Below, one piece after another: positions 1-64,000 of a DNA stretch of 64,000 bases. The DNA is from Actinomycetota bacterium. GTDB taxonomy: Bacteria > Actinomycetota > Acidimicrobiia > Acidimicrobiales > Ilumatobacteraceae. The notes under the pieces were generated by a model. It was given only the letters and a program-made list of their open reading frames with translations, searched no databases and had not been told where the DNA came from. Position 1 is the stretch's first letter; every line of letters starts with the position of its first letter. The DNA lies in assembly GCA_039185545.1 (NCBI GenBank), contig JBCDAK010000001.1, positions 3,652 through 67,651 on the forward strand, given 5' to 3'. The position numbers and the translations under genes were made by a program.

Positions 1-494
1 TGATCGAGACACCCGCCGCCATCTACGCCGTGCGCGACATCGCCGCACACCCCCGGGTGTCGGTGCTCGTGATGGGCACCAACGATCTCGCCCGCGAGCT
101 GCGCTCGCCGATCGTCGCCGGTCGTCACCCGCTCGTTCCGCACCTGGCTGCGTCGGTCCTCGCGGCCCGGGCCGAAGACGTCGTGATCCTCGACGGGGTC
201 TACAACGACGTGAAGAACCCCGACGGGTTCGCCGCCGAGTGTCGCCAGGGCATGGAGATGGGCTTCGACGGCAAGACGCTGATCCACCCGAGCCAGGTCG
301 AGCCAGCGAACGACGCGTGGTCACCGACCGCCGACGAGATCGATCACGCCCGGCGGGTCATCGCCGCGTTCGACGAGGCGGTGGCCGACGGCCGTGGCGT
401 CGTCACGGTCGACGGACGGATGATCGAGAACCTGCACGTCGAGAACGCCCGGCGTGCCCTCGCAGTTGCCGACGCGATCGCCGCGACGAGCTGA
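1..494 (+). CDS. HpcH/HpaI aldolase / citrate lyase beta (CitE-like) family protein, 5'-truncated by the window edge
   Basis: The frame is open upstream of the GTG at 30 (IETPAA from nt 3). CitE-family motifs LVMGTNDL, DGVY, GFDGKTLIHPSQV and GRMIE are present. Confidence 0.88.
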   Translation, partial: IETPAAIYAVRDIAAHPRVSVLVMGTNDLARELRSPIVAGRHPLVPHLAASVLAARAEDVVILDGVYNDVKNPDGFAAECRQGMEMGFDGKTLIHPSQVEPANDAWSPTADEIDHARRVIAAFDEAVADGRGVVTVDGRMIENLHVENARRALAVADAIAATS

Positions 495-547
495 CGTCGA
501 ACGGTCGATCGAACGGAGCGACGGCGGCGACCGCAGCTCCGGCCGGG

Positions 548-2140
548 TCAGGAGGCGCCGCTGCCCTTGAGCACGACGCCGACGGTGCGGGCGCAGATCT
601 TGACGTCGTGCACCAGCGACCAGTTGTCGACGTAGTACAGATCCATCCGCTTGTAGACCTCGAAGGTGCTGTCGGAGCGACCGGACACCTGCCACATGCC
701 GGTCAGGCCGGGCATGACCCGCAGGCGGTCGAGGGTCTCCTCGTCCCACTCCTCGACCTCGCTGGGGAGCGCGGGGCGGGGGCCGACCATGCTCATCGAT
801 CCGAGGAGCACGTTGTAGAGCTGCGGCAGCTCGTCGATGGAGAACTTGCGGAGGTAGCGGCCGACCTTGGTGATGCGCGGGTCGTGCTTCATCTTGAAGA
901 GCGGCCCGTCCATCTCGTTCTGCTCGCGGAGCTCGGCGAGCTTCTCCTCGGCGTTGACGATCATCGTGCGGAACTTGATGACCTCGAACAGCTCGCCGTC
1001 TTTGCCCACCCGGACCTGCTTGAAGAACACGGGCCCGCGCGACGTGGTCTTGATGAGGAGGGCGGCGATGAGCTGGATGGGCAGCGTGAGCACGAACACG
1101 GTTCCGGCGAGAGCGATGTCGTAGGCCCGCTTCGCGACCGCGCGCCATCCGTGACGGATGGTCGGCTCGACGTAGATCATGGTGCGTCCGTCGAGGCTCT
1201 GCGGACGCAGGCGCGTGACGTCGATGTCGCGGAGCGCCGAGGACAGTGCGACGTGGTAGCCGCCGTCGGTGAGGCGACGCGTCAGCTGGTTGACCTCGTT
1301 GGTGGCGACCGAGGCGAGCGACACCACGACGCCGCCGACACGGTTGGCCTGGAGCACCTGCTCGAGCTCGTCGATCTTGCCGATGACCTCGACTCCGTTG
1401 CGCTCGCCGATGTCGTCGTCGCCGACGAAGCCGACGACCTGATAGCCGAGCGACGGGTTGCGCTGGTAGGCGTGCAGCAGACCGATCGCATGTGGGTCGG
1501 TGCCCACGATGACGATGCGGCGAAGCATGCGGCCCTCTTCGCGGAGGGTGCGGAGGCGAGCTCGGACGTACCGACGCTCGAACAGGATCGCCGCGGTGGC
1601 GCAGACGAAGAGTGCGCCGACGTAGAAACGCGAGAGCGAGTCGTACTGGATGCCGAACGAGAGCAGGACGAGGAACGCCACGCCGGTGAACACGGTCTTG
1701 ATGACGTTGCCCGCCTCGACGATGCGGCGCTCGTTGGCCCTCGCGAGATAGAGATGGTTGATCGCAGCTCCGGCGGCGAACGCCGGGAGGCTGGCGGCGA
1801 CGAGCAGGACGTGGTCGAGGACCACGAAGCTGGGGGCGGGACGGAGCACCGCCTGTGCGGCGAACGCGATCGCGGCACCGACGATGAGCGCGGCGAAGTC
1901 GGCGGCGATCATGGCCCGCTTCACGGCGGTCGGGCGCACACGTTTGCGCGCTCGTCGCTCGATCCCCCCGGGGCCGTAGATCGGCCCGGAGCCGCTCTCC
2001 GCGTCGACGTCGGCGTCGGCCGGTGCGTCGGACGGAGCCGCGGTCGGCTCGATCACGGCGGGGTCGGTCGAGAGTTCGTCGGTGACTGACGGGTCCGCAC
2101 CGCCGTTCACTCCCACACCTGGCCTCGCATTCACGTCCAC
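548..2140 (-). CDS. Priming polyprenyl-phosphate hexose-1-phosphate transferase (WcaJ/CpsE/GumD family sugar transferase)
   Basis: N-terminal TM helices, a central CoA-binding-like region (IVIVGT) and the Bac_transf C-terminus (FFKQVRVGKDG..FKFRTM, DPRITKVGRYLRKFSIDELPQL, SMVGPRP, PGLTGMWQV, DLYYVDNWS). Confidence 0.95.
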   Translation of the reverse strand: MDVNARPGVGVNGGADPSVTDELSTDPAVIEPTAAPSDAPADADVDAESGSGPIYGPGGIERRARKRVRPTAVKRAMIAADFAALIVGAAIAFAAQAVLRPAPSFVVLDHVLLVAASLPAFAAGAAINHLYLARANERRIVEAGNVIKTVFTGVAFLVLLSFGIQYDSLSRFYVGALFVCATAAILFERRYVRARLRTLREEGRMLRRIVIVGTDPHAIGLLHAYQRNPSLGYQVVGFVGDDDIGERNGVEVIGKIDELEQVLQANRVGGVVVSLASVATNEVNQLTRRLTDGGYHVALSSALRDIDVTRLRPQSLDGRTMIYVEPTIRHGWRAVAKRAYDIALAGTVFVLTLPIQLIAALLIKTTSRGPVFFKQVRVGKDGELFEVIKFRTMIVNAEEKLAELREQNEMDGPLFKMKHDPRITKVGRYLRKFSIDELPQLYNVLLGSMSMVGPRPALPSEVEEWDEETLDRLRVMPGLTGMWQVSGRSDSTFEVYKRMDLYYVDNWSLVHDVKICARTVGVVLKGSGAS

Positions 2141-2203
2141 ACTCTTACCATCGGACGGTGCGCGGATGCCTTGAAAAGAACCGGATCGAGCCGATTCTGG
2201 ACG

Positions 2204-2223
2204 GATGACACAAACCTGTCATC
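2204..2223. promoter_or_regulatory. Perfect inverted repeat GATGACA-N6-TGTCATC, candidate operator upstream of the priming GT
   Basis: Read directly. The arms are 7 bp with a 6-nt spacer, in a relatively AT-rich intergenic stretch 64-83 nt upstream of the 2140 start. Confidence 0.45.
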
Positions 2224-2463
2224 TTTCGAACGCTCAGGGTGGTGTCTGTCTGTCGTTCGGTGGGGCGTTTTCACGCAGAGCGTGCGTGTGCCATCGCTCG
2301 TGGCGGTACCACGGACGGTGATGACGGTTTCGCGCGGCCCGTGGCGCCCGGCCCGGACGGGGTCGGTGGCGCCGGGCGACGTTCGGTGAGGCACTCGCTG
2401 ACTGTACGCCCATTCCCGCTCTCCGTGGTGTCAGGGAGGGGTCACGGTCCGGTGAGGAACGCG

Positions 2464-5400
2464 TCAGGTCCCGTCGGACGGCTCGTCGTGTGGGTGATCG
2501 TCCCACCGGTCGAGGATCGGGCCGATCCGCGCCCAGAGATCGGTCACGTCGGGATGGCGGAACATCGATTCGTGATCGCCCGGTGTCGTCACCACGTCGA
2601 GTGAGCCCGCGACGTACTCCGACCAGTGGTAGTCCTCGGGTTGGTAGGGCCACATGAGGTCGGCCTTGATGACCGCGACGTCGAACTCGACCACCGACGG
2701 TCGATGGAGCAGGGCGACCTCGGTGAAGTGGTCGTACAGATCGCGAACCCCTTCCTCGAGTTGGTCGCGGAGCTCGGGTGGCACGGGCTCGGCGCCGTGT
2801 TCGAGTTGCGGACCGAGCAACTTCAGCAGTCGACCGCCGAATCGGTTCTTCAGGTACGGCATGGTCGCTCGTGGTCCGGCGGTCGCGACGTGACGGATGA
2901 CGTTCCAGCGCGACGACCAGCGCGGCAGGCTCATCGCTCCGGGTGGCACGCTGTCGAACAGCACGACGCCCCGCACCTCGTGGCCGAGCTCCTGGAGTCG
3001 CCGGCCCATGTCGAGCGCGATCAATCCCCCTCCGGAGAAGCCCCCGAGGAGGTGCGGCCCGTCGGTCTGGGCGGCGAGCGCCTCGACGTATCGCTCGGCC
3101 ATCGCCTCGATCGTCGGGTCGGGTTCGTCGCGATCGTCGATCCCGATCGCCTGGACACCGACCAACGGGCGTCGCTTCCGCATCAACCGCGCCAACGGCG
3201 AGAGGAACATCACATTGCCGCCTGCCCCGTGCACGACCGTGAAGGGCGTGCCCTCGCCGGTCGTGTTGAGTCGCACGAGCGTGCGCGGGGATCGGCGCGG
3301 CGGCGCGTCCGTGCGAGCACCGGTCGCCGCGGTCGCAGAGCTCACCATCCCGGCCGCGGCGCCATCGGCGTCGTCGGCCTCACCGGATCCGTGGACGTCG
3401 TCGACGCCGACCCGGTCATCGACATCGGGATCGGCGGTGCGCAGCACGGTGGCGAGCTCGTCGATCGTCGGCGCCTCGAGCAGCTCGTCGAGCGCGACGC
3501 GGACCCCGAGCTCGCGATTGATGCGGGCGATCATGCGGATGGCGATGAGTGAGTGGCCGCCGAGTTCGAAGAAGTCGTCGTCGGTGGCGACCGCGACGTC
3601 GAGCAGATCGGCCCACATGCGCTGCAACGCACCCGTGAGTCCGCCGGCGGGCGCGGGCGGTGGCGTCTCGTCGCCGTGTGCGTCGGCGTCGTCGGCCGCA
3701 CGATCGCGGAGTGACTCGAGGTCGACGGTGCTGACGATCAGCCGTTCTGCGCCGTCGTACAGCACACGTTCGAGCAGATCGCCCGCGTCGTCGGCGTGCA
3801 GACCGGCTCCCTCGGCGAGCGCGACGAACCTCGATGCGCCGCGGGGGACCCGCGACCGGCTGGTCCGTGGAACCGGCCCGCTGCGCAGCGACGCGCCCGG
3901 TTCGAGCCGACGGAGGACCAGACGGTCGACGTCGACGAGCGGCTCGCCGTCGACGGTCGTGATCGTGATGTCGACGACGACCCGCCGGTCGGTCCGTTCG
4001 ACCGCCCTCGCCGTGGCATCGACGGTCCCCGGAAGACGGCGGTGCCATCGGAGAGCGTCGAGCGACACGGGAACGAGGAGTCCGTCGAGGTCCGCAGGGC
4101 GGAGTGCTGCACCGAGGCCGACGGCGAGGTCGACGAGTGCGGGGTGGGCGTGCCAGTGGTCGGTGTCGCCCTCGAGATGCGATGGCAACGAGAGCCGGGC
4201 GCGGGCGACCTCGTCGGCGACCCTCCCGAGCTGGTCGGCAGCCCATCGCGGGCCGACGCGGAGCGACGCCTTCTGGGTCGACATCGGGTCGAACCCGGCG
4301 GTGAGATCGGCGAGGTCGAATCGCGTCGCGGAATCGGCCGATCCGGAGTCTCCGGCGCCGGGATCGCGACCGTCGACGGCATGCCGATCGGCGGAAGCGA
4401 CGGCCTGGGAGTGAGTGCGCCACCCCCGACCGAGACCATCGTCGCTCTCGACCTCGAGGTTCCACCGGCGATCGCCGTCTGGACGCACCGTCACGCCCAC
4501 GCTGACGATTCGATCGTCCGGCACGACGAGCGGGTCGATGAACAAGACGTCGGAGACCGTCGGTCGCTCGATCCCGGCGGCCGCACAGGCGGCGAGCATC
4601 AGCTCGAGGTGCCCGGTTGCAGGGAGCAGCGACGTGCCCGTGGCGGTCCGGTGCTCGCCGGCGACCCAGTCGTGTCGGGCGTCGAGTCGCCCGGCGATGC
4701 GCACCGCGCCGTCGTCGCCGGGAAGAGAGTGGCGAGCGGTGAGGACCGGGTGGTCGATCGGGTCGCCGTCGACGAGGCCGAGGCGGAGTACGCGTGCGGC
4801 GTCGGCGGCGAGGCCGATGCCGGCCCACGCGCCCGAGTTGAGCGTGACGACCCGGACTCGTCCCCTCCGGCCGATCGACGCATCGAGCACCGCGTTGGCA
4901 GCGACGTAGGCGACCTGTCCCTCGGCGCCGATGGTGGTACTCGTCGACGACAGCAGCAGCAGGAGGTGGCCGCCGACGGCGTCGAGGGCGGCGGCGAGCT
5001 CGAGGGCGGCGGTCGCCTTCGGTCGGATCACCCCGGCCCGAGTCTCGGGGTCGGAGAGAGCGATGAGCTGATCGTCGAGCGCGCCGGCGGCGTGGATGGC
5101 GCCGTCGACCGAACCGAACCGCTCGACCGTCCGATCGACGGCGTGCCGGACCGCGATCGGGTCGGCGACGTCGGCGACGAGGACCTCGACGTCGGCCCCG
5201 GCCGCGCGGAGGTCACGCACGCGGATGATGCGTCGGCTCGTCGGGTCGGCCGAGCCGTGCTGTGCGATCCAGGCGTCCCACTCGTCGTCCGGCGGGAGCG
5301 GCGACGACGAGGTGACCGCCAGACGGACGCCGTGGGTCACCGCCAGGTGGTGAGCGAACACGAATCCGACGTCACCGAGGCCTCCGGTGACCAGGTAGAC

Positions 5401-8400
5401 GCCGCCGGGGACGAACCGGGAGCCGTCGACGCCGGCACCCACGTCGGCCAATGTGTGGGGATCGTCGACACGCCGTCGCACCAGCTCGGGAACCACGCGT
5501 GAGTTCGCGTCGAGTGCCACGCGAGCGGTCTCGGCCACGAGTTCGTCGACGATGGCGGGGACCCGGCCGACGGTGTCGGGCTCGAGGTCGATCCAGGTGC
5601 TGGCCGTCCCGGCGAACTCCTGCGGTGCGACCATCACGGGTCCGGCGACGAGTGCGTCGGCGGGCCGCATGGCGGGACCGAACGCGTCGCTCGCGCCGAT
5701 GGTGATCGCTGCGAGCGACACACGTTCGTGGGCCAGCGACAGCTCGGCGAGCCGGTCGACCGCGTGGGTGGACCACCTGTCGATGGCGGCGTCGAGATCG
5801 TGATCGGGTCCGTCGCGTCCGATCAGGAGCAGCACGACGTCGTCGGCGCCGCGGAGCGCATCGACATCGCCGTCGGGCCACTCGACGACCGTCATGCCGC
5901 GTCGACGCAACTCGTCGGTAACCGCAGCGGCGAGCCGGCTCGTCGACGCAGCTCCGTCGACGATCCAGATCGACTCGGTGCGGCGGGCGGTCGACTCTCC
6001 GGCGGGTGCGCCCGTGATCCAGATCGGTTCCCAGAACCAGTCGGCCGAGTCGGGGATGCGACTGATCGACGGGGCCGCCGCGGAACCGGTCGTGACCCCG
6101 GTGACCACCGGACGGACCGTCGCGTCGCCGGGGTCGATCCAGTGGCGCGTGCGCTGGAACGGATACGTCGGCAGCCGCCGGCGAACTCGACCGTCGCCGA
6201 GCGGGGGTGTGGGAGGCGAGGGGACACCCGCTGCCCACATGGCCCCGAACGCACCGATCGAGTGGACGGTGTCGTCGATCGAGTCGTTCGGGTGCCGGAG
6301 CGCTGCGATGGCGGCGTGTGGGCCCGACTCGTGGTGCCGTGCGGCGGACGAGAGCGCGTGGCCCGGCCCCAGCTCGACACCGACCCACCGGCCACCGGTG
6401 CCGATCGTGGTGAGACAGTCGGCGAACCGAACCGTGCCGCGCAGGTGATCGACCCAGTACTGCGGATCGGTCGCCTGCTCCGATGAGATCCAGTCGCCCG
6501 TGAGATTCGACGGGTAGGGCGTGGCGGGCGCCGTGAGGCGGACCGCACGGACCGCGTCGTGGAATCGATCGAGAACCGGGTCGAGGATCGGGCTGTGAGC
6601 GGCAGCATCGAGCCGGAGCGGGTGCGCCGACACACCGTCGCCCTCGAGTTCGGCGGCGAACGACTCGATGAGGTCGTGGCGGCCGGCCACGACGCAGTCC
6701 TCCGTGGTGTTCACCACGGCGATGGCGAGGCCGGACGGCAGTCGGTCGAGGCACTCCTTCTCCGCCAGTCCCACCGACAGCATCCCGACGCCCTGCTCGA
6801 CCGCCGCCCCGGCCTCGGTCATCAGGCGACTGCGAGTGACGACCAGGCCGGTCGCGTCGTGGAGGTCGACGACGCCGGCGAGATGAGCGACCACGTACTC
6901 GCCGAGGCTGTGCCCGAGGAGCGCATCGGGTCGGGCTCCCCAGGCCTCCCACTGGCGTGCGAGAGCCACCGACGTGGCGAAGACCGCGGGGAGCGACACG
7001 TCCGCGCGGCGCAACTCGTCGGAGTCGGGGCGTCCGCCGCGCAGCAACGGGTCGAGATCGGGACCGTCGACGTCGCGCACCGATCGGATGATCGTGTCGA
7101 GCGTGTCGTGGAACACCTCGAAGCGAGTATCGAGGCCCTGGGCCATCGACGCGTACTGCGCGCCGCCGCCGGGGAACAGGAACACGAGGCGGGAAGGGTG
7201 CTCGTCGGCCCCTGACGTGAACGAGCGTCGGCGGTCGAGATCGCGCAGCTGGCCGGGTGCCGCACGTGTGTCGGTGACGGTCACGACGCGGCGATGAGCG
7301 TGAACGCGTCGCCCGGTGGCGAGCGTGTGCGCGACGTCGGCGAGTTCGAGGGCGGGCTCGCGCTCGAGATGATCGGCGAGGTCGGACTGCAGCGCGTCGA
7401 GTGCCACCGGGTTGACGGCCGAGAGGGCGAGGACGTGTTCCGGTGGTCCGGGCGCGCCAGCCGGTTCGTCGGGCGCCTGCTCGAAGATCGCGTGAGCGTT
7501 GGTCCCGCCGACCCCGAGCGAACTGACGCCCGCCCGGCGTGGACGGTCGCCGGGCCACGCGGATGCGTCTCCCGAGAGGACGAACGGCGAGCGATCGACG
7601 TCGAGGAGCTCGCTCGGACGCGTGTGGTTGGCGAGCGGGGGGAGCACCTGGTGGCGTAGCGCCTGCACGACCTTGATGGCGCTGGCGACGCCGGCAGCGG
7701 TGTCGAGATGGCCGATGTTGGGCTTCGTCGACGTGAGGCGGCAGAAGCCCGTCTCGTCGGTGGACGCGCGGAACGCCTCGGTCAGCGCGGCGAACTCGAT
7801 CGGGTCGCCGACGGCGGTGCCCGTGCCGTGCCCGTCGACGAGTTCGATGTCGCGCGCGCTCAGCCCGCTCACCGCGAGCGCCTCCTGGACGGCGTCGGCG
7901 TGTCCGTCGACGCTCGGTGCGAGGAAGCCGACCTTGCGCGAGCCGTCGTTGTTGACCGCGGTTCCCTTGATGACCGCCAGGACGGGATCGCCGTCCTGCA
8001 GCGCGTCGGTGAGCCGGCGGATGGCGAGCATGCCCGCGCCACTGGTGAGCACGGTGCCGCCCGATCGCTCGTCGTAGGCGCGGCACCGTCCGTCGGGCGA
8101 GAGGATCTCGCCGTCGCGATAGGTGTACCCGACGCCGTGGGGTACCTCGATCGTCGCGCCGCCGGCGAGTGCGAGGTCGCACTCGAAGCTCAGCAAGCTC
8201 TGCGCCGCCAGGTGGATCGCGACGAGTGAGGTCGAGCAGGCAGTCTGGACGCCGATGGACGGCCCGTGCAGGTCGAGCTTGTACGAGATGAAGGTCGGGA
8301 GGAAGTCCTTGTCGTTCCCGGTGTGACGGAGCAGGAACCACCCGATCCGGTCGACCAGGTCGGTCGTCATGAGGTTGTTGACGAGGTACGTGTTCATGCC

Positions 8401-8832
8401 GCACCCGGCGAACACGCCGATCGCCCCGTCGAACCGTTCGGGCACGATCGCAGCGCCCTCCAGCGCCTCCCATGCGCACTCGAGGAGGTGGCGATGCTGC
8501 GGGTCCATGATGGCGGCGTCGCGTGAACCGATCCCGAAGAACTCGGGGTCGAACAGGTCGACGCCGTCGAGCACGCCGGCGCGTGTCACGTACTCGCGAT
8601 CGTCGACCACCGCAGCCGGCACCCCGGCCTCGACCAGGAGGTCCGGGTCGAGATCGACCAGGCAGTCGTCGCCCGACACGACGCGCTGCCACAGTCGGTC
8701 GACGTCGGGTGCGCCGGGGAACCGCCCCGACATCCCGACGACGGCGAGGTCGGTCTCGGCCACCGCGTCGGCCCGGGCGGGCGCTTCGAGTCCCGCAGCG
8801 TCGACCTCGTCGCGCCGGCCCGTCGACGTCAC
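2464..8832 (-). CDS. Single-module type I polyketide synthase, KS-AT-KR(with inserted DH)-ACP-TE
   Basis: KS triad TACSTS/HGTGT/IGHLD; AT GHSLG with AAHS; KR GGLGDVG and GQVAYVAAN; DH HRTATGTSLLP and HPALVD; ACP GGHSL; TE GFSGG and PGDH. Confidence 0.95.
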   Translation of the reverse strand: MTSTGRRDEVDAAGLEAPARADAVAETDLAVVGMSGRFPGAPDVDRLWQRVVSGDDCLVDLDPDLLVEAGVPAAVVDDREYVTRAGVLDGVDLFDPEFFGIGSRDAAIMDPQHRHLLECAWEALEGAAIVPERFDGAIGVFAGCGMNTYLVNNLMTTDLVDRIGWFLLRHTGNDKDFLPTFISYKLDLHGPSIGVQTACSTSLVAIHLAAQSLLSFECDLALAGGATIEVPHGVGYTYRDGEILSPDGRCRAYDERSGGTVLTSGAGMLAIRRLTDALQDGDPVLAVIKGTAVNNDGSRKVGFLAPSVDGHADAVQEALAVSGLSARDIELVDGHGTGTAVGDPIEFAALTEAFRASTDETGFCRLTSTKPNIGHLDTAAGVASAIKVVQALRHQVLPPLANHTRPSELLDVDRSPFVLSGDASAWPGDRPRRAGVSSLGVGGTNAHAIFEQAPDEPAGAPGPPEHVLALSAVNPVALDALQSDLADHLEREPALELADVAHTLATGRRVHAHRRVVTVTDTRAAPGQLRDLDRRRSFTSGADEHPSRLVFLFPGGGAQYASMAQGLDTRFEVFHDTLDTIIRSVRDVDGPDLDPLLRGGRPDSDELRRADVSLPAVFATSVALARQWEAWGARPDALLGHSLGEYVVAHLAGVVDLHDATGLVVTRSRLMTEAGAAVEQGVGMLSVGLAEKECLDRLPSGLAIAVVNTTEDCVVAGRHDLIESFAAELEGDGVSAHPLRLDAAAHSPILDPVLDRFHDAVRAVRLTAPATPYPSNLTGDWISSEQATDPQYWVDHLRGTVRFADCLTTIGTGGRWVGVELGPGHALSSAARHHESGPHAAIAALRHPNDSIDDTVHSIGAFGAMWAAGVPSPPTPPLGDGRVRRRLPTYPFQRTRHWIDPGDATVRPVVTGVTTGSAAAPSISRIPDSADWFWEPIWITGAPAGESTARRTESIWIVDGAASTSRLAAAVTDELRRRGMTVVEWPDGDVDALRGADDVVLLLIGRDGPDHDLDAAIDRWSTHAVDRLAELSLAHERVSLAAITIGASDAFGPAMRPADALVAGPVMVAPQEFAGTASTWIDLEPDTVGRVPAIVDELVAETARVALDANSRVVPELVRRRVDDPHTLADVGAGVDGSRFVPGGVYLVTGGLGDVGFVFAHHLAVTHGVRLAVTSSSPLPPDDEWDAWIAQHGSADPTSRRIIRVRDLRAAGADVEVLVADVADPIAVRHAVDRTVERFGSVDGAIHAAGALDDQLIALSDPETRAGVIRPKATAALELAAALDAVGGHLLLLLSSTSTTIGAEGQVAYVAANAVLDASIGRRGRVRVVTLNSGAWAGIGLAADAARVLRLGLVDGDPIDHPVLTARHSLPGDDGAVRIAGRLDARHDWVAGEHRTATGTSLLPATGHLELMLAACAAAGIERPTVSDVLFIDPLVVPDDRIVSVGVTVRPDGDRRWNLEVESDDGLGRGWRTHSQAVASADRHAVDGRDPGAGDSGSADSATRFDLADLTAGFDPMSTQKASLRVGPRWAADQLGRVADEVARARLSLPSHLEGDTDHWHAHPALVDLAVGLGAALRPADLDGLLVPVSLDALRWHRRLPGTVDATARAVERTDRRVVVDITITTVDGEPLVDVDRLVLRRLEPGASLRSGPVPRTSRSRVPRGASRFVALAEGAGLHADDAGDLLERVLYDGAERLIVSTVDLESLRDRAADDADAHGDETPPPAPAGGLTGALQRMWADLLDVAVATDDDFFELGGHSLIAIRMIARINRELGVRVALDELLEAPTIDELATVLRTADPDVDDRVGVDDVHGSGEADDADGAAAGMVSSATAATGARTDAPPRRSPRTLVRLNTTGEGTPFTVVHGAGGNVMFLSPLARLMRKRRPLVGVQAIGIDDRDEPDPTIEAMAERYVEALAAQTDGPHLLGGFSGGGLIALDMGRRLQELGHEVRGVVLFDSVPPGAMSLPRWSSRWNVIRHVATAGPRATMPYLKNRFGGRLLKLLGPQLEHGAEPVPPELRDQLEEGVRDLYDHFTEVALLHRPSVVEFDVAVIKADLMWPYQPEDYHWSEYVAGSLDVVTTPGDHESMFRHPDVTDLWARIGPILDRWDDHPHDEPSDGT

Positions 8833-11800
8833 GAGCCGCCACCGCCGCGCCGCGACAGGGCGCGTCGTCGTCGAGCACCGCGCGCCGAACCGGAGTCGGC
8901 GGTCGGCCGGTCGGCCGAGGACCCGCTCGACGTGTCGGCCGCGCCGTTCGGCCGGGCCGCCGCCGGGACCTCCGCCCCGATCGTGCGGAGATGGGCGCCG
9001 AGCGTCCGGACGGTCGGGTAGCGGAAGACGTCGGTCAGCGCGATCGGTCCGGGAGAGCGCTCTTCGAGCTGGCGGAACACTCGCACCGCGAGGAGGGAGT
9101 GTCCGCCGATCTCGAAGAAGTTGTCGTCGAGGCCGAGTGGTCGGCCCAACGCGGCCGACCAGAGCGATGCCACGAGACCTTCGCTGTCGTCGTCGAACGC
9201 ACGGTCGACGAGGTCGGCCGTCGGCACCGTGGCCTCGCCGTCGACGACGTCGTGAGGAAGGGCGGCGGGAAGGGCGTTGCGGTCGACCTTCCCGTTGGGG
9301 GTCAGTGGCAGGACGTCGATCGGTCGGATGACGTCGGGGATCATGACCGACGGCAGCTCGGCGGCGGCGTGGGCCCGGAGGTCGTCGACCTCGAACCGAC
9401 CCGTCGACACCACGAACGCAGCGAGGATCGGGTCGATCGAGTCGCCACGGGGCACGACGATCGCCTGCACCACATCAGGGTGGCGGTCGAGCACCGACTC
9501 GATCTCTCCGAGCTCGATCCGGTGCCCGCGGATCTTCAGTTGGTTGTCGGACCGGCCGGCGAACTCGACCGTCCCGGCCGAGGTGAGACGGACGATGTCA
9601 CCAGTCGCGTACGTCCGACCGAGTGCGTCGCGATCGACGAAGCGTTCGGCCGTGAGCTCGGGGCGATCGTGGTAGCCGCGGGCGACGCCGAGTCCGCCGA
9701 TGTGCAGTTCCCCGTAGCCGCCGACCGGAAGCGGCCGACCGGCGTCGTCGAGCACGGTCACGGTGGTGTTGGCGATGGGCCGGCCGATCGGGATCGAGCC
9801 GTCGGCGACCGTGTCGATCTCGTGCACCAGCGACCAGATCGTGGTCTCGGTGGGCCCGTACATGTTCGTGAAACGGCCCGAGAGGATCTCGCGGAGCTGT
9901 CGAGCCAACGCGACCGGCAGCGCTTCGCCGCCGAGCAACAGGTGGCCCACGTCGGCGAGCGATCGTCGGTCGGCCGGGTCGGCGAGGAGCATCGCGGCGA
10001 GCGACGGCGTGCACTGGAGATGTGTGACGCCGTGACGTCCGACGAGTTCGGCGACCGTCTCGGCCCGGTCGGGATCGGAGGTTCGGTGAGGCGCGATCGT
10101 CCGCGTGTCGTTCTGATCATCGGCGCCGGAGCGAACCCGCTCGTCGACGAGCCGGCGCGTCTCGGCCAGCCGGTCGAACGACCCGAGCACGAGGTCGGTG
10201 TCGACGCCGAAGTCGATCAGGCAGGCGACCTCGTCGACCCCGACGGCGGCCACCCGGGCGATGACGTCAGCGGCGTCTTCGGGCGTTCCGAACAGTCCGC
10301 TGGTGTCGAGGTAGCGGGAGGCGGCCATGTCGAGCAACTGGTCCATCTCGTCGTCGGTGAGCGACTCGAACGCGGCGTCGTCGGCAGCTCCCGAGCCGGC
10401 GAAGGTGGGAAAGGAGGACGCCATGTTGCGGATGAGTCCGACGGCCGTCCCGAGGTACGCCTTCATCGGATCCCGCGCCGCCTCGACGGCGGAGTCGCGG
10501 TCCGCGTCGAGATACGTGTGGAGCATCAGCGTGACGTGGCCCTCGCCGGGATGTCCCGCCGCCCGCCACGCATGTCGGTATCGCTCGAGGTTGGCCGCGA
10601 GCTCGTCGATGTTCTGCCCGAGCAGGTGCGTCAGCACGTTCAGGCCGAGCGCGCCCGCTCGCTCGAACGTGGCGGGGGTTCCCGCCGACGTGAGCCACAC
10701 GGGCAACTCCTCCTGGACCGGTCGCGGCAACGTCGACGTCGAAACGGGGGAGCCGTCGTGACCGACGAGGTCGACGGCCTCGCCTCGCCACAGGGAGCGG
10801 ACCGTGTCGATGAGGTGCGGGAGATGCTCCCGTGCCCGCCCGTACTCGGACGGGTTGAGAACGAAGTCGTTCGGCTGCCATCCCGGCGCGAACGAGATGC
10901 CCACGCGGCCGCCCGACAGGTTGTCGACCACCGACCACTCCTCGGCGACCCGTACCGGTGAGTGGAGGGGGAGCACCACGCTTCCCGCCCGGATGGCGAC
11001 TCGGGAGGTGGTGGCCGCGACGGCAGCACCGACGACGCTCGGGTTCGGGTACGCCCCGCCGAACTCGTGGAAGTGGCGCTCCGGGGTCCACACCGCTTCG
11101 AATCCGTTCGCGTCGGCGAACCGGGCACCCTCGAGCAGAAGGCGATATCCGTCGACACCGGCCGAGGCGTCTCCGGCGGCGAAGTAGAAGAGGCTCATCG
11201 ACACCGGTCGAGTCGGTACGGGGTCGTGCGATGCCGGTGCGCGGACGGCTCGGGCCGTGGGAGCCGTCGTCACGGATCGGGCGCCGCTGTCCGCCTTGAG
11301 GACGACGTGGAAGCCACGAGCCAGGGTCCACAGGAGCTCGAGGACCGAGATGTCGAAGGACAGACTGGTGACGGCGAGCCACACGCCGGGCGGATCGTGG
11401 TCGATGACCTCGTCCATCGCCGCGAAGAAGTTCACGACGTTTCCGTGCTCGAGCATCACGCCCTTGGGGACACCGGTCGACCCCGAGGTGTAGATGACGT
11501 AGGCGAGGTCGTCGGCGGTGTGGTCGGTGTGGGCGGCGTGCGCGGATCCCGGACCGTCAAGGTCGCCGGCCGTCTCCGTGGTGGCAGTGGGATCGACGTC
11601 GGAGGGATCGACGACGGTGAGCCCCTCGGTGACGAGCGACATCTCGTCGCCGGCCACCAGGATCGTCAGCTCGGAGTCGGCGACCATGTGCTGGAGGCGA
11701 TCGGTCGGATACGCAGGGTCGAGCGGAACATACGCGGCGCCGGTCCGGAGCGTCGCGAGCACCGATGTGACGAGTTCCACGCTGCGGGGCACCGCCAGAC

Positions 11801-13649
11801 CGACCCGGGTGCCGGGGCCGGCACCGAGGCCGCGGAGACGCGCCGCGAGCCGGTCGGCTCGTGCGACGAGATCGCCGTACGACACGGTGGAGTCGCCCCA
11901 GGTGAGTGCTGCCGAGTCGGGTGTCGCCGTCGCCTGCTTCCAGACGAGCCCGTCGACCGTGGCGGTCGTGTCGATGTCGACGCGGGTGTCGTTGAGCGTC
12001 TCGAACGCTTCACGATCGGCGAGTGTGACGACGTCGATCTCGGCCGGCGACGTGTCCGCACCGAGCGCTGCGAGCACCGACTCGACCCTCTCGAGCCAGC
12101 CGCGGGCGACGTCGCCGGGGACGTCGGATCGGTGCCGCAGTCGAAGCCGGCCGGCGGCGACATTGAACCAGAGGAGCGTCGACTCGCCGGGGCGATCCAA
12201 GTCGACGTGCTCGCCGATCCGGAGGAGCACCCGTGGATCGGCGGGTGTGACCTCGGGTCGGCGTCCGATGAGGTCGGCGAGGAACGGGCCGAGCTCGGTG
12301 ATCTCGGCGAGCTCGGCCTCGACGGCCGCGAGGAGGTCGGCGGCGGCGACGTGGTCGACCCGGAGGTCTGCGATCGGGGCGCGGACGAGCGGCCCGAACG
12401 ACGCAATGGTGTCGGCGGTGCTCCGGTCGGGGACGACGGCGAGGTGCGCCCGGTCGGCACCGGCGCTGCGGGCGAGCGTCAGCGCGATGGCGGCGACCGC
12501 CTCGGCGTTCGTGCCGACCGACACCTCGCCGAGATCGATCCACGAGCGTGACGCGACCGACAGGTCGGAGGTCGAGTCGACGATCTCGGCGAGTTCGGTG
12601 AGCGATGTGACCGGATCGAGTCGGGAGAGTCGCTGCGCCCATGCGTTCTCGTGACGGGCCGAACGTCGATCGAGCGCGGCGAATCGCTCGACGGTCGAGG
12701 TCGGGGTCGGATCGAGTCGGTCGCCGATGCCGAGCGCGGCGTCGGCCATCAGCTCGGCTGCATCGATGATCGAGCCGTCGAGCGCCCGCAGCGCGAGCTC
12801 GATCTCGCCGCCGAGCGTCGTGAGTCGGATCCGGTCGCCTCGAGCGTCGACGACGGTCGCAGGAGGCCCTGAGGGTGGAGCGGAGGGCGCACCGGCGGTC
12901 ACGGACGACGAGTGAGCGGCCACCCAGGACTCGCCGATGCGGAGGAGAGGCACTCCGATCCGGTTGGCCGACAGTCCGCCGAGATCGAGTGCTCGGACCA
13001 GTCGGTCGATGTCGACGGCGGCTGCCGACGGGTCGAGGATGCGCGCCGGTCGATCGACCCGGAGGAACGTCGTCGATGCGCGATCGGGTTGGGGGGAGCG
13101 ATCCACGGACCCGTCGGCGATCGCTCGCGCGAGGTCGGGGAACGACGAAAGCGCCGCTTCGTAGCAGCGCGCGTTGAGGGAGAACGCGGTCTCGTCGTCC
13201 GCGATCGCGAACTCTCGGACCGTCGCGATGTCGCCGCGGTCGACGTTCGACGACATGTGGTGCCAGGTGATGGCGTGGTGTCGGCGGTCGTCGAGGAGGG
13301 CCCAGGAGGTCACGTTGAGACCGACCAGATCGGGGAGCGGCCCGTCGTGGAAGTTCAGTGCGAGGTCGGCCCGCGCGAGCAGTGCGTCGGGCACGATCCG
13401 GAGGTGCGCGATGGACATCAACACGTCGACCTCGCCGTCGAGACCGACGTCGGCGAGGTCGGACGCGATGTCTCCGTCGGACCGGACGACCGGGATCCCC
13501 AGCTCGTCGGCGAGCCGGGTGACGCGCGGATGGACGGTGGCCATCCCGACGACGTCGATGCCGTGGGCGCGGGCGATCTCGACGCACTGGCCGGTGAGCG
13601 GTTCGTCGCCGATGACGATGGCGCGCTTCGTCGGACGGATCGACTGCAT
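8829..13649 (-). CDS. NRPS starter protein: formyltransferase - degenerate C-like spacer - adenylation domain interrupted by a luciferase-like monooxygenase - PCP
   Basis: Formyltransferase LNFHDGPLP and VDRGD; A motifs YVPLDP, YTSGSTGVPKG, FDIS, NMYGPTETT, GELHIGG, YATGD, GRSDNQLKIRGHRIELGEIE, NGKVDR; LLM SLFYF, AVWTPERHF, GGAYPNP, GSVVLPLH; PCP GGHSL. The stop overlaps the PKS start (8829-8832). Confidence 0.93.
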   Translation of the reverse strand: MQSIRPTKRAIVIGDEPLTGQCVEIARAHGIDVVGMATVHPRVTRLADELGIPVVRSDGDIASDLADVGLDGEVDVLMSIAHLRIVPDALLARADLALNFHDGPLPDLVGLNVTSWALLDDRRHHAITWHHMSSNVDRGDIATVREFAIADDETAFSLNARCYEAALSSFPDLARAIADGSVDRSPQPDRASTTFLRVDRPARILDPSAAAVDIDRLVRALDLGGLSANRIGVPLLRIGESWVAAHSSSVTAGAPSAPPSGPPATVVDARGDRIRLTTLGGEIELALRALDGSIIDAAELMADAALGIGDRLDPTPTSTVERFAALDRRSARHENAWAQRLSRLDPVTSLTELAEIVDSTSDLSVASRSWIDLGEVSVGTNAEAVAAIALTLARSAGADRAHLAVVPDRSTADTIASFGPLVRAPIADLRVDHVAAADLLAAVEAELAEITELGPFLADLIGRRPEVTPADPRVLLRIGEHVDLDRPGESTLLWFNVAAGRLRLRHRSDVPGDVARGWLERVESVLAALGADTSPAEIDVVTLADREAFETLNDTRVDIDTTATVDGLVWKQATATPDSAALTWGDSTVSYGDLVARADRLAARLRGLGAGPGTRVGLAVPRSVELVTSVLATLRTGAAYVPLDPAYPTDRLQHMVADSELTILVAGDEMSLVTEGLTVVDPSDVDPTATTETAGDLDGPGSAHAAHTDHTADDLAYVIYTSGSTGVPKGVMLEHGNVVNFFAAMDEVIDHDPPGVWLAVTSLSFDISVLELLWTLARGFHVVLKADSGARSVTTAPTARAVRAPASHDPVPTRPVSMSLFYFAAGDASAGVDGYRLLLEGARFADANGFEAVWTPERHFHEFGGAYPNPSVVGAAVAATTSRVAIRAGSVVLPLHSPVRVAEEWSVVDNLSGGRVGISFAPGWQPNDFVLNPSEYGRAREHLPHLIDTVRSLWRGEAVDLVGHDGSPVSTSTLPRPVQEELPVWLTSAGTPATFERAGALGLNVLTHLLGQNIDELAANLERYRHAWRAAGHPGEGHVTLMLHTYLDADRDSAVEAARDPMKAYLGTAVGLIRNMASSFPTFAGSGAADDAAFESLTDDEMDQLLDMAASRYLDTSGLFGTPEDAADVIARVAAVGVDEVACLIDFGVDTDLVLGSFDRLAETRRLVDERVRSGADDQNDTRTIAPHRTSDPDRAETVAELVGRHGVTHLQCTPSLAAMLLADPADRRSLADVGHLLLGGEALPVALARQLREILSGRFTNMYGPTETTIWSLVHEIDTVADGSIPIGRPIANTTVTVLDDAGRPLPVGGYGELHIGGLGVARGYHDRPELTAERFVDRDALGRTYATGDIVRLTSAGTVEFAGRSDNQLKIRGHRIELGEIESVLDRHPDVVQAIVVPRGDSIDPILAAFVVSTGRFEVDDLRAHAAAELPSVMIPDVIRPIDVLPLTPNGKVDRNALPAALPHDVVDGEATVPTADLVDRAFDDDSEGLVASLWSAALGRPLGLDDNFFEIGGHSLLAVRVFRQLEERSPGPIALTDVFRYPTVRTLGAHLRTIGAEVPAAARPNGAADTSSGSSADRPTADSGSARGARRRRALSRRGGGGS

Positions 13650-13769
13650 ACGTGTGTGTCGACGGGGCGGTCTCGATACTGAAGTCGACGCTCGGAGCGT
13701 ACCGCCGGCCCGCGCGCGCGAGCCGGAGTCGCTCGGGGCTGCGGTGGCTGTCCCGGTGGGTCGTCGGGG

Positions 13770-14906
13770 TCAGTCGGCGGACGACGCTGCGGCGAGCGAG
13801 TGCAGGCGCTCGATCGTGATGGCGGCGTTGGCGCGTACGTCGAACCGCTCGGTGGCGAGTTCGCGACCGCGACGGGACATCGACCCCCACCGCGTCGCGT
13901 CGTCGACGATCGATTCGATCGCGGCACCGAGTTCGCCCGGCCGCTCGGGAGCGACGAGGAGGCCACTGACCCCGTCGTCGACGATGTCAGCCGAGCCGCC
14001 GACGGTCGACTGCACCACGGGCAGGCCGGTCGCCATCGCCTCGATCGCGGCGATCCCGAAGCACTCGCCACGGCTCGGGAGGACGAACACGTGGGCGCGC
14101 CGGTACAGCTCGAGGAGCTGGGGGGAGTTGGGCGTGAGGTCGTCGTGGACGCGCACGCCGGGGCGGGCGTCGACCGGTTCCCGCGTGACCAGGTCGATCT
14201 CGATGTCGGAGCGACCGCTCGCGGCGTGCCACGAGAGCAGGTCGTGTCCGCCCTTGCGGGCGAAGTCACTGCCGACGAACAGCACGCGGATCGGGCCGTC
14301 GTGGCCCGGAGACATCCGCTCGACGGGTTGCCATCGGTCGAGATGGACACCCGGCGGATTGACGAACACCTTGTCGGGGTCGATCCCGTAGTCGTCGACG
14401 ACTGATCGCGCAGCCCAGTGTGACCACGCCTGGAGAGCGACGACGCTCTCGAGCAGACGCTTCTGCAGCACGAACTTCAACTTCGCGAGCGGCGCCGGAT
14501 CGGGCGTCGGGGTGTAGTCGGGCATCGCGTCGAGCTGGACCGGTGTCGAGTCGAAGTCGAACATCGTCGGTGTCGCCCGGAAGCGACGGACGAAGAGCAG
14601 GGCGATCGACGCATTCGTGAAGATCACGTCCTTGTCGACGCCGGCGAGCCCCCGCCGCATCTCGACTGCACCCCGGGACACGCCGCGCACGTATCCGGGG
14701 ACGATGCGGACGGCATCGGCGAACCTCTCGATGCGGCCGGACTCGCTGTAGTAGTCGACCTCGATCCATCGCGGATCGAGCGAGCCGTCGTCGTCGACGG
14801 CGCCGCGGAGGTTGTGGTACCTCGTGACGTGACCCGCGATCTGGTCCATTGCGAACGCGACACGCGGACGTGACGGAGGTGGACTCGGGGAGACGACGTT
14901 CTCCAC
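13770..14906 (-). CDS. Glycosyltransferase family 4
   Basis: VLFVGSDFARKGG and FVLPSRGECFGIAAIEAMATGLPVV (GT4 ExF/G..E signature). Confidence 0.92.
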   Translation of the reverse strand: MENVVSPSPPPSRPRVAFAMDQIAGHVTRYHNLRGAVDDDGSLDPRWIEVDYYSESGRIERFADAVRIVPGYVRGVSRGAVEMRRGLAGVDKDVIFTNASIALLFVRRFRATPTMFDFDSTPVQLDAMPDYTPTPDPAPLAKLKFVLQKRLLESVVALQAWSHWAARSVVDDYGIDPDKVFVNPPGVHLDRWQPVERMSPGHDGPIRVLFVGSDFARKGGHDLLSWHAASGRSDIEIDLVTREPVDARPGVRVHDDLTPNSPQLLELYRRAHVFVLPSRGECFGIAAIEAMATGLPVVQSTVGGSADIVDDGVSGLLVAPERPGELGAAIESIVDDATRWGSMSRRGRELATERFDVRANAAITIERLHSLAAASSAD

Positions 14907-15024
14907 GCGGCGCGAACACTAGCGATCGGCGGCCGGCGGTCGTGGGAGTTTCGTGCCCGCTCGTGCCAGAAGCGCGTCGTCCCCGCCGCGGACCAGCCGA
15001 TGACCAACCGCGGAACGGTCGGGA

Positions 15025-16269
15025 TCAGATGTCGGCCGGTTCGGCGAGGAACGGTCGAACGAGACCGCCGGGGTGGCGGAGGACGGCCTTCGCGAACGAC
15101 AGCGACGGCCGTGGATCGTCGAGTTGGAACGAGGCGCCGACCGTCGGCTCGACGGCGTACCGGAGCGCACCGCGGACAGCAGCGACGCGGTCGGGTCCGA
15201 GCACCGTGCGAACCGCGAGGCCCGTGTAGAGGTGGATCCCGGTGGTCCAACTCGTCGGTGTGCGCCGGGAGGGCCGAGGGTCTGGCACGTCGACGGTCGC
15301 GACGTCGCGGAGCCACATCGCCGGCAGGTCGTTGCCCCGGCCGATGTCGAGCGCCACCTGGCCGTAGGTGCGCGGGTTCAGGTCGATGGCCCAGTGGTCT
15401 CCGGTCGACGGATCGAACAGCACCTCGAACTCGAAGATCCCGTGGCCCAGGATCTGTCGGGCGGCCTCGATGGCCGCCTCGGTGAACGGCTGCTCGTCGG
15501 CGGTCTCGAAGCGGATGCCGATGCCGAGTCCGGGAGGCCACTGGTGGGTCTTGCGGGAGTGGCCGACTCCGTGGACCGCACCGTCTCGCGCGAGATAGCC
15601 GGTGATGCTGATCACTTCGAGGCCTCGCCGTTCCACGTACTCCTGGACCAGTGGCCACCCGAGCTCCGGGTCGTGGCGAAGTGCTCCGCGGCTGTGCTCG
15701 TCGACCTCGTGCGGGGTGAACACCCGCTCGGCCTCGTCGAGATCGCGCACCACGTCGCCTCGATGGACGCCGACCCCCACGTGTGATCGCGGCTTCGCCA
15801 CCACGGGCAACCCGACCGCCTCGACCGCGTCGATCGCGTCAGCCGTGGTCGTGGGCGCCCGCGTGTGGGGTCCGGGGAACCCGACGCGGTCGAGCGCTCG
15901 GGCGAATCGGTCCTTGAACAGACAGTCGAGCAGTCCGTCGATCGGCGGGAGTCCGAGGTCTCGATCGATCGACGGGTGAGTCGCTGCCTCCGCGGCGTTG
16001 AACGCGACGTAGTCGGAGGTCGGCGCCACGAGGTCGATGTCGCCTCTCCCCAACCGGTCGACCAACCACTCGGTGAACTCGTCGCTCCACAGGACGGTCG
16101 GACACTCCTCGAACGCATCGACGAACCGCGACCGACGCGTCATCACGTCGGGCCGGTGTCCGAAGACGATCGTGGGGACGTCCCGACGGCCGAGTGACCG
16201 GGCGAACGCCAGGCCGGTCGGGAGGTCGGCGTCGAAGACGGCGACGGTCGGCAGACCGCGGCGACTCAC
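15025..16269 (-). CDS. ATP-grasp carboxylate-amine ligase (D-aspartate ligase-like)
   Basis: This is the real C-terminal part of the 1220-aa track ORF. GTG at 16269 overlaps the upstream TGA. Motifs: GLAFARSLG, LVAPTSD, FKDRF, PVVAKP, LVQEYV, GIFEFE, IDLNPR. Confidence 0.8.
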   Translation of the reverse strand: MSRRGLPTVAVFDADLPTGLAFARSLGRRDVPTIVFGHRPDVMTRRSRFVDAFEECPTVLWSDEFTEWLVDRLGRGDIDLVAPTSDYVAFNAAEAATHPSIDRDLGLPPIDGLLDCLFKDRFARALDRVGFPGPHTRAPTTTADAIDAVEAVGLPVVAKPRSHVGVGVHRGDVVRDLDEAERVFTPHEVDEHSRGALRHDPELGWPLVQEYVERRGLEVISITGYLARDGAVHGVGHSRKTHQWPPGLGIGIRFETADEQPFTEAAIEAARQILGHGIFEFEVLFDPSTGDHWAIDLNPRTYGQVALDIGRGNDLPAMWLRDVATVDVPDPRPSRRTPTSWTTGIHLYTGLAVRTVLGPDRVAAVRGALRYAVEPTVGASFQLDDPRPSLSFAKAVLRHPGGLVRPFLAEPADI

Positions 16270-17816
16270 GAGGCGGCGTCGACGGGTGTCGCCGCGTGTT
16301 CGTTCGATCCCGTGGTCTCGGCGCCGACTGCGGGCGGGTTCGTGGCGTCGAGTGGGACGAAGTGGTCGCGACGGATCATGTCGCCGAAGGTCTCGCGATC
16401 CTGGGCGACGGTGACCCCGTCCGGATCGACGACGACGATGGCCGGGCGAGGGAACGAGAACGTCGTGGAGAACGGCACGCAGTAGGCACCGGTGTCGAGG
16501 ATGGCCAGGCGATCCCCGGTCCGGACCTCGGGCAGTCGCCAGTTGTTGTAGAGCACGTCGGCCGGCGTGCAGATGGGACCGGCGATGCGGTACGACCGAT
16601 CGGCCGGACCGAGCGGATCGCCGGCGTGGAGGAGGCCGTGGTACTCGTTCGACACCGCTTCGGCGATGTTGATCCCGGCGTCGGCGATGACGTGCCAGGG
16701 CTCGCCGTCGGCCTTGACGTCGTGCACGGTGGTGATGAGCAGCTGGGTGTCGGCGGTGAGAGCGCGACCGGGCTCGAGGATCGCCCGCGGGACGGTGAGG
16801 CCACGCGACCCGAAGTGCTGTTCGAGCATCCGCGTCGCCGACTCGCCGGCGCCGCGCACCGACACGAAGTCGTCGGTGGACGGCGGCAGGAGGTCGGTGC
16901 CGTAGGCCCGGTTGGCCCGGAAGTCGATCGCCGGGATGGCGCCGACGGTCGCGCAGGCGAGGCTGCCGCCGAGATCGAGCATCTCCGGCGACCAGCCGGT
17001 CGCCTCGGTGACCGCATCGCAGAACGCGAGCACGTCGTTCACGTACGCCTCGTACTCGGCGCGGGTCCGCATGGTGACGCCACGGTGGAAGTGGAGTGCC
17101 TTCAGGTCGAGGTGCTCGGCGGCGAGTGCCGTGCGGATGGCTCCGAGCGCCTCGTCGGACCACGAACGGATGCCGAACTGGCCGGCCCACATGCCGGGCA
17201 GCGCGATGCGGACGCCCACGGTCGCGCTGCGGCCCTCGTCGGCGGCGATCGCCTCGATGACGTCGATCTCGCTCGCCGAGTTGGCGTTGATCAGCAGGAT
17301 CCCGCGTTGGATGGCGCCGCGCACGGACTCGGCCGACTTGACCGGTCCGTTGTAGATGGTGCGCTCGGCCGGGACGCCGAGCTGGTGTGCCATCCACAAC
17401 TCGTAGGCCGAGATGACCTCGGCTCCGATGCCCGCTCGGTGCATCCGCTCGAGCGCCGCGGGGATGGGATTCGTCTTGTACGAGTAGTAGACGTCGGCGG
17501 GTCCGGCGGCGACGTCGGCGAGTCGGGCGTCGAGTCGGGCTCCGTCGATGACGTGGAGCGGCGATCCGTACTCGTCGGCGAGATCGCCGAGCGGGCGGCC
17601 GTGCAGCAGAAGTCCCCGATCGTCGGACTCGAGGCCGTGCTCGGAGAGCACCGGGTCGGGGCGCCGTGGGCGCCGCTCGGCCCACTTCGCGCCCAGCTGA
17701 TCTCGAACGAGTGCCTTCGCTCGACCTGCGATGTCCATCTTCCGCCTCGATCCTGTCGTGTCTGGGTCTGCCGTGTACCGGGGAAGTGGGTCGAGTGCCG
17801 CCAACCCGTCGGACAC
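16266..17816 (-). CDS. PLP-dependent group IV (diaminopimelate decarboxylase-like) amino acid decarboxylase; start may be the ATG at 17738
   Basis: YGSPLHV, YSYKTN (PLP Lys), [37 protein letters not shown]. Confidence 0.88.
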
Positions 17817-18411
17817 GATACCCGTGTGTCATTCGACGGTCGCTCCGTGGGCGGTACGGTTCGCGCTCGTGCTCGGTCGGTTCGTGACGCTGTTCGACGA
17901 CGTGCTGCGCGTCGCGCGTGCCCGCTGGTTCCTGCGCTCGGCGAGCCAGCTCGGTCCGCGGGTCCGTCTGCGCGGGCGGCCGCGGGTCGCCGTGAAGGGC
18001 GATCTCGTCATCGGTGACCGCGTCCAGTTCGAGTCGGCGGTCGCCCGCCTCGAGATCGGGGTGGGTCCGGGCGCCCGCATGGAGATCGGTGAGCGGACCC
18101 TCGTCAACTACGGGTGTTCGATCGTCGCGCTCGACCGCGTGACGATCGGCGAGCGCTGCCTGATCGGCACACACTGTCTCGTCATGGACACGCCGTTCCA
18201 CGGCGTCGACCCCGATCGACGGCTCGATCCCGATCCTCCCGAGCCGGTCACCATCGGCGACAACGTGTGGCTCGGGGCGCGGGTCGTCGTGACGCCGGGC
18301 GTCACGATCGGTGACGACTCGGTCATCGGGATCGGGAGCATCGTCACGAAGGACATCCCGCCGCGCAGCCTGGCGGTGGGTGCACCGGCCGAGGTGGTTC
18401 GCACCCTCTGA
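17731..18411 (+). CDS. Hexapeptide-repeat O-acyltransferase (maltose/galactoside acetyltransferase family); true start probably downstream (e.g. GTG 17884)
   Basis: Left-handed beta-helix repeats: [44 protein letters not shown]. Confidence 0.88.
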
Positions 18412-18571
18412 TCGGCGGACCGATCGCGTGCCTGCCCGGGTGGACGGACCGGGCGAGCCGACCGGGCGCGTCTGGCCCGGCGAGCGGAGCGGTGCCACCC
18501 TCCGCGCCGGGCCTCGCGCGGTGCGATGTTTCGTTCGAGACTCCGAACGACTGTGACAAACTCGCGGGCCG

Positions 18572-19114
18572 ATGGGCGGGCTCGGCGACCACGATCCGGC
18601 GCGGGCCCTACGCGCCGACGCCGCCCGGTGGCTCGTACCGCAACAGTTCGGCGATCCGGCGGCGGTGACGCCGCTGGTGCTGCTCAAGCTCCTCGTCCGG
18701 CACCCACCTCTCCGCGCGATGGCCTGGTTCCGGCTCGGGAGCCTGTGCTCCCATCGCGGGGTCCGGGGGGTTCCCTCGTGGGTCCAGCGTCGCCTGCTCC
18801 GCCTCTACGGCCTCGAGCTGGCGGTCGGGGCGTCGATCGGCGGCGGCCTCTACATCGCTCATCCGGTCGGATGTGTGCTGAATGCCGAGTCGATCGGTGA
18901 CGACGTCACGGTGATCTCGCAGGTCACGTTCGGGACCCGCACCGACGGACGATGGCCGCGTGTGGCCGACCGGGCTTTCTTCGGTGCCGGTGCTCGCATC
19001 CTCGGTGGGATCGAGATCGGCGAGGAGGCTCAGATCGGGGCCAACGCCGTGGTCCTCGACGACGTGGCCCCGGGGTCGGTCGTCGTCGGCGTCCCCGCGC
19101 GGCCGGTGGCGTGA
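18572..19114 (+). CDS. CysE/WcaB-like hexapeptide O-acetyltransferase
   Basis: IGGGLYIAHPVG, IGDDVTV.SQVTFG, GAGARILGGIEIG, IGANAVV, VGVPAR. It lacks the large N-terminal domain of true CysE. Confidence 0.88.
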   Translation: MGGLGDHDPARALRADAARWLVPQQFGDPAAVTPLVLLKLLVRHPPLRAMAWFRLGSLCSHRGVRGVPSWVQRRLLRLYGLELAVGASIGGGLYIAHPVGCVLNAESIGDDVTVISQVTFGTRTDGRWPRVADRAFFGAGARILGGIEIGEEAQIGANAVVLDDVAPGSVVVGVPARPVA

Positions 19115-20382
19115 TGGCCGGACGGCTGCTGTCGGCCTGCGGATCGGGACTCCGGGGAGGGCTCGGTGCGCTCGGGTTCGCCTCCGCGACCGCGGTCGCC
19201 GTCCCCGCGACCTATCTCGCAACGCTCACGGCGCTCGGTCTGGCTCGCAACGGGTCGGCGTCGATCGGTTCGGACTCGTCGTCGGGTCGCGCACGGGTGC
19301 CGCGACGCATCGCCGTCTGTGTTCCCGCTCACGACGAGGAGGCCGTCATCGTCGAGACGATCAGCGCGTTGATGGCGCAGGACTACCCGGACGACCGCTT
19401 CGAGGTGCACGTGGTCGCCGACAACTGCTCCGACGCGACCGTCGAGCTGGCCAGGAGGGCCGGAGCCACGGCCCACGATCGTCGGGCTCCCGACGATCCC
19501 GGCAAGGGAGCGGCGCTCAACTGGCTGCACGATCGACTCGACGGGTTCGACGCATTCGTCATCGTCGACGCCGACACCCTCGTCGAACGCAACTTCCTGA
19601 CCGAGATCGATCGTGCGCTCGATCGCGGACATCGGGTCGTGCAGGGTTTCTACGGCGTGCTCGAACCCGAGCAGTCGCCGGCGGTCGCGCTGCGGTACGC
19701 GGCGCTCGCCGCGCGACATCACCTCCGTCCACTCGGCCGCCGGGCGCTGGGTGGGTCGTGCGGATTGTTCGGCAACGGCATGGCGTTCGACGCGTCGGTG
19801 CTCGAGACCCGGCGATGGTCGGGGCACCTCGTCGAGGACGCCGAGTTCCAGCTCGAACTGCTCCTCGACGGCGAGATCGTCGACTACGCACCCAGCGCCC
19901 GGCTGGCCGCCGAGATGCCGACGTCACTCGACGAGTCCGAGACGCAACACCAGCGGTGGGAGCTCGGACGTGCGCAGATCGCCCAACGATTCCTTCCCGA
20001 GCTGGTCCGACTGATCGGGAGAGGTGGATCACGCCCTCGACGTGTCTACCTCGACGCGGCGCTCGACCAGGTCACACCACCCATCTCGGCTCTCGCGGCG
20101 GCGAACGGCGCCGTCACCGTCCTCGGTCTCGTGTCGTGGGTCGCCGGTGCCCGGACGGGCCGCCTCGTGACAGCGGTCGGGATCGGATCGATCGGCGTCC
20201 TCGGTGTCCACACGGTCGCCGCACTGCGCTCGGTCGGGGCGCCCACGTCGATGTACCGGGCTCTCGCCGCTGCGCCGCAGCTCGTCGTGTGGAAGCTGGG
20301 CCTCCTCAAGGACGTGTCTCGCCGACCCGATGACGTCTCATGGACCCGGACTCGACGCAATGCGGACACCCGGGTCCGGTGA
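19114..20382 (+). CDS. Glycosyltransferase family 2 (cellulose-synthase-like, membrane-associated)
   Basis: ATG at 19114 coupled to the upstream TGA. Motifs: VPAHDEE, VADNCSD, GKGAALN, DAD, VEDAE, QHQRW (QxxRW). Confidence 0.9.
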   Translation: MAGRLLSACGSGLRGGLGALGFASATAVAVPATYLATLTALGLARNGSASIGSDSSSGRARVPRRIAVCVPAHDEEAVIVETISALMAQDYPDDRFEVHVVADNCSDATVELARRAGATAHDRRAPDDPGKGAALNWLHDRLDGFDAFVIVDADTLVERNFLTEIDRALDRGHRVVQGFYGVLEPEQSPAVALRYAALAARHHLRPLGRRALGGSCGLFGNGMAFDASVLETRRWSGHLVEDAEFQLELLLDGEIVDYAPSARLAAEMPTSLDESETQHQRWELGRAQIAQRFLPELVRLIGRGGSRPRRVYLDAALDQVTPPISALAAANGAVTVLGLVSWVAGARTGRLVTAVGIGSIGVLGVHTVAALRSVGAPTSMYRALAAAPQLVVWKLGLLKDVSRRPDDVSWTRTRRNADTRVR

Positions 20383-20389
20383 TCCTGCC

Positions 20390-21496
20390 ATGATTCGTGA
20401 CATGCCACTACCCGCCGTGGTCCTCGGGGCCCCGGTCGACCCGCTCACGATGGACTCGTGTCTCGCGCGGATCGGCGACCTCGTCGAGCACGGACGGCGA
20501 ACGGGTCGTGTCCACCAGATCGCCACGATCAACGTCGATTTCCTGGCCAATGCGGTCGACGATCCCGACCTTCTGTCGATCTTCCAGAACTCGTCACTGG
20601 CCCTCGCCGACGGCATGCCGGTGGTCTGGACGGCGAAGATGCTCGGAACGCCGCTCCCCGAGCGTGTCGCAGGAGCCGACCTCGTGCCCCGGATCGCCGT
20701 CGAGTCACGAGAGCGGGGCTGGAAGATCTTGTACTTCGGCGGGATCGGCGACGTCGCCCGGCGCGCCGTCGACAAGATCCGGTCCGAGCACCCCGACGTC
20801 GACGTCGTGGCCCAGGAGGCGCCGATGATCCCCGACGTCGACGACGTCCCGGCCGAGGTTCTCGAACAGATCGCCCAGCACGACGCCGACATCGTGTGCG
20901 TCGGACTCGGCAATCCGAAGCAGGAACGCTTCATCCGCGCGCACGGCGCCGCCTGCGGATCTCCGGTGATGATCGGCGTCGGCGGGTCGTTCGACATGAT
21001 GGTCGGCGACCGGCGGCGGGCGCCGCGCTGGGTGCAACGCACCGGGACGGAGTGGATCTTCCGTGCGTTCCAGGAACCGACGCGGCTCGGTCCTCGCTAC
21101 GCCGACGACGTCAAGATCGCCGGACCTGCACTGTGGCGCTACGTCCGGCACGCGCGGTCGTGTCGGGGAGCGTCAACGCTGACGGTGGTCGTCGACGCAC
21201 AATCCGTCCACGTCCGTCCGGGTCCGTTCGACGCATCGGAGTGGGGAACGACGCTGGCCGGGCTCGATGTCGACCCGTCCCCGCGGTCCGTGTCGATCGA
21301 TCTCGAGGGGGTCGACGCGCTCGCGCCCGAGTCGCACGCCGCCCTCGTGGCGCTCGTCCGAGGGTCGCGCTGTTCGAGCCGGCCCCTCCGCTGTTCCGGT
21401 CGTTCCGCGGCACTCGATCGGTGTCTCGACGGCTACGACACCGGTGTTTGGCTGCGCAGCCAGTGGGCACCCTCGTGCGGTGGAGCGTCGGCGTGA
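20390..21496 (+). CDS. WecB/TagA/CpsF family glycosyltransferase with a C-terminal STAS-like extension
   Basis: TINVD, ADGMPVVW, ERVAGADL, VGLGNPKQE, GVGGSFD, RAPRWVQ..G.EW..R..QEP.RL..RY. The C-terminal ~100 aa is IDLEGVDAL-type. Confidence 0.9.
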   Translation: MIRDMPLPAVVLGAPVDPLTMDSCLARIGDLVEHGRRTGRVHQIATINVDFLANAVDDPDLLSIFQNSSLALADGMPVVWTAKMLGTPLPERVAGADLVPRIAVESRERGWKILYFGGIGDVARRAVDKIRSEHPDVDVVAQEAPMIPDVDDVPAEVLEQIAQHDADIVCVGLGNPKQERFIRAHGAACGSPVMIGVGGSFDMMVGDRRRAPRWVQRTGTEWIFRAFQEPTRLGPRYADDVKIAGPALWRYVRHARSCRGASTLTVVVDAQSVHVRPGPFDASEWGTTLAGLDVDPSPRSVSIDLEGVDALAPESHAALVALVRGSRCSSRPLRCSGRSAALDRCLDGYDTGVWLRSQWAPSCGGASA

Positions 21497-21638
21497 CGTG
21501 TCTCCACCTCGAACCGGCGGGCGCGGCGGCGCGGCGGATTCGTGCTGCTCGACCCGTCGTCCGACCGGCCGAGGCGCCGGAAACCGCCCCATCGATCACC
21601 GCTAGCCTGTCGGCGGCACGCTCACCGAGGAACGAGAC

Positions 21639-22691
21639 ATGACCGACACACAACCCCGCGGCACGTCCGACTTCTCGGCACGCCTGGTCGACAACTTCTT
21701 CCGGCGGTGGCCGCTGTTCCTGCTGCCGATCGCTCTGTTCATGGGCATCGGCGTGCTCACGGCGGCCCGGGCGACGCCCGAGTACACGGTCGAGGCCACG
21801 CTCAGCGCGTCGTCGAACCCGCTGCTCGAGCCGACCGAGATCCGCAACAACACGATCAACGACTTCGAGTCGCCGGCCGAGGGCACCGCCCGCCTCATCA
21901 ACGAGCGGCTGCGGACCGACGCCTTCGTCGACGAGATCGCCGATCGGTCGGGCTTCACCGAGTTGCTCGAGATCGGGCTGCTCGAGCGCGACATCTTCCG
22001 CGAGCAGGTCTTCGCCATCGAGGAGGGTCAGAACTTCCTCACCGTCTCGGCCACCTGGGACGACCCCGAGTCGGCGTTCCTCCTCGTCGACTCCACGGTC
22101 GAGGGCTACCTCGACTACGTCAACGAGATCGTCAGCGGCGACAGCCGCAACGCCGTCATCTTCCTCACCCAGCAGCTCGACGACGCCCGCCAGGAGGTCG
22201 TCGCCGCCGAGGCGGCGTTCGCCGAGTTCAGCGCATCGCTGCCCGAACTGGTGCCGGGCCAGGACCGTCCGCCCGAGGACACGTTCGTGCTCGACCGTCT
22301 CAGCTCGGCCATCACGTCGGCGTCCGAGCGTGTCGACACCATCGAGACCGAGATCGACGCCGCCGAGCTCGCCGGCGAACAGGCCACCAGCGAGGCCGGA
22401 CGTCTCCTGCGCATCGTCGATCCGCCCGTGATCCCCACCGAGCCCGAGTCCCAGCTCCTCAACCAGCTGCTGAGTCTCATGATGTTCACGGTGCTCGGGT
22501 TCCTCGTGGCGATCGCCGCGCTGGTCCTCGTCACCGTGCTCGATCGCACGGTGCGCTCCGAGGAGCAGCTCGCCCGGATCACCGACACCTCGACGGCGGT
22601 CGCCGTCCCCCGCATCAAGGCCCTCCGTGAGTCGAAGCGGGCGGCGAGGCGAGAAGCCAAGCGAGCGAACAAGCGAGAGAAGGCAGCCTGA
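21639..22691 (+). CDS. Wzz/GumC-like polysaccharide co-polymerase (chain-length determinant)
   Basis: TM near each end, a long acidic coiled-coil between them, and a IVDPPVIPTEP motif before TM2. It sits directly upstream of the CpsD-like gene. Confidence 0.8.
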   Translation: MTDTQPRGTSDFSARLVDNFFRRWPLFLLPIALFMGIGVLTAARATPEYTVEATLSASSNPLLEPTEIRNNTINDFESPAEGTARLINERLRTDAFVDEIADRSGFTELLEIGLLERDIFREQVFAIEEGQNFLTVSATWDDPESAFLLVDSTVEGYLDYVNEIVSGDSRNAVIFLTQQLDDARQEVVAAEAAFAEFSASLPELVPGQDRPPEDTFVLDRLSSAITSASERVDTIETEIDAAELAGEQATSEAGRLLRIVDPPVIPTEPESQLLNQLLSLMMFTVLGFLVAIAALVLVTVLDRTVRSEEQLARITDTSTAVAVPRIKALRESKRAARREAKRANKREKAA

Positions 22692-23758
22692 TGGCACGTT
22701 CCCCCCGACGCGTCGCCGAGCGGCAACGCCACGACGACGAGACCGAGCAGACCGAGAGCAGCTCCGCGGCGGAGCCGGCTCCCCGGCGGCGCAACAGCAA
22801 CAGCAGCAGCTCGGCCGGCGCTCGCCAGCGCCGTCGCACCGAGGACGGCGAGACCGGTGGCGGCGGCACGGGCCAGCGATCGTCGCGCTCGAGCCAGAGC
22901 CGGAGGTCCGACAGCGGCGCCCGGAGGACCGCCGAGTCGTCCGACGCCGCCATCTCGACCGATGACCGTCCGGTCCGCAAGCGCCGTCGCGCCGAGGACC
23001 GCGGTGAGGTCGAGCCGCCCGTTCCCATCGACCGGTCGCGTCCCACGCCTGCCCGCCGCACCAGCGACGAGAGCCGCCGTCGCAACTCACCCGCCAAGGT
23101 GCAGGTCGAGGAGATCCGACGCGACTTCGCCCACCCCGAGGTGATCGAGTCGATGCGGTACATCCTCAACCGCCACGAGCTGATCACCCGGCGCTCCGTC
23201 CCGCGGTCGATCGCCGTGGTGTCCGCACTGCACGGCGAAGGGGTCACGACTCTGTCGCTCGCGCTCGCCGAGACCCTCGCACGCGACTTCGAGAGGTCGA
23301 CGTGCTGGATCGACCTCAGCTGGGAAGACGGTCGGAACCAGGCTCTCGACGACGCGCCGATCGGTCTCCGCGAGGTCATCGATCGCGAGGTCGACATCGA
23401 CGAGGCACTCGCTCGCTGCGACGAGACGGGTCTTCGGCTCCTCGCCGCCGGCCGGATCCCGCCGCGGGACCGCCACCGGCTCGCTCGGTCGGGAGCCCTC
23501 GATCGGCTCATCGAGGATCTCGGGCAGCGCTTCGAGACGGTCGTGTTCGACTCGCCGCCCGTCCTCACCACCAACGACTCGCTGGCCGTCGTGCGCCACG
23601 CCGAGTCGCACCTGCTCATCACCAAATGCGGATCCACCTCGGCGTCCCAGGTCAAGGCCGCCGCCGCTGAGCTCGAGCGCGTCCCGCAGCTCGGTGTGGT
23701 GCTCAATCAGTTCCGTACTCGGACCCCGAAGTCGATTCGCCGGCTCTTCAGCGAGTGA
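22691..23758 (+). CDS. CpsD/CapB-like P-loop protein (BY-kinase-like) with degenerate Walker A and a low-complexity N-terminus
   Basis: IAVVSALHGEGVTT, Walker B VVFDSPP, GVVLN. TGATG coupling with the upstream gene. Confidence 0.8.
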   Translation: MARSPRRVAERQRHDDETEQTESSSAAEPAPRRRNSNSSSSAGARQRRRTEDGETGGGGTGQRSSRSSQSRRSDSGARRTAESSDAAISTDDRPVRKRRRAEDRGEVEPPVPIDRSRPTPARRTSDESRRRNSPAKVQVEEIRRDFAHPEVIESMRYILNRHELITRRSVPRSIAVVSALHGEGVTTLSLALAETLARDFERSTCWIDLSWEDGRNQALDDAPIGLREVIDREVDIDEALARCDETGLRLLAAGRIPPRDRHRLARSGALDRLIEDLGQRFETVVFDSPPVLTTNDSLAVVRHAESHLLITKCGSTSASQVKAAAAELERVPQLGVVLNQFRTRTPKSIRRLFSE

Positions 23759-23789
23759 CGCCGGGAGCCGACTCGACCCCTCGCCGCCC

Positions 23790-23936
23790 ATGCAGGTCCT
23801 GCTGCTGTTCCTCCTGACCGCATTCATCATCGGAGGAACATCTCTCGGAACACCGATCCGGCGGCGCCCCTGGCTCCTGTTCGCCGGATGTAGTGTCGCC
23901 GCAGCGATGTACTACAGCATCCGGGTGGTCCAATGA
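23790..23936 (+). CDS. Small (48 aa) two-hydrophobic-segment membrane protein
   Basis: MQVLLLFLLTAFIIGG...WLLFAGCSVAAAMYYSIRVVQ. It fills the gap in the operon and its stop overlaps the next start (ATGA, 23933-23936). Confidence 0.6.
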   Translation: MQVLLLFLLTAFIIGGTSLGTPIRRRPWLLFAGCSVAAAMYYSIRVVQ

Positions 23937-25561
23937 GCGTCGTCGAACTGTCGCCGACCGGCCGCGGGTCGATCGACATCAAGTCGACCGACACGCAGGG
24001 GCGTCGCAACCGCCGCCAGTGGTGGGTGGCCTATGCCATCGTGATGCTCGGCGGTCTGTTCGTGGCCGCCATCGCGTACCAGCGGTCGTATCAGCTGTAC
24101 CTCGGTGTGTCGATGGGCGTGCTGATCCTGCTCATCGTCGCCTGGATCAAGTTCCCCAAGGCCAGTTTCGGGACCACGGTGTTCCTCGCACTGCTGGGTG
24201 ACGGGGTCACGGTCGCGTGGTGGCCGTTCACCAAGAACCTGTCGAGCCGCGAGTCGATCTTCTTCCTGTCCGACGGCGTGTCGCTGAGACCCGTGGAGAT
24301 CGTGGTGCTCGCCGCGCTCGCGGCGACGGCGTATCGCAACATGGCTCGGATCGGCAGACCCTTCGTGAAGGCGCCGCTCGTGTGGCCCGTCCTGGCGTTT
24401 CTGGGCCTGATCGCGATCGGGCTGTACACCGGTCTGTCGAAGGGCGGCGACATGCGGGTCGCCATCTTCGAGAGTCGGCCGCTCATCCTTCTGCCGCTCG
24501 CGTACATCCTCGCGATCAACACGCTCGAGACCCGGACCGACTACCGGCGGGTCTACTGGGTGGCGCTCACGGCGATCGTCATCCAGTCGCTGCTGTCGCT
24601 GCAGTACTACAGCAACCTGGCACTCGCTGAGCGTGAGCAGCTCGAGGCGCTCACCGAACACGGTGCGGCGATCGGCATGAATCTGCTGTTCGTGTTCCTG
24701 ATCCTCGCCATGGCCACGTACGGAGTGGCCAAACGGGTGCGGTTCACCCTCCTCGCCGCATCGGTCCCGGTGATCGTCGCGTACCTGATCTCCCAGCGGC
24801 GTGCGGCGGTGGTCGCCTTGGCCATCGCGCTCGTCATGTTCGCCGTCACGCTGTTCTGGCGTCAGCGGCGCACGTTCTGGAAGGTCGTTCCGTTCGCGGT
24901 CATCGTCACCGTCGGCTACCTCGGTGCGTTCTGGAACTCCGAGTCCTCGGCCGGATTCCCCGCCCAGGCGGTCAAGACCGTGGTCTCGCCCGACCAGGCG
25001 TCGGAGAAGGACCAGAGCTCCAACCTTTACCGAGACATCGAGAACTTCAACCTGTCGTTCACGATCCGCGCCGAGCCGGTGTTGGGGCAGGGGTTCGGGC
25101 GTCCGTTCCTGCGCCCGCTCCCGCTCCCCGACATCAGCCAGTTCGAGTTCCACGAGTATCTGCCGCACAACTCGCTGCTGTGGTTGTGGATCAAGATGGG
25201 ATATCTGGGTCTCGGCGTGATGCTGTACATCATCGGCCGCAGCATCGTGCAGGGCGTGTCGAGATTCAGACGCGTGCCGGCCGGGATCGACAGCGTGGTG
25301 GCGTTGAGCGCCGTGTTCTTCGTGGTGATGTTCACCGTGTTCCTGTACGTCGACATCGCGTGGGAGTCGCGCAACGTCATCCTGATGGCGGTGTCGATGG
25401 CGCTCTGTACGGGCCCGTTGCGCAAGGCCGACGACGAGCCCGACCCGACCATCGACGACGACGCACGGCTCCGCCCGGTCGACCCGGCATCGCTCGAGAC
25501 CCCGGTCGAGCAGCTGCGGCTGGTCCCCGGCGGCTCTCGTTCGGCGTCGGCGGTCCGCTGA
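23933..25561 (+). CDS. Wzy polymerase / O-antigen ligase family membrane protein
   Basis: About 12 TM segments; SQRRAA motif, a large extracytoplasmic loop, GQGFG and PHNSLLWLWIKMG (Wzy_C HN motif). Confidence 0.85.
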   Translation: MSVVELSPTGRGSIDIKSTDTQGRRNRRQWWVAYAIVMLGGLFVAAIAYQRSYQLYLGVSMGVLILLIVAWIKFPKASFGTTVFLALLGDGVTVAWWPFTKNLSSRESIFFLSDGVSLRPVEIVVLAALAATAYRNMARIGRPFVKAPLVWPVLAFLGLIAIGLYTGLSKGGDMRVAIFESRPLILLPLAYILAINTLETRTDYRRVYWVALTAIVIQSLLSLQYYSNLALAEREQLEALTEHGAAIGMNLLFVFLILAMATYGVAKRVRFTLLAASVPVIVAYLISQRRAAVVALAIALVMFAVTLFWRQRRTFWKVVPFAVIVTVGYLGAFWNSESSAGFPAQAVKTVVSPDQASEKDQSSNLYRDIENFNLSFTIRAEPVLGQGFGRPFLRPLPLPDISQFEFHEYLPHNSLLWLWIKMGYLGLGVMLYIIGRSIVQGVSRFRRVPAGIDSVVALSAVFFVVMFTVFLYVDIAWESRNVILMAVSMALCTGPLRKADDEPDPTIDDDARLRPVDPASLETPVEQLRLVPGGSRSASAVR

Positions 25562-25595
25562 CCCATCGAGGGCGTCGGCCGACGCGTCGAACGTG

Positions 25596-26675
25596 TCAGT
25601 CGGCGAGCTCGGCGACCGCCGCGACCGATCGGGCCAGACGCTCGGCGTACACGTCGATGTCGGCGTGGGCGACGACCCACCGTCGTGCCTCGTCGCCGAG
25701 TCGTCGCCGTTCCGCGTCGTCGTCGATCAGGTCGACGATGGCGGATCGGAGGGCCTCGACGTCCGCCGGGGGGACGTACCGGCCGGTCGACCCCTCGACG
25801 ATCGTGTCGGTCTGGCCTGTTGTGCGCGTGCAGACCACCGCTCGCGACATCGCCATGGCCTCGAGGATCGTGGTGATGCCCGCCTGGAACTCGACCTCGA
25901 CGAGCGGCATCACGACGAATGCCGAGCGGGCGTAGAGTTCGCGCAGTTCGAACAGGTCGAGCCGTCGGATCTCGACGTTGTCGGGGATGTGCTGTCCCTC
26001 GGTGGAGTCGGCCTTGGTCGACCACGGGCTGGCGGCCGCGATGACCACGTCGACGTCGAGGCCCTCGACCGCTGCGAGCAGCGTCGGGTAGTCGCGCCGC
26101 TCGAGTCCCGCACTCGAGATCACCGGCCGTCCGCCCTCGGCCGGTGTGGCGACCTCGGACTCCGCGAAGAAGTCGGTGTCGACCATGAAGGTGGTCAGCT
26201 CGACCCGGTCGGCGTCGACGCCCACGTCGTCGCGGATGATCTCGGCCTGGCGTGAGCTGTACACGAGCCAACGGTCGATCGCCCGGGCCAGACCGCCGAA
26301 CCGGATCACCCTCCGCTTCGGGCTGGTCGACACGATGTGCACGATCATGGCGTGCTGCGGTCGACGTCGGGCGAGGCGGCACAGTGCAGCGAATGGCAGA
26401 CCGACCTGTTCGCCGTCGGTGAGGATCACGTCGTATCGGGACCGGTGCCTCCAGCAGTACCACGCGAGGAGTGGGCCGGGTCCTGAGCGTTCGAGCAGAC
26501 GTCCGAAGGGACCGGACGCGCGTCGGGCCTCGACCGTGTCGACCACGTCGGCGCCCATGGCGTCGGCCATGACGCGGTAGTCGGCGCGCGGTCGACGTCG
26601 ATCGGCGACGTCGGCGTCGAGTGTCTCGGGGATGGGACCCGAGACCGTGAGCAGGACCCGCGGGCGGTCACCCAC
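25596..26675 (-). CDS. Glycosyltransferase family 4
   Basis: SAGLERRDY, FVVMPL...FQAGITTILEAMAMSRAVV, VPPAD. Confidence 0.9.
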   Translation of the reverse strand: MGDRPRVLLTVSGPIPETLDADVADRRRPRADYRVMADAMGADVVDTVEARRASGPFGRLLERSGPGPLLAWYCWRHRSRYDVILTDGEQVGLPFAALCRLARRRPQHAMIVHIVSTSPKRRVIRFGGLARAIDRWLVYSSRQAEIIRDDVGVDADRVELTTFMVDTDFFAESEVATPAEGGRPVISSAGLERRDYPTLLAAVEGLDVDVVIAAASPWSTKADSTEGQHIPDNVEIRRLDLFELRELYARSAFVVMPLVEVEFQAGITTILEAMAMSRAVVCTRTTGQTDTIVEGSTGRYVPPADVEALRSAIVDLIDDDAERRRLGDEARRWVVAHADIDVYAERLARSVAAVAELAD

Positions 26676-28278
26676 CCGCCGCCACCTCGACGCGGTTGAT
26701 CGAGTACGGGGTGAACGTGAGCTCGAACGAGTCGCTGTCGAGATCGGTCGCCTCGGTGCTCGACTCGGTCATCTCCTGGGCGTCGAGCGTGGGCGCCGAC
26801 GAGGTCTCGACGGACACGGACACCGACGGGGCGCCGTCGACCGAGAACGATCGAGCGACGGGGGCGTCGGTCGGGTTGAGCACGATGACACTCCACGTCC
26901 CGTCGTCGCGCAGCGTCGGGTACACCGCCAACTCGCCGGCGTCGTCGACCGGGTGCAGCTCGTCGCCGGTGGCGGTCCAGTGCGCGAATGCCGAGAACGT
27001 CGGCAGTCGTTCGTTCGTCTCGAGGCTGATCAGTCCGTAGTCGGCTCCGGTGTCGGCCGCTCCGTTGGCGAGGTTCCAGTGGTTCGCGATCGGGATCTCG
27101 CGGGTGACCATCTGACCGAGCGTGTCGGCGATGAACAGGGCGTTCGCGGCCGAGGTCATCGATCGCTCGGTGTCGCCGTCGATGAAGCTGATGAGGTTGT
27201 ACTCGGTGATCGCGATGGGCACGTCGGCGGGCAGCACTGCCCGGACCTCGTCGATGATGGTCGGCCACATCTCCTCGGCGCGTCCGACGGCGGTCTCGGG
27301 TGCGGGGGACTCGTCGAAGCCGTAGTCGTGCACGATGTAGAAGTCGAGTTCCTCGCCTGCCGAGAAGATGACCTCGTTGCCCCAGTTGCCCCACTCGTCG
27401 GGCTCGCCGACGCCGACGGCGCCGACCTGGATCGTCGGGTCGACCCCGAGCATGGCCTCCCGGATGGCCAGGAAGCCGTCGTTGTCGTCGTCGCCGACGA
27501 CGTACTCGGCTCCGTCGCACGTCCACACGTCTTCCCAGCCGAAACTCGGACACTCGCTGCCGCCGGCATCGGGTCGTCCGCCGTAGACCTCGTTGCCGAC
27601 CTCCCACAGGTCGATCCGCACGGGGTCGGCCAGACCCTTGGCGGCCCGGAGCTCGGCCCAGTTGCCGACCGTTCCCCAGTCTCGGCCGTCGCGATCGATA
27701 CCGATCTCGGTCTCGTCCTCGACGTCGCCGTTGAAGAACGAGACCAACGCAGCCGCGGACTGTGCCGTCTCGTTGATCGACACCGTCCAGATGCCCGGGA
27801 TCTCGGTGTCGAGCATGAACTGCGCGAAGTCGCTCGGGGTCGCCGCCCACGGCCAGAAGCAGTCGTCGGGATCGCCCCACTCGCATCCCGACCAGCTGTA
27901 CGAGTTGCTCCAGCTGCCGCCGGGCATCCGGATCAACGTCGTGCCGGACGCAATGGCTTCGCGCTGGAACGCCGGGTCGATGAGCTTGCCCGGCCGGACC
28001 CACGCGGGGACGTTGGTGCCGAAAACACGCGGGTCGATGGCGATGCCGGTCGCGGAGGCGTCGAGCGCGATGTCGGCGGACGCGCCGTCGAGTTCGAGCG
28101 TGCGCGGGGGCTCCGTGGGTGTGGGGGCCGCTGCGCCGTCGTTCTCGGAGGCCGAGGACGCCTCGATGACGATGGAGTCGGCGTCGGCCGGGGGAAGTGG
28201 ATCACGTCCACACGCGGCGGCCACCAGCGCGACGCAGACCACGGCCGGGACGGCCGTCCGGAGGGCGGATCGGTTCAC
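26668..28278 (-). CDS. Lipoprotein glycoside hydrolase, clan GH-A (GH44/51/79-like) with a C-terminal beta-sandwich
   Basis: The likely start is GTG 28278, giving a signal with lipobox VAAAC. FGTN, RMPGG, WEVGNEVY (acid/base) and AITEYN (nucleophile). Confidence 0.8.
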   Translation of the reverse strand: MNRSALRTAVPAVVCVALVAAACGRDPLPPADADSIVIEASSASENDGAAAPTPTEPPRTLELDGASADIALDASATGIAIDPRVFGTNVPAWVRPGKLIDPAFQREAIASGTTLIRMPGGSWSNSYSWSGCEWGDPDDCFWPWAATPSDFAQFMLDTEIPGIWTVSINETAQSAAALVSFFNGDVEDETEIGIDRDGRDWGTVGNWAELRAAKGLADPVRIDLWEVGNEVYGGRPDAGGSECPSFGWEDVWTCDGAEYVVGDDDNDGFLAIREAMLGVDPTIQVGAVGVGEPDEWGNWGNEVIFSAGEELDFYIVHDYGFDESPAPETAVGRAEEMWPTIIDEVRAVLPADVPIAITEYNLISFIDGDTERSMTSAANALFIADTLGQMVTREIPIANHWNLANGAADTGADYGLISLETNERLPTFSAFAHWTATGDELHPVDDAGELAVYPTLRDDGTWSVIVLNPTDAPVARSFSVDGAPSVSVSVETSSAPTLDAQEMTESSTEATDLDSDSFELTFTPYSINRVEVAAGG

Positions 28279-28417
28279 GATTCGCCGAATGTAGCGGCCT
28301 CGCCGGGATGCCGTGGGTCGCTTCCGGTGCACCGGTCGCTCGATCGGCTCGGCTCGGATCACCTCGGAGAGCGCGACGTGCGCACGATCCGTCCACATCT
28401 CTCGTAGGGTTCGGCCG

Positions 28418-30166
28418 GTGGAGAACCGGGCGACGGAGGACGCGTCCCCGGGCGGGACGAGCGCCGTCGACCTCGACACGGAGGTCGACGACCTTCCCGC
28501 CGGGCGATCGCTGGGCGAGAACGTCTCGTCCCTCTTCGCCGCCCAGATCATCACGTGGATCATCGCCGTGGCTCTGGTGGTCCTCGTCCCGCGCTTTCTC
28601 GGTGCGACGGCCATCGGTCAGCTGCAGATCGCCGAGTCGGTGTGGGCGATCGCTGCCGTGTTCGCCGGTCTCGGGACCGAGACCGTGGTCACGCTCGACA
28701 TCGCGCGCGACCGACGGCGGGGCGCGCAGGTCATCGCTCCGGTGCTCCTCGCACGCGCGTTGTTCTTCATCGTGGCCGCCGGAGCGGTCGCCGTCGTCGC
28801 CGCCACGCTGTACGACAGCGACCTGGCTCTGCTGTTCGTGATCGTCGGCTGCGGCATGGTGTTCGCCGGAACCGCCGAGGTGGGGGTGGCAGCTCTCCAG
28901 GGGTTCGAGGACCTGGCCGTCCAGTCGCGGGCCAACATCGTGTCCAAGGCCGTCAGTGCGGTGGCGGTGCTGATCGCACTCTTCGCCGGGGCCGAGATCG
29001 AGACGATCGCCATCATCGTCGGGGCGACGGCGGGCCTGTACACCCTCCTCCTCTTCCGGTACGTCCGTCGCTACGCCCGAATCGAGTGGCACGCCACGGT
29101 CCGCGAGGCGATGACCGTGGCCCGGCGCGGACTCCCGTACCTGTTCGGTGGCGCCACGATGGTCGTGTACACCCAGATCGACTCGATCGTCATCTCGCTG
29201 CTGATCGACTCCGAGCAGGTCGGCTGGTACGCCGCTGCGGACCGGCTCATGGCGACGTCGCTGTTCGTACCGACCGCGCTGATGACCGCGCTGTTCCCCG
29301 TGCTCGCGCGGCTCCACAACGAGGACCGGGAGGCCGCCGAACGGATCCTCGACGACGGGTTCCGCTCGCTGCTCGTGCTCGCCCTGCCGATCGGCGTCGG
29401 GATCATCGTCATCGCGCGGCCGTTCACACGGTTCCTCTACGGCGACGACTTCATCGAATCGGGGCCGGTGTTCGCCGTGTTCGGTGTCGTGCTCGCGATC
29501 ATGTTTCAGACGATCCTGCTCGGCCAATACGCGGTGGCGACCGGACGGGAGAAGTTCTTCTTCGGTTTGCTCGCCGCCGTCACGGTGCTGTCGGTGCCGC
29601 TCGACCTCGTGCTGGTTCCGTGGACCAACGATCAGTTCGGCAACGGAGCCATCGGTGGAGCGCTCGCCTACGTCGTGACCGAAGGCATCGTCCTCGTCGT
29701 GGCCGTCAAGGTGATGGCGCCGAACGTCGTCAACGGCGCGATGTTCATCCGCCTGCTCAAGTGCGGCGTGGCCGCCGGGGTCATGGCGGCGGCGATCTGG
29801 CCGCTCCGATCGATCTTCGTGCTCGTCCCCATCGGTGTGGGGGCCGCCGTGTACCTGATCGGAATCGTCGTGTTGCGCACACTCGACGAGCGCGAGACCG
29901 AGGCGGTCGGCGCGCTGGTCGATCGGGTCCGTCGGCGCGGCGGGGACGACGAGTGGACCGACGACGGGTCGACCGACGACGGGTCGACCGACGACGAACA
30001 GCCCCGTGTCGATCACCACGACACCGGCGACGTCCCCGGGGGTGGTGCCACCTCGACGACCACGACCACCTCGGCCACGTCGGCCGCGGACGAGAGCGGC
30101 GGTGCGACGGGGGACAGCGACCGTTCGGGCTTCCCGCCACCGTGGCCGCCGCCGACGTCGCACTGA
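28418..30166 (+). CDS. wzx: Wzx-type oligosaccharide flippase (MOP superfamily) with an acidic low-complexity tail
   Basis: About 14 TMs; LVPRFLG...G.L, IDSIVISLL, QVGWYAAADRL, LFPVLAR, GAIGGALA. The probable start is GTG 28418. Confidence 0.85.
   Translation: MENRATEDASPGGTSAVDLDTEVDDLPAGRSLGENVSSLFAAQIITWIIAVALVVLVPRFLGATAIGQLQIAESVWAIAAVFAGLGTETVVTLDIARDRRRGAQVIAPVLLARALFFIVAAGAVAVVAATLYDSDLALLFVIVGCGMVFAGTAEVGVAALQGFEDLAVQSRANIVSKAVSAVAVLIALFAGAEIETIAIIVGATAGLYTLLLFRYVRRYARIEWHATVREAMTVARRGLPYLFGGATMVVYTQIDSIVISLLIDSEQVGWYAAADRLMATSLFVPTALMTALFPVLARLHNEDREAAERILDDGFRSLLVLALPIGVGIIVIARPFTRFLYGDDFIESGPVFAVFGVVLAIMFQTILLGQYAVATGREKFFFGLLAAVTVLSVPLDLVLVPWTNDQFGNGAIGGALAYVVTEGIVLVVAVKVMAPNVVNGAMFIRLLKCGVAAGVMAAAIWPLRSIFVLVPIGVGAAVYLIGIVVLRTLDERETEAVGALVDRVRRRGGDDEWTDDGSTDDGSTDDEQPRVDHHDTGDVPGGGATSTTTTTSATSAADESGGATGDSDRSGFPPPWPPPTSH
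29956..29996 (+). repeat. 15-bp tandem repeat (gaccgacgacgggtc, ~2.7 copies) encoding TDDGS in the Wzx tail
   Basis: Read directly from the sequence. Confidence 0.85.
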
Positions 30167-30180
30167 TAGCTTCGCGCCCG

Positions 30181-31245
30181 ATGGCGGGCGGATCTGGTCT
30201 CTCGGACCGAGTTCGTCTGGCCGATCGTCTCCGTCGCTCTGCCGACCCGATCGACGCCGGAGAGGCGCCCGTCCTGCTCTTCTTCTCGGACTTCGAGCGC
30301 GACAAGCTCTTCCGTCACGACCGGTACCTCCAGCGCGTCGTCCGACCGATGCTGGCGAAGGTCGGCGTGACCGGACGAGTGTCCGGCTTCCAGATGTGGT
30401 TCCGACTGCTCGCTCACGCCCTCACGCTGCGCGGAGAGACCGTGATCATCAACGACCGGTCGCTCGCCCGACGGCATCCCGACTGGCCGGTCGGACTCGT
30501 GGGCTACCCCCACCTCCTCGACGACTGGAACCTGCCCAACCCGGCCGTCCTCGGCCCGGCGATGCTGAACCATCCGGCCGAGGACCCCGACCTCATGACC
30601 GATCCGCGCTTCCGGCACTACCTGGTCACGTGCTCGTGGATGCACGACCTGTTCCGGCCGGCCTTCGGCGAGGGAGTCGAGAGTTGGTTCGCCGGCATCG
30701 ACGTCGATCTGTGGCCGTCACCACCCGACCGAGAGCGGTCGATCGACGTGTTGATCTACGACAAGATCCGCTGGAACCGAGACACGCTCACACCGGTCCT
30801 CCTCGATGCGGCGGTGCAGAAGGTCCGGTCGGCCGGCCTGTCGTTCCGCATCGTGACCTACGGCGCCTACGACCACGGTGAGTACCAGCAGCTGCTGGCC
30901 CGGGCGCGCTCGATGATCTTCCTCTGCGAGCACGAGACCCAGGGCATGGCCTACCAGGAGGCGATGGCCTCGGGTGTCCCGATCCTCGCGTGGGACAACG
31001 GCACGTGGCTCGATCCCGACGCCGACCACTTCTCCGACGAGCCGATCCCCGCGTCGTCGGTGCCGCACTTCTCCGACGAGTGCGGCGAGCGGTTCCGCAC
31101 ACCCGACGATCTCGACGAGGCGTTCGATCGGTTCTGGGAGCGGCGAGCGGACTACCGACCGCGGGAGTTCGTGCGCGATCACCTCTCGGTCTCGCAGTCG
31201 GCCGATCGGTACATGGCCCTGTACCAGGCGCTCCAGCCGGCCTGA
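30181..31245 (+). CDS. Glycosyltransferase (GT4/GT-B-like)
   Basis: C-terminal part of the 896-aa track ORF, starting at ATG 30181. WFAGID, LIYDKIR, FLCEHETQGMAYQEAMASGVPILAW. Confidence 0.82.
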   Translation: MAGGSGLSDRVRLADRLRRSADPIDAGEAPVLLFFSDFERDKLFRHDRYLQRVVRPMLAKVGVTGRVSGFQMWFRLLAHALTLRGETVIINDRSLARRHPDWPVGLVGYPHLLDDWNLPNPAVLGPAMLNHPAEDPDLMTDPRFRHYLVTCSWMHDLFRPAFGEGVESWFAGIDVDLWPSPPDRERSIDVLIYDKIRWNRDTLTPVLLDAAVQKVRSAGLSFRIVTYGAYDHGEYQQLLARARSMIFLCEHETQGMAYQEAMASGVPILAWDNGTWLDPDADHFSDEPIPASSVPHFSDECGERFRTPDDLDEAFDRFWERRADYRPREFVRDHLSVSQSADRYMALYQALQPA

Positions 31246-31370
31246 TCGAGGTCGTCGCAGCCAGGTCGACCGACATGTCGGAACGATGACGATCGTGTCG
31301 AACGTGTGACTATCCTCGCGTACCGCTGACGTCCGCCCGGCGCGGACCGACGAACGGAGCGAGAGAAGTC

Positions 31371-33245
31371 ATGCCACGTCCATCCTCACCCTGGTCCCGA
31401 CGCGCGGCCGTGGCCATCGTTGCGGCGACCGCTGCGACCACGGTCGCGATCCCGGCGATCACGTCCGCCGAGGTCGAGACCGGGCGCCCCGACCGCGTGC
31501 TCGACACCCGTGAGGGTGTGGGCCACTCGGGCCGCATCGGTCCAGGCGACGTCGTACAGCTGTCACCGTCCGAGCTCGGCGTGTCGGCGGGATCGGCGGT
31601 CACGCTCAACCTCGTCGCGACCGGTGCCTCGACGCGCGGTTTCGCCTCGGCGTGGCCCTGCTCGGGCGACACCGACGACACCGCGATCCTCAACTACGAG
31701 CCCGGTGACGTCGTCTCGAACTTCGCGGTCCTCGGTGTCGACGCCGCAGGCCTGTGTCTGAGCTCCAGCACGGCTGTCCACCTGGTGGCCGACGTCAGTG
31801 GGTCTCTCGACGGCGGCGACGTCGACGCACGATCCCCGGTCCGCGTGGTCGACACGCGAGAGCGCGGTGGGCGCCTCTCGGGCGGAGATCTCCGACGGAT
31901 CGACCTCGGTGGCGCCGTCGACGTACCGGACGGAGTCGGTGGCGTCGCCGTGAACGTCGCCGTGACCCGCTCGTCGGCCGGTGGCTTCCTCAGCGTGATC
32001 GCGTGCGATGCCTCGCTTCCGCCGGCCACCTCGACGCTGAACTTCGGCGCCGGCGACGTGGTGTCGTCCTTCGCCATCGCCTCGATCGACGGCGACGATC
32101 TCTGCGTGTGGACGAATGTCGACGCCGACCTGGTCATCGACGTGTACGGCTGGATCCGGAACGCCAGCGATCTCGATGCCCAGACTCCGCAGCGACTCGT
32201 CGACACGCGCGTCGGCCGTGGCATCACGGGCGCGCTCCCGAGCGGTTCCGAGCAACGGGTGCGCGTCGCCGGGCTCGCGGGTGTGTCCAACCAGGCCGAG
32301 GCCGCGGTCGTCAACTTCACGCTGACGCGGACCACGAGCCGCGCCTTCCTCACCGCGTGGGACTGCAGCGGATCGCGGCCCACGTCGTCGGTCGTCAACG
32401 TCGGTGCGGGCGCGACCCGAGCGACCCAGGCCCTCCTCCGTCTGGCGAACTCCGGCGAACTCTGCCTGCGCGCCGTCAGCGACGACGGTCGTCCGGTCCA
32501 CGTGATCGCCGACGTCGTCGGAGCGGTGGCGGGGAACGTCGACCGTCCCGTTCCGCCCCCGCAACCTGAGCCGACCGGACGCTTCGAGACGCTGCCGCCC
32601 GGATCACCTCTCCCGTCGAGCGCCGACTGCGCCGCACGGGTACGTCCGGCCGCCGAGACGCGGCCCGGCAACGCCGTGTACAACCAGACGGCGGGCCGCG
32701 CCAACGGCGCGTTCGCCGACCACGAGCACGCCCTCTTCCGTCGGGTTGACGGCGCCTTCACCGGCACCACCGACGAGATCCTCCAGTGGACCGCGTGCAA
32801 ATGGGGCATCGACGAAGACGTCGTCCGGGCGCAGACCGCTCTCGAGTCGTGGTGGCACCAGACGACCGAGGGCGACGTCACGGGCGACCAGAGCGCCTGC
32901 CACCCCGTTCTGCGTGGTGGAAGCCAGTGTCCCGAGTCGATCGGCCTGCTGCAGGTGCGATTCCTCTACCACGGTGAGGCGTACGAGGACGAGAACGCGA
33001 TCCGGTCCAGTGCCTACAACGCCGACTACGCCTACGCCGTCTGGCGGACGTGCTTCGAGGGTGAGTTCACCTGGCTCAACACCGTCGAGCGAGGTGCCAC
33101 GTACTCGGCCGGCGATCTTCGCGGCTGCATGGGCGTCTGGTTCTCGGGTCGTTGGTACGTGCCCGACGCGTACGACTACCTCGGTCGGTTCGACGACTTC
33201 TTCGACGACCGGGTCTGGGAGCAGGACTACTTCCTGAACGGATGA
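31371..33245 (+). CDS. Secreted protein: three RxxDTR repeat domains + Pro linker + lysozyme/SLT-like domain
   Basis: Signal peptide (..IPAITSA); repeats at RVLDTR, RVVDTR and RLVDTR; C-terminal ACKWGIDEDVVRAQTALES...SIGLLQV...NADY resembles SLT motifs (ES, GLxQ). Confidence 0.75.
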   Translation: MPRPSSPWSRRAAVAIVAATAATTVAIPAITSAEVETGRPDRVLDTREGVGHSGRIGPGDVVQLSPSELGVSAGSAVTLNLVATGASTRGFASAWPCSGDTDDTAILNYEPGDVVSNFAVLGVDAAGLCLSSSTAVHLVADVSGSLDGGDVDARSPVRVVDTRERGGRLSGGDLRRIDLGGAVDVPDGVGGVAVNVAVTRSSAGGFLSVIACDASLPPATSTLNFGAGDVVSSFAIASIDGDDLCVWTNVDADLVIDVYGWIRNASDLDAQTPQRLVDTRVGRGITGALPSGSEQRVRVAGLAGVSNQAEAAVVNFTLTRTTSRAFLTAWDCSGSRPTSSVVNVGAGATRATQALLRLANSGELCLRAVSDDGRPVHVIADVVGAVAGNVDRPVPPPQPEPTGRFETLPPGSPLPSSADCAARVRPAAETRPGNAVYNQTAGRANGAFADHEHALFRRVDGAFTGTTDEILQWTACKWGIDEDVVRAQTALESWWHQTTEGDVTGDQSACHPVLRGGSQCPESIGLLQVRFLYHGEAYEDENAIRSSAYNADYAYAVWRTCFEGEFTWLNTVERGATYSAGDLRGCMGVWFSGRWYVPDAYDYLGRFDDFFDDRVWEQDYFLNG

Positions 33246-33272
33246 TCCGGAGGGGCGCTCATCGTGGTCGCC

Positions 33273-34448
33273 TCAGGAGGCGGTCACCATGATGTTGTCC
33301 CAGTGCCAGGTGTAGCTGCAGTTGCCGGGGGCCAGGCAGGCGTCGTCTTCCTTGTCCGGCGTGTAGTTGTGGTCCTTGAAGACGACCACGAACTCGTCGG
33401 GGAACGAGCCGGGCACGGTGTAGCTCTCGACGCCGGCGATGTCGACCACGATCTGCTCACCGTCGTCGATGATCGAGAAGGGCAGACGGGGCGGCTTCAG
33501 GCTGCACGGCTCGACCAACTCGGATCGCTCGCACAGCGAGTAGTGGGGTGAGACCTCCTGGTCGACGCCCTCGGTCGTGATGCGGATGTCGCCGCCGAAC
33601 GGGCCGTTGCCGACCACGATGGCGCCGTCAGGGTAGACCGGCAGGCCGTCGGCTGCGTCGAGCCAGTCGATACGCGAGCACTGCGGGCAGGTCGGGCGAT
33701 CGGTCGAGAAGTCGGCCGGGACGATGGCGACCTCCCACCACTGACGTCCACCGAGGTCGGTCACGTTGACGTCCCAGGACACGGTGTCGTGGGAGTCGAA
33801 GGTCGCGTCGGGCGAGAACCAGACGACGGAGTACGCATCGACGTCGCCCATCGTGGTCATCAGGTGGTTGCCGGCGACCGCTCCGGTGAGCGCCGACACG
33901 TCGCAGACGTAGAACGTGTTGTCGATCCGCTCCTGCTGGGTGTGTGCGGGATCGAACGAGACGGGACGGGTCTCCGTCGGCGGTCCGCACACGCCGTCGC
34001 CGAGATCGGAATGGTCGGCCAGCCACTCACCCCCTGCGTCGTTCGGCGCGTCGTGCACATCGACGTTGCGGTGGTAGACGCCGAGGCGGAAGTCGTCGAG
34101 TGACGCGGCGGTGTCGAACGTGGCGACGAAATCTCCGTCGGCGACGGTCGCCGGGGTGGGGTCGGGCATCGGCTCGGCGGCTGCGCCATCGGCGTCGTCG
34201 GAGGCGGGCTCGGAGTCGACGTCACCGACCGGGTCGACCGGTTCGTCGACCGCGACCGCGTCGGCGTCGGTCGACTCGACATCGGGATCGTCGGAACCGA
34301 GTCCGAGCACGGCGACGGCGGCGACGCCGGCCGCCGCACCGCCCGCGACCAGTGCGAGGGCCGCCAGACCGCGCCGACGCTTCGGCTCGGGCGGGGGAGG
34401 AGGCGGGAGCGGCGCAGGTGCGTCCGGAATCGTGTCCACCGAGGTCAC
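33273..34448 (-). CDS. Single-pass membrane protein with an acidic linker and an uncharacterised ~280-aa Trp/Cys-rich extracellular domain
   Basis: Poly-Pro, RRR, a TM helix and a D/E/P linker, then a domain paralogous to the C-terminus of 34567-36522. Confidence 0.75.
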   Translation of the reverse strand: MTSVDTIPDAPAPLPPPPPPEPKRRRGLAALALVAGGAAAGVAAVAVLGLGSDDPDVESTDADAVAVDEPVDPVGDVDSEPASDDADGAAAEPMPDPTPATVADGDFVATFDTAASLDDFRLGVYHRNVDVHDAPNDAGGEWLADHSDLGDGVCGPPTETRPVSFDPAHTQQERIDNTFYVCDVSALTGAVAGNHLMTTMGDVDAYSVVWFSPDATFDSHDTVSWDVNVTDLGGRQWWEVAIVPADFSTDRPTCPQCSRIDWLDAADGLPVYPDGAIVVGNGPFGGDIRITTEGVDQEVSPHYSLCERSELVEPCSLKPPRLPFSIIDDGEQIVVDIAGVESYTVPGSFPDEFVVVFKDHNYTPDKEDDACLAPGNCSYTWHWDNIMVTAS

Positions 34449-34566
34449 GGACGGATTCTACGGAATCCGCGCCGGCCCTCGAGTCGCACTTCCCGGTTCT
34501 CCGAGAGATCTTGACCCGTGTGCGCTCACCGTCGTGGCGCGACCACGCTGAGGCTCAGAATCGGGC

Positions 34567-36522
34567 TCAGCGGACGATGATGTTGTCCCAGTGCCAGGTG
34601 TACCCGACCGGGTCGCCGTCCTTGTTGGGCGTGTAGTTGTGGTCCTTCAGGATCACGTCGAACTGGTCGGGAAGCGAGCCGGGGACCCGGTAGGTCGCTG
34701 CATTGCCGTATTGGATCGTCAGGGAGCCGTCGCCGTTGTCGGTGATCGAGAACGTCCGGCGGATCGCCTTCGACTCGCACCCCTCCCGGTCGAGGTCGCA
34801 CATGTGGGTGTGGTCCTGGACCTTCATGTCGTTGCCGTCGACATGGATCCGGATGTCACCGCCGAACGGACCGTTGGCCACGACGACCGATCCGTTCGGG
34901 TAGGTCGGCAGGCCGGCGGTGTCGTTCATCCACGGAGCCGCGGCGCACTGTGGGCAGTCGGCGATGCCGGTGCTGAAGGTGTTCGGCACGACCATGACCT
35001 CCCACCACTGGCGGCCCTTGAGGTCGGTCACGTTGACGTCCCACGAGACCGTCCGGGCGTTCGAGAAGCTCCGCGTCGGTGCGAACCAGCCGGTCGAGTA
35101 GCCGGACGTGTCCCCGATGGAGGTCATCACGTGGTCGCGGCAGAGGTAACGCCAGCCGGTGGACGAGTTGCGGTTGATCGTCCGCTGGCTGTCGGGCGAA
35201 CCACAGTCGGTGTCGTGGTCGGCCGACCAGCTGGTCTGGTCGACGAGGTCGGTGTCACGGTGGTACACGCCCCAGTCGAAGTCGTCGAGACCGGTGTTGC
35301 CGTCGAACGTCGCGGCGAACTGCGTGCCCGACACATCGGGTCCGCCGCCCGAGTCGTCGCCGCCTCCGCCGCCCGAGCCGCCGCTGCCACCGCTGCCGCC
35401 GGCCGGGCGGGTGTCGAGGACGCGGGTCGGGGAGAAGGTGTCGACGCCCGACGAGTTGGGGATGACGCCGTTGAGGTCGACGATCAGGTGGACGGACGTG
35501 CTGGTCGACAGGCAGATCGTGCCGCCCTCGCCGAGTCCGAGGACCGTGGCGTTCGAGATCGGCTCACCGGCCGAGTAGTTGAGAATGGACGCGGTGGGCA
35601 TGTCCTGGCCGCACGGCCACGCCACGACGAAGCCGGAGCTCGACGCCTGGGCTGCCGCGATGTTGAGCACGACCGACGAGTTGTTGCCGATCCCGGCGGC
35701 ATCGGCGACGTCGAGCACATGTGTCTCGCCCGCACCGTTGGCCTGGCCCGACCGGGTGTCGAGCACTCGGAGCGGCACGTAGCCGTCGAGACCGGCCCCC
35801 GTGATGACGCCGTTCGCGTCGACCAGGAGATCGGTTCGACTCGATGCGTAGAGGCAGAGCGTCCCGTCGTCGGCGAGCGCCAGCTCGGCCGAGTTGGCGA
35901 TGTTCGAACCCGCCTCGTAGTTGAGGATGCTCGCCGTCGGGCGATCCTGATCGCAGGGCCACGCGATGATGTGGCCACGGTCGGCGGGACGGACGGCCGT
36001 GAGATTGAGCGTGGCGGTGCCGGCGCTGCCGGCGATCGGGCCCTCGCCCGCCACCTGCACCGAGATGGTCTCGCCGGCGCCGATCGGCCGGGAGTCGCGG
36101 GTGTCGAGGAGGCGGTACGGGTTGTTGCCGTCGAAGGAGCTTCCTTCGGGGAACACGCCGTTGACGTCGACGATGAGCTCGGCGTCGGACGAGCGGTAGA
36201 TGCACACGGCGCCGTCGTCGGACAGCTCGACGATGGTGGAGTTGGAGACGGCCGGGCCGGGCTCGTAGTTGAGGCTCGACGCCGTGGGCATGTCGTCGTC
36301 GCACGACCAGATGGTGACGAAGCCGACCTCGGTGGCCCGGGCGACGGCGACGTTGAGGACGGCTGCGTCGGCATCGCCGGGGACGCCGTTCACACCGGAG
36401 ATCTGGACCTCGATGGTGGAGTCGGCGCCGCTCGCGGTGCCACCGGTCTGAACCACAGCGAGCAGGCCCAGCGTCGCCGAGACGGCGGCGAGGCTGGCGA
36501 GCCCTGCGCGAACTGGTTTCAT
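34567..36522 (-). CDS. Secreted protein: three RxxDTR repeat domains (permuted) + Gly linker + the same uncharacterised Trp/Cys-rich domain
   Basis: ATG 36522 with a GGAGG RBS; signal peptide MKPVRAG...ASG; repeats LNVA..GFV.AWPC....PTASILNY; GGSGGSGGGGG linker. Confidence 0.8.
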   Translation of the reverse strand: MKPVRAGLASLAAVSATLGLLAVVQTGGTASGADSTIEVQISGVNGVPGDADAAVLNVAVARATEVGFVTIWSCDDDMPTASSLNYEPGPAVSNSTIVELSDDGAVCIYRSSDAELIVDVNGVFPEGSSFDGNNPYRLLDTRDSRPIGAGETISVQVAGEGPIAGSAGTATLNLTAVRPADRGHIIAWPCDQDRPTASILNYEAGSNIANSAELALADDGTLCLYASSRTDLLVDANGVITGAGLDGYVPLRVLDTRSGQANGAGETHVLDVADAAGIGNNSSVVLNIAAAQASSSGFVVAWPCGQDMPTASILNYSAGEPISNATVLGLGEGGTICLSTSTSVHLIVDLNGVIPNSSGVDTFSPTRVLDTRPAGGSGGSGGSGGGGGDDSGGGPDVSGTQFAATFDGNTGLDDFDWGVYHRDTDLVDQTSWSADHDTDCGSPDSQRTINRNSSTGWRYLCRDHVMTSIGDTSGYSTGWFAPTRSFSNARTVSWDVNVTDLKGRQWWEVMVVPNTFSTGIADCPQCAAAPWMNDTAGLPTYPNGSVVVANGPFGGDIRIHVDGNDMKVQDHTHMCDLDREGCESKAIRRTFSITDNGDGSLTIQYGNAATYRVPGSLPDQFDVILKDHNYTPNKDGDPVGYTWHWDNIIVR

Positions 36523-36600
36523 GGTCGTTGCTCCCTCCACGGCTGCGGCTGCATGGTCGGGTCGCAGTCCCGATTCGGCCGCCCATCCGCGTATCGGTCG

Positions 36601-36614
36601 GTGAGAGACGTCAC
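36601..36614. promoter_or_regulatory. GTGA-N6-TCAC site (CRP/GlxR-like core) in a divergent intergenic region
   Basis: GTGAgagacgTCAC, followed by GTGA-N7-TCAC (36615-36629) and GTGACG...CGTCAC (36636-36660). Confidence 0.4.
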
Positions 36615-36823
36615 GTGAGCGAAGTTCACCGCCGCGTGACGAATTGATTTCGAACGTCACCGAACCGTAGCAGTTTCGTCATGGAGTCATCGCCGGCGTC
36701 GTCAACTGTCCACATCTCGACAACACCTCCTGCCGGGCGCTCGCGTGCCGGCCCCGTCGTTCGGAGTACAGTTCCGCACCCGATGGGCGAGCTTCCCCCG
36801 GCCTCTCCCGGCGGTGACCCGTC

Positions 36824-37822
36824 ATGAGCGACGTCACGGTCGTCGTCCCGACGTACAACCGCGTCGATCGACTGCGCCGGGTGATCGACTCACTCGAAGC
36901 CCAGGCCGTCGGCCCGTCCGAGGTGTCGAACGACGTCTCGTTCGAGGTCGTGGTGGTGTCCGACGGGTCCACCGACGGCACCCACGACTACCTGCGCGAC
37001 ACCGAGTTCTCGGTCACGGTGCGGTGGTTCACCCAGGAGAACGCCGGACCCGCCCACGCGCGGAACCGAGGCATCGACGAGGCGCGCGGCGAACTCGTGC
37101 TGTTCGTCGACGACGACTTCGTGCCCGCTGACGATCTCGTCGCCACGCACGTGGCGGCGCACGAGCGACTCGGCGACCGCGTGGTCGTGATCGGTCCGAT
37201 GCTCGACCCACCCGATTTCGAGTTCAGCCCGTGGACCGCCTGGGAGCAGTCGATGCTGCGCAAGCAGTACGACGCGATGACCGAGGGTCTGTGGCCGGCG
37301 ACGGCGCGCCAGTTCTACACCGCCAACGCCTCGGTCCGCACCGAACACCTCCGCGCCGCCGGCGGGTTCGACCCGTCGTTCCACCGCATGGAGGACATCG
37401 AACTCGGCTACCGACTCGAGGAGCTCGGCCTCGAGTTCCACTTCGAGCCGGACGCCCGCGGCTTCCATTACGCCGCCCGCTCGTACGCGTCGTGGCTCGA
37501 CATCGCCGCTGCGTACGGCCGCAACGACATCGTGTTCGGCCGCCAACCCGGTCGGGACAACTGGCTCGACCTCGTGGTCGGCGGGTTCTGGCGGCGCAAC
37601 CCGGTCCTGCAGATCCTGCTGCACGGCACGGTGCGGTCGACGAAGCTGGCGAACGCACTCGCGGCGATCGTCGAGCGGACCGTCGAGCCGGCCGATCGTG
37701 TCTCGCGCCGCCTCTCGCGCGGTCTCCTCAGCTGCATGTACAACACCGCGTACTATCGCGGGATGGCTGCGGAACTCGGCGGGTCCCGTACGTTCTTCCG
37801 GGAGTCCTGGGCGCGGCGATGA
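36824..37822 (+). CDS. Glycosyltransferase family 2
   Basis: VVVPTYNR, VVSDGSTDGT, NAGPAHARNRG, FVDDD, GGFD, EDIELGYR. Confidence 0.92.
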   Translation: MSDVTVVVPTYNRVDRLRRVIDSLEAQAVGPSEVSNDVSFEVVVVSDGSTDGTHDYLRDTEFSVTVRWFTQENAGPAHARNRGIDEARGELVLFVDDDFVPADDLVATHVAAHERLGDRVVVIGPMLDPPDFEFSPWTAWEQSMLRKQYDAMTEGLWPATARQFYTANASVRTEHLRAAGGFDPSFHRMEDIELGYRLEELGLEFHFEPDARGFHYAARSYASWLDIAAAYGRNDIVFGRQPGRDNWLDLVVGGFWRRNPVLQILLHGTVRSTKLANALAAIVERTVEPADRVSRRLSRGLLSCMYNTAYYRGMAAELGGSRTFFRESWARR

Positions 37823-40173
37823 GCCGCTCGTACGAGTTCGCCTTCGTGGTCGAGCAGGTGCTCGGACACATCACGCACGGCGACAACCTCCGCCAGCACG
37901 TCGAACGCGGCGGCGTCCGGCCGCACTGGGTCCTGCCGGGGTACGACGTCGAGGGCGTCGCCGCCAAGATCCCGGTCTACAACTCGAACTGGACCGTCCG
38001 GTCCGGTGTCACCGCCCGCCGGGAACTGCGCGCCATCGACAAGGCGCAGCGTCTCGACGCCGTCTTCTTCCACACGCAGACCACCGCGATCATGGCCGCC
38101 GACTGGGTGCGCCGCCGTCCGAGTGTGGTGTCCGTCGACGCGACGCCGTCGCAGTACGACGAACTCGGGCCGTTCTACGAACACGACGTCGGACCCGCGG
38201 CCGTCGAGAAGGCCAAGGCGGCCGGGATGCGCGCCGTTCTCGACTCGGCCGACCACGTCGTGGCGTGGAGCCGCTGGGCGAAGGACAGCCTCGTCGCCGA
38301 CTACGGCGTCGCGTCGTCGAAGGTGAGCGTCGTGCCGCCCGGCGTGTCGGTCGACTCGTTCGCCGTCGACCGACCCGAGCCCGGCGACGGTCCGGTGAAG
38401 GTGCTGTTCGTCGGCGGTGACCTCGAGCGAAAGGGCGGGAACCTGCTCATCGAGGCGTGCCGTCGCCTCGGTCCGGCAGTCGAGCTGCACGTCGTGACCC
38501 GCGACGAGGCCGACCCCGGTCCGGGCCTCTTCGTGCACCGAGGGCTCACGCCCAACAGTCCCGAGCTCCTGGCGCTGTACCGGGACTGCGAGGTGTTCGC
38601 GCTGCCGACCTACGGCGACTGTCTCCCGATGGTGTTGTCCGAGGCCGGCGCCGCATCGATGGCCACCGTGTCCACCGAGGTCGCCGGGATCCCCGAGATC
38701 GTGGTCGACGGCGAGACGGGATCCGTGGTGCCGGTCGGCGACGTCGACGCACTCGAGGCCGCCCTCCGGCGCCTCGTCGACGACCCCGACGTGCGTTCTC
38801 GACTCGGCCGGGCAGCACATCGACACGTCTCCGCCCGGTACGACACCGCCGCGAACACCGACCGGCTCGTCGAGATCATGAAGGCCGTCGCCGACGGTCG
38901 CCGCATCGATGGCGACGCGGTCGACGGGACCGGGATCGACGAGACACCGTCGTCGGGGGTCGCGAGGCGACCGGGTGCACGCAGCTCGTCCCCCGAGTCT
39001 CCGACCGCCGATGCCGCCCGCCGTGACTCCGTCGAGCTGGAGCCCGCCTCCGTCGGTGTCGGCATCGTCGGCGGCGGTTTCGTGGCCGACTACTACGCCA
39101 GCACGATCCCGGGCCATCCCGAACTCCGCCTCGTCGGGGTCGCCGACGCGGTCGACGCCCATCGAGATCGCTACGCGGACCACCACGGAGTCCGCGCCTT
39201 CGCCTCGGTCGACGAGCTGCTCTCGTCCGACGACATCGACATCGTCGTCAACCTCACCAACCCGCGCAGTCACGTCGAGATCTCCGAGGCGGCGCTGCGC
39301 GCCGGCAAGCACGTCTACACCGAGAAGCCGCTGGCGCTCGACGTCGACGAGGCACGCCGGTTGGTCGAGTTGTCCGAGGAGCTCGGACTCGAGATCTCGT
39401 CGGCGCCGTGCAGCCTGCTCGGCGAGACGGCACAGACCATCTGGAAGGCGCTGCGGCGGGGGGTCGTCGGCGACGTCCGGCTCGTCTACGCCGAGATGGA
39501 CGAGGGTCTCGTGCACCGGATGCCCTTCTCGGGATGGGCGAGCGAGGCGGGTGCGCCGTGGCCGTACCGCGACGAGTTCGAGTTGGGGACCGTCATCGAG
39601 CACGCCGGGTACGTGGTCACGTGGCTCCCGGCCATGTTCGGCTCGGCCGTCTCCGTCAGCGGCATCGCCGACTGCCTCATCTCCGACAAGGCGGGAGTCG
39701 CGACCGACGGGACCGACTTCTCCATCGGCGTCATCAGGTTCGAGTCGGGCGTGGTCGCGCGCGTCACGTGCAGCCTCATCGCGTCGCACGACCACTCGCT
39801 GCGGATCTTCGGCGACGACGGCGAGCTGCGGACCGAGGACACCTGGTTCTACGGCTCCAAGGTGCAGCGTCGCCGATCGGTGAACCTCCTCAACCGGCGG
39901 CACCAGTGGCTGCCGTGGAGGACCGTCAAACACGTCGGTGTGCCCGCGGAGTACGACTACCGGGGCACCCAGCAGATGGACTTCGCCCGCGGCGTGTCCG
40001 ACCTCGCTCGGTCGATCGCCGCAGGAGTCCGGCCTCGGCTGTCCGGCCGCTACTGCCTGCACACGACCGAGATCGTGCTGGCGCTCGACCGGGCGTTGCG
40101 CACGACGACGCACTACGAGATGACCACCGAGGCGCCGCCGGTCGACCCGATGCCGTGGGCGCTCGACGCGTGA
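37819..40173 (+). CDS. Fusion: GT4 glycosyltransferase + Gfo/Idh/MocA oxidoreductase
   Basis: ATG 37819 overlaps the upstream TGA. GT4 (VLFVGGDLERKGG, FALPTYGDCLPMVLSEAG), a ~50-aa linker, then GIVGGG, VNLTNP, GKHVYTEKPLA. Confidence 0.85.
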   Translation: MSRSYEFAFVVEQVLGHITHGDNLRQHVERGGVRPHWVLPGYDVEGVAAKIPVYNSNWTVRSGVTARRELRAIDKAQRLDAVFFHTQTTAIMAADWVRRRPSVVSVDATPSQYDELGPFYEHDVGPAAVEKAKAAGMRAVLDSADHVVAWSRWAKDSLVADYGVASSKVSVVPPGVSVDSFAVDRPEPGDGPVKVLFVGGDLERKGGNLLIEACRRLGPAVELHVVTRDEADPGPGLFVHRGLTPNSPELLALYRDCEVFALPTYGDCLPMVLSEAGAASMATVSTEVAGIPEIVVDGETGSVVPVGDVDALEAALRRLVDDPDVRSRLGRAAHRHVSARYDTAANTDRLVEIMKAVADGRRIDGDAVDGTGIDETPSSGVARRPGARSSSPESPTADAARRDSVELEPASVGVGIVGGGFVADYYASTIPGHPELRLVGVADAVDAHRDRYADHHGVRAFASVDELLSSDDIDIVVNLTNPRSHVEISEAALRAGKHVYTEKPLALDVDEARRLVELSEELGLEISSAPCSLLGETAQTIWKALRRGVVGDVRLVYAEMDEGLVHRMPFSGWASEAGAPWPYRDEFELGTVIEHAGYVVTWLPAMFGSAVSVSGIADCLISDKAGVATDGTDFSIGVIRFESGVVARVTCSLIASHDHSLRIFGDDGELRTEDTWFYGSKVQRRRSVNLLNRRHQWLPWRTVKHVGVPAEYDYRGTQQMDFARGVSDLARSIAAGVRPRLSGRYCLHTTEIVLALDRALRTTTHYEMTTEAPPVDPMPWALDA

Positions 40174-40192
40174 CCGAGGCGAGGACGTCGGC

Positions 40193-41311
40193 GTGACCGA
40201 ACCGCGTTCGATCACGCCCGGAGCCGCCGTCCGCTGGGGCATCGTCGGCGGGGGGCCGATGGCCGCCGGGTTCGCCGCCGACCTCCGACAGGTCGACGGG
40301 GCCGAGATCGTCGCGGTCACGTCACGCACGGCCGAGTCGGCCATACGTGCCGGCGCACGTCTGCGGATCGATCGGGTGCACCCCGATCTCGACGCATTCG
40401 CGGCCGACGACACCATCGACGTCGCGTACGTGGCGACGCCACACCACACCCACGCCGACATCACGATCGCGCTGCTCGAGGCAGGCGTCGCGGTGGTGTG
40501 CGAGAAGCCGTTCGCGCTCGACGGTGACGAGGCGAGACGCATGGTCGGCGCCGCTCGTGACGCCGGGGTCTTCTGCATGGAGGCGATGTGGACCCGCTTC
40601 CTGCCGGCGATCCGACGGGCCCGCGCCGTCGTGTCGGAGGGTGGCATCGGCGACCTCCTCGAGGTGCACGCCGACTTCAGCGTCAACGTGCCGATCCGCG
40701 AGGGCGACCGACGGTTCGATCCGTCCACGGGAGGCGGTGCGCTGCTCGACCTGGGTGTGTACACCGCAGCGATCGCCGACCTGTTCGCCGGTCCGGTCGA
40801 GTCGGGTGACGACGCGGTCGCTGCGCACGTGGCCATCGGTCCCTCCGGCGTCGACGAGCGAGTCGCCGCGCTCGTCCGACACCAGTCGGGCGCCAGCTCG
40901 GTTCTCGGCGCGTCGATCGTCTCCGAGGGTCCCGGCCGGGCGCTCCTGGTCGGCACGACGGGAACGATCGAACTGCCGGGGCCCGTCTGCGCACCTGACC
41001 GGATGATCCTGCGGCGCCATGGCGGTGCCGTGGTCGCCACCAACGGACGGGGTGGCCTCGCCGGACGCGTGGCGTCGCTTCCCGGCGGGTCACAGCTGAC
41101 CGGAGTCGCTCGGACGGTCCGCCGACGGCTGGGTGCCAGGCGGGTCGAGCGACTTCCGGCGAACGGCAACGGCTACACCCACGAGATCGACGAGGTCCAC
41201 CGGTGTCTGCGCGCCGGACGGACAGAGAGCGACGCGCACGATCTCGACACCACGGTGCGCGTCGCCGACCTCCTCGACCGGATTCGCTGGGCATCGTCGT
41301 CGGAGTCCTGA
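40193..41311 (+). CDS. Gfo/Idh/MocA family oxidoreductase
   Basis: RWGIVGGG, YVATPH..H, VCEKPF, MEAMWTRF.P, GGGALLDLGVY. Confidence 0.92.
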   Translation: MTEPRSITPGAAVRWGIVGGGPMAAGFAADLRQVDGAEIVAVTSRTAESAIRAGARLRIDRVHPDLDAFAADDTIDVAYVATPHHTHADITIALLEAGVAVVCEKPFALDGDEARRMVGAARDAGVFCMEAMWTRFLPAIRRARAVVSEGGIGDLLEVHADFSVNVPIREGDRRFDPSTGGGALLDLGVYTAAIADLFAGPVESGDDAVAAHVAIGPSGVDERVAALVRHQSGASSVLGASIVSEGPGRALLVGTTGTIELPGPVCAPDRMILRRHGGAVVATNGRGGLAGRVASLPGGSQLTGVARTVRRRLGARRVERLPANGNGYTHEIDEVHRCLRAGRTESDAHDLDTTVRVADLLDRIRWASSSES

Positions 41312-41569
41312 CGGCCTCGTGCGGCGCGACCTCGACGGGGGCCACCGGACAGATCGTCACGAGATCGGCACGACGACCGCGGAGAGTCGTCGATACATTT
41401 CGCGGAGCACAGGGGCTCCCCGGACGGTGGGGTCGTGGCTCAAGACGACCTCGGATTCGTCCGACATCAACCGTGGTCGGCGCGTCCGGCGTCGCCGAGA
41501 CGCTCGCCGGTCCGGTCGAGGCGGGCAGACGCCCGAGTCGAGTGGGAACACGAGATCAGGAGACGAGTG

Positions 41570-41812
41570 ATGCGAAGCGATGTGGTCCGAGCGGTCGAGG
41601 AGGTCTGTGGGATCGGAGCAGCCGACCTCGTCGACGACGCCGATCTCGAGACCCTCGGGATCGACTCGCTCGACCTCATCGAGATCGGCATGATCCTCGA
41701 GGAGCAACACGGGATCGCGCTGGCCAGCGAGCAGTTCGAGTCCGTCACCACGTTCGGCGAGACCGTCGCGGTCATCGAACAGCAGAAGGCGGCGCAGGAC
41801 GCCGCGTCGTGA
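41570..41812 (+). CDS. Discrete acyl carrier protein
   Basis: ATG 41570 after an AGGAG RBS; acidic 80 aa with LGIDSLDLIEI. Confidence 0.9.
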   Translation: MRSDVVRAVEEVCGIGAADLVDDADLETLGIDSLDLIEIGMILEEQHGIALASEQFESVTTFGETVAVIEQQKAAQDAAS

Positions 41813-41827
41813 CGTCGGTGCCGTGAG

Positions 41828-43027
41828 ATGACGTCCGCCATCGTCCGCGGCCTCGGAGTGGTCTCCCCCCTGGGGAGCGACCTGAACTCGTTCTCCCGCT
41901 CACTCGTCGACGCCGCCGAGACACGGGCGGTGGTCGCACGCACCACCCGGTACGAGCTGGAGTATCTGGCGTGTCATGCGTCGGGCTTCGAGCCCGCTGA
42001 TCGTTTCGAACGCCACGAGCTCCGTCGCCTCGATCGCGCTCACCTCATGGCGTTCTGGGCCGCCGACGACGCTCTCGCCATGGTGGGTGACGGGCCCGAT
42101 CCCGAGCGGTGCGCCGTGGTGGTCGGCACCGGGTTCGGCGCGGCCGGGTCGCACGAGGCGCAGAGCGAGGCGTGGCGTGACCGGGGTCCGCGAGCGGTCT
42201 CACCCCTCACGATTCCCGTCGTCATGTCGAACTCGATCGCCGCGCATCTCGCCATCCGGCTGGGTTGGACCGGCCCGGCGCTCACCATCGCCACGGCCTG
42301 CGCGTCCGGTGCCGACGCCATCGGCGAGGCGCTGTGGTTGCTGCGCACGGGCCGCGCCGACCGGGTGCTCGCCGGAGGAGTCGACGCGCTCCACGTCGAG
42401 CACGTGGTCACGGCATTCCTCCGGATGGAGGCCATGTCGAGCCGTCTCGACGACCCGGGCTCCGCGTCGCGCCCGTTCGATGCCGACCGCGACGGATTCG
42501 TCATGGGGGAGGGCGCCGGATTCGTGGTCCTCGAGCGTGACGACGGGTCGGTGACCGGTCTCGGCACCGTGTTCGGGTACGGCGTCAACAACGACGCGCA
42601 TCACATCGTCGCCCCGCCCGACGGAGGGGCCGGTGCCGCCGCGTGCGTGCGGGCCGCCCTGGTCGATGCGGGCATCGAGCCGAGCGACATCGCCCACGTC
42701 AACGCACATGGCACGTCGACGTCCCGCAACGACGCGGCCGAGGCGGCCGCTCTCGCCGACGTGTTCGGCCCATCGGCCGTCCCCGTCACCGCCACCAAGG
42801 CCGTCATGGGGCACCTGGTCGGTGGCGCCGGCGCCGTCGAGTGCATCGCTGCCGTCCTCACCGCTCAGAGCGGCGATCTCCCCGGCGTGAGGACTCTGTC
42901 CACGCTCGATCCCGAGATCGACGGCCTCATCGACGTCTCGAGCGACCGTCGCTCGATCGACCCCGGTCCGGCACTGAGCACCTCCTTCGGGTTCGGCGGT
43001 CACAACGCGTGCCTGGTGGTGGGTTGA
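41828..43027 (+). CDS. Beta-ketoacyl-ACP synthase II (FabF-like)
   Basis: TACASG (Cys), HVNAHGTST (His), TKAVMGH (Lys/His), RPFD..RDGFVMGEGAG, SFGFGGHN. Confidence 0.92.
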   Translation: MTSAIVRGLGVVSPLGSDLNSFSRSLVDAAETRAVVARTTRYELEYLACHASGFEPADRFERHELRRLDRAHLMAFWAADDALAMVGDGPDPERCAVVVGTGFGAAGSHEAQSEAWRDRGPRAVSPLTIPVVMSNSIAAHLAIRLGWTGPALTIATACASGADAIGEALWLLRTGRADRVLAGGVDALHVEHVVTAFLRMEAMSSRLDDPGSASRPFDADRDGFVMGEGAGFVVLERDDGSVTGLGTVFGYGVNNDAHHIVAPPDGGAGAAACVRAALVDAGIEPSDIAHVNAHGTSTSRNDAAEAAALADVFGPSAVPVTATKAVMGHLVGGAGAVECIAAVLTAQSGDLPGVRTLSTLDPEIDGLIDVSSDRRSIDPGPALSTSFGFGGHNACLVVG

Positions 43028-43028
43028 C

Positions 43029-46000
43029 GTGAGCTCCCCTCTCACGACCCGGTCGGACCACACGACCGCCGAGACGACCCGTGGCGTCACCGCGACGCAG
43101 GAGTCGATGTGGTTCGACGCTCGCCACGATCCCGATTCGGTGCATCTGCACGTCTCGTTCGCGGTCCGGCTCGACGCTCCCGTCGAGCCGAGTCACGCGG
43201 ACACGGTCATCCGCCATGCGATCGACACGTTCGACGATCTGCGTTCGGTGTTCGTCGACGTCGACGGTCGACCGGAGCGACGAATCCTCCCCGCCGGCGA
43301 CGTCGCAGCATGGCGATGCGACGACATCTCGGCCGACGATCTCGACGACGCGCTGAGGCAGCTCCACTGCGCGCCGTTCGACGTCGAGAACGGTCCGCTC
43401 GTCCGCTTCCAGGGGTATCTCCTCCCCGACGACTCGATGGTGGTCGCGATCGTCGCGCACCACCTCGTCGTCGACCTGTGGACCGTGGGCCTGCTCGGGG
43501 CGTGGCTCGCACAGGCCTACGCGGCCGTTCGACGCAGCGAGCCCATGCCGCCGCTCCGACGGCTCGGTTCGTTCCACCGGCACGTCGAGATCGAGTCGAC
43601 GCGCCTGGGCGGATCCGATCGTGCGGCGGCGCTCGAACACTGGCGCCCACTCGTCGACCACTCCCGGCCCACCACGCTCGTCGACGACGGACTCGTCGTC
43701 GGACCGCGACCCGGACTCGGTGACGTCGTCCCCGTCCGCCTCGATCGCGAGGTCGAGATCGGAATCCGCGACCTCGCCGACCGGCTCGGCACCTCGATTC
43801 GCTCGGTCGTGCTCGCCGCCCTCGACACGGTGCTCCACCGCACACTCGGATCCGACCGCGTCACGGTCATCGAGTCGAAGGCCAATCGAACCGGAGCGAC
43901 GGCCCGCACGCTGGGCTGCTGTCTCAACCAGGTCCTCCGGGTGTCGGAGGCCGAGTCGTCGACCACGGTGGCGCAGCTGATCGGCGAGGTCGATCGACAG
44001 ACCCGCGCCTCCCGACCGCACGACTGGCTCCCGCTGTCGACCCTCATGCACGAGACCGGTCGCCCGACCGGGTCGGTGCCGGCGACCGAGGTCGCGTTCT
44101 CGTGGCAGAAGTCGGTGCGTCTCGTCGATCCGTCGCTCGCCCGCTCGCTCGCGCTGGGTGATCGCTCGCTCGATCGCGATCGTGAGTCGGTCGCCGCGGC
44201 GTCGATGCCGGTGCGCTCGTCGCCGGCTGCGGTGACTCTCATCGGAGCGGGCGACGGCGGTTCCGTCACACTCGCCCTCGAGTACCAGGTGGAGCGCTTC
44301 GCCCGTTCGTCGATCGAACTCCTCGGCGAGCGCCTCGCTCGGGTGCTCCGAGCATCGATCATCGATCCCGACGTACCCGTCGATGATGTCGATCTGATCG
44401 GCTCCGATCAGCGAGAGCGGCAGCGCAGCGAGTTCGGGACCCTCGATTCCACGACCGCGACGTCCACCGTGTCCGATCTCGTCGATGAACGGATGGCTGC
44501 GTCGCCCGACTCGGTCGCCATCCGACATCGCGGGCGTCGGGTCACCTACGCCGAGCTCGGCCGTCGGACCGACCGGATCGCCGAGGTCCTCGCAGCGGTC
44601 GACGGAGACGATCCGATCGGGGTCCTCACCAGCCGGTCCGTCGACATGGTCGCTGCGGTGCTCGCCGTGTGGCGCTCCGGTCGGGGATTCGTCCCGCTCG
44701 ACCCGAGCTACCCCGCGGCGCGTCTCGGCGACATGATCGGCGACGCCGGAGTCAGCTGCGTCGTGGTCGATGCCACCACCGTCGGTGCGGCCGAGCTCGT
44801 CGACGTCCTCGAGCGTCCGAGCCTGACGGTCGTCGACCTCGACGACGTCCCCGACGATCCACCGACAGCGACCGATGCCCTCGACCGGACGGAGCGGGCG
44901 GTGCGTCCGGCGTCGTCGGCACGTCCCGACGGTCTCGCTCACGTCTACTTCACGTCGGGCTCGACCGGTCGCCCGAAGGGTGTCGCCGTCACCCAGGCGA
45001 GCCTCGCCGGATTCCTCCGTTCGATGTGCGAACGGATCGAACTCGACGAGAACGACGTCGTCGCCGCGTCGACGACGCTCTCGTTCGACCCGGCGCTCCT
45101 CGAGCTCGTCGGCACGCTCGTGGTCGGGGGTGAGGTGCTGTTGATCGATCGCGACACCGTCGTCGACCCCGTCCTCTTCGGGCGCGCGCTCGGCGAAGCG
45201 ACCCTGGTGCAGGCGACGCCGACCGTGTACCGCATGCTGATCGAGAACGGCTGGACCGGTCACGATCGACTCGCGATCCTCTGCGGCGGCGAACCGATGA
45301 CACCGCAACTCGCCGCCGACCTGTCGGTTCGGGGAGCGTCGGTCTGGAATCTCTACGGGCCGACCGAGACCACGGTGTGGGCGACCGCCGATCGCGTCGA
45401 GCCCGGACACCGTCGGATCGGGCTCGGTCGACCGCTGCCCGGCGTGTGTCTCCACGTGCTCGACGAGCACTCGCGACCGGTCCCCGACGGCACCATCGGG
45501 GAGCTGTGGATCGGCGGCGACGGCGTCGCGATCGGATATGTCGGCCGGCCCGACCTCACCGCCGAACGCTTCGTCGACGATCCGTTCGTCGGGCGGCAGC
45601 GTCCGATGTACCGCACCGGCGATCTCGTCCGGCACGGACCGGGCGGCGTCCTCGAATTCCACGGCCGCACCGACTCGCAGGTCAAGGTCCGCGGTCACCG
45701 GATCGAGCTGGGCGAGATCGAAGCGGTGCTCGAGTCCCACCGGGCGGTGGTCGAGAGCGTGGCGACCGTGGTCGGTGACGGCGCCGACGCACGGCTCGTC
45801 GCGTTCGTGCGGGGCGAGACCGACCTCGACGCGACCGATCTCCGTCACTTCGCGTCGCGACGTCTTCCCCGGTCGATGCTGCCCGGTTCGATCGCGGTCG
45901 TCGAACGCTTCGCCCGCACGCCGAGCGGGAAGATCGACCGCCGACGTCTGCCGCAGGTCCACCTCGACGTCTCGGCCCCGGAATCGGCATCGGAGTCGGC

Positions 46001-48773
46001 GTCGACGGGCGCGGTCGACCTCGCCGATCCGACGCTGCTCGACGCGACGCTCGCGATCTACCGCGAGGTGCTCGATGCGCCGGAACTCGACGCGGACGCC
46101 GACTTCTTCGATTCCGGAGGTCACTCGCTCGACGCGACGCGCATCATCTCCCGACTCGAGTCCGCGACCGGGCGACGCCTCCCGATCCGCGCCGTGTTCG
46201 ATCACCCGTCTCCGCGCACCCTGGCCGTCGAGGTCGAGCGGACGCCCTCGGCGACGGTCTCCCGCCCCGATCACGGCCCGGCCGATGCGCCCGACCCGTC
46301 GTCGAGCGACGACCACACGACCTCGGGATCACTGACTCCGTCGCAGCGCAGGATGTGGTTCGCCCAGGCCGTCGACCCGTCGTCGACCACCTACAACCTC
46401 GCTGCACAGATCCGCGTGCGAGGTGGGCTGGAACTCGACGAGGTGCGCGCAGCCCTCGCTGCGGTGGTCGCCGATCAGCCGGCTCTGCGGTCGGCGTTCT
46501 CGGTCGACGACGGTGACATCGTCTCGACGGTGCACCCCGACGTGGTCCCCAGGATCGACGTCGTCGACCGTCGCTCCGTCGACGGAGTCGAGGCGCGCAT
46601 CGCCGCCGCGAGGTCGCGGATCGTCGAGCTCGCGCGGGCGCCGTTCGATCTGTCTCGTCCGCCGCTCGTGCGGTTCACCTGCGACGTGATCGACGCCGAC
46701 GACCTCGTGTTCGGCGTCGTGATCCATCACATCATCGCCGACCAGTGGTCGTTCGGGGTCCTGCTCGACGCCGTCGGCGTCGCCGTCGCGCAGCAGCGGG
46801 GTTCGCAGCCGGACAGTGAGAGCGGTGCTGGCGCCGACGGCGAGGTGGCCGACGTCTTCGTGTCGCCGTGGATCGAACGGGTCGAACCTGACGAGATCGA
46901 ACGGCAGATGGAGTACTGGCGTGGCCGGCTCGGCGGACTGTCGTCGCTCGAACTGCCCCTCGCTGCGACATCGCACCGCGAACGTCCGGCGTCCGCGGCA
47001 TCCGACGCGGGCGACGGCGTGCTGCTCGTCTCGCTCGACGACGGACTGCGGTCCGGAATCGACGCCTACGCGGCCGCACGCGGTGCGACCGGGTTCATGG
47101 TCTATGCGTCGACCCTGGCGTTGCTCCTGTCGGAGGTGGCCGGCTCCGACGACATCCCGATCGGGATGCCCATCGCGAACCGGCACCATCTCGACACCGA
47201 ACGGACGATCACCTCGTTGGTGAACACGCTGGTTCTGCGGATCGACACCTCCGGCCGAGTCGAGTTCGACGAGTTGCTGGCGCACGTGCGCGACTGTTCG
47301 CTCGAGGCCTACGACCATCAGGACGTCCCGTTCGACCGCATCGTGGGCGAACTCTCACCCCCGCGGGCCGGAGTGCGATCGCCGTTCTTCCAGGTGTTCC
47401 TCAACGTCCACAACGCCCCCATCGCGCTGCCGAGTCTGAGCGGCGCTCACTTCGACATCCTCCCGGTCGAGCACCGGGCCGTCGACTTCGACCTCTCGCT
47501 CACCATCGATCCCGAACTCACCGGCGTCCTGCGCGTCGAGTTCGACCCCCGACAGGTCACCGGCGACAGCGCGGCCGCCTGGTCGTCACGGTTCATCGAG
47601 ATGCTCCATCGGGTGGTGTCACCCGTCGGGCCGCCAACGATCGCCGAACTGCGTTCGACCGGTGCTGCGCCGATGGTCGCAGCGGGCGAGCTGATCGAAG
47701 TCGACGACCCCGCGGCCGAGGCGGGAACCTCGGTTCCCGCCGGCGGCCCGACCGAGGCTCGCTCCGACCGCGATGAGCGCCGTCGCGAGCTCGAGGGGAC
47801 GCTGGCCCGGATCTGGACCGACGTGCTCGACGTCGACCACGTCGAACTCGACGACGACTTCTTCGACCTCGGCGGCCACTCCCTGCTCGCTGTGCGCATG
47901 TTCGGTGAGATCCACGAGTCGACCGGCCGCCGACCGCCGATCGGGTTGCTGTTCCGCGCCCCCACGATCGCCGGTCTCGCCGCCCTCCTCGACCACGAGG
48001 GCTGGGCGTCGGAGTGGACCTCCATGGTGCGCGTGTCCGACGGCGATGCGACCGGTGTCCCCCTCTTCGTCATCACGCCGTACCTGATCTCGGCACTGAG
48101 CTTCCACGGTTTGGCGCAGGAGCTCGACGGGCGAGTCGTGTACGCCCTCGAGCCGCACGCCGTGGCGGCCGAGTCCGACGGTCGCGCATCGATCTCGCAG
48201 GTGGCCGCCCGCTACGTGAGCGAGATGAAGACGGTGCAGCCGGTCGGTCCGTACGACGTCGTCGGACACTGCGCCGGTGCCTGGGAGGCGCTCGAGGTGG
48301 TCGGCCGTCTCGAGGACCAGGGTGACGAGATCGGGTCGCTGACGGTCGTCGACATCGCTCCACCGGGCGTCGAGCCGCCGCGGCCGTCGCCGATCCGGTA
48401 CGTGCTCAGCCGGCTCCGGCTCTACACCCGGTCGGGTGCGAGCCGGTTGCTCCACGCGGCATGGTGGCGCACCCGAATGCTGCTGCTCGGATGGAGCGCA
48501 CGAGCGGGGTCCGGCGACGACGACACCTCACGTCGCGCCGCCGTCCGGGACGCACACCGGAGATACCGGGGTCGCCAGGTCCGAGCCGACATCCACCTGA
48601 TCCGCAGCGAGGAATGGAGTGGTCTGCCCGACAAGGACTGGCACCTCCGCTGGGCCGATCGGTCGTCGGGATCGCTCACGGTCGACACGGTTCCCGGCTC
48701 GCACGCGCGCCTCCTGCAGGCCGAGTCGCTCGACGACTTCGCCGAGGCGCTCCGGCGACACCTCGACGTCTGA
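43029..48773 (+). CDS. NRPS C-A-PCP-C-PCP-TE (second module lacks A; TE has a Cys nucleophile)
   Basis: C1 HHLVVD; A FTSGSTGRPKG, NLYGPTETT, YRTGD, GRTDSQVKVRGHRIE, SGKIDR; PCP GGHSL x2; C2 HHIIAD; TE GHCAG and GSH. Confidence 0.93.
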   Translation: MSSPLTTRSDHTTAETTRGVTATQESMWFDARHDPDSVHLHVSFAVRLDAPVEPSHADTVIRHAIDTFDDLRSVFVDVDGRPERRILPAGDVAAWRCDDISADDLDDALRQLHCAPFDVENGPLVRFQGYLLPDDSMVVAIVAHHLVVDLWTVGLLGAWLAQAYAAVRRSEPMPPLRRLGSFHRHVEIESTRLGGSDRAAALEHWRPLVDHSRPTTLVDDGLVVGPRPGLGDVVPVRLDREVEIGIRDLADRLGTSIRSVVLAALDTVLHRTLGSDRVTVIESKANRTGATARTLGCCLNQVLRVSEAESSTTVAQLIGEVDRQTRASRPHDWLPLSTLMHETGRPTGSVPATEVAFSWQKSVRLVDPSLARSLALGDRSLDRDRESVAAASMPVRSSPAAVTLIGAGDGGSVTLALEYQVERFARSSIELLGERLARVLRASIIDPDVPVDDVDLIGSDQRERQRSEFGTLDSTTATSTVSDLVDERMAASPDSVAIRHRGRRVTYAELGRRTDRIAEVLAAVDGDDPIGVLTSRSVDMVAAVLAVWRSGRGFVPLDPSYPAARLGDMIGDAGVSCVVVDATTVGAAELVDVLERPSLTVVDLDDVPDDPPTATDALDRTERAVRPASSARPDGLAHVYFTSGSTGRPKGVAVTQASLAGFLRSMCERIELDENDVVAASTTLSFDPALLELVGTLVVGGEVLLIDRDTVVDPVLFGRALGEATLVQATPTVYRMLIENGWTGHDRLAILCGGEPMTPQLAADLSVRGASVWNLYGPTETTVWATADRVEPGHRRIGLGRPLPGVCLHVLDEHSRPVPDGTIGELWIGGDGVAIGYVGRPDLTAERFVDDPFVGRQRPMYRTGDLVRHGPGGVLEFHGRTDSQVKVRGHRIELGEIEAVLESHRAVVESVATVVGDGADARLVAFVRGETDLDATDLRHFASRRLPRSMLPGSIAVVERFARTPSGKIDRRRLPQVHLDVSAPESASESASTGAVDLADPTLLDATLAIYREVLDAPELDADADFFDSGGHSLDATRIISRLESATGRRLPIRAVFDHPSPRTLAVEVERTPSATVSRPDHGPADAPDPSSSDDHTTSGSLTPSQRRMWFAQAVDPSSTTYNLAAQIRVRGGLELDEVRAALAAVVADQPALRSAFSVDDGDIVSTVHPDVVPRIDVVDRRSVDGVEARIAAARSRIVELARAPFDLSRPPLVRFTCDVIDADDLVFGVVIHHIIADQWSFGVLLDAVGVAVAQQRGSQPDSESGAGADGEVADVFVSPWIERVEPDEIERQMEYWRGRLGGLSSLELPLAATSHRERPASAASDAGDGVLLVSLDDGLRSGIDAYAAARGATGFMVYASTLALLLSEVAGSDDIPIGMPIANRHHLDTERTITSLVNTLVLRIDTSGRVEFDELLAHVRDCSLEAYDHQDVPFDRIVGELSPPRAGVRSPFFQVFLNVHNAPIALPSLSGAHFDILPVEHRAVDFDLSLTIDPELTGVLRVEFDPRQVTGDSAAAWSSRFIEMLHRVVSPVGPPTIAELRSTGAAPMVAAGELIEVDDPAAEAGTSVPAGGPTEARSDRDERRRELEGTLARIWTDVLDVDHVELDDDFFDLGGHSLLAVRMFGEIHESTGRRPPIGLLFRAPTIAGLAALLDHEGWASEWTSMVRVSDGDATGVPLFVITPYLISALSFHGLAQELDGRVVYALEPHAVAAESDGRASISQVAARYVSEMKTVQPVGPYDVVGHCAGAWEALEVVGRLEDQGDEIGSLTVVDIAPPGVEPPRPSPIRYVLSRLRLYTRSGASRLLHAAWWRTRMLLLGWSARAGSGDDDTSRRAAVRDAHRRYRGRQVRADIHLIRSEEWSGLPDKDWHLRWADRSSGSLTVDTVPGSHARLLQAESLDDFAEALRRHLDV

Positions 48774-48792
48774 CCGGTCGCGACGACCGGTC
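48772..48792. terminator. 9-bp GC hairpin between convergent genes
   Basis: gaccggtcg-cga-cgaccggtc, with no U-tract. Confidence 0.4.
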
Positions 48793-48799
48793 CGACGGC

Positions 48800-49762
48800 T
48801 CAGCCGATCAGGAGGAAGTGGAACGACGAGTCCTCGGACACGATCGCGTCCGTACCCGTGTCTTCCTCGCCGAAACACCCCACCGGGATGGTGAGGCTGC
48901 CGCCCGTCACCGTGAGCGCAGCGGCGCCGAGCACGCAGGAGCGTCCGGCGTCACCCATGTCGGGGGTCGCGTCCTCGATCGCGGTCAGGAGCACTCGCGG
49001 CTCGAACCCGTCGGGCAGTCCCGAGACCGTCACCTCGTACTCGCCGTCGTCGTCGACGCCGACGGCCACGGCCGAGGAGATCCCCGTCGGGGCGGTGGAG
49101 GAGATGGACGGCGCCGACCCGGTGTCGTCGGTGACGACACCGCTCACGAAGACGCCGTCGCCGGCGACGGCCGACTGGGGGACGTAGTCGGTCTGGGCGT
49201 CGGTCACCGACAGGTACTCGGTCTCGGCATCGGTGATCCGGAGGTACACGTCGTCGTGGTCGTGCGGGCCGTAGAAACCGACGACGTCGATGATCACGTT
49301 GACCGATCCGACGTTGTTGAACACGTCGAACGTTCCCGTGTCGGAGAGAGGCGTGTTGACGCCGTTCGGCGTGGGTGGCTGACCCGGCGCCGGGTTGAGA
49401 CTCGAAGTGCCCGGATTGGCTCCACCGTCCCAGATGGTCAGGAACGTCTGCTCGGTGGCGCCCAGTGCGGTCACGTTGAGCGCGAGAGCGGTGGCCTCGG
49501 TGGGAATCGTGCACTCACCGTTGGTGCCGTGGGCGGTGAAGGTGACCGTTTCGCCGGCGCCGAGTGGACCGCTCTGGGGACCGACGTTGCTCGCCGGGCG
49601 CGTGTCGACCAGACGACACTGCTCGACGGTCGTGAACACCGATCCGGTCTCGGGATCGTCGGCGGAGACGAGCTGGATCGACGTCGCAGCGAACACTCCG
49701 CCGCCGATGACGGCGGCGGCGAGGACCGTGATGAAGGCGACGGGACGCGTTGAGAGCTTCAC
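48800..49762 (-). CDS. Secreted protein with one RxxDTR domain and an uncharacterised C-terminal region
   Basis: C-terminal part of the 865-aa track ORF, starting at GTG 49762. Signal peptide, CRLVDTR, ALNVTA...FLTIW...PGTSSLN...N...PL, VIIDVVG. Confidence 0.75.
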   Translation of the reverse strand: MKLSTRPVAFITVLAAAVIGGGVFAATSIQLVSADDPETGSVFTTVEQCRLVDTRPASNVGPQSGPLGAGETVTFTAHGTNGECTIPTEATALALNVTALGATEQTFLTIWDGGANPGTSSLNPAPGQPPTPNGVNTPLSDTGTFDVFNNVGSVNVIIDVVGFYGPHDHDDVYLRITDAETEYLSVTDAQTDYVPQSAVAGDGVFVSGVVTDDTGSAPSISSTAPTGISSAVAVGVDDDGEYEVTVSGLPDGFEPRVLLTAIEDATPDMGDAGRSCVLGAAALTVTGGSLTIPVGCFGEEDTGTDAIVSEDSSFHFLLIG

Positions 49763-49859
49763 GCCTGGTGAGGGTACTGGTGGCCGTTCGACCTGATCGT
49801 CTGGATCTCGTCTGTTCTCCCGTGCACCGAACCGACGGGGTGGGAGCTGAAGCCTGCTC

Positions 49860-51983
49860 GTGATGCGGCGCTTGTACCGTGACGCGGTGGCGTGGAGATC
49901 GGCGAGTGGGCCCTGGCGCGCGGCGATCCTGCTCGTCGCGATCGCACCCGCGTGCTCGCTGCTGGCCGATCCCGTCGAGCAGGGGGCCGACGATCCGCTG
50001 AGCGGCGGGGCTGATGTTGTCGTGCCGGGCGGGTCCGAACCGGTCGAGCCGTCGACCCGCGGGTCCGGTCGCGTCCAGCTCGCCGCGCGCCACGTCGTCG
50101 GGGAGGGTCGGGCGCTGCTCGCCGACACCGGAGGCGGCCGGATCGTCGTCGCCACCACGAGCCGCCTGCTGACGGTCGAGGGCGACACCGTGGTCGAGAT
50201 CCCGTCGGGTCTCGCCGGCGACGTCCGGTCGGTCGAGCTCACTCCCGACGGATCGGCGGTGGTGGTCGCCGGGGTCGGCGGTGGGGTCGAGGTCTGGCGG
50301 GTCGGCGACGAGCCGGCACTCGTCGCCGGGTTCTCCGACGTCACCCGGGAGTCGAGCGGAGGCACACGAGCTGCGGTCGCCGTCGGCGGTGACCTGCAGC
50401 TCGTCGACACGGCGTCGGGGGCGATCGATGCGTTCTCGATCGGCGAAGGCCGCGACATCATCGCGCTCGATGTCTCGAGTGGAGGATCGGCGGTCGCGGC
50501 GGTCGTCGGTGAGGGCGAGTCGCTGAGCGTGCTCCGCGCCGGGCCGTCGGCCGAGTTCGTCGACACGCCGCTCGGTCTCGACCCGGCCGTCCGCATCGAC
50601 ACCGTCGCGGTCGCCGAGTCGAGTGACCGGCTGGTCGTGGCCCACGGGCGGCTCGACGATCCGTTCGCCGGGCAGCTGTCGATCTGGGACGGTGACACGG
50701 CGGCCGAGCCCCAGGTCGTCGACCTCCCGGCCGCCGGATCGGCGAGTCGATGGGCGGTCACCGGCGACGGAACCGTGTGGTGGCTCGACGACACGGTTCT
50801 GCGGTCGATCGATCCCGCCGGGGTCGCGGTCGAGGTGCCGGTCGAGATCGAGGGTGAGAGTCGTGCCGTCGTGCCGGGTCCGGGCAGCCGAGTGGCGCTC
50901 GTCTCCGACTCCGGCGACGTCCAGGTCGTCGAGTCCACCTCGACCGTCGGTCGGTCCACGCTGGCCGACGCCGACCCGCTCTTCGTGTCCGGCCTTGGCG
51001 ATCGTCTCGCCATCGTCGACCTCGACGGGACCGTCCACGATCTCGACGTGGCGACCGGCGTCGCCGTTCGGATCGACCGCTTCGTCGCCGCCCCCGTCAC
51101 GTCGGTCGGAACGTCGGCCACGGGCGAGCTCGCGGTCGCGGCCACCGACGGCACGGTCACCGTCACGTCGGTCGCCGATCCGTTCGCGGGCCGGTCGCTC
51201 CTCCATCCCGAGGGTCGGGTCACCGCGGTCGAGTTCTCGCCCGACGGCGGTTCCCTCGTCACCGGGGTCGCCCAGCGTCGCACCGGGACCTCGTTCGACG
51301 ACACGGTCAGTGTGTACGGGCAGGAGCGGTCGGACCGGGTGTTCTCGGTCTGGGGCGAGGCCGAGAGCAACCCGCTCTGCACCTTCTTCGACAGCATCGT
51401 TCGCTACACGAACGACGGGTCGCGGATCATCGCGACGTCGCACGACTTCACGGCGTCGGTCCTCGATGCCGCGACCGGCGATCTGATCCACCAGTTCCCC
51501 GCCGAGGGCGGCACGATCCTCGACGTCGCGGTCAGCGAGGACGACGCGCAGCTGATCACGTCGGCCGACGGCGGACGGGTGGCGATCTGGGATCTCGACA
51601 CCTTCGAGCTCGTCGGCGAGTTCGCCGCGCCGCCGGGCGGGCTGTGGTCGATCGCGTTGCTCCCGGGCGGCGCGACGATGATCGGCAGCGATCTCTCGGG
51701 GCGGCTCGTCGAGGTCGACACGACGTCGGGCGCCGTACTCCGGACGTTCGCCAGCTCGACGGCGCGTGCGTCGCGATTGTCGCTGTCGACCGACGGTCGT
51801 TTCCTCGCGTCGGGAGCCGAGTCCGGGATCGTGCGCGTCTGGGACGTGGCGTCGGGTGAGCTCGCGGCCGAGGCGACCGGCCACGTGGGCGCCGTTCCGG
51901 CCGTGAGCTTCTCGTCCGACTCGACGTCGCTCGTGACCGGCTCGGTCGATGGCACGGTCGTGGTCTGGGACCTCGTCGGCTGA
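49860..51983 (+). CDS. WD40/beta-propeller repeat lipoprotein
   Basis: Lipobox-like IAPAC; WD-like repeats (GRVAIWD, GIVRVWD, GHVGAVPAVSFSSDSTSLVTGSVDGTVVVWD). Confidence 0.82.
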   Translation: MMRRLYRDAVAWRSASGPWRAAILLVAIAPACSLLADPVEQGADDPLSGGADVVVPGGSEPVEPSTRGSGRVQLAARHVVGEGRALLADTGGGRIVVATTSRLLTVEGDTVVEIPSGLAGDVRSVELTPDGSAVVVAGVGGGVEVWRVGDEPALVAGFSDVTRESSGGTRAAVAVGGDLQLVDTASGAIDAFSIGEGRDIIALDVSSGGSAVAAVVGEGESLSVLRAGPSAEFVDTPLGLDPAVRIDTVAVAESSDRLVVAHGRLDDPFAGQLSIWDGDTAAEPQVVDLPAAGSASRWAVTGDGTVWWLDDTVLRSIDPAGVAVEVPVEIEGESRAVVPGPGSRVALVSDSGDVQVVESTSTVGRSTLADADPLFVSGLGDRLAIVDLDGTVHDLDVATGVAVRIDRFVAAPVTSVGTSATGELAVAATDGTVTVTSVADPFAGRSLLHPEGRVTAVEFSPDGGSLVTGVAQRRTGTSFDDTVSVYGQERSDRVFSVWGEAESNPLCTFFDSIVRYTNDGSRIIATSHDFTASVLDAATGDLIHQFPAEGGTILDVAVSEDDAQLITSADGGRVAIWDLDTFELVGEFAAPPGGLWSIALLPGGATMIGSDLSGRLVEVDTTSGAVLRTFASSTARASRLSLSTDGRFLASGAESGIVRVWDVASGELAAEATGHVGAVPAVSFSSDSTSLVTGSVDGTVVVWDLVG

Positions 51984-52049
51984 CTCGCGTCAGTACATGT
52001 CCCCGATCTCGCAGGATGTGCTGCTGTGAACCGCAGCGGCTCTGGCTCC

Positions 52050-52088
52050 CGTCAGCTCATCCCGCCGAAACGACGGGATGAGCTGACG
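52050..52088. terminator. 15-bp perfect-stem hairpin, likely a bidirectional intrinsic terminator
   Basis: cgtcagctcatcccg / cgggatgagctgacg with a 9-nt loop, between the convergent WD40 gene and cysNC. Confidence 0.65.
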
Positions 52089-52109
52089 TGAACCGGTTCC
52101 CGCGCGTGC

Positions 52110-54077
52110 TCAGTCGATGAGCCCTCGGCTGCGGAGCTCGGCGATCACGATGTCGGCCGCCTCTTCGGCGGTCATGGTCGAGGTGTCGAGAGCGACCTCG
52201 GGTGACTCGGGCAGCTCGTAGGGCGAGTCGATCCCGGTGAAGTTCGCCAGCTCGCCGCGCCGGGCCTTGGCGTACAGGCCCTTCGGATCGCGGCTCTCCG
52301 CGACGTCGAGCGGGGCGTGGACGTGCACCTCGAGGAACTCGCCGTCCTCCACTCGCTCGCGTGCGAGCCGACGCTCGGCGCGGAACGGGGAGATGAACGA
52401 GGCGAGCACCACGAGCCCGGCGTCGACCATGAGGCCGGCCACCTCGCTGACTCGACGGATGTTCTCGACCCGATCGACGTCGGTGAATCCGAGGTCGCGG
52501 TTGAGTCCGTGACGCACGTTGTCGCCGTCGAGCAGGTACGTGCGGACGCCCGCCGCGTGCAGCTTCTGTTCGACGATGTTGGCGACGGTCGACTTGCCCG
52601 CCCCCGACAGCCCGGTGAACCAGACGACACCCGGCCGGTGGCCTTGGCGCTCGATGCGGGTCTGCTTGTCGACCTGCACGTCCTGCCAATGGATGTTCTG
52701 TGAGCGGCGCAGCGCGAAGTGGAGCAGTCCGGCTCCCACCGTGTTCTGGGTGATCTTGTCGATGATGATGAATCCACCGGTGTCGCGGTTGCCGGGCTGG
52801 CCGGCGTTGCGTTCACCGATCGCGAGTCCCGGATACGGGTCGAACGGGATCGGTCGATCGAGGCTCAGGTTGCACACGCCGATCTCATTGAGCTCGAGTG
52901 TGTCTGCGGCGAGGTGTTCGAGGTTGTTGACGTCGACCCGATACTTCGGATTGGCGATCGTGACGCCGACGGTCCGGGTGCCGATCTTCATGAGGTACGG
53001 GCGCCCGGGGAGCATCGCGTCCTCGTGCATCCAGACGACGTGTGCCTCGAATTGGTCCGCCACCTCGGCGGGCGCATCGGCCGTGCACAGCAGGTCACCG
53101 CGCGAGGCGTCGATCTCGTCGGCGAGCGTGATCGTGACCGACTGGCCGGCCATCGCGACGTCGAGGTCGCCGTCCATCGTGACGATCCGGTCGACCGTCG
53201 ACGTGGTGCCGGACGGGAGCACACGGATCGGATCGCCCGGCTGGACGGTGCCGCCGACGATCTGACCGGAGAACCCCCGGAAGTCGAGGTTCGGCCGGTT
53301 GACCCACTGCACGGGCATGCGGAACGACTGGCTCGGTCGCTCGTCGTCGACCTCGACGGTCTCGAGGAATCCCATCAGCGTCGGGCCGTGGTACCAGTGC
53401 GTGTGGGCGCTCGGCTCGGTGACGTTGTCGCCCTTGAGCGCCGAGAGCGGGATGAACGTGATGTCGCCCGGGTCGGCGCCGAGGCCGATCCGCTCGGCGA
53501 ACTCGAGGTACTCCTCGCGGATCGAGTCGTAGACGTCCTTCGAGTAGTCGACGAGGTCCATCTTGTTGATGGCGATGACGACCTTCCGGAGCCCGAGCAG
53601 CGACACGAGGAAGCTGTGGCGCCGCGTCTGCGTGAGCACACCCTTGCGGGCGTCGACCAAGATCACCGCGACGTCGGCCGTGGACGCACCGGTGACCATG
53701 TTGCGCGTGTACTGCTCGTGGCCCGGTGTGTCGGCCACGATGAACTTGCGCTTCTCGGTGGTGAAGAACCGGTAGGCGACGTCGATCGTGATGCCCTGCT
53801 CGCGCTCCGCAGAGAGTCCGTCGAGGAGCAGTGCGAAGTCGAGGTCGCCGCCCTGGGTGCCCACCTTGGCCGAGTCGACCTCGAGCGCTGCGAGGTGGTC
53901 CTCGAAGACGAGATGCGACTCGTAGAGCAGTCGGCCGATGAGTGTGCTCTTGCCGTCGTCGACCGAGCCGCACGTGATGAACCGCAGCATCGACTTGTTC
54001 TGGTTCGCCTCGAGATACTCCGCGACGTCGGCCGCGATGTCCTCGGCCGGGGCGTTGACGGTGTCGGTGGCAGCCAT
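52110..54077 (-). CDS. cysNC: Bifunctional sulfate adenylyltransferase subunit 1 / APS kinase
   Basis: ATG 54077. [42 protein letters not shown]; kinase [30 protein letters not shown]. Confidence 0.96.
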
Positions 54078-55036
54078 CAGAAATGACCCTCCTGCTTCTT
54101 CTTCTCCAGCGAGCTGACGCCGTCGTGGTCGGCCACGCGGTTCTGACGTTCGGACGTGGTCGCGAGGAACAGCTCGCGGATGATGTCGGGAAGGCTGGCG
54201 GCGTCGGACTCGATCGCCCCCGTGATCGGATAGCAGCCGAGCGTGCGGAAGCGCACGAGACGCATCTCGGGCTCCTCGCCGGGCTCGAAGCGGAAGCGGT
54301 CGTCGTCGATGACGATCAGCGCGCCGTCGCGTTCGACGACAGGACGCTCCTTCGCGAGATACAGCGACACGAGCGGGATGCTCTCGAGGTGGATGTACTG
54401 CCACAGGTCGAGCTCGGTCCAGTTCGACAGCGGGAACACGCGGATGCTCTCGCCGGGGCTGCGCCGACCGTTGTAGAGCTGCCAGAGTTCGGGCCGCTGA
54501 CGCTTCGGGTCCCACTGGTGCTGCGGCGAGCGGATGGAGAACACCCGCTCCTTCGCCCGCGACTTCTCCTCGTCGCGTCGGGCCCCGCCGAAGCAGAGGT
54601 CGTACTTCTTCTCGTCGAGCAGCTGCTTGAGTCCCTCGGTCTTCCACATGTCGGTGTGCAGCGCCGAGCCATGATCGAACGGGTTGATGTCGCGCTCGAT
54701 GCACTCGGGGTTGTGGTGGACGACGAGGTCCATACCGAGCTTCTCCGCGGTCGCGTCGCGGAACGAGTACATCTCCTGGAACTTCCACATCGTGTCGACG
54801 TGGACCAGCGGGAACGGGGGAGTGCTCGGGAAGAACGCCTTGACGGCGAGATGCAGCATCACCGAGCTGTCCTTGCCGACCGAGTAGAGCATCGCCGGGT
54901 TGTCGGCCTCGGCGGCCGCCTCGCGCATGATCTGGATCGCCTCGGCCTCGAGCCGCTCCAGGTGGGTGAGGCGCTCGGGCGTGATCCGCACGGCCGACGC
55001 GCCCCCCGTCTCAGATTTCTCCGCAATGTCCGTCAT
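54077..55036 (-). CDS. cysD: Sulfate adenylyltransferase subunit 2
   Basis: ATG 55036. [59 protein letters not shown]. Confidence 0.96.
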
Positions 55037-55113
55037 ATCGGTAGACAATACGTACAATCCGCTCCGTGTCCAACTCATCCGAGCACGGAGAGCGTTCCGT
55101 GACGTCCTGGACG

Positions 55114-56118
55114 TCAGGCGTTCAGGACCCGGGTGACCGCGTCGATGACCTGATCGTGGAAAGCACCGCTCGTCGCGACGACGCCGCGATTGGCCGACAG
55201 CCGGGCGCCGTGCGAGAAGTCGAGCGGGCGACCCTCGACGTCGCTGACCGTGCCGCCGGCACGCTCCACCACGAACTTGCCCGCTGCGTGATCCCAGATC
55301 TTCTCGACATAGTCGGCCCGTGTGGGCAGGCGCAGGTAGATCGACGCGTCGCCACGAGCGACGGCTGCGTACTTGCATTGGCTGTCGATCCGGTAGGGAT
55401 CGCTCGTGATCCCGAGCAGGTCGGCGATCTGCTGCGACTGCGAGTGATCGGAGTGGCCCGACTCGACCGACTCGCAGAATCGGGACTCGGCCACCGTGGC
55501 CGGCGACGCCACGCGAATCGGCTGGTCGATCGTCGTGTCCGACGGCAGCCCGTGGGACACGGTGCCGTGTGCATCGGCGGCGAAGATCGCACCGACTCCA
55601 CCATCGGGAGTCGGGAGGTTCGGGCATCCGAGCACCCCGAGGACGACCTGACCCTCGTCGATCAGCGCGAGGGCCACGGCGAATTGGTCGCCGCGCAGGA
55701 AACCTTTCGTGCCGTCGATCGGATCGAGAGTCCAGTACCGGTCGGTCGTTCCGTCCGATGCGCCCACGTCGATCCACCGGACGACGTCGTCGGCGGCGAC
55801 CGACCGACCGAGGCCGGTCGACGTGATGTCCTGCACCGTCGCGAGCAGCTCGGCGTGGTCGGGGTCGGTGAGGTCGGACGAGTCCTCCTCGCCCACGAGC
55901 TCGATGCCGGTCCCCAACGCCTCGACGAGCGTGGCGCACACGACGGCCTGTGCGGCGAAGTCGGCCGCCGTCACCGGGCTGTCGTCGCCCTTGGTGATCG
56001 CGTCGCCGGCCGCCAGGCGGTGTTGCACCGAGACACACGCCGCCGACGCGCGTCGAACCGCCTCGACGGCGACGCCGAGCGTGGACCGGTCGGCGGATGC
56101 GTGGGGGGTGGAGCTCAT
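55114..56118 (-). CDS. 3'(2'),5'-bisphosphate nucleotidase, HAL2/Met22-type (PAP phosphatase)
   Basis: [52 protein letters not shown]. Confidence 0.9.
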
Positions 56119-56144
56119 CGTCGTGCCTCGTCTCGTGAGCGGGG

Positions 56145-56609
56145 TCAACCCGTTCGTTGGCGGGTCTCGCGCTGGTACTGCTCGGCGAGTTCGTCGACGC
56201 TCTCGGGCAGCTCGCCCGATGTCAGGTCGGCCAGCGTGACGGTCTCGAGCACGTTGCGCAGGCTTCCGCGGATCGCCATCCAGACGCGCGGCAACGATTC
56301 GGCGGGCGGGGGATACGACAGGTCACGGAGGCTCTCGTCGTGCACGTCGGCCAACGGGCCGTCGATGGCCCGGAAGACGTCGGCGATCGTGATGGCGTCG
56401 GGCGGTCGTGACAGGGTGAAGCCGCCGTCGGGACCGCGCTTCGACCGCACGAGCTCGGCCCGTTTGAGATCGCGCAGGATGTCGAGGAGGTACTTGAGCG
56501 AGATGTCCTGGCCGGTGGCGATGGCCTCGGCCTTCATGGCCGAGCCGTCGGCCGTCGACAAGGCGGCCGCCGCACGGACGGCGTTGTCGACCCGCTCGCT
56601 GATCCGCAT
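56145..56609 (-). CDS. Rrf2 family transcriptional regulator (no Cys; CymR-like)
   Basis: ATG 56609. IS.KYL.DIL.DL....LV.S.RG..GGF.L.RPP..IT. The protein contains no cysteine. Confidence 0.9.
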
Positions 56610-56681
56610 GCCGGCACGACCATACCGTCGCCGTGCGAACGCCCGAGGAGGATTCGTCCGGCCGGTGGCTCGAGGTGACTC

Positions 56682-58448
56682 GTGAGTCTCGACTCGTGGA
56701 TCGCGCTCGCGGTCCTCGTCGGCGTGGTCGGCGTACTCGTGGCCGACCGGTATCCACCCGCGCTCGTCCTCGGCGCTGCGCTGACGGCGCTCGTCTTCGC
56801 CGACGTCGTCGAGCCGTCCCCCGCGCTCGGCGGATTCTCGTCGACGGCGGTCGCCACCATCGCAGCTCTGTACGTCGTCGCGGGCGCCGCGACCGCCACG
56901 GGACTGTTCGGCGGACTCGTCGACCGAGCGCTCCGTCGCGACGGTTCGGTGCTCGCTCTCTGCGGTGGGACTGCCGCGTTGTCGTCGTTCATCCCGAACA
57001 CGCCGGTCATCGCGATGGCGGCTCCGCAAGTGGTCCGTTGGGCCGATCGGAACTCGGTCAGCGTGTCGCGCTTCCTGATGCCGATGTCGTTCGCGAGCAT
57101 CCTCGGTGGCGTCGTCACGATCATCGGCACCTCGACGAATCTCGTCGTGTCCGACGTGCTGGTGGCGAGCGGAGAGGAGCCGCTGCGCATCTTCGAGATC
57201 TCGCCCCTCGGTGTTCCGGTCGCGATCGCCGGTGTGATCGTGCTGTCGACGGTCGGTCGACGGCTCCTGCCCGAGCGTTCGCCGATCACCACCTCGATCG
57301 AGCGGCGGGCGCGCCAGTTCCAGATCGCGTTCGTGGTCGACGCGGGCGGACCGCTGGTCGGTCGGTCGGTCGAGGACGCGGGGCTCCGCGAGCTCAACGG
57401 CGCCTACCTGTCGTTCATCGAGAGGCGGCGCGGCCCGCAGTCCGCTCCGCGTTCGATCGCGGTCCGACCCGACACGGTGCTCGAATCGGGCGACCTGTGC
57501 TGCTTCGTCGGTGATGCCAGCCGCATCGTCGACCTGCACGACGTCGAGGGGCTCCGCTCGATCGCCGAGGAGCAGATCGGGCTCGCGGCGGGGGCCGACT
57601 CTGGTGTCTTCGAAGCGGTCGTCGCTCCGCTGTCCTCGCTGGTGGGTGAGTCGCTCCGATCGGTCGGCTTCCGCGGGCGTTTCGGCGGGGCCGTCATGGC
57701 GATCCACCGCGAAGGCGAGGACCTCGGGGGTCAGCTCGGGCGCATCCCGCTGCGCGCCGGCGACGTGCTCCTCGTGCTGGCGGACGGCGGGTTCGAGGCG
57801 CGATGGAGAAACGATCGCGACTTCTCGCTCGTGGCCGGGCTCGACCAGCAGGCACCCGTCCGGCGGTCGAAGGCGTTCGTCGTCGGCGCGATCATCGTGG
57901 CCTTCATCGCGGTCGCTGCGACGGGTGCCGTGTCCCTCTTCGAGGCGGCCCTCGCCGCGGCGATCGGCACGATCGCCGTCGGCGCGATCGGAGTGACCGA
58001 AGCTCGCCGCGCGATCGATGTGAACGTCGTCCTCACCATGGCGGTGGCGATCGGTCTCGGCGCAGCGATCTCGGCCAGCGGCCTCGCCGCCGAGGCGGCC
58101 GGCGTCATCGAGCGGATCGACGGACTCGGCGTCCACCTGGTCGTCGCCGTCACGATCGTGTCGACCATCGTCCTCAGCGAGCTGCTCACCAACACCGCCG
58201 CTGCGGCCCTCATGGTTCCGGTCGGTCTCGGGGTGAGCGCCGACCTCGGTCTCGATCCCCGGTTGCTCGCCATCACCGTGCTGTTCGGTGCGTCCTGTTC
58301 GTTCCTGTCGCCCGTCGGCTACCAGACGAACCTGATGGTCGCCGGCCTCGGTGGGTACCGGTTCCGCGACTTCTCGCGGGTCGGCTTCCCGCTCACGCTG
58401 ACGGTGATCGTGATGGTCAGCGCACTCGCACCGCTGATCTACGACTGA
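56682..58448 (+). CDS. SLC13/DASS family permease with two TrkA-C domains (probable sulfate/anion uptake)
   Basis: PNTPV, GG..TIIGTSTNLVV, central RCK-C repeats, NTAAAAL, SP.GYQTNLMV. Confidence 0.88.
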   Translation: MSLDSWIALAVLVGVVGVLVADRYPPALVLGAALTALVFADVVEPSPALGGFSSTAVATIAALYVVAGAATATGLFGGLVDRALRRDGSVLALCGGTAALSSFIPNTPVIAMAAPQVVRWADRNSVSVSRFLMPMSFASILGGVVTIIGTSTNLVVSDVLVASGEEPLRIFEISPLGVPVAIAGVIVLSTVGRRLLPERSPITTSIERRARQFQIAFVVDAGGPLVGRSVEDAGLRELNGAYLSFIERRRGPQSAPRSIAVRPDTVLESGDLCCFVGDASRIVDLHDVEGLRSIAEEQIGLAAGADSGVFEAVVAPLSSLVGESLRSVGFRGRFGGAVMAIHREGEDLGGQLGRIPLRAGDVLLVLADGGFEARWRNDRDFSLVAGLDQQAPVRRSKAFVVGAIIVAFIAVAATGAVSLFEAALAAAIGTIAVGAIGVTEARRAIDVNVVLTMAVAIGLGAAISASGLAAEAAGVIERIDGLGVHLVVAVTIVSTIVLSELLTNTAAAALMVPVGLGVSADLGLDPRLLAITVLFGASCSFLSPVGYQTNLMVAGLGGYRFRDFSRVGFPLTLTVIVMVSALAPLIYD

Positions 58449-58497
58449 CTCGTCTCGTCTGGTCCACGCGTGACTCGAGCGCGCGGCGTCGATGCGG

Positions 58498-59463
58498 TCA
58501 GCAGTCGACCGAGAGTGATGCGGCGATGTTGCGGATGGTCGCGACCTGCTGGTCGTCGAGCCGCTCCTTCCACCGCTCGGCCTGATCGCTGGCGACCCGT
58601 TTCGTCTCGTACCCGGTCGACGGTCGGTTGCGCTCGTCGAGGGTGGCAACGACCTCGTCGGTGAATGGGAGATCGAGTGTCTCGAACATGCGGCGGAAGC
58701 CTCCGACCGGGTCGTTGCACAGATCCTCGTGCTGCACGACGATCCACTCCGGGTGGTGCTCGACGGCGAGATCGAGCGACCGGGTCAGCGCGGCGTAGCT
58801 CCATGCGTGGTGCTCGAGGATCGGCGCATCGTCGGATGGCGGCGCGGATCCTCCGATCGACTCGGCGAACGCTCGCTCCGCTGCGGGACTCCCGCCGATC
58901 CGTTGCCGCTTCCAGCCGAGCTCGAGCCAGCTCGCCACCGCATTGAGCGGATTGCGCCGGATCACGACGACCGGGTCGTCGGTCATCGCCGTCACGAAGT
59001 CGGCGGCGGTCGGCGTGTGCACCGACTTCACGACCTGGATCTCGGCGACACCGGGAGTCTGCGGGCGGGCCGTGAGGGCGAGTCCGCGATGGAGGAGTCG
59101 CACTCGCATCGGCGTCGGGTCGGCCGTCGCCGGCACGAGCATCGCGTTGCGATCGTCGAGCGTCGACAGGCGCAGCAGCCCCTTCGCCACGCGCTCGAGC
59201 GCACGGTCGGCGAGACCGACGGCTCGTCGTGGATCGTCGGGTCCGGCGAGTGCGGCGCTCCACAGTTCCCGGTACCGGGGTGCATCGTCACCGTTCCCGA
59301 GGAGCGGGTACCGACCGAGGCCGGCCTTCGAGAGCAGGGCGAACGGGACGTGCGGATCGCTGTCGGGCTCGTGGATGCGCAGGCCGCCCGGCACGGATGC
59401 CAACACCTCCGACGCCCAGGTCGAGCCGGAACGTGGTGGGCCGAGCACGAGGATCCTGCGCAT
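58498..59463 (-). CDS. PAPS-dependent sulfotransferase
   Basis: ATG 59463. 5'-PSB GPPRSGSTW, 3'-PB RRNPLNAVAS, V.HEDL..DP. Confidence 0.85.
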   Translation of the reverse strand: MRRILVLGPPRSGSTWASEVLASVPGGLRIHEPDSDPHVPFALLSKAGLGRYPLLGNGDDAPRYRELWSAALAGPDDPRRAVGLADRALERVAKGLLRLSTLDDRNAMLVPATADPTPMRVRLLHRGLALTARPQTPGVAEIQVVKSVHTPTAADFVTAMTDDPVVVIRRNPLNAVASWLELGWKRQRIGGSPAAERAFAESIGGSAPPSDDAPILEHHAWSYAALTRSLDLAVEHHPEWIVVQHEDLCNDPVGGFRRMFETLDLPFTDEVVATLDERNRPSTGYETKRVASDQAERWKERLDDQQVATIRNIAASLSVDC

Positions 59464-59650
59464 CGGAGCAGTGTACGGACGCCCGTGCGCCGCACACGGA
59501 GAGCGGCGAACGATCACCGATCGCACGATCAGCCGGGGATCTGCGCCGAATCCAGTCACCCAACGTGTCCGCTGATCGACGTAGAGAGGTTCTTCACGAT
59601 AAAGTCCGCCGTGCGCAACGCAACCGCAACATTCGAAGTACGGTCATCCC

Positions 59651-61564
59651 GTGCGTCTGATCCCCCCGATTGGGTTCGTGCTCAGGTCGGCGACGGCATC
59701 GACCGATGAACCCGACGTGACTTCGTCCTCCGCCGGACGGTCCTGGAAGACCGTCCTCGTCGTCCTGGCTCTTGCCGTCACCGCCGGTGTCCTCGTCGAA
59801 CGAGCCTCCACCTCCGGTGGCTCCAACGACGCCGTCGCCGCGCCAGAGCCCCGTGATGCGTGGCTGCGGCCGTTCACCTCGACCTCGATCTGGAACATGC
59901 CGATCGGGTCGAACGCGCAGTACGCGCCGGCGAACATGCCGTACACGAAGCATCACGCACTCGAGACGTCGTATCTCATGAAGACCGATGCGGGTGACCC
60001 GGTGCGCAATGTGTACAAGGTCGGCCACTGGCGCGACCGCTGCTCCGGCAACGAGAAGCACGACTTCACGCTCCACCTCCCCAACGGATGGCAGCCGAAG
60101 CCGGTGTCGGGCAACGTCACACCCAACAACCCCGGTGTCTTCCTCCAGCCCGACGGACGCACGCTCTACAACATGGGAGCGATGGGCCGCTGCACCGCGA
60201 CCGGTCCGCTCTACGCGAACCGCCCGGGCACCGACAAGTTCATCACCGATCTGTACGGCGACGGACTCGTCGGGGCACACGGTGCGTCGCGGCTGAGCCA
60301 GCTCGGTGGCGCGATCCGGCCGGGCGAGATGACGGGCGACGATCCGATTCGGCACGCGCTCGACCTGCTGGTGTGGTCCGAGCACCTCTACTGGGGTGGT
60401 ACCAAGGAGTCGAGCTATCGGTGGCCGGCCACGAGTTCCGACCGATATGCCGGACCCGATCGCTACCGCGGGAACAACTCCCAGCTGCGGATGGGGTCAC
60501 TGATGGCGCTGCCGCCCAACGTCACACCGGCGAGCCTGGGAATCGACACGGCGGAGGGTCGGAAGATCTTCGCGGCGCTGCAGGACTACGGCGCCTACAT
60601 CACCGACGACTCTGCGTGGGACGCGACGTACATCGGCGTCGACTCGCTCGCCATCGGCACATTCCCGTGGGGTGACGCGCAGCGAGACGACATGGCGCAG
60701 ATGATCCAGGCGCTCCACGTGGTCACGAACAACGCACCCGCCTCGATCGGTGGAGGCGGGACCCCTCGCCAGCCGCTGCTGCCCGAACTCGTGCCCCCAG
60801 GGTCGGCCGGCGCCGGTTCTCCCGGAGGCGGTGGCGGCTCGACGCCGCCGTCGGGCCAGCCCGGCAGCCCCACACCCCCGCCGACCGGCGGAGGTGGTTC
60901 GACTCCCCCGCCCGGCGGAGATCCCCAGCTCGACCTCGAGCGAGCCGATCGCCTCGACAACTCGTTCGTGATCGCCCCGCGGGCCGACGGACAGGTCATC
61001 TGGTCCGACTCGTTCGGCGGCGACGACGCCCGCATCCTCACGCAACGAACCGATCCTCGCTGGGCCACGTTCAACGGAGAGTTCCAGGCGATCGACGGCT
61101 CGGCGCGAGTGATGACGTCCCGAGGCAACACGGTGGCGCTCGCAGGCAGCGGCACGTCCGATGTCACGGTGGCGTCGTCGATCACTCTGTCGTCGGGTCG
61201 GGCCTCACCGGGCCTCGCCGTGCGCACGTCCGACGACGAGAACGGGATCATCGTGTCGATGGTCGTCCGCGATGGTGCGAACCGGATCTCACTGCACTCG
61301 ATCAGCGGGGGTGCGTACACGCTCCTCGCCCAGCAGACCGATGCGGGACTCCGGCTCGGCGCGACCTACGACCTCGAGGTGACCGCCGACGGCAGAGACA
61401 TCGTGGTCCGGCTCGACGGGCAGACCGCTCTCCGCCACCGCCTCGACGAGTCGATCGCCTCGCTGCACGCCGGGGTGACGACTCACGGCCTCCGGGTGAT
61501 GAGCAACGGCACCGCCGATGACGGCGGGTCGAGCTGGAACGACATCGTCATCCGAGCCGCATGA
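59651..61564 (+). CDS. Secreted/anchored hypothetical protein: uncharacterised N-terminal domain, Pro/Gly linker, C-terminal ConA/LamG-like beta-sandwich
   Basis: Hydrophobic segment (VLVVLALAVTAGVLV), RPF..TSIWNMPIG domain, GGGSTPP linker x2, and a beta-rich C-terminus ending WNDIVI. Confidence 0.65.
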   Translation: MRLIPPIGFVLRSATASTDEPDVTSSSAGRSWKTVLVVLALAVTAGVLVERASTSGGSNDAVAAPEPRDAWLRPFTSTSIWNMPIGSNAQYAPANMPYTKHHALETSYLMKTDAGDPVRNVYKVGHWRDRCSGNEKHDFTLHLPNGWQPKPVSGNVTPNNPGVFLQPDGRTLYNMGAMGRCTATGPLYANRPGTDKFITDLYGDGLVGAHGASRLSQLGGAIRPGEMTGDDPIRHALDLLVWSEHLYWGGTKESSYRWPATSSDRYAGPDRYRGNNSQLRMGSLMALPPNVTPASLGIDTAEGRKIFAALQDYGAYITDDSAWDATYIGVDSLAIGTFPWGDAQRDDMAQMIQALHVVTNNAPASIGGGGTPRQPLLPELVPPGSAGAGSPGGGGGSTPPSGQPGSPTPPPTGGGGSTPPPGGDPQLDLERADRLDNSFVIAPRADGQVIWSDSFGGDDARILTQRTDPRWATFNGEFQAIDGSARVMTSRGNTVALAGSGTSDVTVASSITLSSGRASPGLAVRTSDDENGIIVSMVVRDGANRISLHSISGGAYTLLAQQTDAGLRLGATYDLEVTADGRDIVVRLDGQTALRHRLDESIASLHAGVTTHGLRVMSNGTADDGGSSWNDIVIRAA

Positions 61565-61647
61565 TCCGACGCGCGGTCGCGCCGGGCGAGCCGGATCACC
61601 CTGCGTGCCGCGTTCGCGCTGTGCGTCGGGCCCGTTAGGGTTCTCCC

Positions 61648-62920
61648 GTGGAGTTGCGGGAGTCCCTCTCGGGGAAGTGGCGTGCGCTGATCCTCGTTCC
61701 GGCGATCACGGCCGTCATCGCCGGCCTCCTGTTCGCATCCTCGGCCGACGAAGAGTTCCAGGCGACGGCGGTCGTTCGGATCACCGAGTTCGTCGAGACG
61801 GGCTCCGCCGCCGGGCTGCGCGCGGCGATCGACGACCTCGACAGCGCTCTCGGGAGTCGTCGGGTCCTCGAGGTCGTTTTCTCAGATCGCCCCCGAGGCC
61901 GACTCTGCTCGGATCCAGCTGAACGCGGTGGGCGAGAGCGGCGACGTGCGCGTGTCGTTCGGCGCCAACTCCGCCGAGGAAGCCGAAGTGGCGCTCGAGG
62001 CCGGCGTGCGCGAGGCGCTCACCATCGTGTCCGAGACGCAGCGGCGCATCACCGGTCGGGAACTGGTGGCGGCCAATGAACAGGCGAGTGAATCCGCAGC
62101 GTTGCTCCAGGACTTCGAGGCTGCCGCCGGAGCCGCCGACCTCGAGAACGAACTCGCTCGGCGCTCGGCCGACATCCTGGCGTTGCGGAACCAGATCGCA
62201 GCGAACGCAGACGACTTCACCGTTCAGTCGGCGCTCCGCGAGACGCTGGAGACCAAGGAACAGGAGCTCGAAGCGATCTCCGCACAGCTCCTCCCGTGGA
62301 CGAACTCTCGCGCCCGGTTCGAGCTGGCCGTCGCCGCCGGCGCCGACGCATCCCTCGAGCTGCGCAACATCGAGGTCAACGAGGAGGACCTCCAGACGCA
62401 GGAGATCCTCCAGTCGCTGCGGGTGCCCGAGCAATCGGTGCTCCCCGACCTGATCCGCGTGGTGGTCGCCGCCGCGGTCGTCACCGGCGGTGCGGTCGTG
62501 CTCCTCGCTCTTGCCGTCGGGTCCGATCAGCGCCGCCGACGGGATGTCACGGCGCGGTCCCGAGTCGATCGTGACCCGCGAGTCCGCGGTCGGGGATCGC
62601 TGCTCGCGCTGGGCGACGAACGATCCGAGCGCTGGGCCGAGAATGGCGACGACGGTCGCGATGCGGGGTACGACGAGCGGTATGTCGATGAGCGCGACGC
62701 GTCGGGCGCGTGGCGCGAGGACGACCGCAGGGACTCGTGGTACGACCACGGGCAGGATGACGACCGACGCGACGGCGACGACGAGTACGACGACGATGAG
62801 TACGACCGTGATGACGAGTACGACAGCGACGACGAGTACGACGGCGAGTACGACGGCGACGACGAATACGACGACGACGAGTACGAGGACGAGCGGGTGA
62901 CGGGCACGTCCGACCGCTGA
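61648..62920 (+). pseudogene. Second Wzz-like co-polymerase, split by an apparent 1-nt frameshift at TTTT (61877-61880)
   Basis: ORF 61648 gives TM1 and the Wzz N-terminus. Removing one T joins it in frame to ORF 61928 (coiled-coil, TM2, acidic tail). Confidence 0.7.
62771..62893 (+). repeat. Imperfect gac-gag-tac tandem repeat encoding a (D/G)DEY acidic Tyr-rich tail
   Basis: DGDDEYDDDEYDRDDEYDSDDEYDGEYDGDDEYDDDEYEDE, seven EY units. Confidence 0.85.
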
Positions 62921-62947
62921 CCGGCGAACACAGGAGGCAGAGTCAGA

Positions 62948-63949
62948 GTGACGTCCACGATCCGAGAACCGAGCGACGACGCGGCAGCACGCGTCGTCGA
63001 ACGACGACGAGAACCGGTCGGCGAACAACCGGCGTTCCTGGTCGGCGCACCTCGGTCGGGGACCAGCCTCGTGTACAAGGCTCTCTGTCTCCACCCCGAC
63101 GCCTCGTTCGTGTCTCAGTGGGTGCAGCGCTTCCCTCGTCTCCCGGCGCTTGCGATCCTCGACCGCTGCGGTCGGTGGTCGCGTCGGCTCCAGCAACGGG
63201 CGTGGTTCCCGTCGGGGAACGCCTACGCGTACGGTCGAGACCGTTCGCTGGCCGAGCGTCTCTATCCGGCCCCGGCAGAAGGAGAGACCGTCTTCGCGGC
63301 CGCCGGGATCCCGGTCGCGCATGTGCAGGACCGACCCGAGGTCGGCCCCGAGATCCGCCGCCTGCGTCGGTCGTTCCGATCGATCCGGCGCTGGAGCGGC
63401 GGGCGGGTGCTCGTCGTGAAGCGAATCGCCAACAACCGGCGCGTCCCACTGCTGGACGTGGCGTTTCCCGCCGCCCGATACGTCGAGATCGTGCGCGACG
63501 GTCGCGCCGTCGCGCTGTCGATCTCGCGGGTCAACTGGTGGGGACCCCGACCGGTGTGGTGGCTCGGCCAGTCACCGGACGACTGGGCAGCGGCCGGTCG
63601 AGATCCACTCGAGCTGACGGCTCGTCACTGGGTCACCGAACTCGACGTCCTCGAGGCAGGCTCCGCGGAGATCTCACCGAACCGGTACCTGCGAATTCGA
63701 TACGAAGACGTCGTCGAGGATCCCATCCCCACGTTCCGACAGGTCGCCGGATTCTTCGGCCTCGACCCCGACGATCGCGAGTGGCTGCGACGGCTCGACC
63801 TGCTCGAACTCCCCGACAACAACCAGAAGTGGCGCGACGGACTCAGCGATGCCGATGTCGCCACGGTCGAGGCCGTGCAGGCCGATCACCTGCGTCGGCA
63901 CGGCTACGCCATCGGCACCCAGGGCGGCCTGCGCGATGGCCGGGAGTGA
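62948..63949 (+). CDS. PAPS-dependent sulfotransferase
   Basis: FLVGAPRSGTSL, IVRDGRAVALS, RYEDVV.DP, KWR. Confidence 0.88.
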   Translation: MTSTIREPSDDAAARVVERRREPVGEQPAFLVGAPRSGTSLVYKALCLHPDASFVSQWVQRFPRLPALAILDRCGRWSRRLQQRAWFPSGNAYAYGRDRSLAERLYPAPAEGETVFAAAGIPVAHVQDRPEVGPEIRRLRRSFRSIRRWSGGRVLVVKRIANNRRVPLLDVAFPAARYVEIVRDGRAVALSISRVNWWGPRPVWWLGQSPDDWAAAGRDPLELTARHWVTELDVLEAGSAEISPNRYLRIRYEDVVEDPIPTFRQVAGFFGLDPDDREWLRRLDLLELPDNNQKWRDGLSDADVATVEAVQADHLRRHGYAIGTQGGLRDGRE

Positions 63950-64000
63950 TCGGCGTCGAACGCGTTCCGACGGTTCGGCGAGTGACGCTGAGCCCGGCGC

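Follow-up and report, generated by a model that had tools for sequence, protein, structure and literature searches.

The NRPS-PKS pair in a 64-kb stretch of DNA (hereafter the window) probably serves to modify a sugar polymer and not to make an antibiotic, since it travels with glycan-assembly genes in many phyla. As judged by sequence comparison, the other NRPS arm and the genes for sulfation have been added on, being absent from relatives or kept separately there. We somewhat favour reading the window as a composite cell-surface polysaccharide super-locus of a marine Ilumatobacter-like (Acidimicrobiia) bacterium, made up of a glycan core with the NRPS-PKS cassette (arm 1), a second thiotemplate arm (arm 2) and a sulfation module.

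Gene content of the window

Because the GC content of the window is 70%, genes were called via codon-position GC (GC3); families were assigned from Pfam and NCBIfam. Which genes are present, that their domains are intact, and how they are conserved and arranged in relatives are direct observations. The 37 genes (features in Table 1) change strand several times and fall into 10 or more transcription units. Overlaps of 4 nt join NRPS1 and PKS, the PLP decarboxylase and ATP-grasp genes, and the GT2 and GT4-GFO fusion genes; KS and NRPS2 are 1 nt apart. Among RNA runs, none was found to contain this sequence.

Nearly every item of a preliminary description of this DNA was matched by a called and annotated gene: the Wzx/Wzy set (priming PHPT, seven GTs, Wzx, Wzy, one Wzz/PCP protein and a CpsD-like kinase); the PKS, NRPS1, NRPS2, stand-alone ACP and FabF-like KS; two acetyltransferases, found as hexapeptide acyltransferases; and cysD/cysNC, including the APS-kinase domain of CysNC, a PAP phosphatase and two sulfotransferases. 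In the proposed PLP decarboxylase/ATP-grasp pair, the decarboxylase was found and the ATP-grasp member is putative, with weak matches alone. A second Wzz-like protein had also been listed; the candidate, 61928-62920, has a central TM segment, matched no family and was not confirmed. Missing from the earlier list were two GFO/IDH/MocA oxidoreductases, a DASS/SLC13-type transporter, a WD40 protein and the secreted-protein gene 48800-49762(-). Sequences without a Pfam/NCBIfam family comprise 26668-28563, the three repeat proteins, the N-terminal region of the WD40 protein, and 48800-49762, 59651-61564 and 61928-62920. No PPTase gene was found in the window.

Table 1. Features of the window, with families from Pfam/NCBIfam unless indicated otherwise.
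Feature	Coordinates	Strand	Remarks
Priming polyprenyl-phosphate hexose-1-P transferase (PHPT, EpsZ/WbaP-like)	548-2140	-	CoA_binding_3 + Bac_transf 6.6e-65; TIGR03025 402 bits, over cutoff; 5 TM; 63% orthologue adjoins cassette in L001
Arm 1 PKS, 2122 aa	2464-8832	-	Single module KS-AT-KR-DH-ACP-TE (Pfam); overlaps NRPS1 stop
Arm 1 NRPS (NRPS1), 1606 aa	8829-13649	-	F domain, A domain split by FMN monooxygenase, PCP (Pfam)
GT4, EpsE-like	13770-14906	-	
Putative ATP-grasp ligase	15025-16269	-	Weak: NCBIfam 3.9e-7; Pfam 0.008-0.047; PDB LysX/RimK 0.014
PLP-dependent Orn/DAP/Arg-family decarboxylase	16266-17816	-	lysA-like 7e-58 (under cutoff); exosortase-associated dCO2ase_PEP1 5e-30; BtrK 5e-21
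Hexapeptide O-acetyltransferase, LacA/Maa/WcaF-like	17869-18411	+	68% orthologue next to cassette in L085
Hexapeptide acyltransferase, EpsC/CysE-like	18572-19114	+	EpsC 122 bits, cutoff 150
GT2, EpsU-like	19111-20382	+	C-terminal TM pair; conserved cassette partner; 44-53% orthologues in L002, L086
WecG/TagA/CpsF-family GT, EpsA-like	20417-21496	+	Conserved cassette partner
Wzz/PCP chain-length determinant	21639-22691	+	Pfam 3e-5; TIGR03007 1.4e-19; two flanking TM segments
BY-kinase, CpsD-like tyrosine autokinase	22691-23758	+	TIGR01007 2e-18
Wzy polymerase (Wzy_C; Wzy_EPS-like)	23933-25561	+	10 TM; 41-43% orthologues in L002, L086
GT4	25596-26675	-	Pfam; 58% orthologue in L086
Secreted or membrane-anchored protein, possible glycanase	26668-28563	-	Weak GH30C + ArfA; 48% orthologue in L086
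Wzx flippase, MOP family	28418-30166	+	12 TM segments
Weak GT1/GT4-like protein	30142-31245	+	
Three paralogous signal-anchored repeat proteins	31371-33245, 33273-34448, 34567-36660	+, -, -	No family; homologue in L101
GT2, EpsD-like	36824-37822	+	339 bits, cutoff 370; opens operon ending in arm 2; 50% orthologue beside cassette in L085
GT4 + GFO/IDH/MocA fusion	37819-40173	+	
Second GFO/IDH/MocA sugar oxidoreductase	40193-41311	+	
Arm 2 stand-alone ACP	41582-41812	+	
Arm 2 FabF-type KS	41828-43027	+	Cys-His-His active site (also by motifs)
Arm 2 NRPS (NRPS2), 1914 aa, orphan	43029-48773	+	C(HHLVVD)-A-T-C(HHIIAD)-T-TE
Secreted protein	48800-49762	-	No family; ends arm 2 operon
Membrane-anchored WD40 beta-propeller protein	49860-51983	+	Pfam, TM prediction
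CysNC, GTPase + APS kinase	52110-54077	-	
CysD	54077-55036	-	
HAL2-type PAP phosphatase	55114-56148	-	326 bits, over equivalog cutoff
DASS/SLC13-type anion symporter, candidate sulfate importer	56682-58448	+	Two TrkA_C domains
Sulfotransferase ST1	58498-59463	-	Pfam
637-aa conserved protein, putative membrane protein	59651-61564	+	No family
330-aa conserved protein	61928-62920	+	No family; central TM segment
Sulfotransferase ST2	62948-63949	+	Pfam

The NRPS-PKS cassette and its glycan neighbours

The core (548-41311) would constitute an Eps-type Wzx/Wzy heteropolysaccharide pathway with PHPT, about seven GTs, Wzx, Wzy, PCP plus BY-kinase and two acetyltransferases, and the two-gene thiotemplate cassette would be an integral part of it. 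Within the window, the cassette shows translational coupling and runs in the same direction as a GT4 and the priming GT. In four Ilumatobacter-like relatives (L001, L002, L085 and L086), orthologues (30-68%) of 13 genes from the interval 548-37822 lie at most 10 kb from the cassette.

Members of the NRPS1 family (~1500-1600 aa, 40-56% identical) share a fixed architecture across phyla. For comparison, loci were collected that are no shorter than 20 kb and still have the F domain (n=55; at least five phyla, with many Rhodobacteraceae and thus not phylogenetically independent), and their ±10 kb flanks were annotated by seed-based phmmer; GT2, WecG, Wzy_C, priming GT, Wzz and Tyr-kinase were counted as glycan families. 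The PKS is a neighbour in 50/55 loci, and at least one glycan family is found in 50/55, at least two in 46/55. GT2 occurs in 40 of the 55 loci, PPTase in 38, WecG in 21 and Wzy_C in 20. By comparison, a glycan gene was seen in 2/9 control loci without the F domain (Fisher p = 4e-5, from counts that ignore kinship), and PPTase, WecG and Wzy_C in 0/9. All Pfam-labelled cassette contexts, which come from Actinomycetota, Alphaproteobacteria and Acidobacteriota, contain polysaccharide genes. The interleaving of arm 1 with glycan genes pointed out in the preliminary description thus exceeds chance in these synteny statistics, and its view of arm 1 as glycan-linked, rather than a chance antibiotic neighbour, is borne out by both the pair adjacency and the glycan genes.

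WecG/TagA and Wzy_C enzymes work on lipid-PP-linked glycans, which argues against natural-product tailoring; together with PHPT and PCP/BY-kinase, these conserved partners serve such glycans and not GT1-type tailoring. An ordinary secondary-metabolite cluster, in which arm 1, alone or together with arm 2, releases a small glycosylated peptide-polyketide and the GTs are tailoring enzymes, is therefore distinctly improbable in our view, the more so as the cassette shares its conservation with 13 glycan genes. The preliminary description had noted that no resistance gene, drug exporter or pathway-specific activator was visible; the annotated genes of the window include no resistance gene, drug exporter or regulator, though 10 genes lack a family. 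Some features do fit release of a small molecule: the PKS carries its own TE, further NRPS modules follow the pair in L017, L044, L069 and L081, glycan genes are absent within 10 kb in 5/55 loci (L006, L011, L033, L054 and L069), and the Roseobacter homologue has been treated as an NRPS-T1PKS BGC on an antiSMASH basis (PMC5014874, PMC10584327).

Predicted chemistry of the cassette

The A-domain code of NRPS1, DILQLGMIWK, is of Gly type, and that of NRPS2, DPLQLGLVWK, is Gly-like, when read at the positions that we take to be the Stachelhaus positions in GrsA numbering. The monooxygenase inserted in NRPS1 is of the luciferase-like FMN type (PuwE, 6ket, 1.5e-105). Residues N99/H101/D137 of the F domain are invariant in the family, and the catalytic residues of KS, AT, KR, DH, ACP and TE are all conserved among 52 PKS orthologues. 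The extender unit is uncertain, because the AT motif is atypical (the window has AAAH, the consensus IAAH). The N-formyl and glycyl groups guessed in the preliminary description fit these domains.

We infer the substrates, the order of steps and the acceptor as follows: NRPS1 would load glycine onto its own carrier, the F domain would N-formylate the carrier-bound glycine, and the embedded FMN monooxygenase would alpha-hydroxylate it. The single PKS module would then add one malonate, reduce (B-type KR) and dehydrate to yield a C4 (formamido)-enoyl thioester, which the TE would off-load onto, or as acceptor for, a lipid-linked glycan that the co-conserved GT2, WecG and Wzy_C proteins assemble. 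The cassette would thus yield a substituent or aglycone of the glycan and no free antibiotic.

Alternatively, the N-terminal NRPS1 domain might formylate an amino sugar, as in ArnA, leaving A(MOx)-T and the PKS to make an un-formylated unit. The setting is a glycan locus, several related loci encode DegT aminotransferases, and the substrate could indeed be an amino sugar because the F domain alone is far closer to sugar formyltransferases (ArnA formyltransferase domain, 3.5e-11; GDP-perosamine N-formyltransferase, 5e-10) than to the LgrA F domain (4e-4). However, sugar formyltransferases are regarded as the ancestors of NRPS F domains, so that this likeness does not discriminate. The domain is fused directly upstream of the A-T pair, as in LgrA, which is also the best match of the whole NRPS1 (4e-174, four stretches), and amino-sugar genes are absent from the window; we regard sugar formylation as rather unlikely.

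The PKS could also act iteratively. Primed with formyl-glycine, it would make a long unsaturated/hydroxylated chain as lipid aglycone or anchor for a GT2/WecG glycan, which Wzy_C would ligate or polymerise, giving a glycolipid or lipoglycan. KS-AT-KR-DH without ER, with KR before DH, recalls iterative polyene/PUFA-type synthases; the co-conserved GT2 has faint Glyco_transf_21 (lipid-GT-like) matches in relatives; the minimal Rhodobacter cluster consists of two GTs and Wzy_C only; and WcbR/RkpA are a precedent for dedicated PKSs in capsule loci (PMC3908369). Yet there is no sign of iteration in the sequence, KS and AT look like those of modular cis-AT PKSs, and the normal PHPT and undecaprenyl-type pathway of the window needs no special lipid, which makes this scheme quite improbable.

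The second arm and the sulfation genes

Arm 2 lies at the 3' end of the conserved GT2/GT4/oxidoreductase operon, in the same direction and 270 nt downstream. As the database search returned no close orthologue of NRPS2 (best identity 36%), operon position is what links arm 2 to the glycan. Arm 2 would be a lineage-specific addition to the conserved GT operon, and it would probably supply a second N-acyl-glycyl group.

CysDNC, the PAP phosphatase, the anion transporter, the two sulfotransferases and two conserved membrane proteins would together be a module dedicated to sulfation. That PAPS has its own supply genes here, accompanied by two sulfotransferases, had been proposed before and is confirmed; in relatives, the sulfotransferases sit in glycan loci. 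The ST block (58498-63949) is syntenic with L100 and L101 at 55-71% identity and runs on there into Wzx, Wzy_C, Phosphodiest, Hexapep and GT2, with no PKS/NRPS within 10 kb. It probably belongs to a second, separately conserved Wzx/Wzy glycan module extending past base 64000. No sulfation genes were found in the cassette flanks of cassette-bearing relatives. Since neither the ST block nor arm 2 is co-conserved with the cassette, a single sulfated, peptidyl- and acyl-decorated product is not supported; of the integrated pathway first envisaged, the link between arm 1 and the glycan is well supported.

Taken further, the window could be a mosaic of independent neighbours with separate products: an Eps-type glycan with the cassette, an orphan lipo-glycyl NRPS and a sulfated-glycan module. 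The Wzx/Wzy genes that the ST block has of its own in L100 and L101, the sulfation-free cassette flanks, the orphan NRPS2 and the many transcription units agree with such a mosaic, which we consider possible but doubtful: arm 2 closely follows conserved glycan genes in the same direction, a g02-like PHPT and CysQ adjoin the ST block in L101, and the 64 kb show just a single Wzx and a single Wzy.

Comparison with known systems

The core resembles the Myxococcus Eps Wzx/Wzy pathway, the best matches of the window's glycan genes being M. xanthus-type EpsZ/U/A/D/C/E, Wzx_EPS and Wzy_EPS models (PMC7484181). The earlier statement that no comparable system was known has to be qualified: a conserved NRPS/PKS/GT/PPTase cluster of Roseobacter, long known and without an assigned product since 2007 (PMC4337385, PMC10584327), corresponds to arm 1 with its GTs (PMC4337385, PMC5014874, PMC10584327).

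Gene content of the locus

At the 70% GC of the window, raw ORF lists consist mostly of shadow ORFs, and genes were therefore called by codon-position GC and annotated with Pfam and NCBIfam. The 37 genes called in this manner bear out the inventory of the preliminary description, essentially all items of which are present where they had been placed: (i) a glycan set with a WbaP/EpsZ-type priming transferase (PHPT), seven glycosyltransferases (one of them weak), Wzx, Wzy, a Wzz/PCP protein and a CpsD-like tyrosine autokinase; (ii) a thiotemplate set with a type I PKS, the non-ribosomal peptide synthetases NRPS1 and NRPS2, a free ACP and a FabF-like KS; (iii) a sulfation set with CysD, CysNC carrying an APS-kinase domain, a HAL2-type PAP phosphatase above its curated cutoff (~327 bits vs 267) and two sulfotransferases, ST1 and ST2; (iv) a PLP decarboxylase whose gene overlaps a weakly supported ATP-grasp gene, and two hexapeptide acyltransferases. 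A second Wzz-like protein, which had also been claimed, was not confirmed. With PHPT, Wzx, Wzy, a PCP plus BY-kinase and several glycosyltransferases in one locus, the glycan set is that of a Wzx/Wzy-dependent pathway.

Beyond the initial list, two GFO/IDH/MocA oxidoreductases, a DASS/SLC13 anion symporter with TrkA_C domains, a WD40 protein and a minus-strand gene behind NRPS2 were found (coordinates are collected in the table). The absence of resistance genes, drug exporters and pathway-specific activators noted at first reading agrees with the Pfam and NCBIfam annotation of the window, which detected no regulator, resistance gene or drug exporter, with ten genes remaining outside any family. 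Most of these ten carry a single N-terminal TM segment, and most of them probably encode extracytoplasmic products, as judged from sequence. An Rfam scan of the window returned no RNA genes. An Sfp-type PPTase, a DegT aminotransferase, a UDP-glucose dehydrogenase and an NDP-sugar epimerase/dehydratase are absent from the 64 kb, though common beside the cassettes of relatives.

Positions of features in the window
Feature	Position	Strand	Remarks
HpcH/HpaI aldolase/citrate-lyase-like gene	3-494	+	3' part, at left edge; outside locus
PKS (arm 1)	2464-8832	-	2122 aa
NRPS1 (arm 1)	8829-13649	-	1606 aa; F-A(MOx)-T
Protein without family	26668-28614 (longest ORF)	-	648 aa
Wzx	28313-30166 (longest ORF)	+	divergent from the 648-aa gene
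Signal-anchored paralogue	31371-33245	+	no family match
Signal-anchored paralogue	33273-34448	-	no family match
Signal-anchored paralogue	34567-36660	-	no family match
Free ACP (arm 2)	41582-41812	+
FabF-type KS (arm 2)	41828-43027	+
NRPS2 (arm 2)	43029-48773	+	1914 aa; C-A-T-C-T-TE
Secreted protein	48800-49762	-	~300-320 aa; N-terminal signal/TM; no family match; between NRPS2 and WD40 gene
WD40 protein	49860-51983		707 aa; N-terminal TM segment; beta-propeller repeats; between arm 2 and sulfation genes
Sulfation block	52110-63949		CysNC, CysD, PAP phosphatase (-); transporter; ST1; 637-aa and 330-aa proteins without family (+); ST2
DASS/SLC13-type symporter	56682-58448		two internal TrkA_C domains; between PAPS genes and ST1
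ST1	58498-59463	-
ST2	62948-63949	+

Around the gene for the secreted protein, the long ORFs on both strands are shadows. The real frame, identified by codon-phase GC, lies on the minus strand, and the ORF on the opposite strand (48461-49753, plus) was discarded as a gene candidate. Taken at their longest, the ORFs for the 648-aa protein and wzx overlap by ~150-300 nt, so that the true start codon of one or both must be internal. The three signal-anchored proteins are paralogous: the 697-aa member has an internally repeated N-terminal region in common with the 624-aa protein, and its C-terminal domain shares 44% identity with the 391-aa protein. At 13781-16432 of L101, a putative sulfated-glycan locus on a metagenome contig, there is a homologue (36-40%), and a WD40 match occurs in a further locus (L066), near an A(MOx) NRPS.

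The glycan core and its conservation

The best NCBIfam matches of the window's PHPT, GT2s, WecG-type glycosyltransferase, GT4s, SAT-like acetyltransferase, Wzx and Wzy are EpsZ, EpsU, EpsA (WecG family), EpsD, EpsE, EpsC, Wzx_EPS and Wzy_EPS. All of these Myxococcus xanthus-type models score below their equivalog cutoffs, the nearest being EpsD (339 bits vs 370) and EpsU reaching 226 against 700; the two systems are thus related, not equivalent.

For thirteen genes of the window, orthologues of 30-68% identity lie no further than 10 kb from the cassette in four Ilumatobacter-like loci (L001, L002, L085 and L086), in shuffled order: PHPT, PKS, NRPS1, GT4a, acetyltransferase 1, GT2a, WecG, Wzz, the tyrosine kinase, Wzy, GT4b, the 648-aa protein and GT2b. 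Owing to this co-location, the segment 548-41311 behaves like a single conserved system that contains arm 1, the NRPS1-PKS pair.

The NRPS1-PKS cassette is associated with glycan genes across phyla

According to Pfam, NRPS1 consists of a formyltransferase (F) domain, an A domain split by a luciferase-like FMN monooxygenase (MOx) and a carrier. A protein search returned hundreds of proteins of exactly the same architecture and length (~1500-1600 aa), which share 49-56% identity with NRPS1 when they come from Ilumatobacter-like MAGs; for those of Rhodobacteraceae, Rhizobiales, Burkholderiales, Gemmatimonadota, Acidobacteriota and Myxococcota the value is ~40%. When each GTDB species was represented by one genome, the scan yielded at least 597 matching stretches. 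A look-up of the exact NRPS1 protein retrieved no recorded contig. By Pfam labels, NRPS and PKS lie on Ilumatobacter contigs beside WecG, two priming transferases, GT4, GT2, Wzy_C, DegT, UDP-glucose dehydrogenase, hexapeptide transferases and a PPTase; on a Rhodobacter chromosome, WecG, Wzy_C, PKS, GT2, NRPS and PPTase form a tightly coupled run; and on an acidobacterial contig the NRPS adjoins dTDP-sugar genes and a Poly_export protein.

The neighbourhood was quantified in 87 fetched loci using phmmer with seeds from Pfam-labelled neighbours, counting loci of at least 20 kb with 10-kb flanks. Loci in which the match includes the F domain (n = 55) were compared with control loci in which only A(MOx)-T is homologous (n = 9); the latter are ordinary multimodular assembly lines from Myxococcus, Tolypothrix and similar organisms. 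A PKS neighbours the NRPS in 50 of the 55 F-domain loci and in six of the nine controls. At least one, two and three glycan families are found in 50, 46 and 33 of the F-domain loci, compared with two, one and one of the controls; PPTase (38 vs 0), GT2 (40 vs 1), WecG (21 vs 0) and Wzy_C (20 vs 0) follow the same direction. Fisher's test gives p ~4e-5, a value to be read with the loci not being independent, since approximately half of the 55 are from Rhodobacteraceae. Five cassette loci (L006, L011, L033, L054 and L069) have no glycan gene in their 10-kb flanks. As far as arm 1 is concerned, the proposal of thiotemplate enzymes associated with a glycan, rather than of an antibiotic cluster, is strongly supported by glycan genes in 50/55 F-domain loci against 2/9 controls.

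In the window, the cassette is part of a minus-strand run with gaps of at most 323 nt, comprising the PLP decarboxylase/ATP-grasp pair (4-nt overlap), a GT4 located 120 nt upstream of NRPS1, NRPS1 and PKS (4-nt overlap) and the PHPT. Orthologues of the PKS are 35-54% identical to it, and the GT2 and WecG of the window likewise have orthologues. Only three other loci (L008, L060 and L077) combine the cassette with a PLP decarboxylase/ATP-grasp pair.

Several variations were seen among the relatives. In L017, L044, L069 and L081, as well as L035 and L047, the F-A(MOx)-T and PKS pair is not terminated by a TE and runs directly into further NRPS modules, so that longer assembly lines can begin with the cassette. 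An FkbH-like protein and an ACP (glyceryl-ACP loading) adjoin the cassette in an Ilumatobacter MAG (L001, 817-2723) and in L072 and L081, constituting another carrier-protein-based unit in the same kind of glycan locus. A GMC-family FAD oxidoreductase, absent from the window, stands beside the cassette in 11 of the 55 loci, including L002, L016, L025, L028, L036, L046, L053, L060, L061 and L086.

Domain architecture and proposed chemistry of arm 1

The Asn-His-Asp triad of the F domain (N99, H101, D137) is invariant in an alignment of 22 sequences. In the A domain, AMP-binding (570-787) is followed by Bac_luciferase (819-1139) and the remainder of the A domain; its code, DILQLGMIWK, is a glycine code, with Stachelhaus positions in this and the other A domain of the window assigned by what we take to be the GrsA numbering. 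The inserted monooxygenase matches the PuwE monooxygenase structure (PDB 6ket) at 1.5e-105. Its relatives in MtaG/MelG, PuwE and BtrO introduce a hydroxyl at the alpha-carbon of acyl or aminoacyl groups attached to a carrier.

In the PKS, all active sites are intact (KS Cys-His-His; AT GHSLG; a B-type KR with LDD, Y and N; DH His and Asp; ACP Ser; TE GxSxG and His), and the catalytic residues are conserved in all 52 orthologues. The AT motif AAAH (family consensus IAAH) is atypical when compared with HAFH or YASH, and the assignment of a malonyl-type extender is not certain. The domain order KS-AT-(~310-aa linker/pseudo-KR)-KR-DH-ACP-TE, with the DH after the KR, is unusual among modular cis-AT PKSs.

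The most economical reading of these domains is that arm 1 probably builds a C4 unit from glycine in the following manner: Glycine would be loaded onto the carrier of NRPS1, where it may be N-formylated and/or alpha-hydroxylated. One malonyl-type extension, followed by reduction and dehydration, would then yield a four-carbon (formamido)enoyl thioester, and the TE would off-load the C4 unit. Alternatively, the F domain might formylate an amino sugar instead of the carrier-bound amino acid: taken alone (residues 1-330), it matches the N-formyltransferases ArnA (UDP-Ara4N) and that for GDP-perosamine better (~1e-11 to 1e-10) than it matches the F domain of LgrA (4e-4), while the whole of NRPS1 matches LgrA at 4e-174. 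The PKS, too, might act iteratively, in place of the single extension assumed for the C4 unit.

As to the destination of the arm 1 unit, its attachment to a lipid-linked glycan, or its use as the acceptor of one, is more likely than release as a free metabolite, because the conserved partners of the pair are WecG/TagA-type, GT2 and Wzy_C proteins and no exporter or regulator accompanies it. Proteins of these three kinds act on polyprenyl-diphosphate-linked glycans.

Arm 2

Arm 2 (ACP, KS and NRPS2) follows GT2b, a GT4-GFO gene and a GFO gene on the same strand, with gaps along the six genes of -4, 19, 270, 15 and 1 nt; the run ends at the convergent gene for the secreted protein. Both C domains of NRPS2 have the HHxxxD motif. 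The first is divergent (best PDB match 3e-22) and the second is of the typical elongation type (1.5e-51), and the A-domain code, DPLQLGLVWK, agrees with the glycine code at eight of ten positions. The homologue search with NRPS2 returned generic NRPSs alone, with identities of at most 36%. A link of arm 2 to the glycan is plausible from its place at the 3' end of the conserved glycan operon, which is its sole basis.

The sulfation block

ATP sulfurylase (CysD and CysN), APS kinase, PAP phosphatase and sulfotransferase together make up a complete set for PAPS-dependent sulfation, and the DASS/SLC13-type symporter is a candidate for a dedicated sulfate importer. Assimilation was rejected as the main role of cysDNC in view of the fused APS kinase, the adjoining PAP phosphatase and transporter and the two sulfotransferases. 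PAPS supply by NodPQ or by the mycobacterial CysDNC provides known precedents.

Homologues of ST1 (57-58%) were found on two metagenome contigs, L100 and L101, both of which keep the arrangement of ST1, the two proteins without family and ST2 at 55-71% identity. In L100, the block runs straight into a Wzx-type flippase, Wzy_C, a Phosphodiest-family protein, a hexapeptide transferase and a GT2, and L101 contains an orthologue of CysQ (66%) together with a PHPT that shares 52% identity with that of the window. This synteny with glycan loci supports the view that the locus includes glycan sulfation, with ST1 and ST2 very probably acting as glycan sulfotransferases with a dedicated PAPS supply. 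The further claim of one integrated pathway leading from the entire window to a single product is not supported: neither L100 nor L101 has a PKS or NRPS in the 10 kb around the block, L100 continues into its own Wzx/Wzy genes, and the flanks of the cassette-bearing relatives contain no sulfation genes. For these reasons, the block probably belongs to a separately conserved Wzx/Wzy module that runs past base 64000; the source contig, of 91 kb, extends beyond the window.

A metagenome scan with ST2 returned one near-identical 1.1-kb contig and distant matches (23-34%), which come without context. A single-sequence AlphaFold model of the conserved 637-aa protein has a pLDDT of 35.

Origin and significance

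The closest relatives of most genes are found in Ilumatobacter or Acidimicrobiales MAGs, and the window sequence occurs in marine metagenome DNA runs; no RNA runs carrying it were found. Scans of 36-52.5 kb for sigma-70 promoters and intrinsic terminators came out empty, a result that is uninformative at 70% GC.

The NRPS-PKS pair is among the most widely distributed orphan hybrid clusters (at least 597 species representatives); for almost two decades it has been listed among secondary-metabolite clusters, without a known product. Given its tight association with genes for lipid-linked glycan assembly across phyla, this product should be sought in fractions of polysaccharide, LPS or cell wall instead of culture extracts, and cultured roseobacters, rhizobia and Ilumatobacter allow the question to be put to the test. 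We tentatively propose, as a possible rather than a probable reading, that a pan-bacterial (at least five phyla) roseobacter-type NRPS-PKS builds a formyl-glycine-derived C4 unit that is put on, or primes, a Wzx/Wzy polysaccharide, representing an unrecognised class of thiotemplate-modified surface glycans; here, a second glycyl-NRPS arm and PAPS-dependent sulfation would act on the same cell-surface polymer system. If this is true, genome-mining tallies of marine "novel NRPS-T1PKS BGCs" are partly tallies of glycan-modification genes. The dedicated PAPS supply and the conserved two-sulfotransferase block in glycan loci add evidence for actinobacterial sulfated polysaccharides, a recent proposal (PMC13390465).

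Comparison with known systems

Arm 1 and its glycosyltransferases are already known as a conserved cluster of uncharacterised product; new here is that it is systematically associated, across phyla, with full Wzx/Wzy machinery, that it occurs in Acidimicrobiia and that it stands next to an orphan glycyl-NRPS arm and a PAPS/sulfotransferase module. Martens et al. (2007) reportedly described the conserved NRPS/PKS/glycosyltransferase/PPTase cluster of the Roseobacter group. The cluster has been reported from 28 of 57 genomes, its product uncharacterised (PMC4337385; PMC5014874), and in 2023 it was still classed as an NRPS-like/T1PKS hybrid with <8% similarity to MIBiG (PMC10584327). Its NRPS of 4527 nt and PKS of 6333 nt (PMC10584327) match the window pair in size. 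The architectures agree as well (NRPS of ~1500 aa, F-A(MOx)-T; PKS of ~2100 aa, KS-AT-KR-DH-ACP-TE; 35-41% identity), and GT2 and WecG are common to both. The window thus shares the split-A NRPS, the directly adjoining PKS and the glycosyltransferases with the Roseobacter cluster, but differs in three respects: the adjoining PPTase has no homologue in the 64 kb, the PKS follows the NRPS without a GT2 in between, and the cassette lies inside a full Wzx/Wzy pathway of 40 kb to which further arms are added.

LgrA represents the F-A-PCP type of formylating initiation module, and oxazolomycin and conglobatin are oxazole polyketides with formyl-glycine starters. NRPS1 resembles these initiation modules in having an F domain with the N-H-D triad fused N-terminally to A-T, in its Gly-type specificity and in passing the chain to a KS; it differs from them in the A domain interrupted by a monooxygenase, the absence of a cyclodehydratase and an F domain nearer to sugar formyltransferases. 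In MtaG and MelG, the Gly A domain with its luciferase-like monooxygenase belongs to a terminal module, C-A(MOx)-T-TE, which generates a terminal amide. As in these proteins and PuwE, the monooxygenase of NRPS1 is inserted in a Gly-type A domain; unlike the terminal module of MtaG/MelG, NRPS1 is a loading module with F and without C or TE, feeding a KS. The top PDB matches of both PKS and NRPS (8xju, 8xjy and 8xjz), which we take to be probably colibactin ClbH/ClbI, were rejected as specific relatives, being only the best KS-AT/NRPS chains of another hybrid system.

To our knowledge, the capsule PKSs WcbR and RkpA have no F-A(MOx)-T NRPS as a partner. They are dedicated type I PKSs of capsule loci (PMC3908369), and by this description the window is alike in having a single type I PKS gene within a polysaccharide locus. 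The Wzx/Wzy pathway of M. xanthus EPS comprises EpsZ, EpsU, EpsE, EpsD, EpsA, EpsC, Wzx_EPS and Wzy_EPS (PMC7484181); in contrast to the window, no NRPS or PKS is among the eps genes in that account, and the window contains no OPX, as expected for a Gram-positive.

The window's ATP-grasp and PLP decarboxylase, luciferase-like monooxygenase, free ACP and A-less C-T module recall butirosin BtrI/J/K/O and the exosortase-associated AMP-ligase/ACP/PLP-decarboxylase sets of EPS loci (TIGR03099). The decarboxylase matches BtrK at 5e-21 and dCO2ase_PEP1 (TIGR03099) at 5e-30, but is nearer to LysA (3e-37; 7e-58), and the ATP-grasp assignment is weak.

Among sulfated Wzx/Wzy polysaccharides, synechan (xss) of Synechocystis is characterised in cyanobacteria (PMC8205485), and an actinomycete example, wps-1 of Actinoplanes missouriensis, has only recently been proposed, without chemical proof (PMC13390465). 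By gene content, the window resembles both in its Wzx/Wzy genes and two sulfotransferases, from which sulfation is predicted. It differs from these loci in that Wzx/Wzy genes of the sulfotransferase block's own are seen only in relatives, and additionally possesses a dedicated CysDNC, a PAP phosphatase and an anion transporter.

Follow-up and report, generated by a model that had tools for sequence, protein, structure and literature searches.

What would an NRPS that opens with a formyltransferase, followed by a single PKS module, make in the midst of a bacterial polysaccharide locus? The question is raised by two adjacent genes in the 64-kb stretch of actinobacterial DNA analysed here (the window):

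2464..8832, minus strand: PKS gene, KS-AT-KR-DH-ACP-TE, one module, 2122 aa, start GTG (ORF list and Pfam)
8829..13649, minus strand: NRPS gene, 1606 aa, start ATG (ORF list, Pfam, and NCBIfam TIGR04020 and TIGR01733)

The NRPS stop codon TGA and the PKS start codon GTG share 4 nt (GTGA), and the called genes of an Ilumatobacter locus (L004) show the identical 4-bp NRPS/PKS overlap. Translational coupling of the two genes, claimed in an earlier sequence-only reading of this DNA, agrees with their coordinates, their minus-strand orientation and this overlap. Both ORFs have a high GC3 (0.87), and no other coding-like frames lie at these coordinates. Pfam finds Formyl_trans_N (56-169), AMP-binding in two stretches, Bac_luciferase (819-1139), AMP-binding_C and PP-binding in the NRPS, and ketoacyl-synt, Acyl_transf_1, KR, PKS_DH_N/PS-DH, PP-binding and Thioesterase in the PKS, with E-values from 1e-10 to 1e-85. 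The domain content given in the sequence-only reading stands, but its arrangement needs three corrections: the luciferase-like monooxygenase (LLM) sits within the adenylation (A) domain, between motifs A4 (FDIS, 765-768) and A5 (NMYGPTE, 1262-1268); an additional domain of ~230 aa separates the formyltransferase (F) domain from the A domain; and in the PKS the ketoreductase (KR) comes before the dehydratase (DH). From their motifs and folds, the two proteins are predicted to form an NRPS-PKS line that takes glycine as its starter and extends it once.

Sequence comparison makes the pair orthologous to the conserved roseobacter PKS/NRPS cluster, an orphan family known since 2007. The NRPS has 509 homologues, the best of them from Ilumatobacter (56% identity), and aligns over its full length with sets of 14 and 50 homologues; Pfam set and length are the same in all 120 among the NRPS matches listed, and family members measure ~1500-1600 aa. 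A family census gives at least 597 confirmed matches in a one-genome-per-species collection, and the F and C-lobe part alone forms at least 634 clusters at 50% identity. Members occur in Actinomycetota, Alpha-, Beta- and Gammaproteobacteria, Myxococcota, Acidobacteriota, Chloroflexota, Bacteroidota-related groups and Cyanobacteria, and a PKS of ~2150 aa adjoins the NRPS in 59 fetched loci. The sequence-only reading had pointed to a similar pair near glycosyl genes in the Roseobacter clade and Agrobacterium, and this proves sound: in Rhodobacter, Leisingera, Shimia, Agrobacterium sp. AGB01 and Rhizobium sp. LC145 the orthologous NRPS is 38-41% identical over its full length and lies beside the same PKS and glycosyltransferases. 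Roseobacter papers since 2007 describe the cluster as conserved with an unknown product, and those of 2015, 2016 and 2023 say so again, in keeping with the view that the Roseobacter-type pair is uncharacterised. We found no characterised product for this family in the literature outside subscription papers, and neither the roseoceramide paper nor a 2026 paper on roseobacter phage resistance mentions the cluster.

Glycan genes accompany the pair in several phyla. WecG, GT2, Wzy_C or Bac_transf genes lie in the same operons in Rhodobacter, Ilumatobacter, Burkholderiaceae and a JGI metagenome locus, and overlaps of 1-4 bp join glycosyltransferase (GT) genes to the PKS/NRPS genes in several phyla, with Wzy_C and priming transferases belonging to the same operon. 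Cross-locus clustering of neighbours is dominated by Rhodobacterales synteny, and simple counts alone are used here: with insensitive seeds, a glycosyl gene lies near the pair in 13 of the 31 non-Rhodobacterales loci, and no glycosyl gene is found within 10 kb of the pair in a Pyxidicoccus locus. The link of the pair to glycan genes is thus not universal across the family. A PPTase gene is missing from 21 of these 31 loci, so that PPTase defines the roseobacter version only.

In the window itself, the pair is flanked by a priming transferase and a GT4 within a 64-kb Wzx/Wzy polysaccharide island:

548..2140, minus strand: priming polyprenyl-phosphate glycosyl-1-phosphate transferase (Pfam Bac_transf and CoA_binding_3; TIGR03025 EPS_sugtrans at 403 bits, above cut-off)
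13770..14906, minus strand: GT4 glycosyltransferase directly upstream of the NRPS (Pfam Glycos_transf_1 and Glyco_trans_1_4)
18952..30166, listed as a group with no single strand: GT2, WecG/TagA-family GT, Wzz-like protein, Tyr autokinase, Wzy_C, GT4 and Wzx-type flippase (Pfam, NCBIfam)

The GT2 and WecG genes occupy 18952-21496. Matches to Polysacc_synt, Wzy_C, GT2/GT4 and WecG exceed the Pfam cut-offs, whereas the Wzz match reaches 24.5 bits against a cut-off of 25.5 and the tyrosine-kinase matches (TIGR01007/TIGR03018) are also below their curated cut-offs; the Wzx/Wzy set comprises a priming transferase, Wzx, Wzy, a chain-length regulator with Tyr kinase and several GTs. The FkbH, MaoC and Methyltransf_21 genes that neighbour the Ilumatobacter cluster are absent from the window, and no PPTase was found in its 64 kb by tblastn with the Rhodobacter PPTase or by motif scan. 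A PLP decarboxylase gene and a probable ATP-grasp gene lie beside the cluster in the window. Acylation of a sugar, put forward as a possibility in the sequence-only reading, fits this genomic context.

The NRPS is divided as follows:

12765..13649, minus strand: formyltransferase domain, aa 1-295 (Pfam Formyl_trans_N; N99, H101, D137)
11970..12662, minus strand: predicted condensation-domain remnant, C-terminal lobe only, aa ~330-560 (AF2 and Foldseek; no HHxxxDG)
11250..11957, minus strand: A domain N-terminal part, motifs A1-A4, aa 565-800 (Pfam AMP-binding 570-787, profile positions 2-239; FDIS 765-768)
10143..11216, minus strand: luciferase-like flavin monooxygenase (MOX) within the A domain, aa 812-1169 (Pfam Bac_luciferase, E 1.7e-48)
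9264..10091, minus strand: A domain C-terminal part, A5-A10, aa 1187-1462 (second stretch of TIGR01733; AMP-binding_C)
8988..9173, minus strand: PCP, aa 1493-1554, GGHS, S1518 (Pfam PP-binding)

The F domain has two subdomains, catalytic and C-terminal, as in ArnA and Met-tRNA formyltransferase (FMT). N99-x-H101 and D137 align with the catalytic residues of ArnA and are invariant in three alignments of 14, 50 and 28 homologues, confirming that the formyltransferase residues are intact. Against PDB sequences the domain matches ArnA with an E-value of 8e-11 and the LgrA F domain, a member of the same superfamily with the same catalytic residues, with only ~1e-3. Its AF2 model (pLDDT 92.8) has the ArnA formyltransferase and FMT as top Foldseek matches (TM, target, ~0.8), and the LgrA F domain is not among the top 50. 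Some 270 aa lie between the F and A domains, and Pfam and PDB sequence searches with aa 290-570 gave no match. The AF2 model of aa 296-575 (pLDDT 91.2), however, has exclusively C-family domains among its top-50 PDB matches in Foldseek (Txo1 C, RzmA Cs, an X-domain, LgrA C), with E-values down to 2.6e-7, suggesting that this segment folds as the C-terminal lobe of a condensation (C) domain that lacks HHxxxDG. We base this identity on the fold prediction and Foldseek, since the alignment with residues 189-426 of the window's own C domain is colinear but weak when taken alone (hhalign E 0.033, probability 1.5%).

Glycine as the starter is indicated by the A-domain specificity code. Anchored on A4 and A5, the code residues are D766, I767, L770, Q1212, L1238, G1240, M1263, I1271, W1272 and K1454, or DILQLGMIWK, with the consensus DILQ[LMFY]G[MV]IWK in 28 orthologues and conservation across more than eight phyla. 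This is the glycine-type string that the sequence-only reading had derived, and an identical one has been published for A domains that activate Gly and contain an inserted MOX (PMC12283262). The best PDB match, LgrA module 2 (Gly), was considered as support for the glycine code and set aside; its pocket residues differ (FDISVAE..., NIYGPTE), which makes the match uninformative on specificity, and we rely instead on the published DILQLGMIWK. The MOX scores 477 bits to TIGR04020 (the MupA/Atu3671 family; cut-off 244) and matches 6KET, the Ox domain of PuwE, with an E-value of 5e-107; the proposed role of PuwE Ox is C2 hydroxylation of a 3-amino acyl chain bound to an ACP, giving a 2-hydroxy acyl product. 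In a published survey the MOX modules all lie in Gly domains, and the MOX is said to hydroxylate first, with cleavage of the Gly backbone to follow (PMC12283262). By analogy, the embedded MOX probably hydroxylates the alpha-carbon of PCP-bound glycine, which can lead to C-N cleavage. A further, later oxidation by the LLM, as first supposed, is unlikely given that the MOX type is embedded in a Gly A domain, and if the enzyme acts on PCP-bound glycine, a 4-formamido-3-hydroxybutanoyl or -crotonyl unit becomes merely one of several outcomes. In the downstream PCP, G1515, G1516 and S1518 are invariant in the homologue alignment.

The PKS comprises the following domains:

7477..8751, minus strand: ketosynthase (KS), aa 28-452, C199/H335/H375 (Pfam; motifs invariant in 43 sequences)
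6340..7185, minus strand: acyltransferase (AT), aa 550-831, GHSLG S642, R667, AAAHS 743-747 (Pfam; motif statistics)
4822..5403, minus strand: ketoreductase, aa 1144-1337, TGGLGDVG, LDD (B-type), Y1309, N1313 (Pfam KR; conserved motifs)
3889..4752, minus strand: dehydratase, aa 1361-1648, H1394...P1404, D1568 (Pfam PKS_DH_N, PS-DH)
3445..3630, minus strand: ACP, aa 1735-1796, S1761 (Pfam PP-binding)
2560..3237, minus strand: thioesterase (TE), aa 1866-2091, S1933/D1960/H2087 (Pfam Thioesterase)

The catalytic motifs of all six domains are complete and conserved in 43 orthologues; DH H1394 and D1568 and ACP S1761 are invariant in these 43 sequences, and the TE triad is conserved. The KS groups with amino-acyl-accepting hybrid KSs, and the nearest solved KS-AT is 8xju/8xjy, from a PKS deposited with an NRPS chain in 8xjz. 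The AT carries an atypical specificity motif, AAAHS (family consensus IAAHS), and its nearest solved relatives, 5yda (also AAAHS) and ZmaA (4qbu), take bulky alkylmalonyl or hydroxymalonyl units; we take 5yda to be the AT of SpnD (splenocin). Structures of SpnD-AT are noted in a review. AAAHS is no malonyl signature, so malonyl-CoA as extender is an assumption. The TE is nearest to the AB3403 and Pks13 TEs among solved structures, both weak matches that do not discriminate hydrolysis from transfer.

We propose a model in which an orphan-family NRPS-PKS line within a Wzx/Wzy exopolysaccharide island would act through formylation, MOX oxidation, one extension and release or transfer, and we regard this overall scheme as evenly poised between right and wrong. 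The A domain would put glycine on the PCP, and the F domain, standing where the donor-side C lobe is missing, would formylate the glycyl amine from N10-formyl-THF, which would also prevent self-lactamisation of the later 4-amino thioester. In MtaG/MelG-type modules the embedded MOX alpha-hydroxylates the PCP-bound unit; by the same chemistry, N-formylglycyl-S-PCP may become N-formyl-alpha-hydroxyglycyl-S-PCP, a species that may persist or may collapse to glyoxylyl-S-PCP and formamide. The KS would then join the starter to one extender picked by the AAAHS AT, candidates for this extender being malonyl, methylmalonyl and bigger or oxygenated malonyl units, and the KR and DH would convert the product to a 2-enoyl C4 (or branched) acid. 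Finally, the TE would either free this acid by hydrolysis or hand it to the repeat-unit sugar of the surrounding genes. Our candidate for the product, a short enoyl unit derived from glycine, N-formylated or carrying an aldehyde, which the TE would move to a repeat-unit sugar, is a tentative one in which we place low confidence.

Several other readings must be weighed against this model. The collinear logic of the sequence-only reading would keep N-formylglycine and add malonyl-CoA to give 4-formamido-3-hydroxybutanoyl or 4-formamidocrotonyl, with the LLM acting at a later stage (C2 of the chain on the ACP being one possible site) and a sugar acylated at the end. Domain order, intact motifs and glycan context speak for this route, as does the proposed action on C2 of PuwE Ox, the LLM's nearest solved relative; yet the LLM is embedded in a Gly A domain whose code marks MOX modules acting on the glycine unit (PMC12283262). 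The AT signature also argues against malonyl, and a 2-enoyl chain from the DH would offer no C2-H enolate for late hydroxylation; we consider this route unlikely. Alternatively, the F domain and the MOX might turn glycine into glyoxylyl-S-PCP with formamide leaving, which we take to be MtaG chemistry with the other half retained, and the PKS would make of it a 4-oxo-2-enoyl (fumaraldehydate-like) electrophile; we know of no precedent for such a generator. The module does resemble a C-A(MOX)-PCP module whose donor-side C lobe has been swapped for a formyl donor, and hydroxylation followed by Gly backbone cleavage is what has been described for MOX modules (PMC12283262). A free glycyl amine would, however, collapse after hydroxylation too, making formylation needless, and the grouping of the KS with amino-acyl-accepting enzymes also tells against a glyoxylyl starter; this outcome we judge distinctly unlikely.

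The destination of the product, and even the substrate of the F domain, can also be read differently. The line could make a small metabolite, free or glycosylated, such as a signal, toxin or chelator, the GT2 and WecG enzymes glycosylating the aglycone or being mere neighbours: the Pyxidicoccus pair lies apart from glycan genes, the TE at the C-terminus belongs to the ordinary releasing kind, and roseobacter papers class the cluster as a secondary-metabolite cluster. The 1-4 bp overlaps of GT genes with the PKS/NRPS genes in several phyla, in one operon with Wzy_C and priming transferases, and the position of the window pair between a priming transferase and a GT4 weigh against a small metabolite, which remains for us a minority view to be taken seriously. 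The F domain lies nearer to sugar-nucleotide formyltransferases than to LgrA F, so its substrate could be an amino sugar; it might formylate a nucleotide- or lipid-linked amino sugar of the polysaccharide, with the NRPS fusion serving for co-localisation only. Its best sequence and fold matches are indeed ArnA and the sugar N-formyltransferases WbkC, FdtF, QdtF and WlaRD, and it keeps the ArnA/FMT C-terminal subdomain. But the fusion of F, C-lobe, A(MOX) and PCP is fixed in hundreds of lineages, even in loci that lack glycan genes, the F domain stands exactly where a donor-side C lobe would be, and LgrA F is itself said to derive from a sugar formyltransferase, all of which makes an amino-sugar substrate improbable. 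F-A(Gly)-PCP loaders that make formylglycyl-S-PCP, to which the sequence-only reading had appealed, are confirmed for the oxazolomycin, conglobatin and phthoxazolin pathways, and such a loader and a single PKS extension make up the opening half of the oxazole-forming route (PMC5764310). The analogy fails at the defining partner: no OzmP/CongE/PtxD-type PP-loop cyclodehydratase (SGGxDS) is encoded in six frames of the 64-kb window, and the KR, DH and MOX do not suit an oxazole route. We rule out an oxazole starter as far as sequence allows, leaving it only the faintest likelihood.

The pair's family is among the most widely distributed hybrid lines without a characterised product that we found in the literature. 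A 2022 review counted F-domain NRPSs as very scarce, with three described cases, whereas by our census they are common. The actinobacterial member, inside a clear Wzx/Wzy island, sharpens the hypothesis of glycan decoration, and the domain reading makes the cluster assayable through its predicted ArnA-type F domain in place of a donor lobe, its MOX-type Gly A domain and its non-malonyl AT signature. If our proposal is true, a modular NRPS-PKS would for the first time be shown to build a polysaccharide decoration, and the family would be a widespread, cross-phylum means of equipping cell-surface glycans with a reactive or charged group. In that case the F/C-lobe/MOX module, too, would represent a new way to an alpha-oxidised glycine starter.

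Short amino-acyl or hydroxy-acyl groups that are built on a carrier protein and end on a sugar amine occur in the butirosin AHBA side chain (BtrI/J/K/O/V/H/G) and the Vibrio cholerae O1 tetronate (RfbK-O). In the butirosin pathway an LLM hydroxylates the position alpha to the thioester, the nitrogen carries a protecting group, and a PLP decarboxylase and an ATP-grasp ligase also take part. Unlike these systems, with whose core enzymes it has no known orthology, the window pair would build its chain by a modular NRPS-PKS, and its transfer to a sugar is hypothetical. Like LgrA (gramicidin) and OzmO/CongA/PtxE, the NRPS has an N-terminal formyltransferase with N-x-H...D and a PCP, together with, as in the Ozm type, a glycine code and subsequent PKS extension. 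It differs in its ArnA/FMT-like F domain with two subdomains, in the predicted C-lobe between F and A, in its MOX and in having no cyclodehydratase.

The terminal modules MtaG and MelG (myxothiazol, melithiazol) have the order C-A(MOX)-PCP-TE, and we take the position of the LLM between A4 and A5 to be this MtaG-type arrangement. The window module shares with them a Gly A domain with the code DILQLGMIWK and a luciferase-like monooxygenase between A4 and A5. Unlike MtaG/MelG, it begins the line, its C domain is reduced to a predicted C-lobe with a formyltransferase ahead, and the NRPS has no TE, which comes on the next protein after the PKS module. The closest comparison is with the roseobacter cluster of PKS, glycosyltransferase, NRPS and PPTase (Martens et al. 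2007). Its order in Rhodobacterales is PKS-GT2-NRPS-PPTase, in contrast to NRPS-PKS with overlapping stop and start codons in the window, where the small GT2 between PKS and NRPS has no counterpart at that position; the window pair is, moreover, from an actinobacterium that is probably Ilumatobacter-like, without a PPTase, and set in a far larger polysaccharide island. Like that cluster, it combines an F, C-lobe, A(MOX), PCP NRPS (~40% identity) and a ~2150-aa KS-AT-KR-DH-ACP-TE PKS with glycosyltransferase genes alongside.

The window (G+C about 70%) encodes an NRPS and a PKS that share the sequence GTGA as the stop of the former and the start of the latter, and at their position only these two frames show coding-type GC3 (0.87). 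Pfam and NCBIfam models place in the NRPS a Formyl_trans_N domain (residues 56-169), an AMP-binding domain in two pieces, a luciferase-like monooxygenase (LLM, or MOX; 819-1139), AMP-binding_C and PP-binding, and in the PKS KS, AT, KR, DH, ACP and TE domains. These open reading frames and domain matches bear out the coordinates, the core observation and the domain calls of a sequence-only reading, which had described a formyltransferase (F)-A-PCP protein paired with KS-AT-KR/DH-ACP-TE. The C-terminus of the NRPS is a conserved, Arg-rich tail (8829-8970, ...RGARRRRALSRRGGGGS; R1594 and R1600 invariant) and the N-terminus of the PKS is acidic (8750-8832, DEVDAAGLE...AVAETD), so that the two termini may constitute an electrostatic docking pair. 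The pair and its surroundings comprise:

548-2140, priming polyprenyl-phosphate sugar transferase (TIGR03025 above cut-off)
2464..8832 (-), PKS, 2122 aa
8829..13649 (-), NRPS, 1606 aa
13770-14906, GT4 glycosyltransferase
15025-16245 and 16266-17816 (-), ATP-grasp-like gene of ~400 aa and Orn/DAP-type PLP-dependent decarboxylase
41435-41812 (+), free-standing ACP
41828-43027 (+), free-standing FabF-like KS
43029-48773 (+), second NRPS, C-A-PCP-C-PCP-TE, 1914 aa
52110-59559 and 62948-63949, sulfation module: CysN/CysC fusion (GTP_EFTU and APS kinase), CysQ-like inositol-monophosphatase-family protein, CitMHS/TrkA_C anion permease and two sulfotransferases

The entire 64 kb reads as a single polysaccharide island. 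The pair is flanked by the priming transferase and the GT4 gene, and the island also holds the probable ATP-grasp gene and the decarboxylase, two hexapeptide acyltransferases, a GT2, a WecG/TagA-family glycosyltransferase, Wzz-like and tyrosine autokinase proteins (both scoring under their curated cut-offs), Wzy_C, a further GT4, a Wzx-type flippase, and more glycosyltransferases and GFO/IDH/MocA oxidoreductases. The sulfation module suggests that the polysaccharide is sulfated. A second carrier-protein system of ACP, KS and NRPS occupies 41435-48773 (+). The listed ORF at 37231-40173 (+) overlaps the GT2 gene at 36824-37822, and its Pfam matches (GT4, then GFO/IDH/MocA) start at residue 216; the true start is probably near 37850, giving a GT4-oxidoreductase fusion. 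Six long ORFs (330-697 aa) of coding-type composition match no Pfam family above threshold: 26668-28614 (-), 31371-33245 (+), 33273-34448 (-), 34567-36660 (-), 59651-61564 (+) and 61928-62920 (+). The ~400-aa gene, masked by a spurious 1220-aa ORF whose tail contains it, looks like an ATP-grasp ligase from its EFEV...IDLNPR motif, with Pfam matches below threshold. Together with the decarboxylase it is reminiscent of BtrJ/BtrK, which act in butirosin side-chain synthesis, and of the ligase/decarboxylase set linked to exosortase A, and this gene pair is not conserved at other loci.

The F domain of the NRPS (residues 1-295) is much closer to the ArnA formyltransferase (E 8e-11) and to GDP-perosamine formyltransferase than to LgrA F (E about 1e-3). 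Its AF2 model is confident (pLDDT 92.8) and overlays the ArnA/Met-tRNA formyltransferase fold with its two subdomains, and N99, H101 and D137, which align with the ArnA catalytic residues, are invariant across all alignments made. Sequence searches with residues about 330-560, between F and A, gave no match, but the top 50 PDB matches of a separate AF2 model of this region (pLDDT 91.2) are all NRPS condensation-family domains, with E down to 2.6e-7. In a weak profile alignment (E 0.033, probability 1.5%) it is colinear with residues 189-426, the C-terminal lobe, of the C domain that the window itself encodes; it has about half a C domain's length and lacks HHxxxDG. We read it as a putative C-lobe remnant, with the formyltransferase in the place of the donor-side lobe.

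The A domain is interrupted by the LLM between A4 (FDIS, 765-768) and A5 (NMYGPTE, 1262-1268); the insert scores 477 bits against TIGR04020 (MupA/Atu3671 family; cut-off 244), and the PCP serine S1518 is invariant. The ten-residue code, DILQLGMIWK, is kept as DILQ[LMFY]G[MV]IWK across 28 full-length orthologues that span more than eight phyla, and the assignment as a glycine-type code is supported by a 2025 survey that reports the identical string for MOX-carrying Gly-activating domains (PMC12283262). In that survey Gly domains house every MOX module found, and MOX is described as first hydroxylating and then cleaving the backbone to leave a terminal amide. The closest solved relative of the LLM is the PuwE Ox domain (6KET, E 5e-107), proposed to add a 2-hydroxyl on a carrier-bound 3-amino acyl chain (PMC4219810). 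The late oxidation previously assigned to the LLM does not follow from this evidence; the LLM sits inside a Gly A domain of MOX type.

In the PKS, 43 orthologues conserve the KS Cys-His-His, the AT GHS[ML]G and Arg, the KR NADPH motif, LDD-type Asp, Tyr and Asn, the DH His and Asp, the ACP Ser and the TE Ser-Asp-His. The closest solved PKS to the KS-AT, 8xju/8xjy, is deposited also in 8xjz with an NRPS chain, a partnership that suits a KS accepting an amino-acyl starter. As specificity motif the AT carries AAAHS (IAAHS in the family consensus), which matches neither HAFH nor YASH. The identical AAAHS occurs in its closest solved counterpart, 5yda, which we take to be the SpnD AT of splenocin, an enzyme of broad selectivity, and the second-closest is the hydroxymalonyl-ACP AT ZmaA. 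According to a review, extender size is gated by the residues found at these positions (PMC6164871). Beside the cluster at two related loci lie an epimerase-like glyoxalase gene and a methylmalonyl-CoA mutase (L086, 23996-24677), and, in Ilumatobacter, FkbH_N with ACP, a Methyltransf_21 gene and a MaoC-SDR gene (L004, 817-2723 and 5919-8381). These could possibly supply unusual extender units; we found no counterparts in the window. Because of the motif, the AT relatives and these possible supply genes, malonyl, the extender assumed before, is one candidate among several.

The domain set, intact catalytic residues, Gly-MOX code and conserved pairing with a PKS are established here, and we propose the following chemistry. 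Glycine would be loaded onto the PCP and N-formylated there, which could plausibly prevent a later 4-amino thioester from cyclising; in butirosin side-chain synthesis a gamma-glutamyl group likewise prevents amino-thioester cyclisation. The embedded MOX would then hydroxylate the formylglycyl alpha-carbon, giving an N-acyl hemiaminal that may survive or collapse to glyoxylyl-S-PCP and formamide. A single extension with a malonyl-type unit, reduction and dehydration would follow, and the TE would off-load the product by hydrolysis or transfer to a sugar. The sequence-only interpretation stands in its domain calls, Gly code and alphaproteobacterial relatives; its malonyl extender, late LLM role and specific product, a 4-formamido-3-hydroxybutanoyl or 4-formamidocrotonyl unit, go beyond what the evidence supports. 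An oxazole route of the oxazolomycin type requires an OzmP/CongE/PtxD PP-loop cyclodehydratase (PMC5764310) and is excluded as far as the sequence allows, since no frame of the 64-kb window contains an SGGxDS motif.

The architecture occurs at at least 597 places in a one-genome-per-species collection, and the F and C-lobe region alone in 634 50%-identity cluster representatives (E <= 1e-30). Carriers include Leisingera, Shimia, Roseovarius, Agrobacterium sp. and Rhizobium sp., in line with the alphaproteobacterial relatives named by the sequence-only reading, and Sphingobium, Burkholderiales, Myxococcota, Acidobacteriota, Chloroflexota, Rhodothermales and Cyanobacteria. The best NRPS homologues are from Ilumatobacter MAGs (56% identity) and a rough NJ tree groups the window's NRPS with Ilumatobacter; the host therefore probably belongs to the Acidimicrobiia and is Ilumatobacter-like, which argues against a recent alphaproteobacterial import. 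Elsewhere in this rough tree a betaproteobacterial Hydrogenophaga MAG copy nests within the Rhodobacterales clade, and gammaproteobacterial, acidobacterial and actinobacterial copies interleave, which points to several horizontal transfers within the family. Gene order varies: WecG, Wzy_C, PKS, GT2, NRPS, PPTase in Rhodobacter; NRPS-PKS-WecG and then two priming transferases in Ilumatobacter; PKS-GT2, a divergent WecG and then NRPS in a Burkholderiaceae MAG; and, at a JGI metagenome locus, Wzy_C, a run of glycosyltransferases and methyltransferases, then NRPS-PKS-WecG-GT2-PPTase. The Pyxidicoccus locus has no glycan genes nearby. In Aulosira and Acidobacteria SCN 69-37, an F, C-lobe, A(MOX), PCP NRPS lies without a PKS within 10 kb, adjoining dTDP-rhamnose-type sugar genes or a priming transferase, which suggests that the NRPS may also function without the PKS.

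In roseobacters this family is known as the conserved PKS/NRPS cluster (Martens et al. 2007). Later papers (2015, 2016 and 2023) give its make-up as PKS, glycosyltransferase, NRPS and PPTase and call its product unknown; it was present in 28 of 57 roseobacter genomes according to one of them, and according to another in 18 of 37 related species, where similarity to MIBiG was <8%. As far as we found, its chemistry has had no reported answer for almost twenty years. Two aspects are new: the anatomy resolved to single domains (the C-lobe remnant, the Gly domain of MOX type and the atypical AT), which makes the family directly assayable, and the clear polysaccharide setting. Set beside the roseobacter cluster, the window's pair adds a probably actinobacterial member to an already known, very widespread orphan family.

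Follow-up and report, generated by a model that had tools for sequence, protein, structure and literature searches.

Adenylation (A) domains split by a luciferase-like monooxygenase (LLM) have been recognised at the sequence level ever since the myxothiazol cluster. The interrupted A domains commonly described carry methyltransferase inserts at A2-A3 and A8-A9 (PMC8949500), in agreement with an earlier note on the DNA analysed here, which had stated that most of the studied cases are of this type. MtaG (myxothiazol) and MelG (melithiazol) are organised as C-A-MOX-A-T-TE and have been proposed to hydroxylate glycine at its alpha-carbon while it is carrier-bound as N-acyl-glycine (PMC11411415, PMC10204066), after which the hydroxylated glycine would fragment into an amide and a carrier-bound alpha-keto acid, glyoxylate (PMC11411415). 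The FMO domain of SolF in solanimycin biosynthesis gives rise to alpha-hydroxyglycine (PMC10204066), which persists in solanimycin B (PMC10204066), and FMO domains of this kind hydroxylate alpha to the thioester (PMC9765074). The Ox domain of PuwE generates a 2-hydroxy acyl chain (PMC4219810), and the FMN monooxygenase domain of MxgE carries out alpha-oxidation (PMC13638107). The earlier note had called the chemistry of these LLMs largely unknown, a view that does not hold for this arrangement, as MtaG/MelG and SolF are described as alpha-hydroxylating a carrier-bound glycyl unit and PuwE Ox has been assigned alpha-hydroxylation of a thioester.

The split adenylation domain and its module

The window, that is, the whole stretch of 64,000 nucleotides that was analysed, holds an NRPS gene, a PKS gene and several glycosyltransferase genes. 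The NRPS gene is a single, uninterrupted ORF of 1606 aa whose start agrees with the N-termini of its homologues. It codes for an initiation-type (starter) module that is bifunctional, in fact trifunctional, and in which a Pfam domain search found no TE domain. The features are as follows, with the basis of each assignment in parentheses.

8829..13649, minus strand: NRPS gene, in the order F, C-lobe remnant, A(N), LLM, A(C), PCP (ORF list, translation, Pfam and NCBIfam domains)
12750..13649, minus strand: formyltransferase (F) domain, aa 1-300 (PF00551, E 2.7e-10; Fmt/ArnA-like N and C subdomains)
11955..12749, minus strand: condensation-domain remnant, C-terminal lobe, aa ~301-565 (profile of 14 homologues)
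11283..11954, minus strand: N-terminal part of the A domain, aa 566-789, motifs A1-A4 (AMP-binding profile positions 2-239)
11208..11282, minus strand: linker 1, aa 790-814 (AF2 disorder, low conservation, variable length in the alignment)
10155..11207, minus strand: LLM insert of the MupA/Atu3671 family, aa 815-1165 (TIGR04020)
10068..10154, minus strand: linker 2, aa 1166-1194 (AF2 disorder; family conservation 0.17)
9270..10067, minus strand: C-terminal part of the A domain, aa 1195-1460, motifs A5-A10 (TIGR01733 positions 193-409; AMP-binding_C)
8970..9197, minus strand: PCP domain, aa 1485-1560, with Ser1518 in FFEIGGHSL (PF00550, E 4.7e-13)
2464..8832, minus strand: partner PKS, 2122 aa, KS-AT-KR-DH-T-TE (Pfam, active-site motifs, colinear homologues beside the NRPS)

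The earlier note had read along this gene motifs A3 and A4, an LLM and then a resumed A core, with the insertion between A4 and A5, and the motif coordinates in the ORF bear out this order. A3 (YVIYTSGSTGVPKG) lies at aa 717-730 (nt 11460-11501) and A4 (FDIS) at aa 765-768 (nt 11346-11357), and the A core picks up again with GVTHLQCTPS (aa 1207-1216), LLLGGEAL (aa 1237-1244) and the A5 motif NMYGPTE (aa 1262-1268). All ten A motifs are intact, as is the serine of the PCP. Since the insert starts ~22 residues past A4 and ends ~68 residues ahead of A5, the insertion site falls exactly between these two motifs; with its linkers the insert spans aa 790-1194, ~400 residues. In the AMP-binding HMM scan that the earlier note had proposed as a check, the Pfam profile matched as two stretches flanking the insert (E 2.1e-85), the first of which stops at profile position 239 of 384 (aa 787), while the NCBIfam profile TIGR01733 picks up at position 193 (aa 1187). 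The match values for both the split A domain and the LLM are far beyond chance.

Upon deletion of the insert in silico, the A domain matched that of LgrA module 2 from end to end as one HMMER domain (query 7-497). Structure prediction, also proposed in the earlier note, gave an AF2 model with a pLDDT of 86.5 and disorder confined to both linkers, the pLDDT dropping below 50 at model residues 236-257 (aa 790-811) in linker 1 and 627-638 (aa 1181-1192) in linker 2. Uninterrupted A domains superposed across the insert in Foldseek, with TM values, normalised to the target over ~900 alignment columns, of 0.75 for 4D56, 0.71 for 8WWW and 0.65 for 1AMU. Both A halves are predicted by the model to rebuild one canonical A fold from which the LLM would hang by two flexible linkers, its orientation relative to the A core being of low confidence (pTM 0.60). 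The LLM is spliced into a surface loop of Acore, past the strand that comes after motif A4.

The specificity code of the A domain reads DILQLGMIWK, with D766, I767 and L770 before the insert and Q1212, L1239, G1241, M1263, I1271, W1272 and K1454 after it. The substrate pocket thus requires both A halves, because code residues 235/236/239 precede the insert and residues 278-517 come after. In the form DILQ[VLI]G[MLV][IV]WK the code is found in 116 of 116 full-length homologues. We take DILQLGMIWK to be a glycine-type code, as it agrees at nine of ten positions with DILQLGLIWK, the Stachelhaus code for Gly, and the A domain is predicted from this code to be glycine-type. The solved, Gly-activating module 2 of LgrA carries another code, so that its comparison is uninformative on this point. 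The earlier note did not include the Gly code, nor the formyltransferase, the half condensation (C) domain, the coupled PKS and the polysaccharide locus described below.

The AF2 model of the F domain (pLDDT 92.8) superposes on the FT domain of ArnA and on Met-tRNA formyltransferases (Foldseek TM, normalised to the target, 0.76-0.82). Its catalytic residues are Asn99 and His101, both invariant, and Asp137, present in 115 of 116 homologues. The region that separates it from the A domain gave no Pfam match as a single sequence, and a profile of 14 homologues matched the C domains of Txo2, Txo1, McyB, EntF and CDA-PSI (E 2e-14 to 1e-7), with all matches confined to residues ~177/250-470. The N-lobe with its HHxxxDG motif is absent and the C-terminal lobe alone is kept. 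This assignment rests on the sequence profile, since the best 50 Foldseek matches of the N-terminal model were formyltransferases only.

Distribution and genomic setting

The start of the PKS gene overlaps the stop of the NRPS gene by 4 nt; the two genes are translationally coupled, and the PKS adjoins the NRPS in 11 of the 12 loci examined. The pair is embedded in a large polysaccharide/sulfation locus with glycosyltransferases and Wzx/Wzy. Its conservation extends over at least six phyla, the family including Proteobacteria, Myxococcota, Acidobacteriota and Gemmatimonadota, and the LLM-interrupted architecture is common to all 120 homologue clusters listed, each of which has kept the insert. 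The host is a high-GC marine bacterium, and its nearest relatives, at 56% identity, are Ilumatobacter. An assembly chimera is ruled out by homologues in independent assemblies and by metagenome read support, because the same architecture occurs in the 120 clusters and up to 88% of the k-mers of the region are contained in public marine metagenome runs. Recent mobile insertion is likewise rejected, because of uniform GC3 and the presence of the insert in several phyla. A search for RNA-seq evidence of NRPS expression found none.

Ordinary C-A-PCP elongation modules also contain the Gly-A[LLM] cassette; the code is the same there, and each of the three pieces shows 47-58% identity. The C-A[LLM]-PCP modules of loci L008, L009 and L080 carry the insert at exactly the same point. 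A contig scan with generic A-domain peptides returned 80 loci, mostly ordinary A domains and ~10 with an LLM; given such queries, the scan is unfit for prevalence statistics.

In Rhodobacterales, three loci (L001, L006 and L007) are arranged as PKS-GT2-NRPS, two of them (L001 and L007) also with a detected PPTase, and the NRPS-PKS pair alone was detected in a Ruegeria locus (L012). The NRPS proteins of all four are full-length homologues (39-41% identity) with the same layout, F-C-lobe-A[LLM]-PCP, and the PKS is colinear. A four-gene Roseobacter cluster consisting of an NRPS, a PKS, a glycosyltransferase and a PPTase, the set seen in the Rhodobacterales loci, was found in 28 of 57 Roseobacter genomes, its product being uncharacterised as of 2015 (PMC4337385). 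The NRPS-PKS pair matches this orphan conserved cluster, the two being equated by gene content rather than by accession numbers. The window differs from it in that no PPTase homologue was found there and in its much larger polysaccharide/sulfation locus.

The monooxygenase insert and its proposed chemistry

The earlier note had described the LLM as complete and as TIGR04020/MupA-like, and an HMM scan against NCBIfam confirmed both: TIGR04020 matched at 476.9 bits (cutoff 244.45) and was covered over positions 1-339 of 341, so that the domain is complete. The Pfam profile Bac_luciferase (PF00296) matched at E 1.7e-48. The closest solved structure is PDB 6KET, the PuwE Ox domain (361 bits), a flavin-utilizing monooxygenase domain of a hybrid PKS/NRPS, on which the LLM superposes with a Foldseek TM, normalised to the target, of 0.88-0.90 and 48% identity in the structural alignment. 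The LLM is the best-conserved part of the protein (70-86% column identity), and the PERHF motif at aa 856-860 is invariant. Membership in TIGR04020 and the conserved PERHF motif lead us to predict that the insert is FMN-dependent. As the earlier note had remarked, no flavin reductase partner is visible: we found no flavin-reductase domain in the ~35 ORFs scanned across the window, and such a partner had no consistent occurrence in 11 related loci.

The reading we favour, and hold to be somewhat better than even, is that the NRPS loads glycine and N-formylates it, the LLM alpha-hydroxylates it and the PKS extends it once, the product probably being destined for a surface glycan. The A domain would adenylate glycine and load it onto Ser1518 of the PCP. 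The F domain would then N-formylate Gly-S-PCP using N10-formyl-THF, a step that would replace the N-acylation done by the condensation domain in MtaG/MelG/SolF. With reduced FMN and O2, the LLM would introduce a hydroxyl group at the alpha-carbon of the N-formylglycyl thioester while this is tethered to the PCP; as the neighbourhood encodes no dedicated reductase, the flavin would presumably be reduced by a housekeeping enzyme. The earlier note had proposed the tethered intermediate as the substrate that the LLM oxidises, which is consistent with every characterised relative. The KS of the coupled PKS would accept the unit, and one malonyl-type extension, keto-reduction, dehydration and release by the TE would follow. 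The product would probably be put onto, or used for, the cell-surface glycan of the surrounding glycosyltransferase/Wzx/Wzy genes. We infer which of formylation and hydroxylation comes first, as well as the source of the flavin and the final product.

Two other routes from the same domains appear unlikely to us. In the first, the substrate of the LLM would be the chain after its extension, bound to the PKS carrier (C2 hydroxylation), the NRPS supplying N-formylglycine only. The 48-57% identity of the LLM to PuwE Ox, an enzyme domain with an assigned 2-hydroxylation of an acyl chain on a PKS, is consistent with this, as are the almost invariable adjacency and the translational coupling of the NRPS and PKS genes and a PCP-like GGHSL motif on the PKS carrier. 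However, plain NRPS elongation modules retain Gly-A[LLM] as a single cassette, with the A halves and the LLM diverging equally; in MtaG/MelG and SolF, the studied cases with the LLM inside the A domain, the proposed target is the glycyl unit of the module itself; and one family member (locus L085) has no adjacent PKS. The second, which we rate equally low, is a cryptic alpha-hydroxylation in which the hemiaminal collapses, formamide leaves and glyoxylyl-S-PCP becomes the real PKS starter. It would parallel the fragmentation proposed for MtaG/MelG, with the formyl group standing in for the upstream acyl chain. Yet the retention of alpha-hydroxyglycine in the SolF product means that collapse is not obligatory, and it would be wasteful to spend formyl-THF and then throw it away as formamide; no sequence feature separates collapse from retention.

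That the LLM is dead, uses another cofactor or chemistry such as F420-dependent reduction, or is a structural or dimerisation element only seems to us highly improbable: the superfamily takes in F420-dependent oxidoreductases, which are among the weak PDB matches of the LLM, many actinobacterial LLMs are F420-dependent, the host is probably an actinobacterium and the NRPS has no flavin reductase encoded near it, but the LLM lies far above the cutoff of an FMN-dependent family, its conservation exceeds that of the rest of the protein, all 120 relatives listed retain it, and most of the four phyla named above are not known F420 users.

Returning to glycine loading, formylation, alpha-hydroxylation and a single extension, we tentatively extend this scheme to an ancient two-enzyme pathway, dispersed over many bacterial phyla and taking in the Roseobacter cluster, that would place an N-formyl-alpha-hydroxyglycine-derived C4 unit on a glycan, or prime one with it, rather than make a diffusible antibiotic; we regard this wider proposal as doubtful enough to be put forward only as a possibility. 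If true, a thiotemplated assembly line would belong to envelope biogenesis, and the alpha-hydroxyl made by the LLM could provide a site for glycosylation or for a cryptic cleavage of the C-N bond. For the Roseobacter product, the predictions would be a glycine starter, N-formylation, alpha-hydroxylation and a single ketide extension, and the cluster would thereby be tied to polysaccharide biosynthesis. The family is also a compact single-module example, with F, A, LLM and PCP in 1606 aa and very many natural variants, and suits the study of how Acore tolerates a 400-residue insert and of how a single carrier arm serves three active sites.

Comparison with known systems

A PDB sequence search found no structure with an LLM-split A domain, the isolated PuwE Ox domain alone being matched, and the solved interrupted-A-domain structure is of the methyltransferase type only. 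Our literature searches found no in vitro study of an LLM-split A domain, nothing on TIGR04020/Atu3671, nothing linking formyltransferase, LLM, adenylation and polysaccharide, nothing on a monooxygenase domain with hydroxyglycine, and nothing on formylation with a monooxygenase domain and glycine.

TioS, TioN and ColG resemble the window NRPS in having a tailoring domain spliced into an A-domain loop (PMC8949500, PMC10127204), but their insert is a SAM methyltransferase at A8-A9 (Asub) or A2-A3, whereas here it is an LLM at A4-A5 (Acore). PuwE Ox is, like the LLM, a member of the TIGR04020-type family, and its assigned reaction is alpha-hydroxylation of a thioester; it is flanked by an aminotransferase and a C domain, and its substrate is a PKS-bound beta-amino fatty acyl chain, not glycine. 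The best overall PDB sequence matches of the NRPS are to LgrA of linear gramicidin, whose F-A-PCP initiation module likewise has an N-terminal formyltransferase followed by A-PCP. In LgrA, however, F is joined directly to an uninterrupted A domain that loads valine, whereas in the window NRPS ~265 aa of C-lobe separate F from A, and A holds the LLM.

SolF (A-P-C-A-ox-P) has, like the window NRPS, a Gly-predicted A domain with an FMO/ox domain. Its insert behaves as a removable cassette, since it is missing from SolF of some Dickeya strains, and it is part of an elongation module of a trans-AT PKS/NRPS antibiotic pathway that lacks an F domain and a glycan locus. MtaG and MelG share with the window NRPS a glycine A domain split by a luciferase-type monooxygenase inside one polypeptide, a likeness drawn from published descriptions rather than from direct sequence alignment, and the MtaG insert is reportedly also located between A4 and A5. 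Both are terminal elongation modules that contain a complete C domain as well as a TE and yield a terminal amide, whereas the window NRPS is a starter with a formyltransferase and half a C domain that lacks a TE and passes its product to a PKS. The LLM-split A-domain design is thus not new, being that of the "MOx-interrupted" glycine A domain of MtaG/MelG and SolF; what is less familiar is the surroundings of the module, namely the formyltransferase, the half C domain, the coupled PKS and the polysaccharide locus.

The split adenylation domain

The window has a GC content of ~70%, and the NRPS with the interrupted adenylation (A) domain is encoded by one long minus-strand ORF (8829..13649, 1606 aa, GC3 0.86) in which motifs A1 to A10 and the PCP serine are all intact. 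Its parts are listed by residue (aa) of the protein or nucleotide (nt) of the window.

aa 56-169, minus strand, Formyl_trans_N (Pfam)
nt 11955-12749, minus strand, condensation (C) domain C-lobe remnant without the HHxxxDG lobe (14-sequence profile)
aa 570-787, minus strand, first of two AMP-binding stretches, stopping at profile position 239 of 384 (Pfam)
nt 11460-11501, minus strand, A3 motif (motif search)
nt 11346-11357, minus strand, A4 motif FDIS (motif search)
nt 10155-11207, minus strand, luciferase-like monooxygenase, LLM (motif/profile)
aa 819-1139, minus strand, Bac_luciferase (Pfam)
nt ~10002-10031, minus strand, THLQCTPS (motif search)
nt 9846-9866, minus strand, A5 motif NMYGPTE (motif search)
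aa 1382-1454, minus strand, AMP-binding_C (Pfam)
aa 1493-1554, minus strand, PP-binding (Pfam)

The NCBIfam amino-acid-adenylation model resumes at model position 193, that is, at aa 1187. A3, A4, LLM, THLQCTPS and A5, which the earlier note had read from the sequence, were each recovered in place, and the A4-A5 insertion that it described is exact, the insert lying between FDIS and NMYGPTE.

Three lines of evidence, namely the specificity code, an insert-deleted alignment and a structural model, lead us to predict that the split A domain is a working one. Residues D766, I767 and L770 lie before the insert and Q1212, L1239, G1241, M1263, I1271, W1272 and K1454 beyond it; the code combined from both sides is DILQLGMIWK, which we take to be a glycine code (Stachelhaus: DILQLGLIWK). 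All 116 full-length homologues carry DILQ[VLI]G[MLV][IV]WK. When aa 793-1192 were deleted in silico, the remainder aligned end to end with uninterrupted A domains as a single HMMER domain (best match LgrA module 2, query 7-497), which places the insert in the loop past the strand following the A4 helix. For aa 555-1470, AlphaFold2 with 58 homologues gave a model of mean pLDDT 86.5 in which two linkers, aa 790-811 and aa 1181-1192, are the sole disordered parts; how the LLM is oriented against the A core is uncertain (pTM 0.60). Foldseek superposed stand-alone A domains across the insert over ~900 alignment columns, with target-normalised TM-scores of 0.75 (4D56), 0.71 (8WWW) and 0.65 (1AMU), values that one modelled A half could not reach by itself. 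Since complete A domains superpose across the insert, the two parts do not behave in silico as the non-complementing half-A fragments against which the earlier note had proposed an AlphaFold check, and the A core is predicted to refold around the LLM.

The monooxygenase insert and its cassette

The HMM scan likewise found AMP-binding and TIGR04020, as the earlier note had anticipated. The LLM belongs to this MupA/Atu3671 FMN-dependent family (476.9 bits, cutoff 244.45, 339/341 profile positions, NCBIfam) and is the best-conserved region of the protein (70-86% column identity), with a PERHF block (aa 856-860) invariant among homologues. Its closest solved structure is PDB 6KET, the Ox domain of PuwE, entitled 'flavin-utilizing monooxygenase (OX) domain of hybrid PKS/NRPS' (361 bits by sequence; TM 0.88-0.90 and 48% identity by Foldseek). 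A PDB sequence search returned no chain in which an LLM of this kind and an A domain are joined.

The earlier note's view that the chemistry is largely unknown proved too pessimistic for this design. MtaG and MelG are described as adding glycine and hydroxylating it at the alpha-carbon, a step towards a terminal amide (PMC11411415); domains of the SolF kind as a rule place the hydroxyl alpha to the thioester (PMC10204066), and some Dickeya strains naturally lack the ~500-aa insert in SolF (PMC9765074). In puwainaphycin, the fatty-acid 2-hydroxyl is assigned to PuwE Ox (PMC4219810), and an alpha-oxidation is assigned to the FMN monooxygenase domain of MxgE (PMC13638107). In reviews, the tailoring domains nested in A domains include monooxygenases; the usual site is given as A8-A9, with A2-A3 as the exception (PMC8949500). 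Given these precedents, the design is of a known kind, on record since the myxothiazol cluster, and the interruption of the A domain is not in itself new.

A kinship scan of one genome per GTDB species found the same A[LLM] cassette in ordinary elongation modules of Streptomyces aureus NRRL B-2808 (L009), a Polyangia MAG (L080) and a Thermoanaerobaculia MAG (L008). All three share the insertion point of the query (past RGFxVV, ahead of HxVTHLQCTPS), its specificity code (DILQxGM[IV]W) and 47-58% identity in each of A(N), LLM and A(C), the portions before, within and after the insertion, and are as near to it as its formyltransferase-bearing relatives in other phyla. Because site, code and identity are shared, the Gly-A[LLM] unit behaves as one evolutionary cassette across module types, which favours a shared chemistry, directed at the glycyl unit of the module itself. 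That the LLM instead acts on the PKS-bound chain, in the fashion of its structural neighbour PuwE Ox, we consider improbable.

The glycine A domains of these C-A-PCP modules (L009:3893-12040, L080:3395-9271, L008:3-4118) are doubly interrupted, a methyltransferase splitting AMP-binding_C at the A8-A9 site besides the LLM at A4-A5, which suggests that one glycyl unit is both hydroxylated and methylated. We know of no description of such a double interruption. In Corallococcus llansteffanensis (L068:2-17470, ORF residues ~1747-2700), an LLM 46% identical to that of the query sits within a decayed A-domain shell (halves only 26-29% identical, PEKP in place of FDIS, specificity code lost) that appears to be retained only to hold the monooxygenase.

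A formyltransferase-bearing starter module and its PKS

A complete Fmt/ArnA-type formyltransferase (F) domain occupies the N-terminal 300 aa. In an AF2 model of aa 1-570 (pLDDT 92.8, pTM 0.90) it matched the ArnA FT domain and Met-tRNA formyltransferases (Foldseek TM 0.76-0.82); of 116 homologues, all keep Asn99 and His101, and 115 keep Asp137. By itself, aa ~301-565 gave no Pfam match. A 14-sequence profile of this region matched condensation domains (Txo1/2, McyB, EntF, CDA-PSI) in their C-terminal lobe only (residues ~177/250-470, E down to 2e-14), so that the module reads F - C-lobe remnant - A[LLM] - PCP. The remnant is kept between F and A throughout the family and resembles a relic from an elongation module, retained as a C-A platform. 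On the simplest reading, a formyltransferase took the place of the catalytic C N-lobe in a C-A[MOx]-PCP module, where MOx is the monooxygenase insert. The LLM substrate is N-acylated in MtaG and SolF; by analogy, N-formylation would provide that N-acyl group here. An F - half-C - A[LLM] - PCP starter module is apparently undescribed so far.

The surroundings of the NRPS include the following.

2464..8832, minus strand, PKS ORF of 2122 aa, its start overlapping the NRPS stop
16266-17816, minus strand, PLP-dependent Orn/DAP/Arg-type decarboxylase near the NRPS
17731-18411 and 18572-19114, plus strand, two hexapeptide-repeat acyltransferases near the NRPS
41828-43027, plus strand, stand-alone KS
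43029-48773, plus strand, second NRPS (C-A-PCP-C-PCP-TE, 1914 aa), directly past the KS
52110-54788, 55114-56148 and 58498-59559, minus strand, and 62948-63949, plus strand, sulfate-activation genes and two sulfotransferases

The PKS has the order KS-AT-KR-DH-carrier-TE (Pfam), an active-type KS (Cys199, His335, His375) and the motifs GHSLG (AT), GGLGDVG (KR) and GFSGG (TE). Its carrier motif GGHSL is of PCP type, not the ACP motif GxDS; the dehydratase past the ketoreductase resembles PfaA, and the AT specificity motif AAHS is neither the classic malonyl nor the methylmalonyl one.

From this domain set with its intact catalytic motifs, the glycine-type code, the predicted refolding of the A core, the conserved cassette and the PKS coupling, a route can be proposed. 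Glycine would be adenylated and loaded on the PCP, N-formylated there by the F domain and hydroxylated at C-alpha by the LLM with O2 and FMNH2. The FMNH2 would come from a non-dedicated reductase; the ~35 ORFs scanned in the window hold no flavin reductase domain, in agreement with the earlier note. The KS would then take the unit for one malonyl-type extension, ketoreduction and dehydration, and the TE would release or transfer a product probably serving the surrounding glycan pathway. Collapse of the hemiaminal to a glyoxylyl starter and formamide, following MtaG logic, seems to us unlikely, on a par with action on the PKS-bound chain. An inactive LLM, or one using another cofactor, is very improbable given its conservation and TIGR04020 score.

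Glycan loci and distribution

Around the NRPS-PKS pair lie glycosyltransferases (GT4, GT2, WecG), a Bac_transf priming transferase, Wzz, Wzy_C, a Wzx-type flippase and GFO/IDH/MocA oxidoreductases. The decarboxylase and hexapeptide acyltransferases recall the acyl-CoA ligase and decarboxylase pair of exosortase-A EPS loci (weak TIGR03098 match), and the stand-alone KS and second NRPS constitute a second thiotemplated system in the same polysaccharide locus. Sulfate activation involves a CysN-type GTPase fused to APS kinase and a CysQ-like phosphatase; the locus product is probably a sulfated glycan. The gap between GT4 and decarboxylase (14919-16265) holds no convincing gene; a plus-strand frame there (15004-16194) shows codon-position GC like that of coding sequence but is broken by a stop in frame at 15784-15786 and lacks a Pfam match; it may represent a pseudogene or a pair of novel small proteins. 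Five large ORFs, 26668-28614 (-), 31371-33245 (+), 33273-34448 (-), 34567-36660 (-) and 59651-61564 (+), have no Pfam match and a strong coding signal (GC3 0.84-0.90).

Among the candidates scored in a search of 5.8 billion proteins, 487 matched at E <= 1e-50. Formyltransferase, AMP-binding and LLM occur together in 120/120 matches listed (~1500-1650 aa, 39-57% identity to the query); the few without PP-binding look truncated, most of them being shorter (1300-1420 aa). The closest among the matches listed is from Ilumatobacter (56%), and the other source names include Acidimicrobiales, Ramlibacter, Burkholderiaceae, Acidobacteria, Gemmatimonadaceae, Pyxidicoccus, Rhodobacter and Paracoccaceae; the GTDB scan added Acanthopleuribacter, Pelagimonas, Roseovarius and Ruegeria. 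The window sequence was present in marine metagenome runs only, and no RNA runs carrying it were found.

A colinear PKS (34-54% identity over ~2100 aa) adjoins the NRPS in 11 of 12 distinct loci, the majority of which also carry glycosyltransferases, WecG, Wzy_C or PPTase. In the exception, on an Acidobacteria metagenome scaffold (L085:10001-14653), no PKS lies within 10 kb and the neighbours are dTDP-sugar biosynthesis and polysaccharide export genes; this NRPS may work without a PKS or with one encoded elsewhere.

What this context adds is an F - half-C - A[LLM] - PCP starter kept with its PKS across phyla; demonstration of the glycan link or of a cryptic hydroxylation mechanism would raise its importance. 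A four-gene 'conserved NRPS/PKS cluster' was reported in 28/57 Roseobacter genomes, with a product that 'has not yet been characterized' (PMC4337385), and no later paper characterising it was found in the literature searched. In the Rhodobacterales loci the order is PKS-GT2-NRPS, and L001 and L007 also gave a PPTase; by gene content they match this four-gene set, which would place the same starter module and PKS, set within cell-surface glycan loci, in the orphan Roseobacter cluster.
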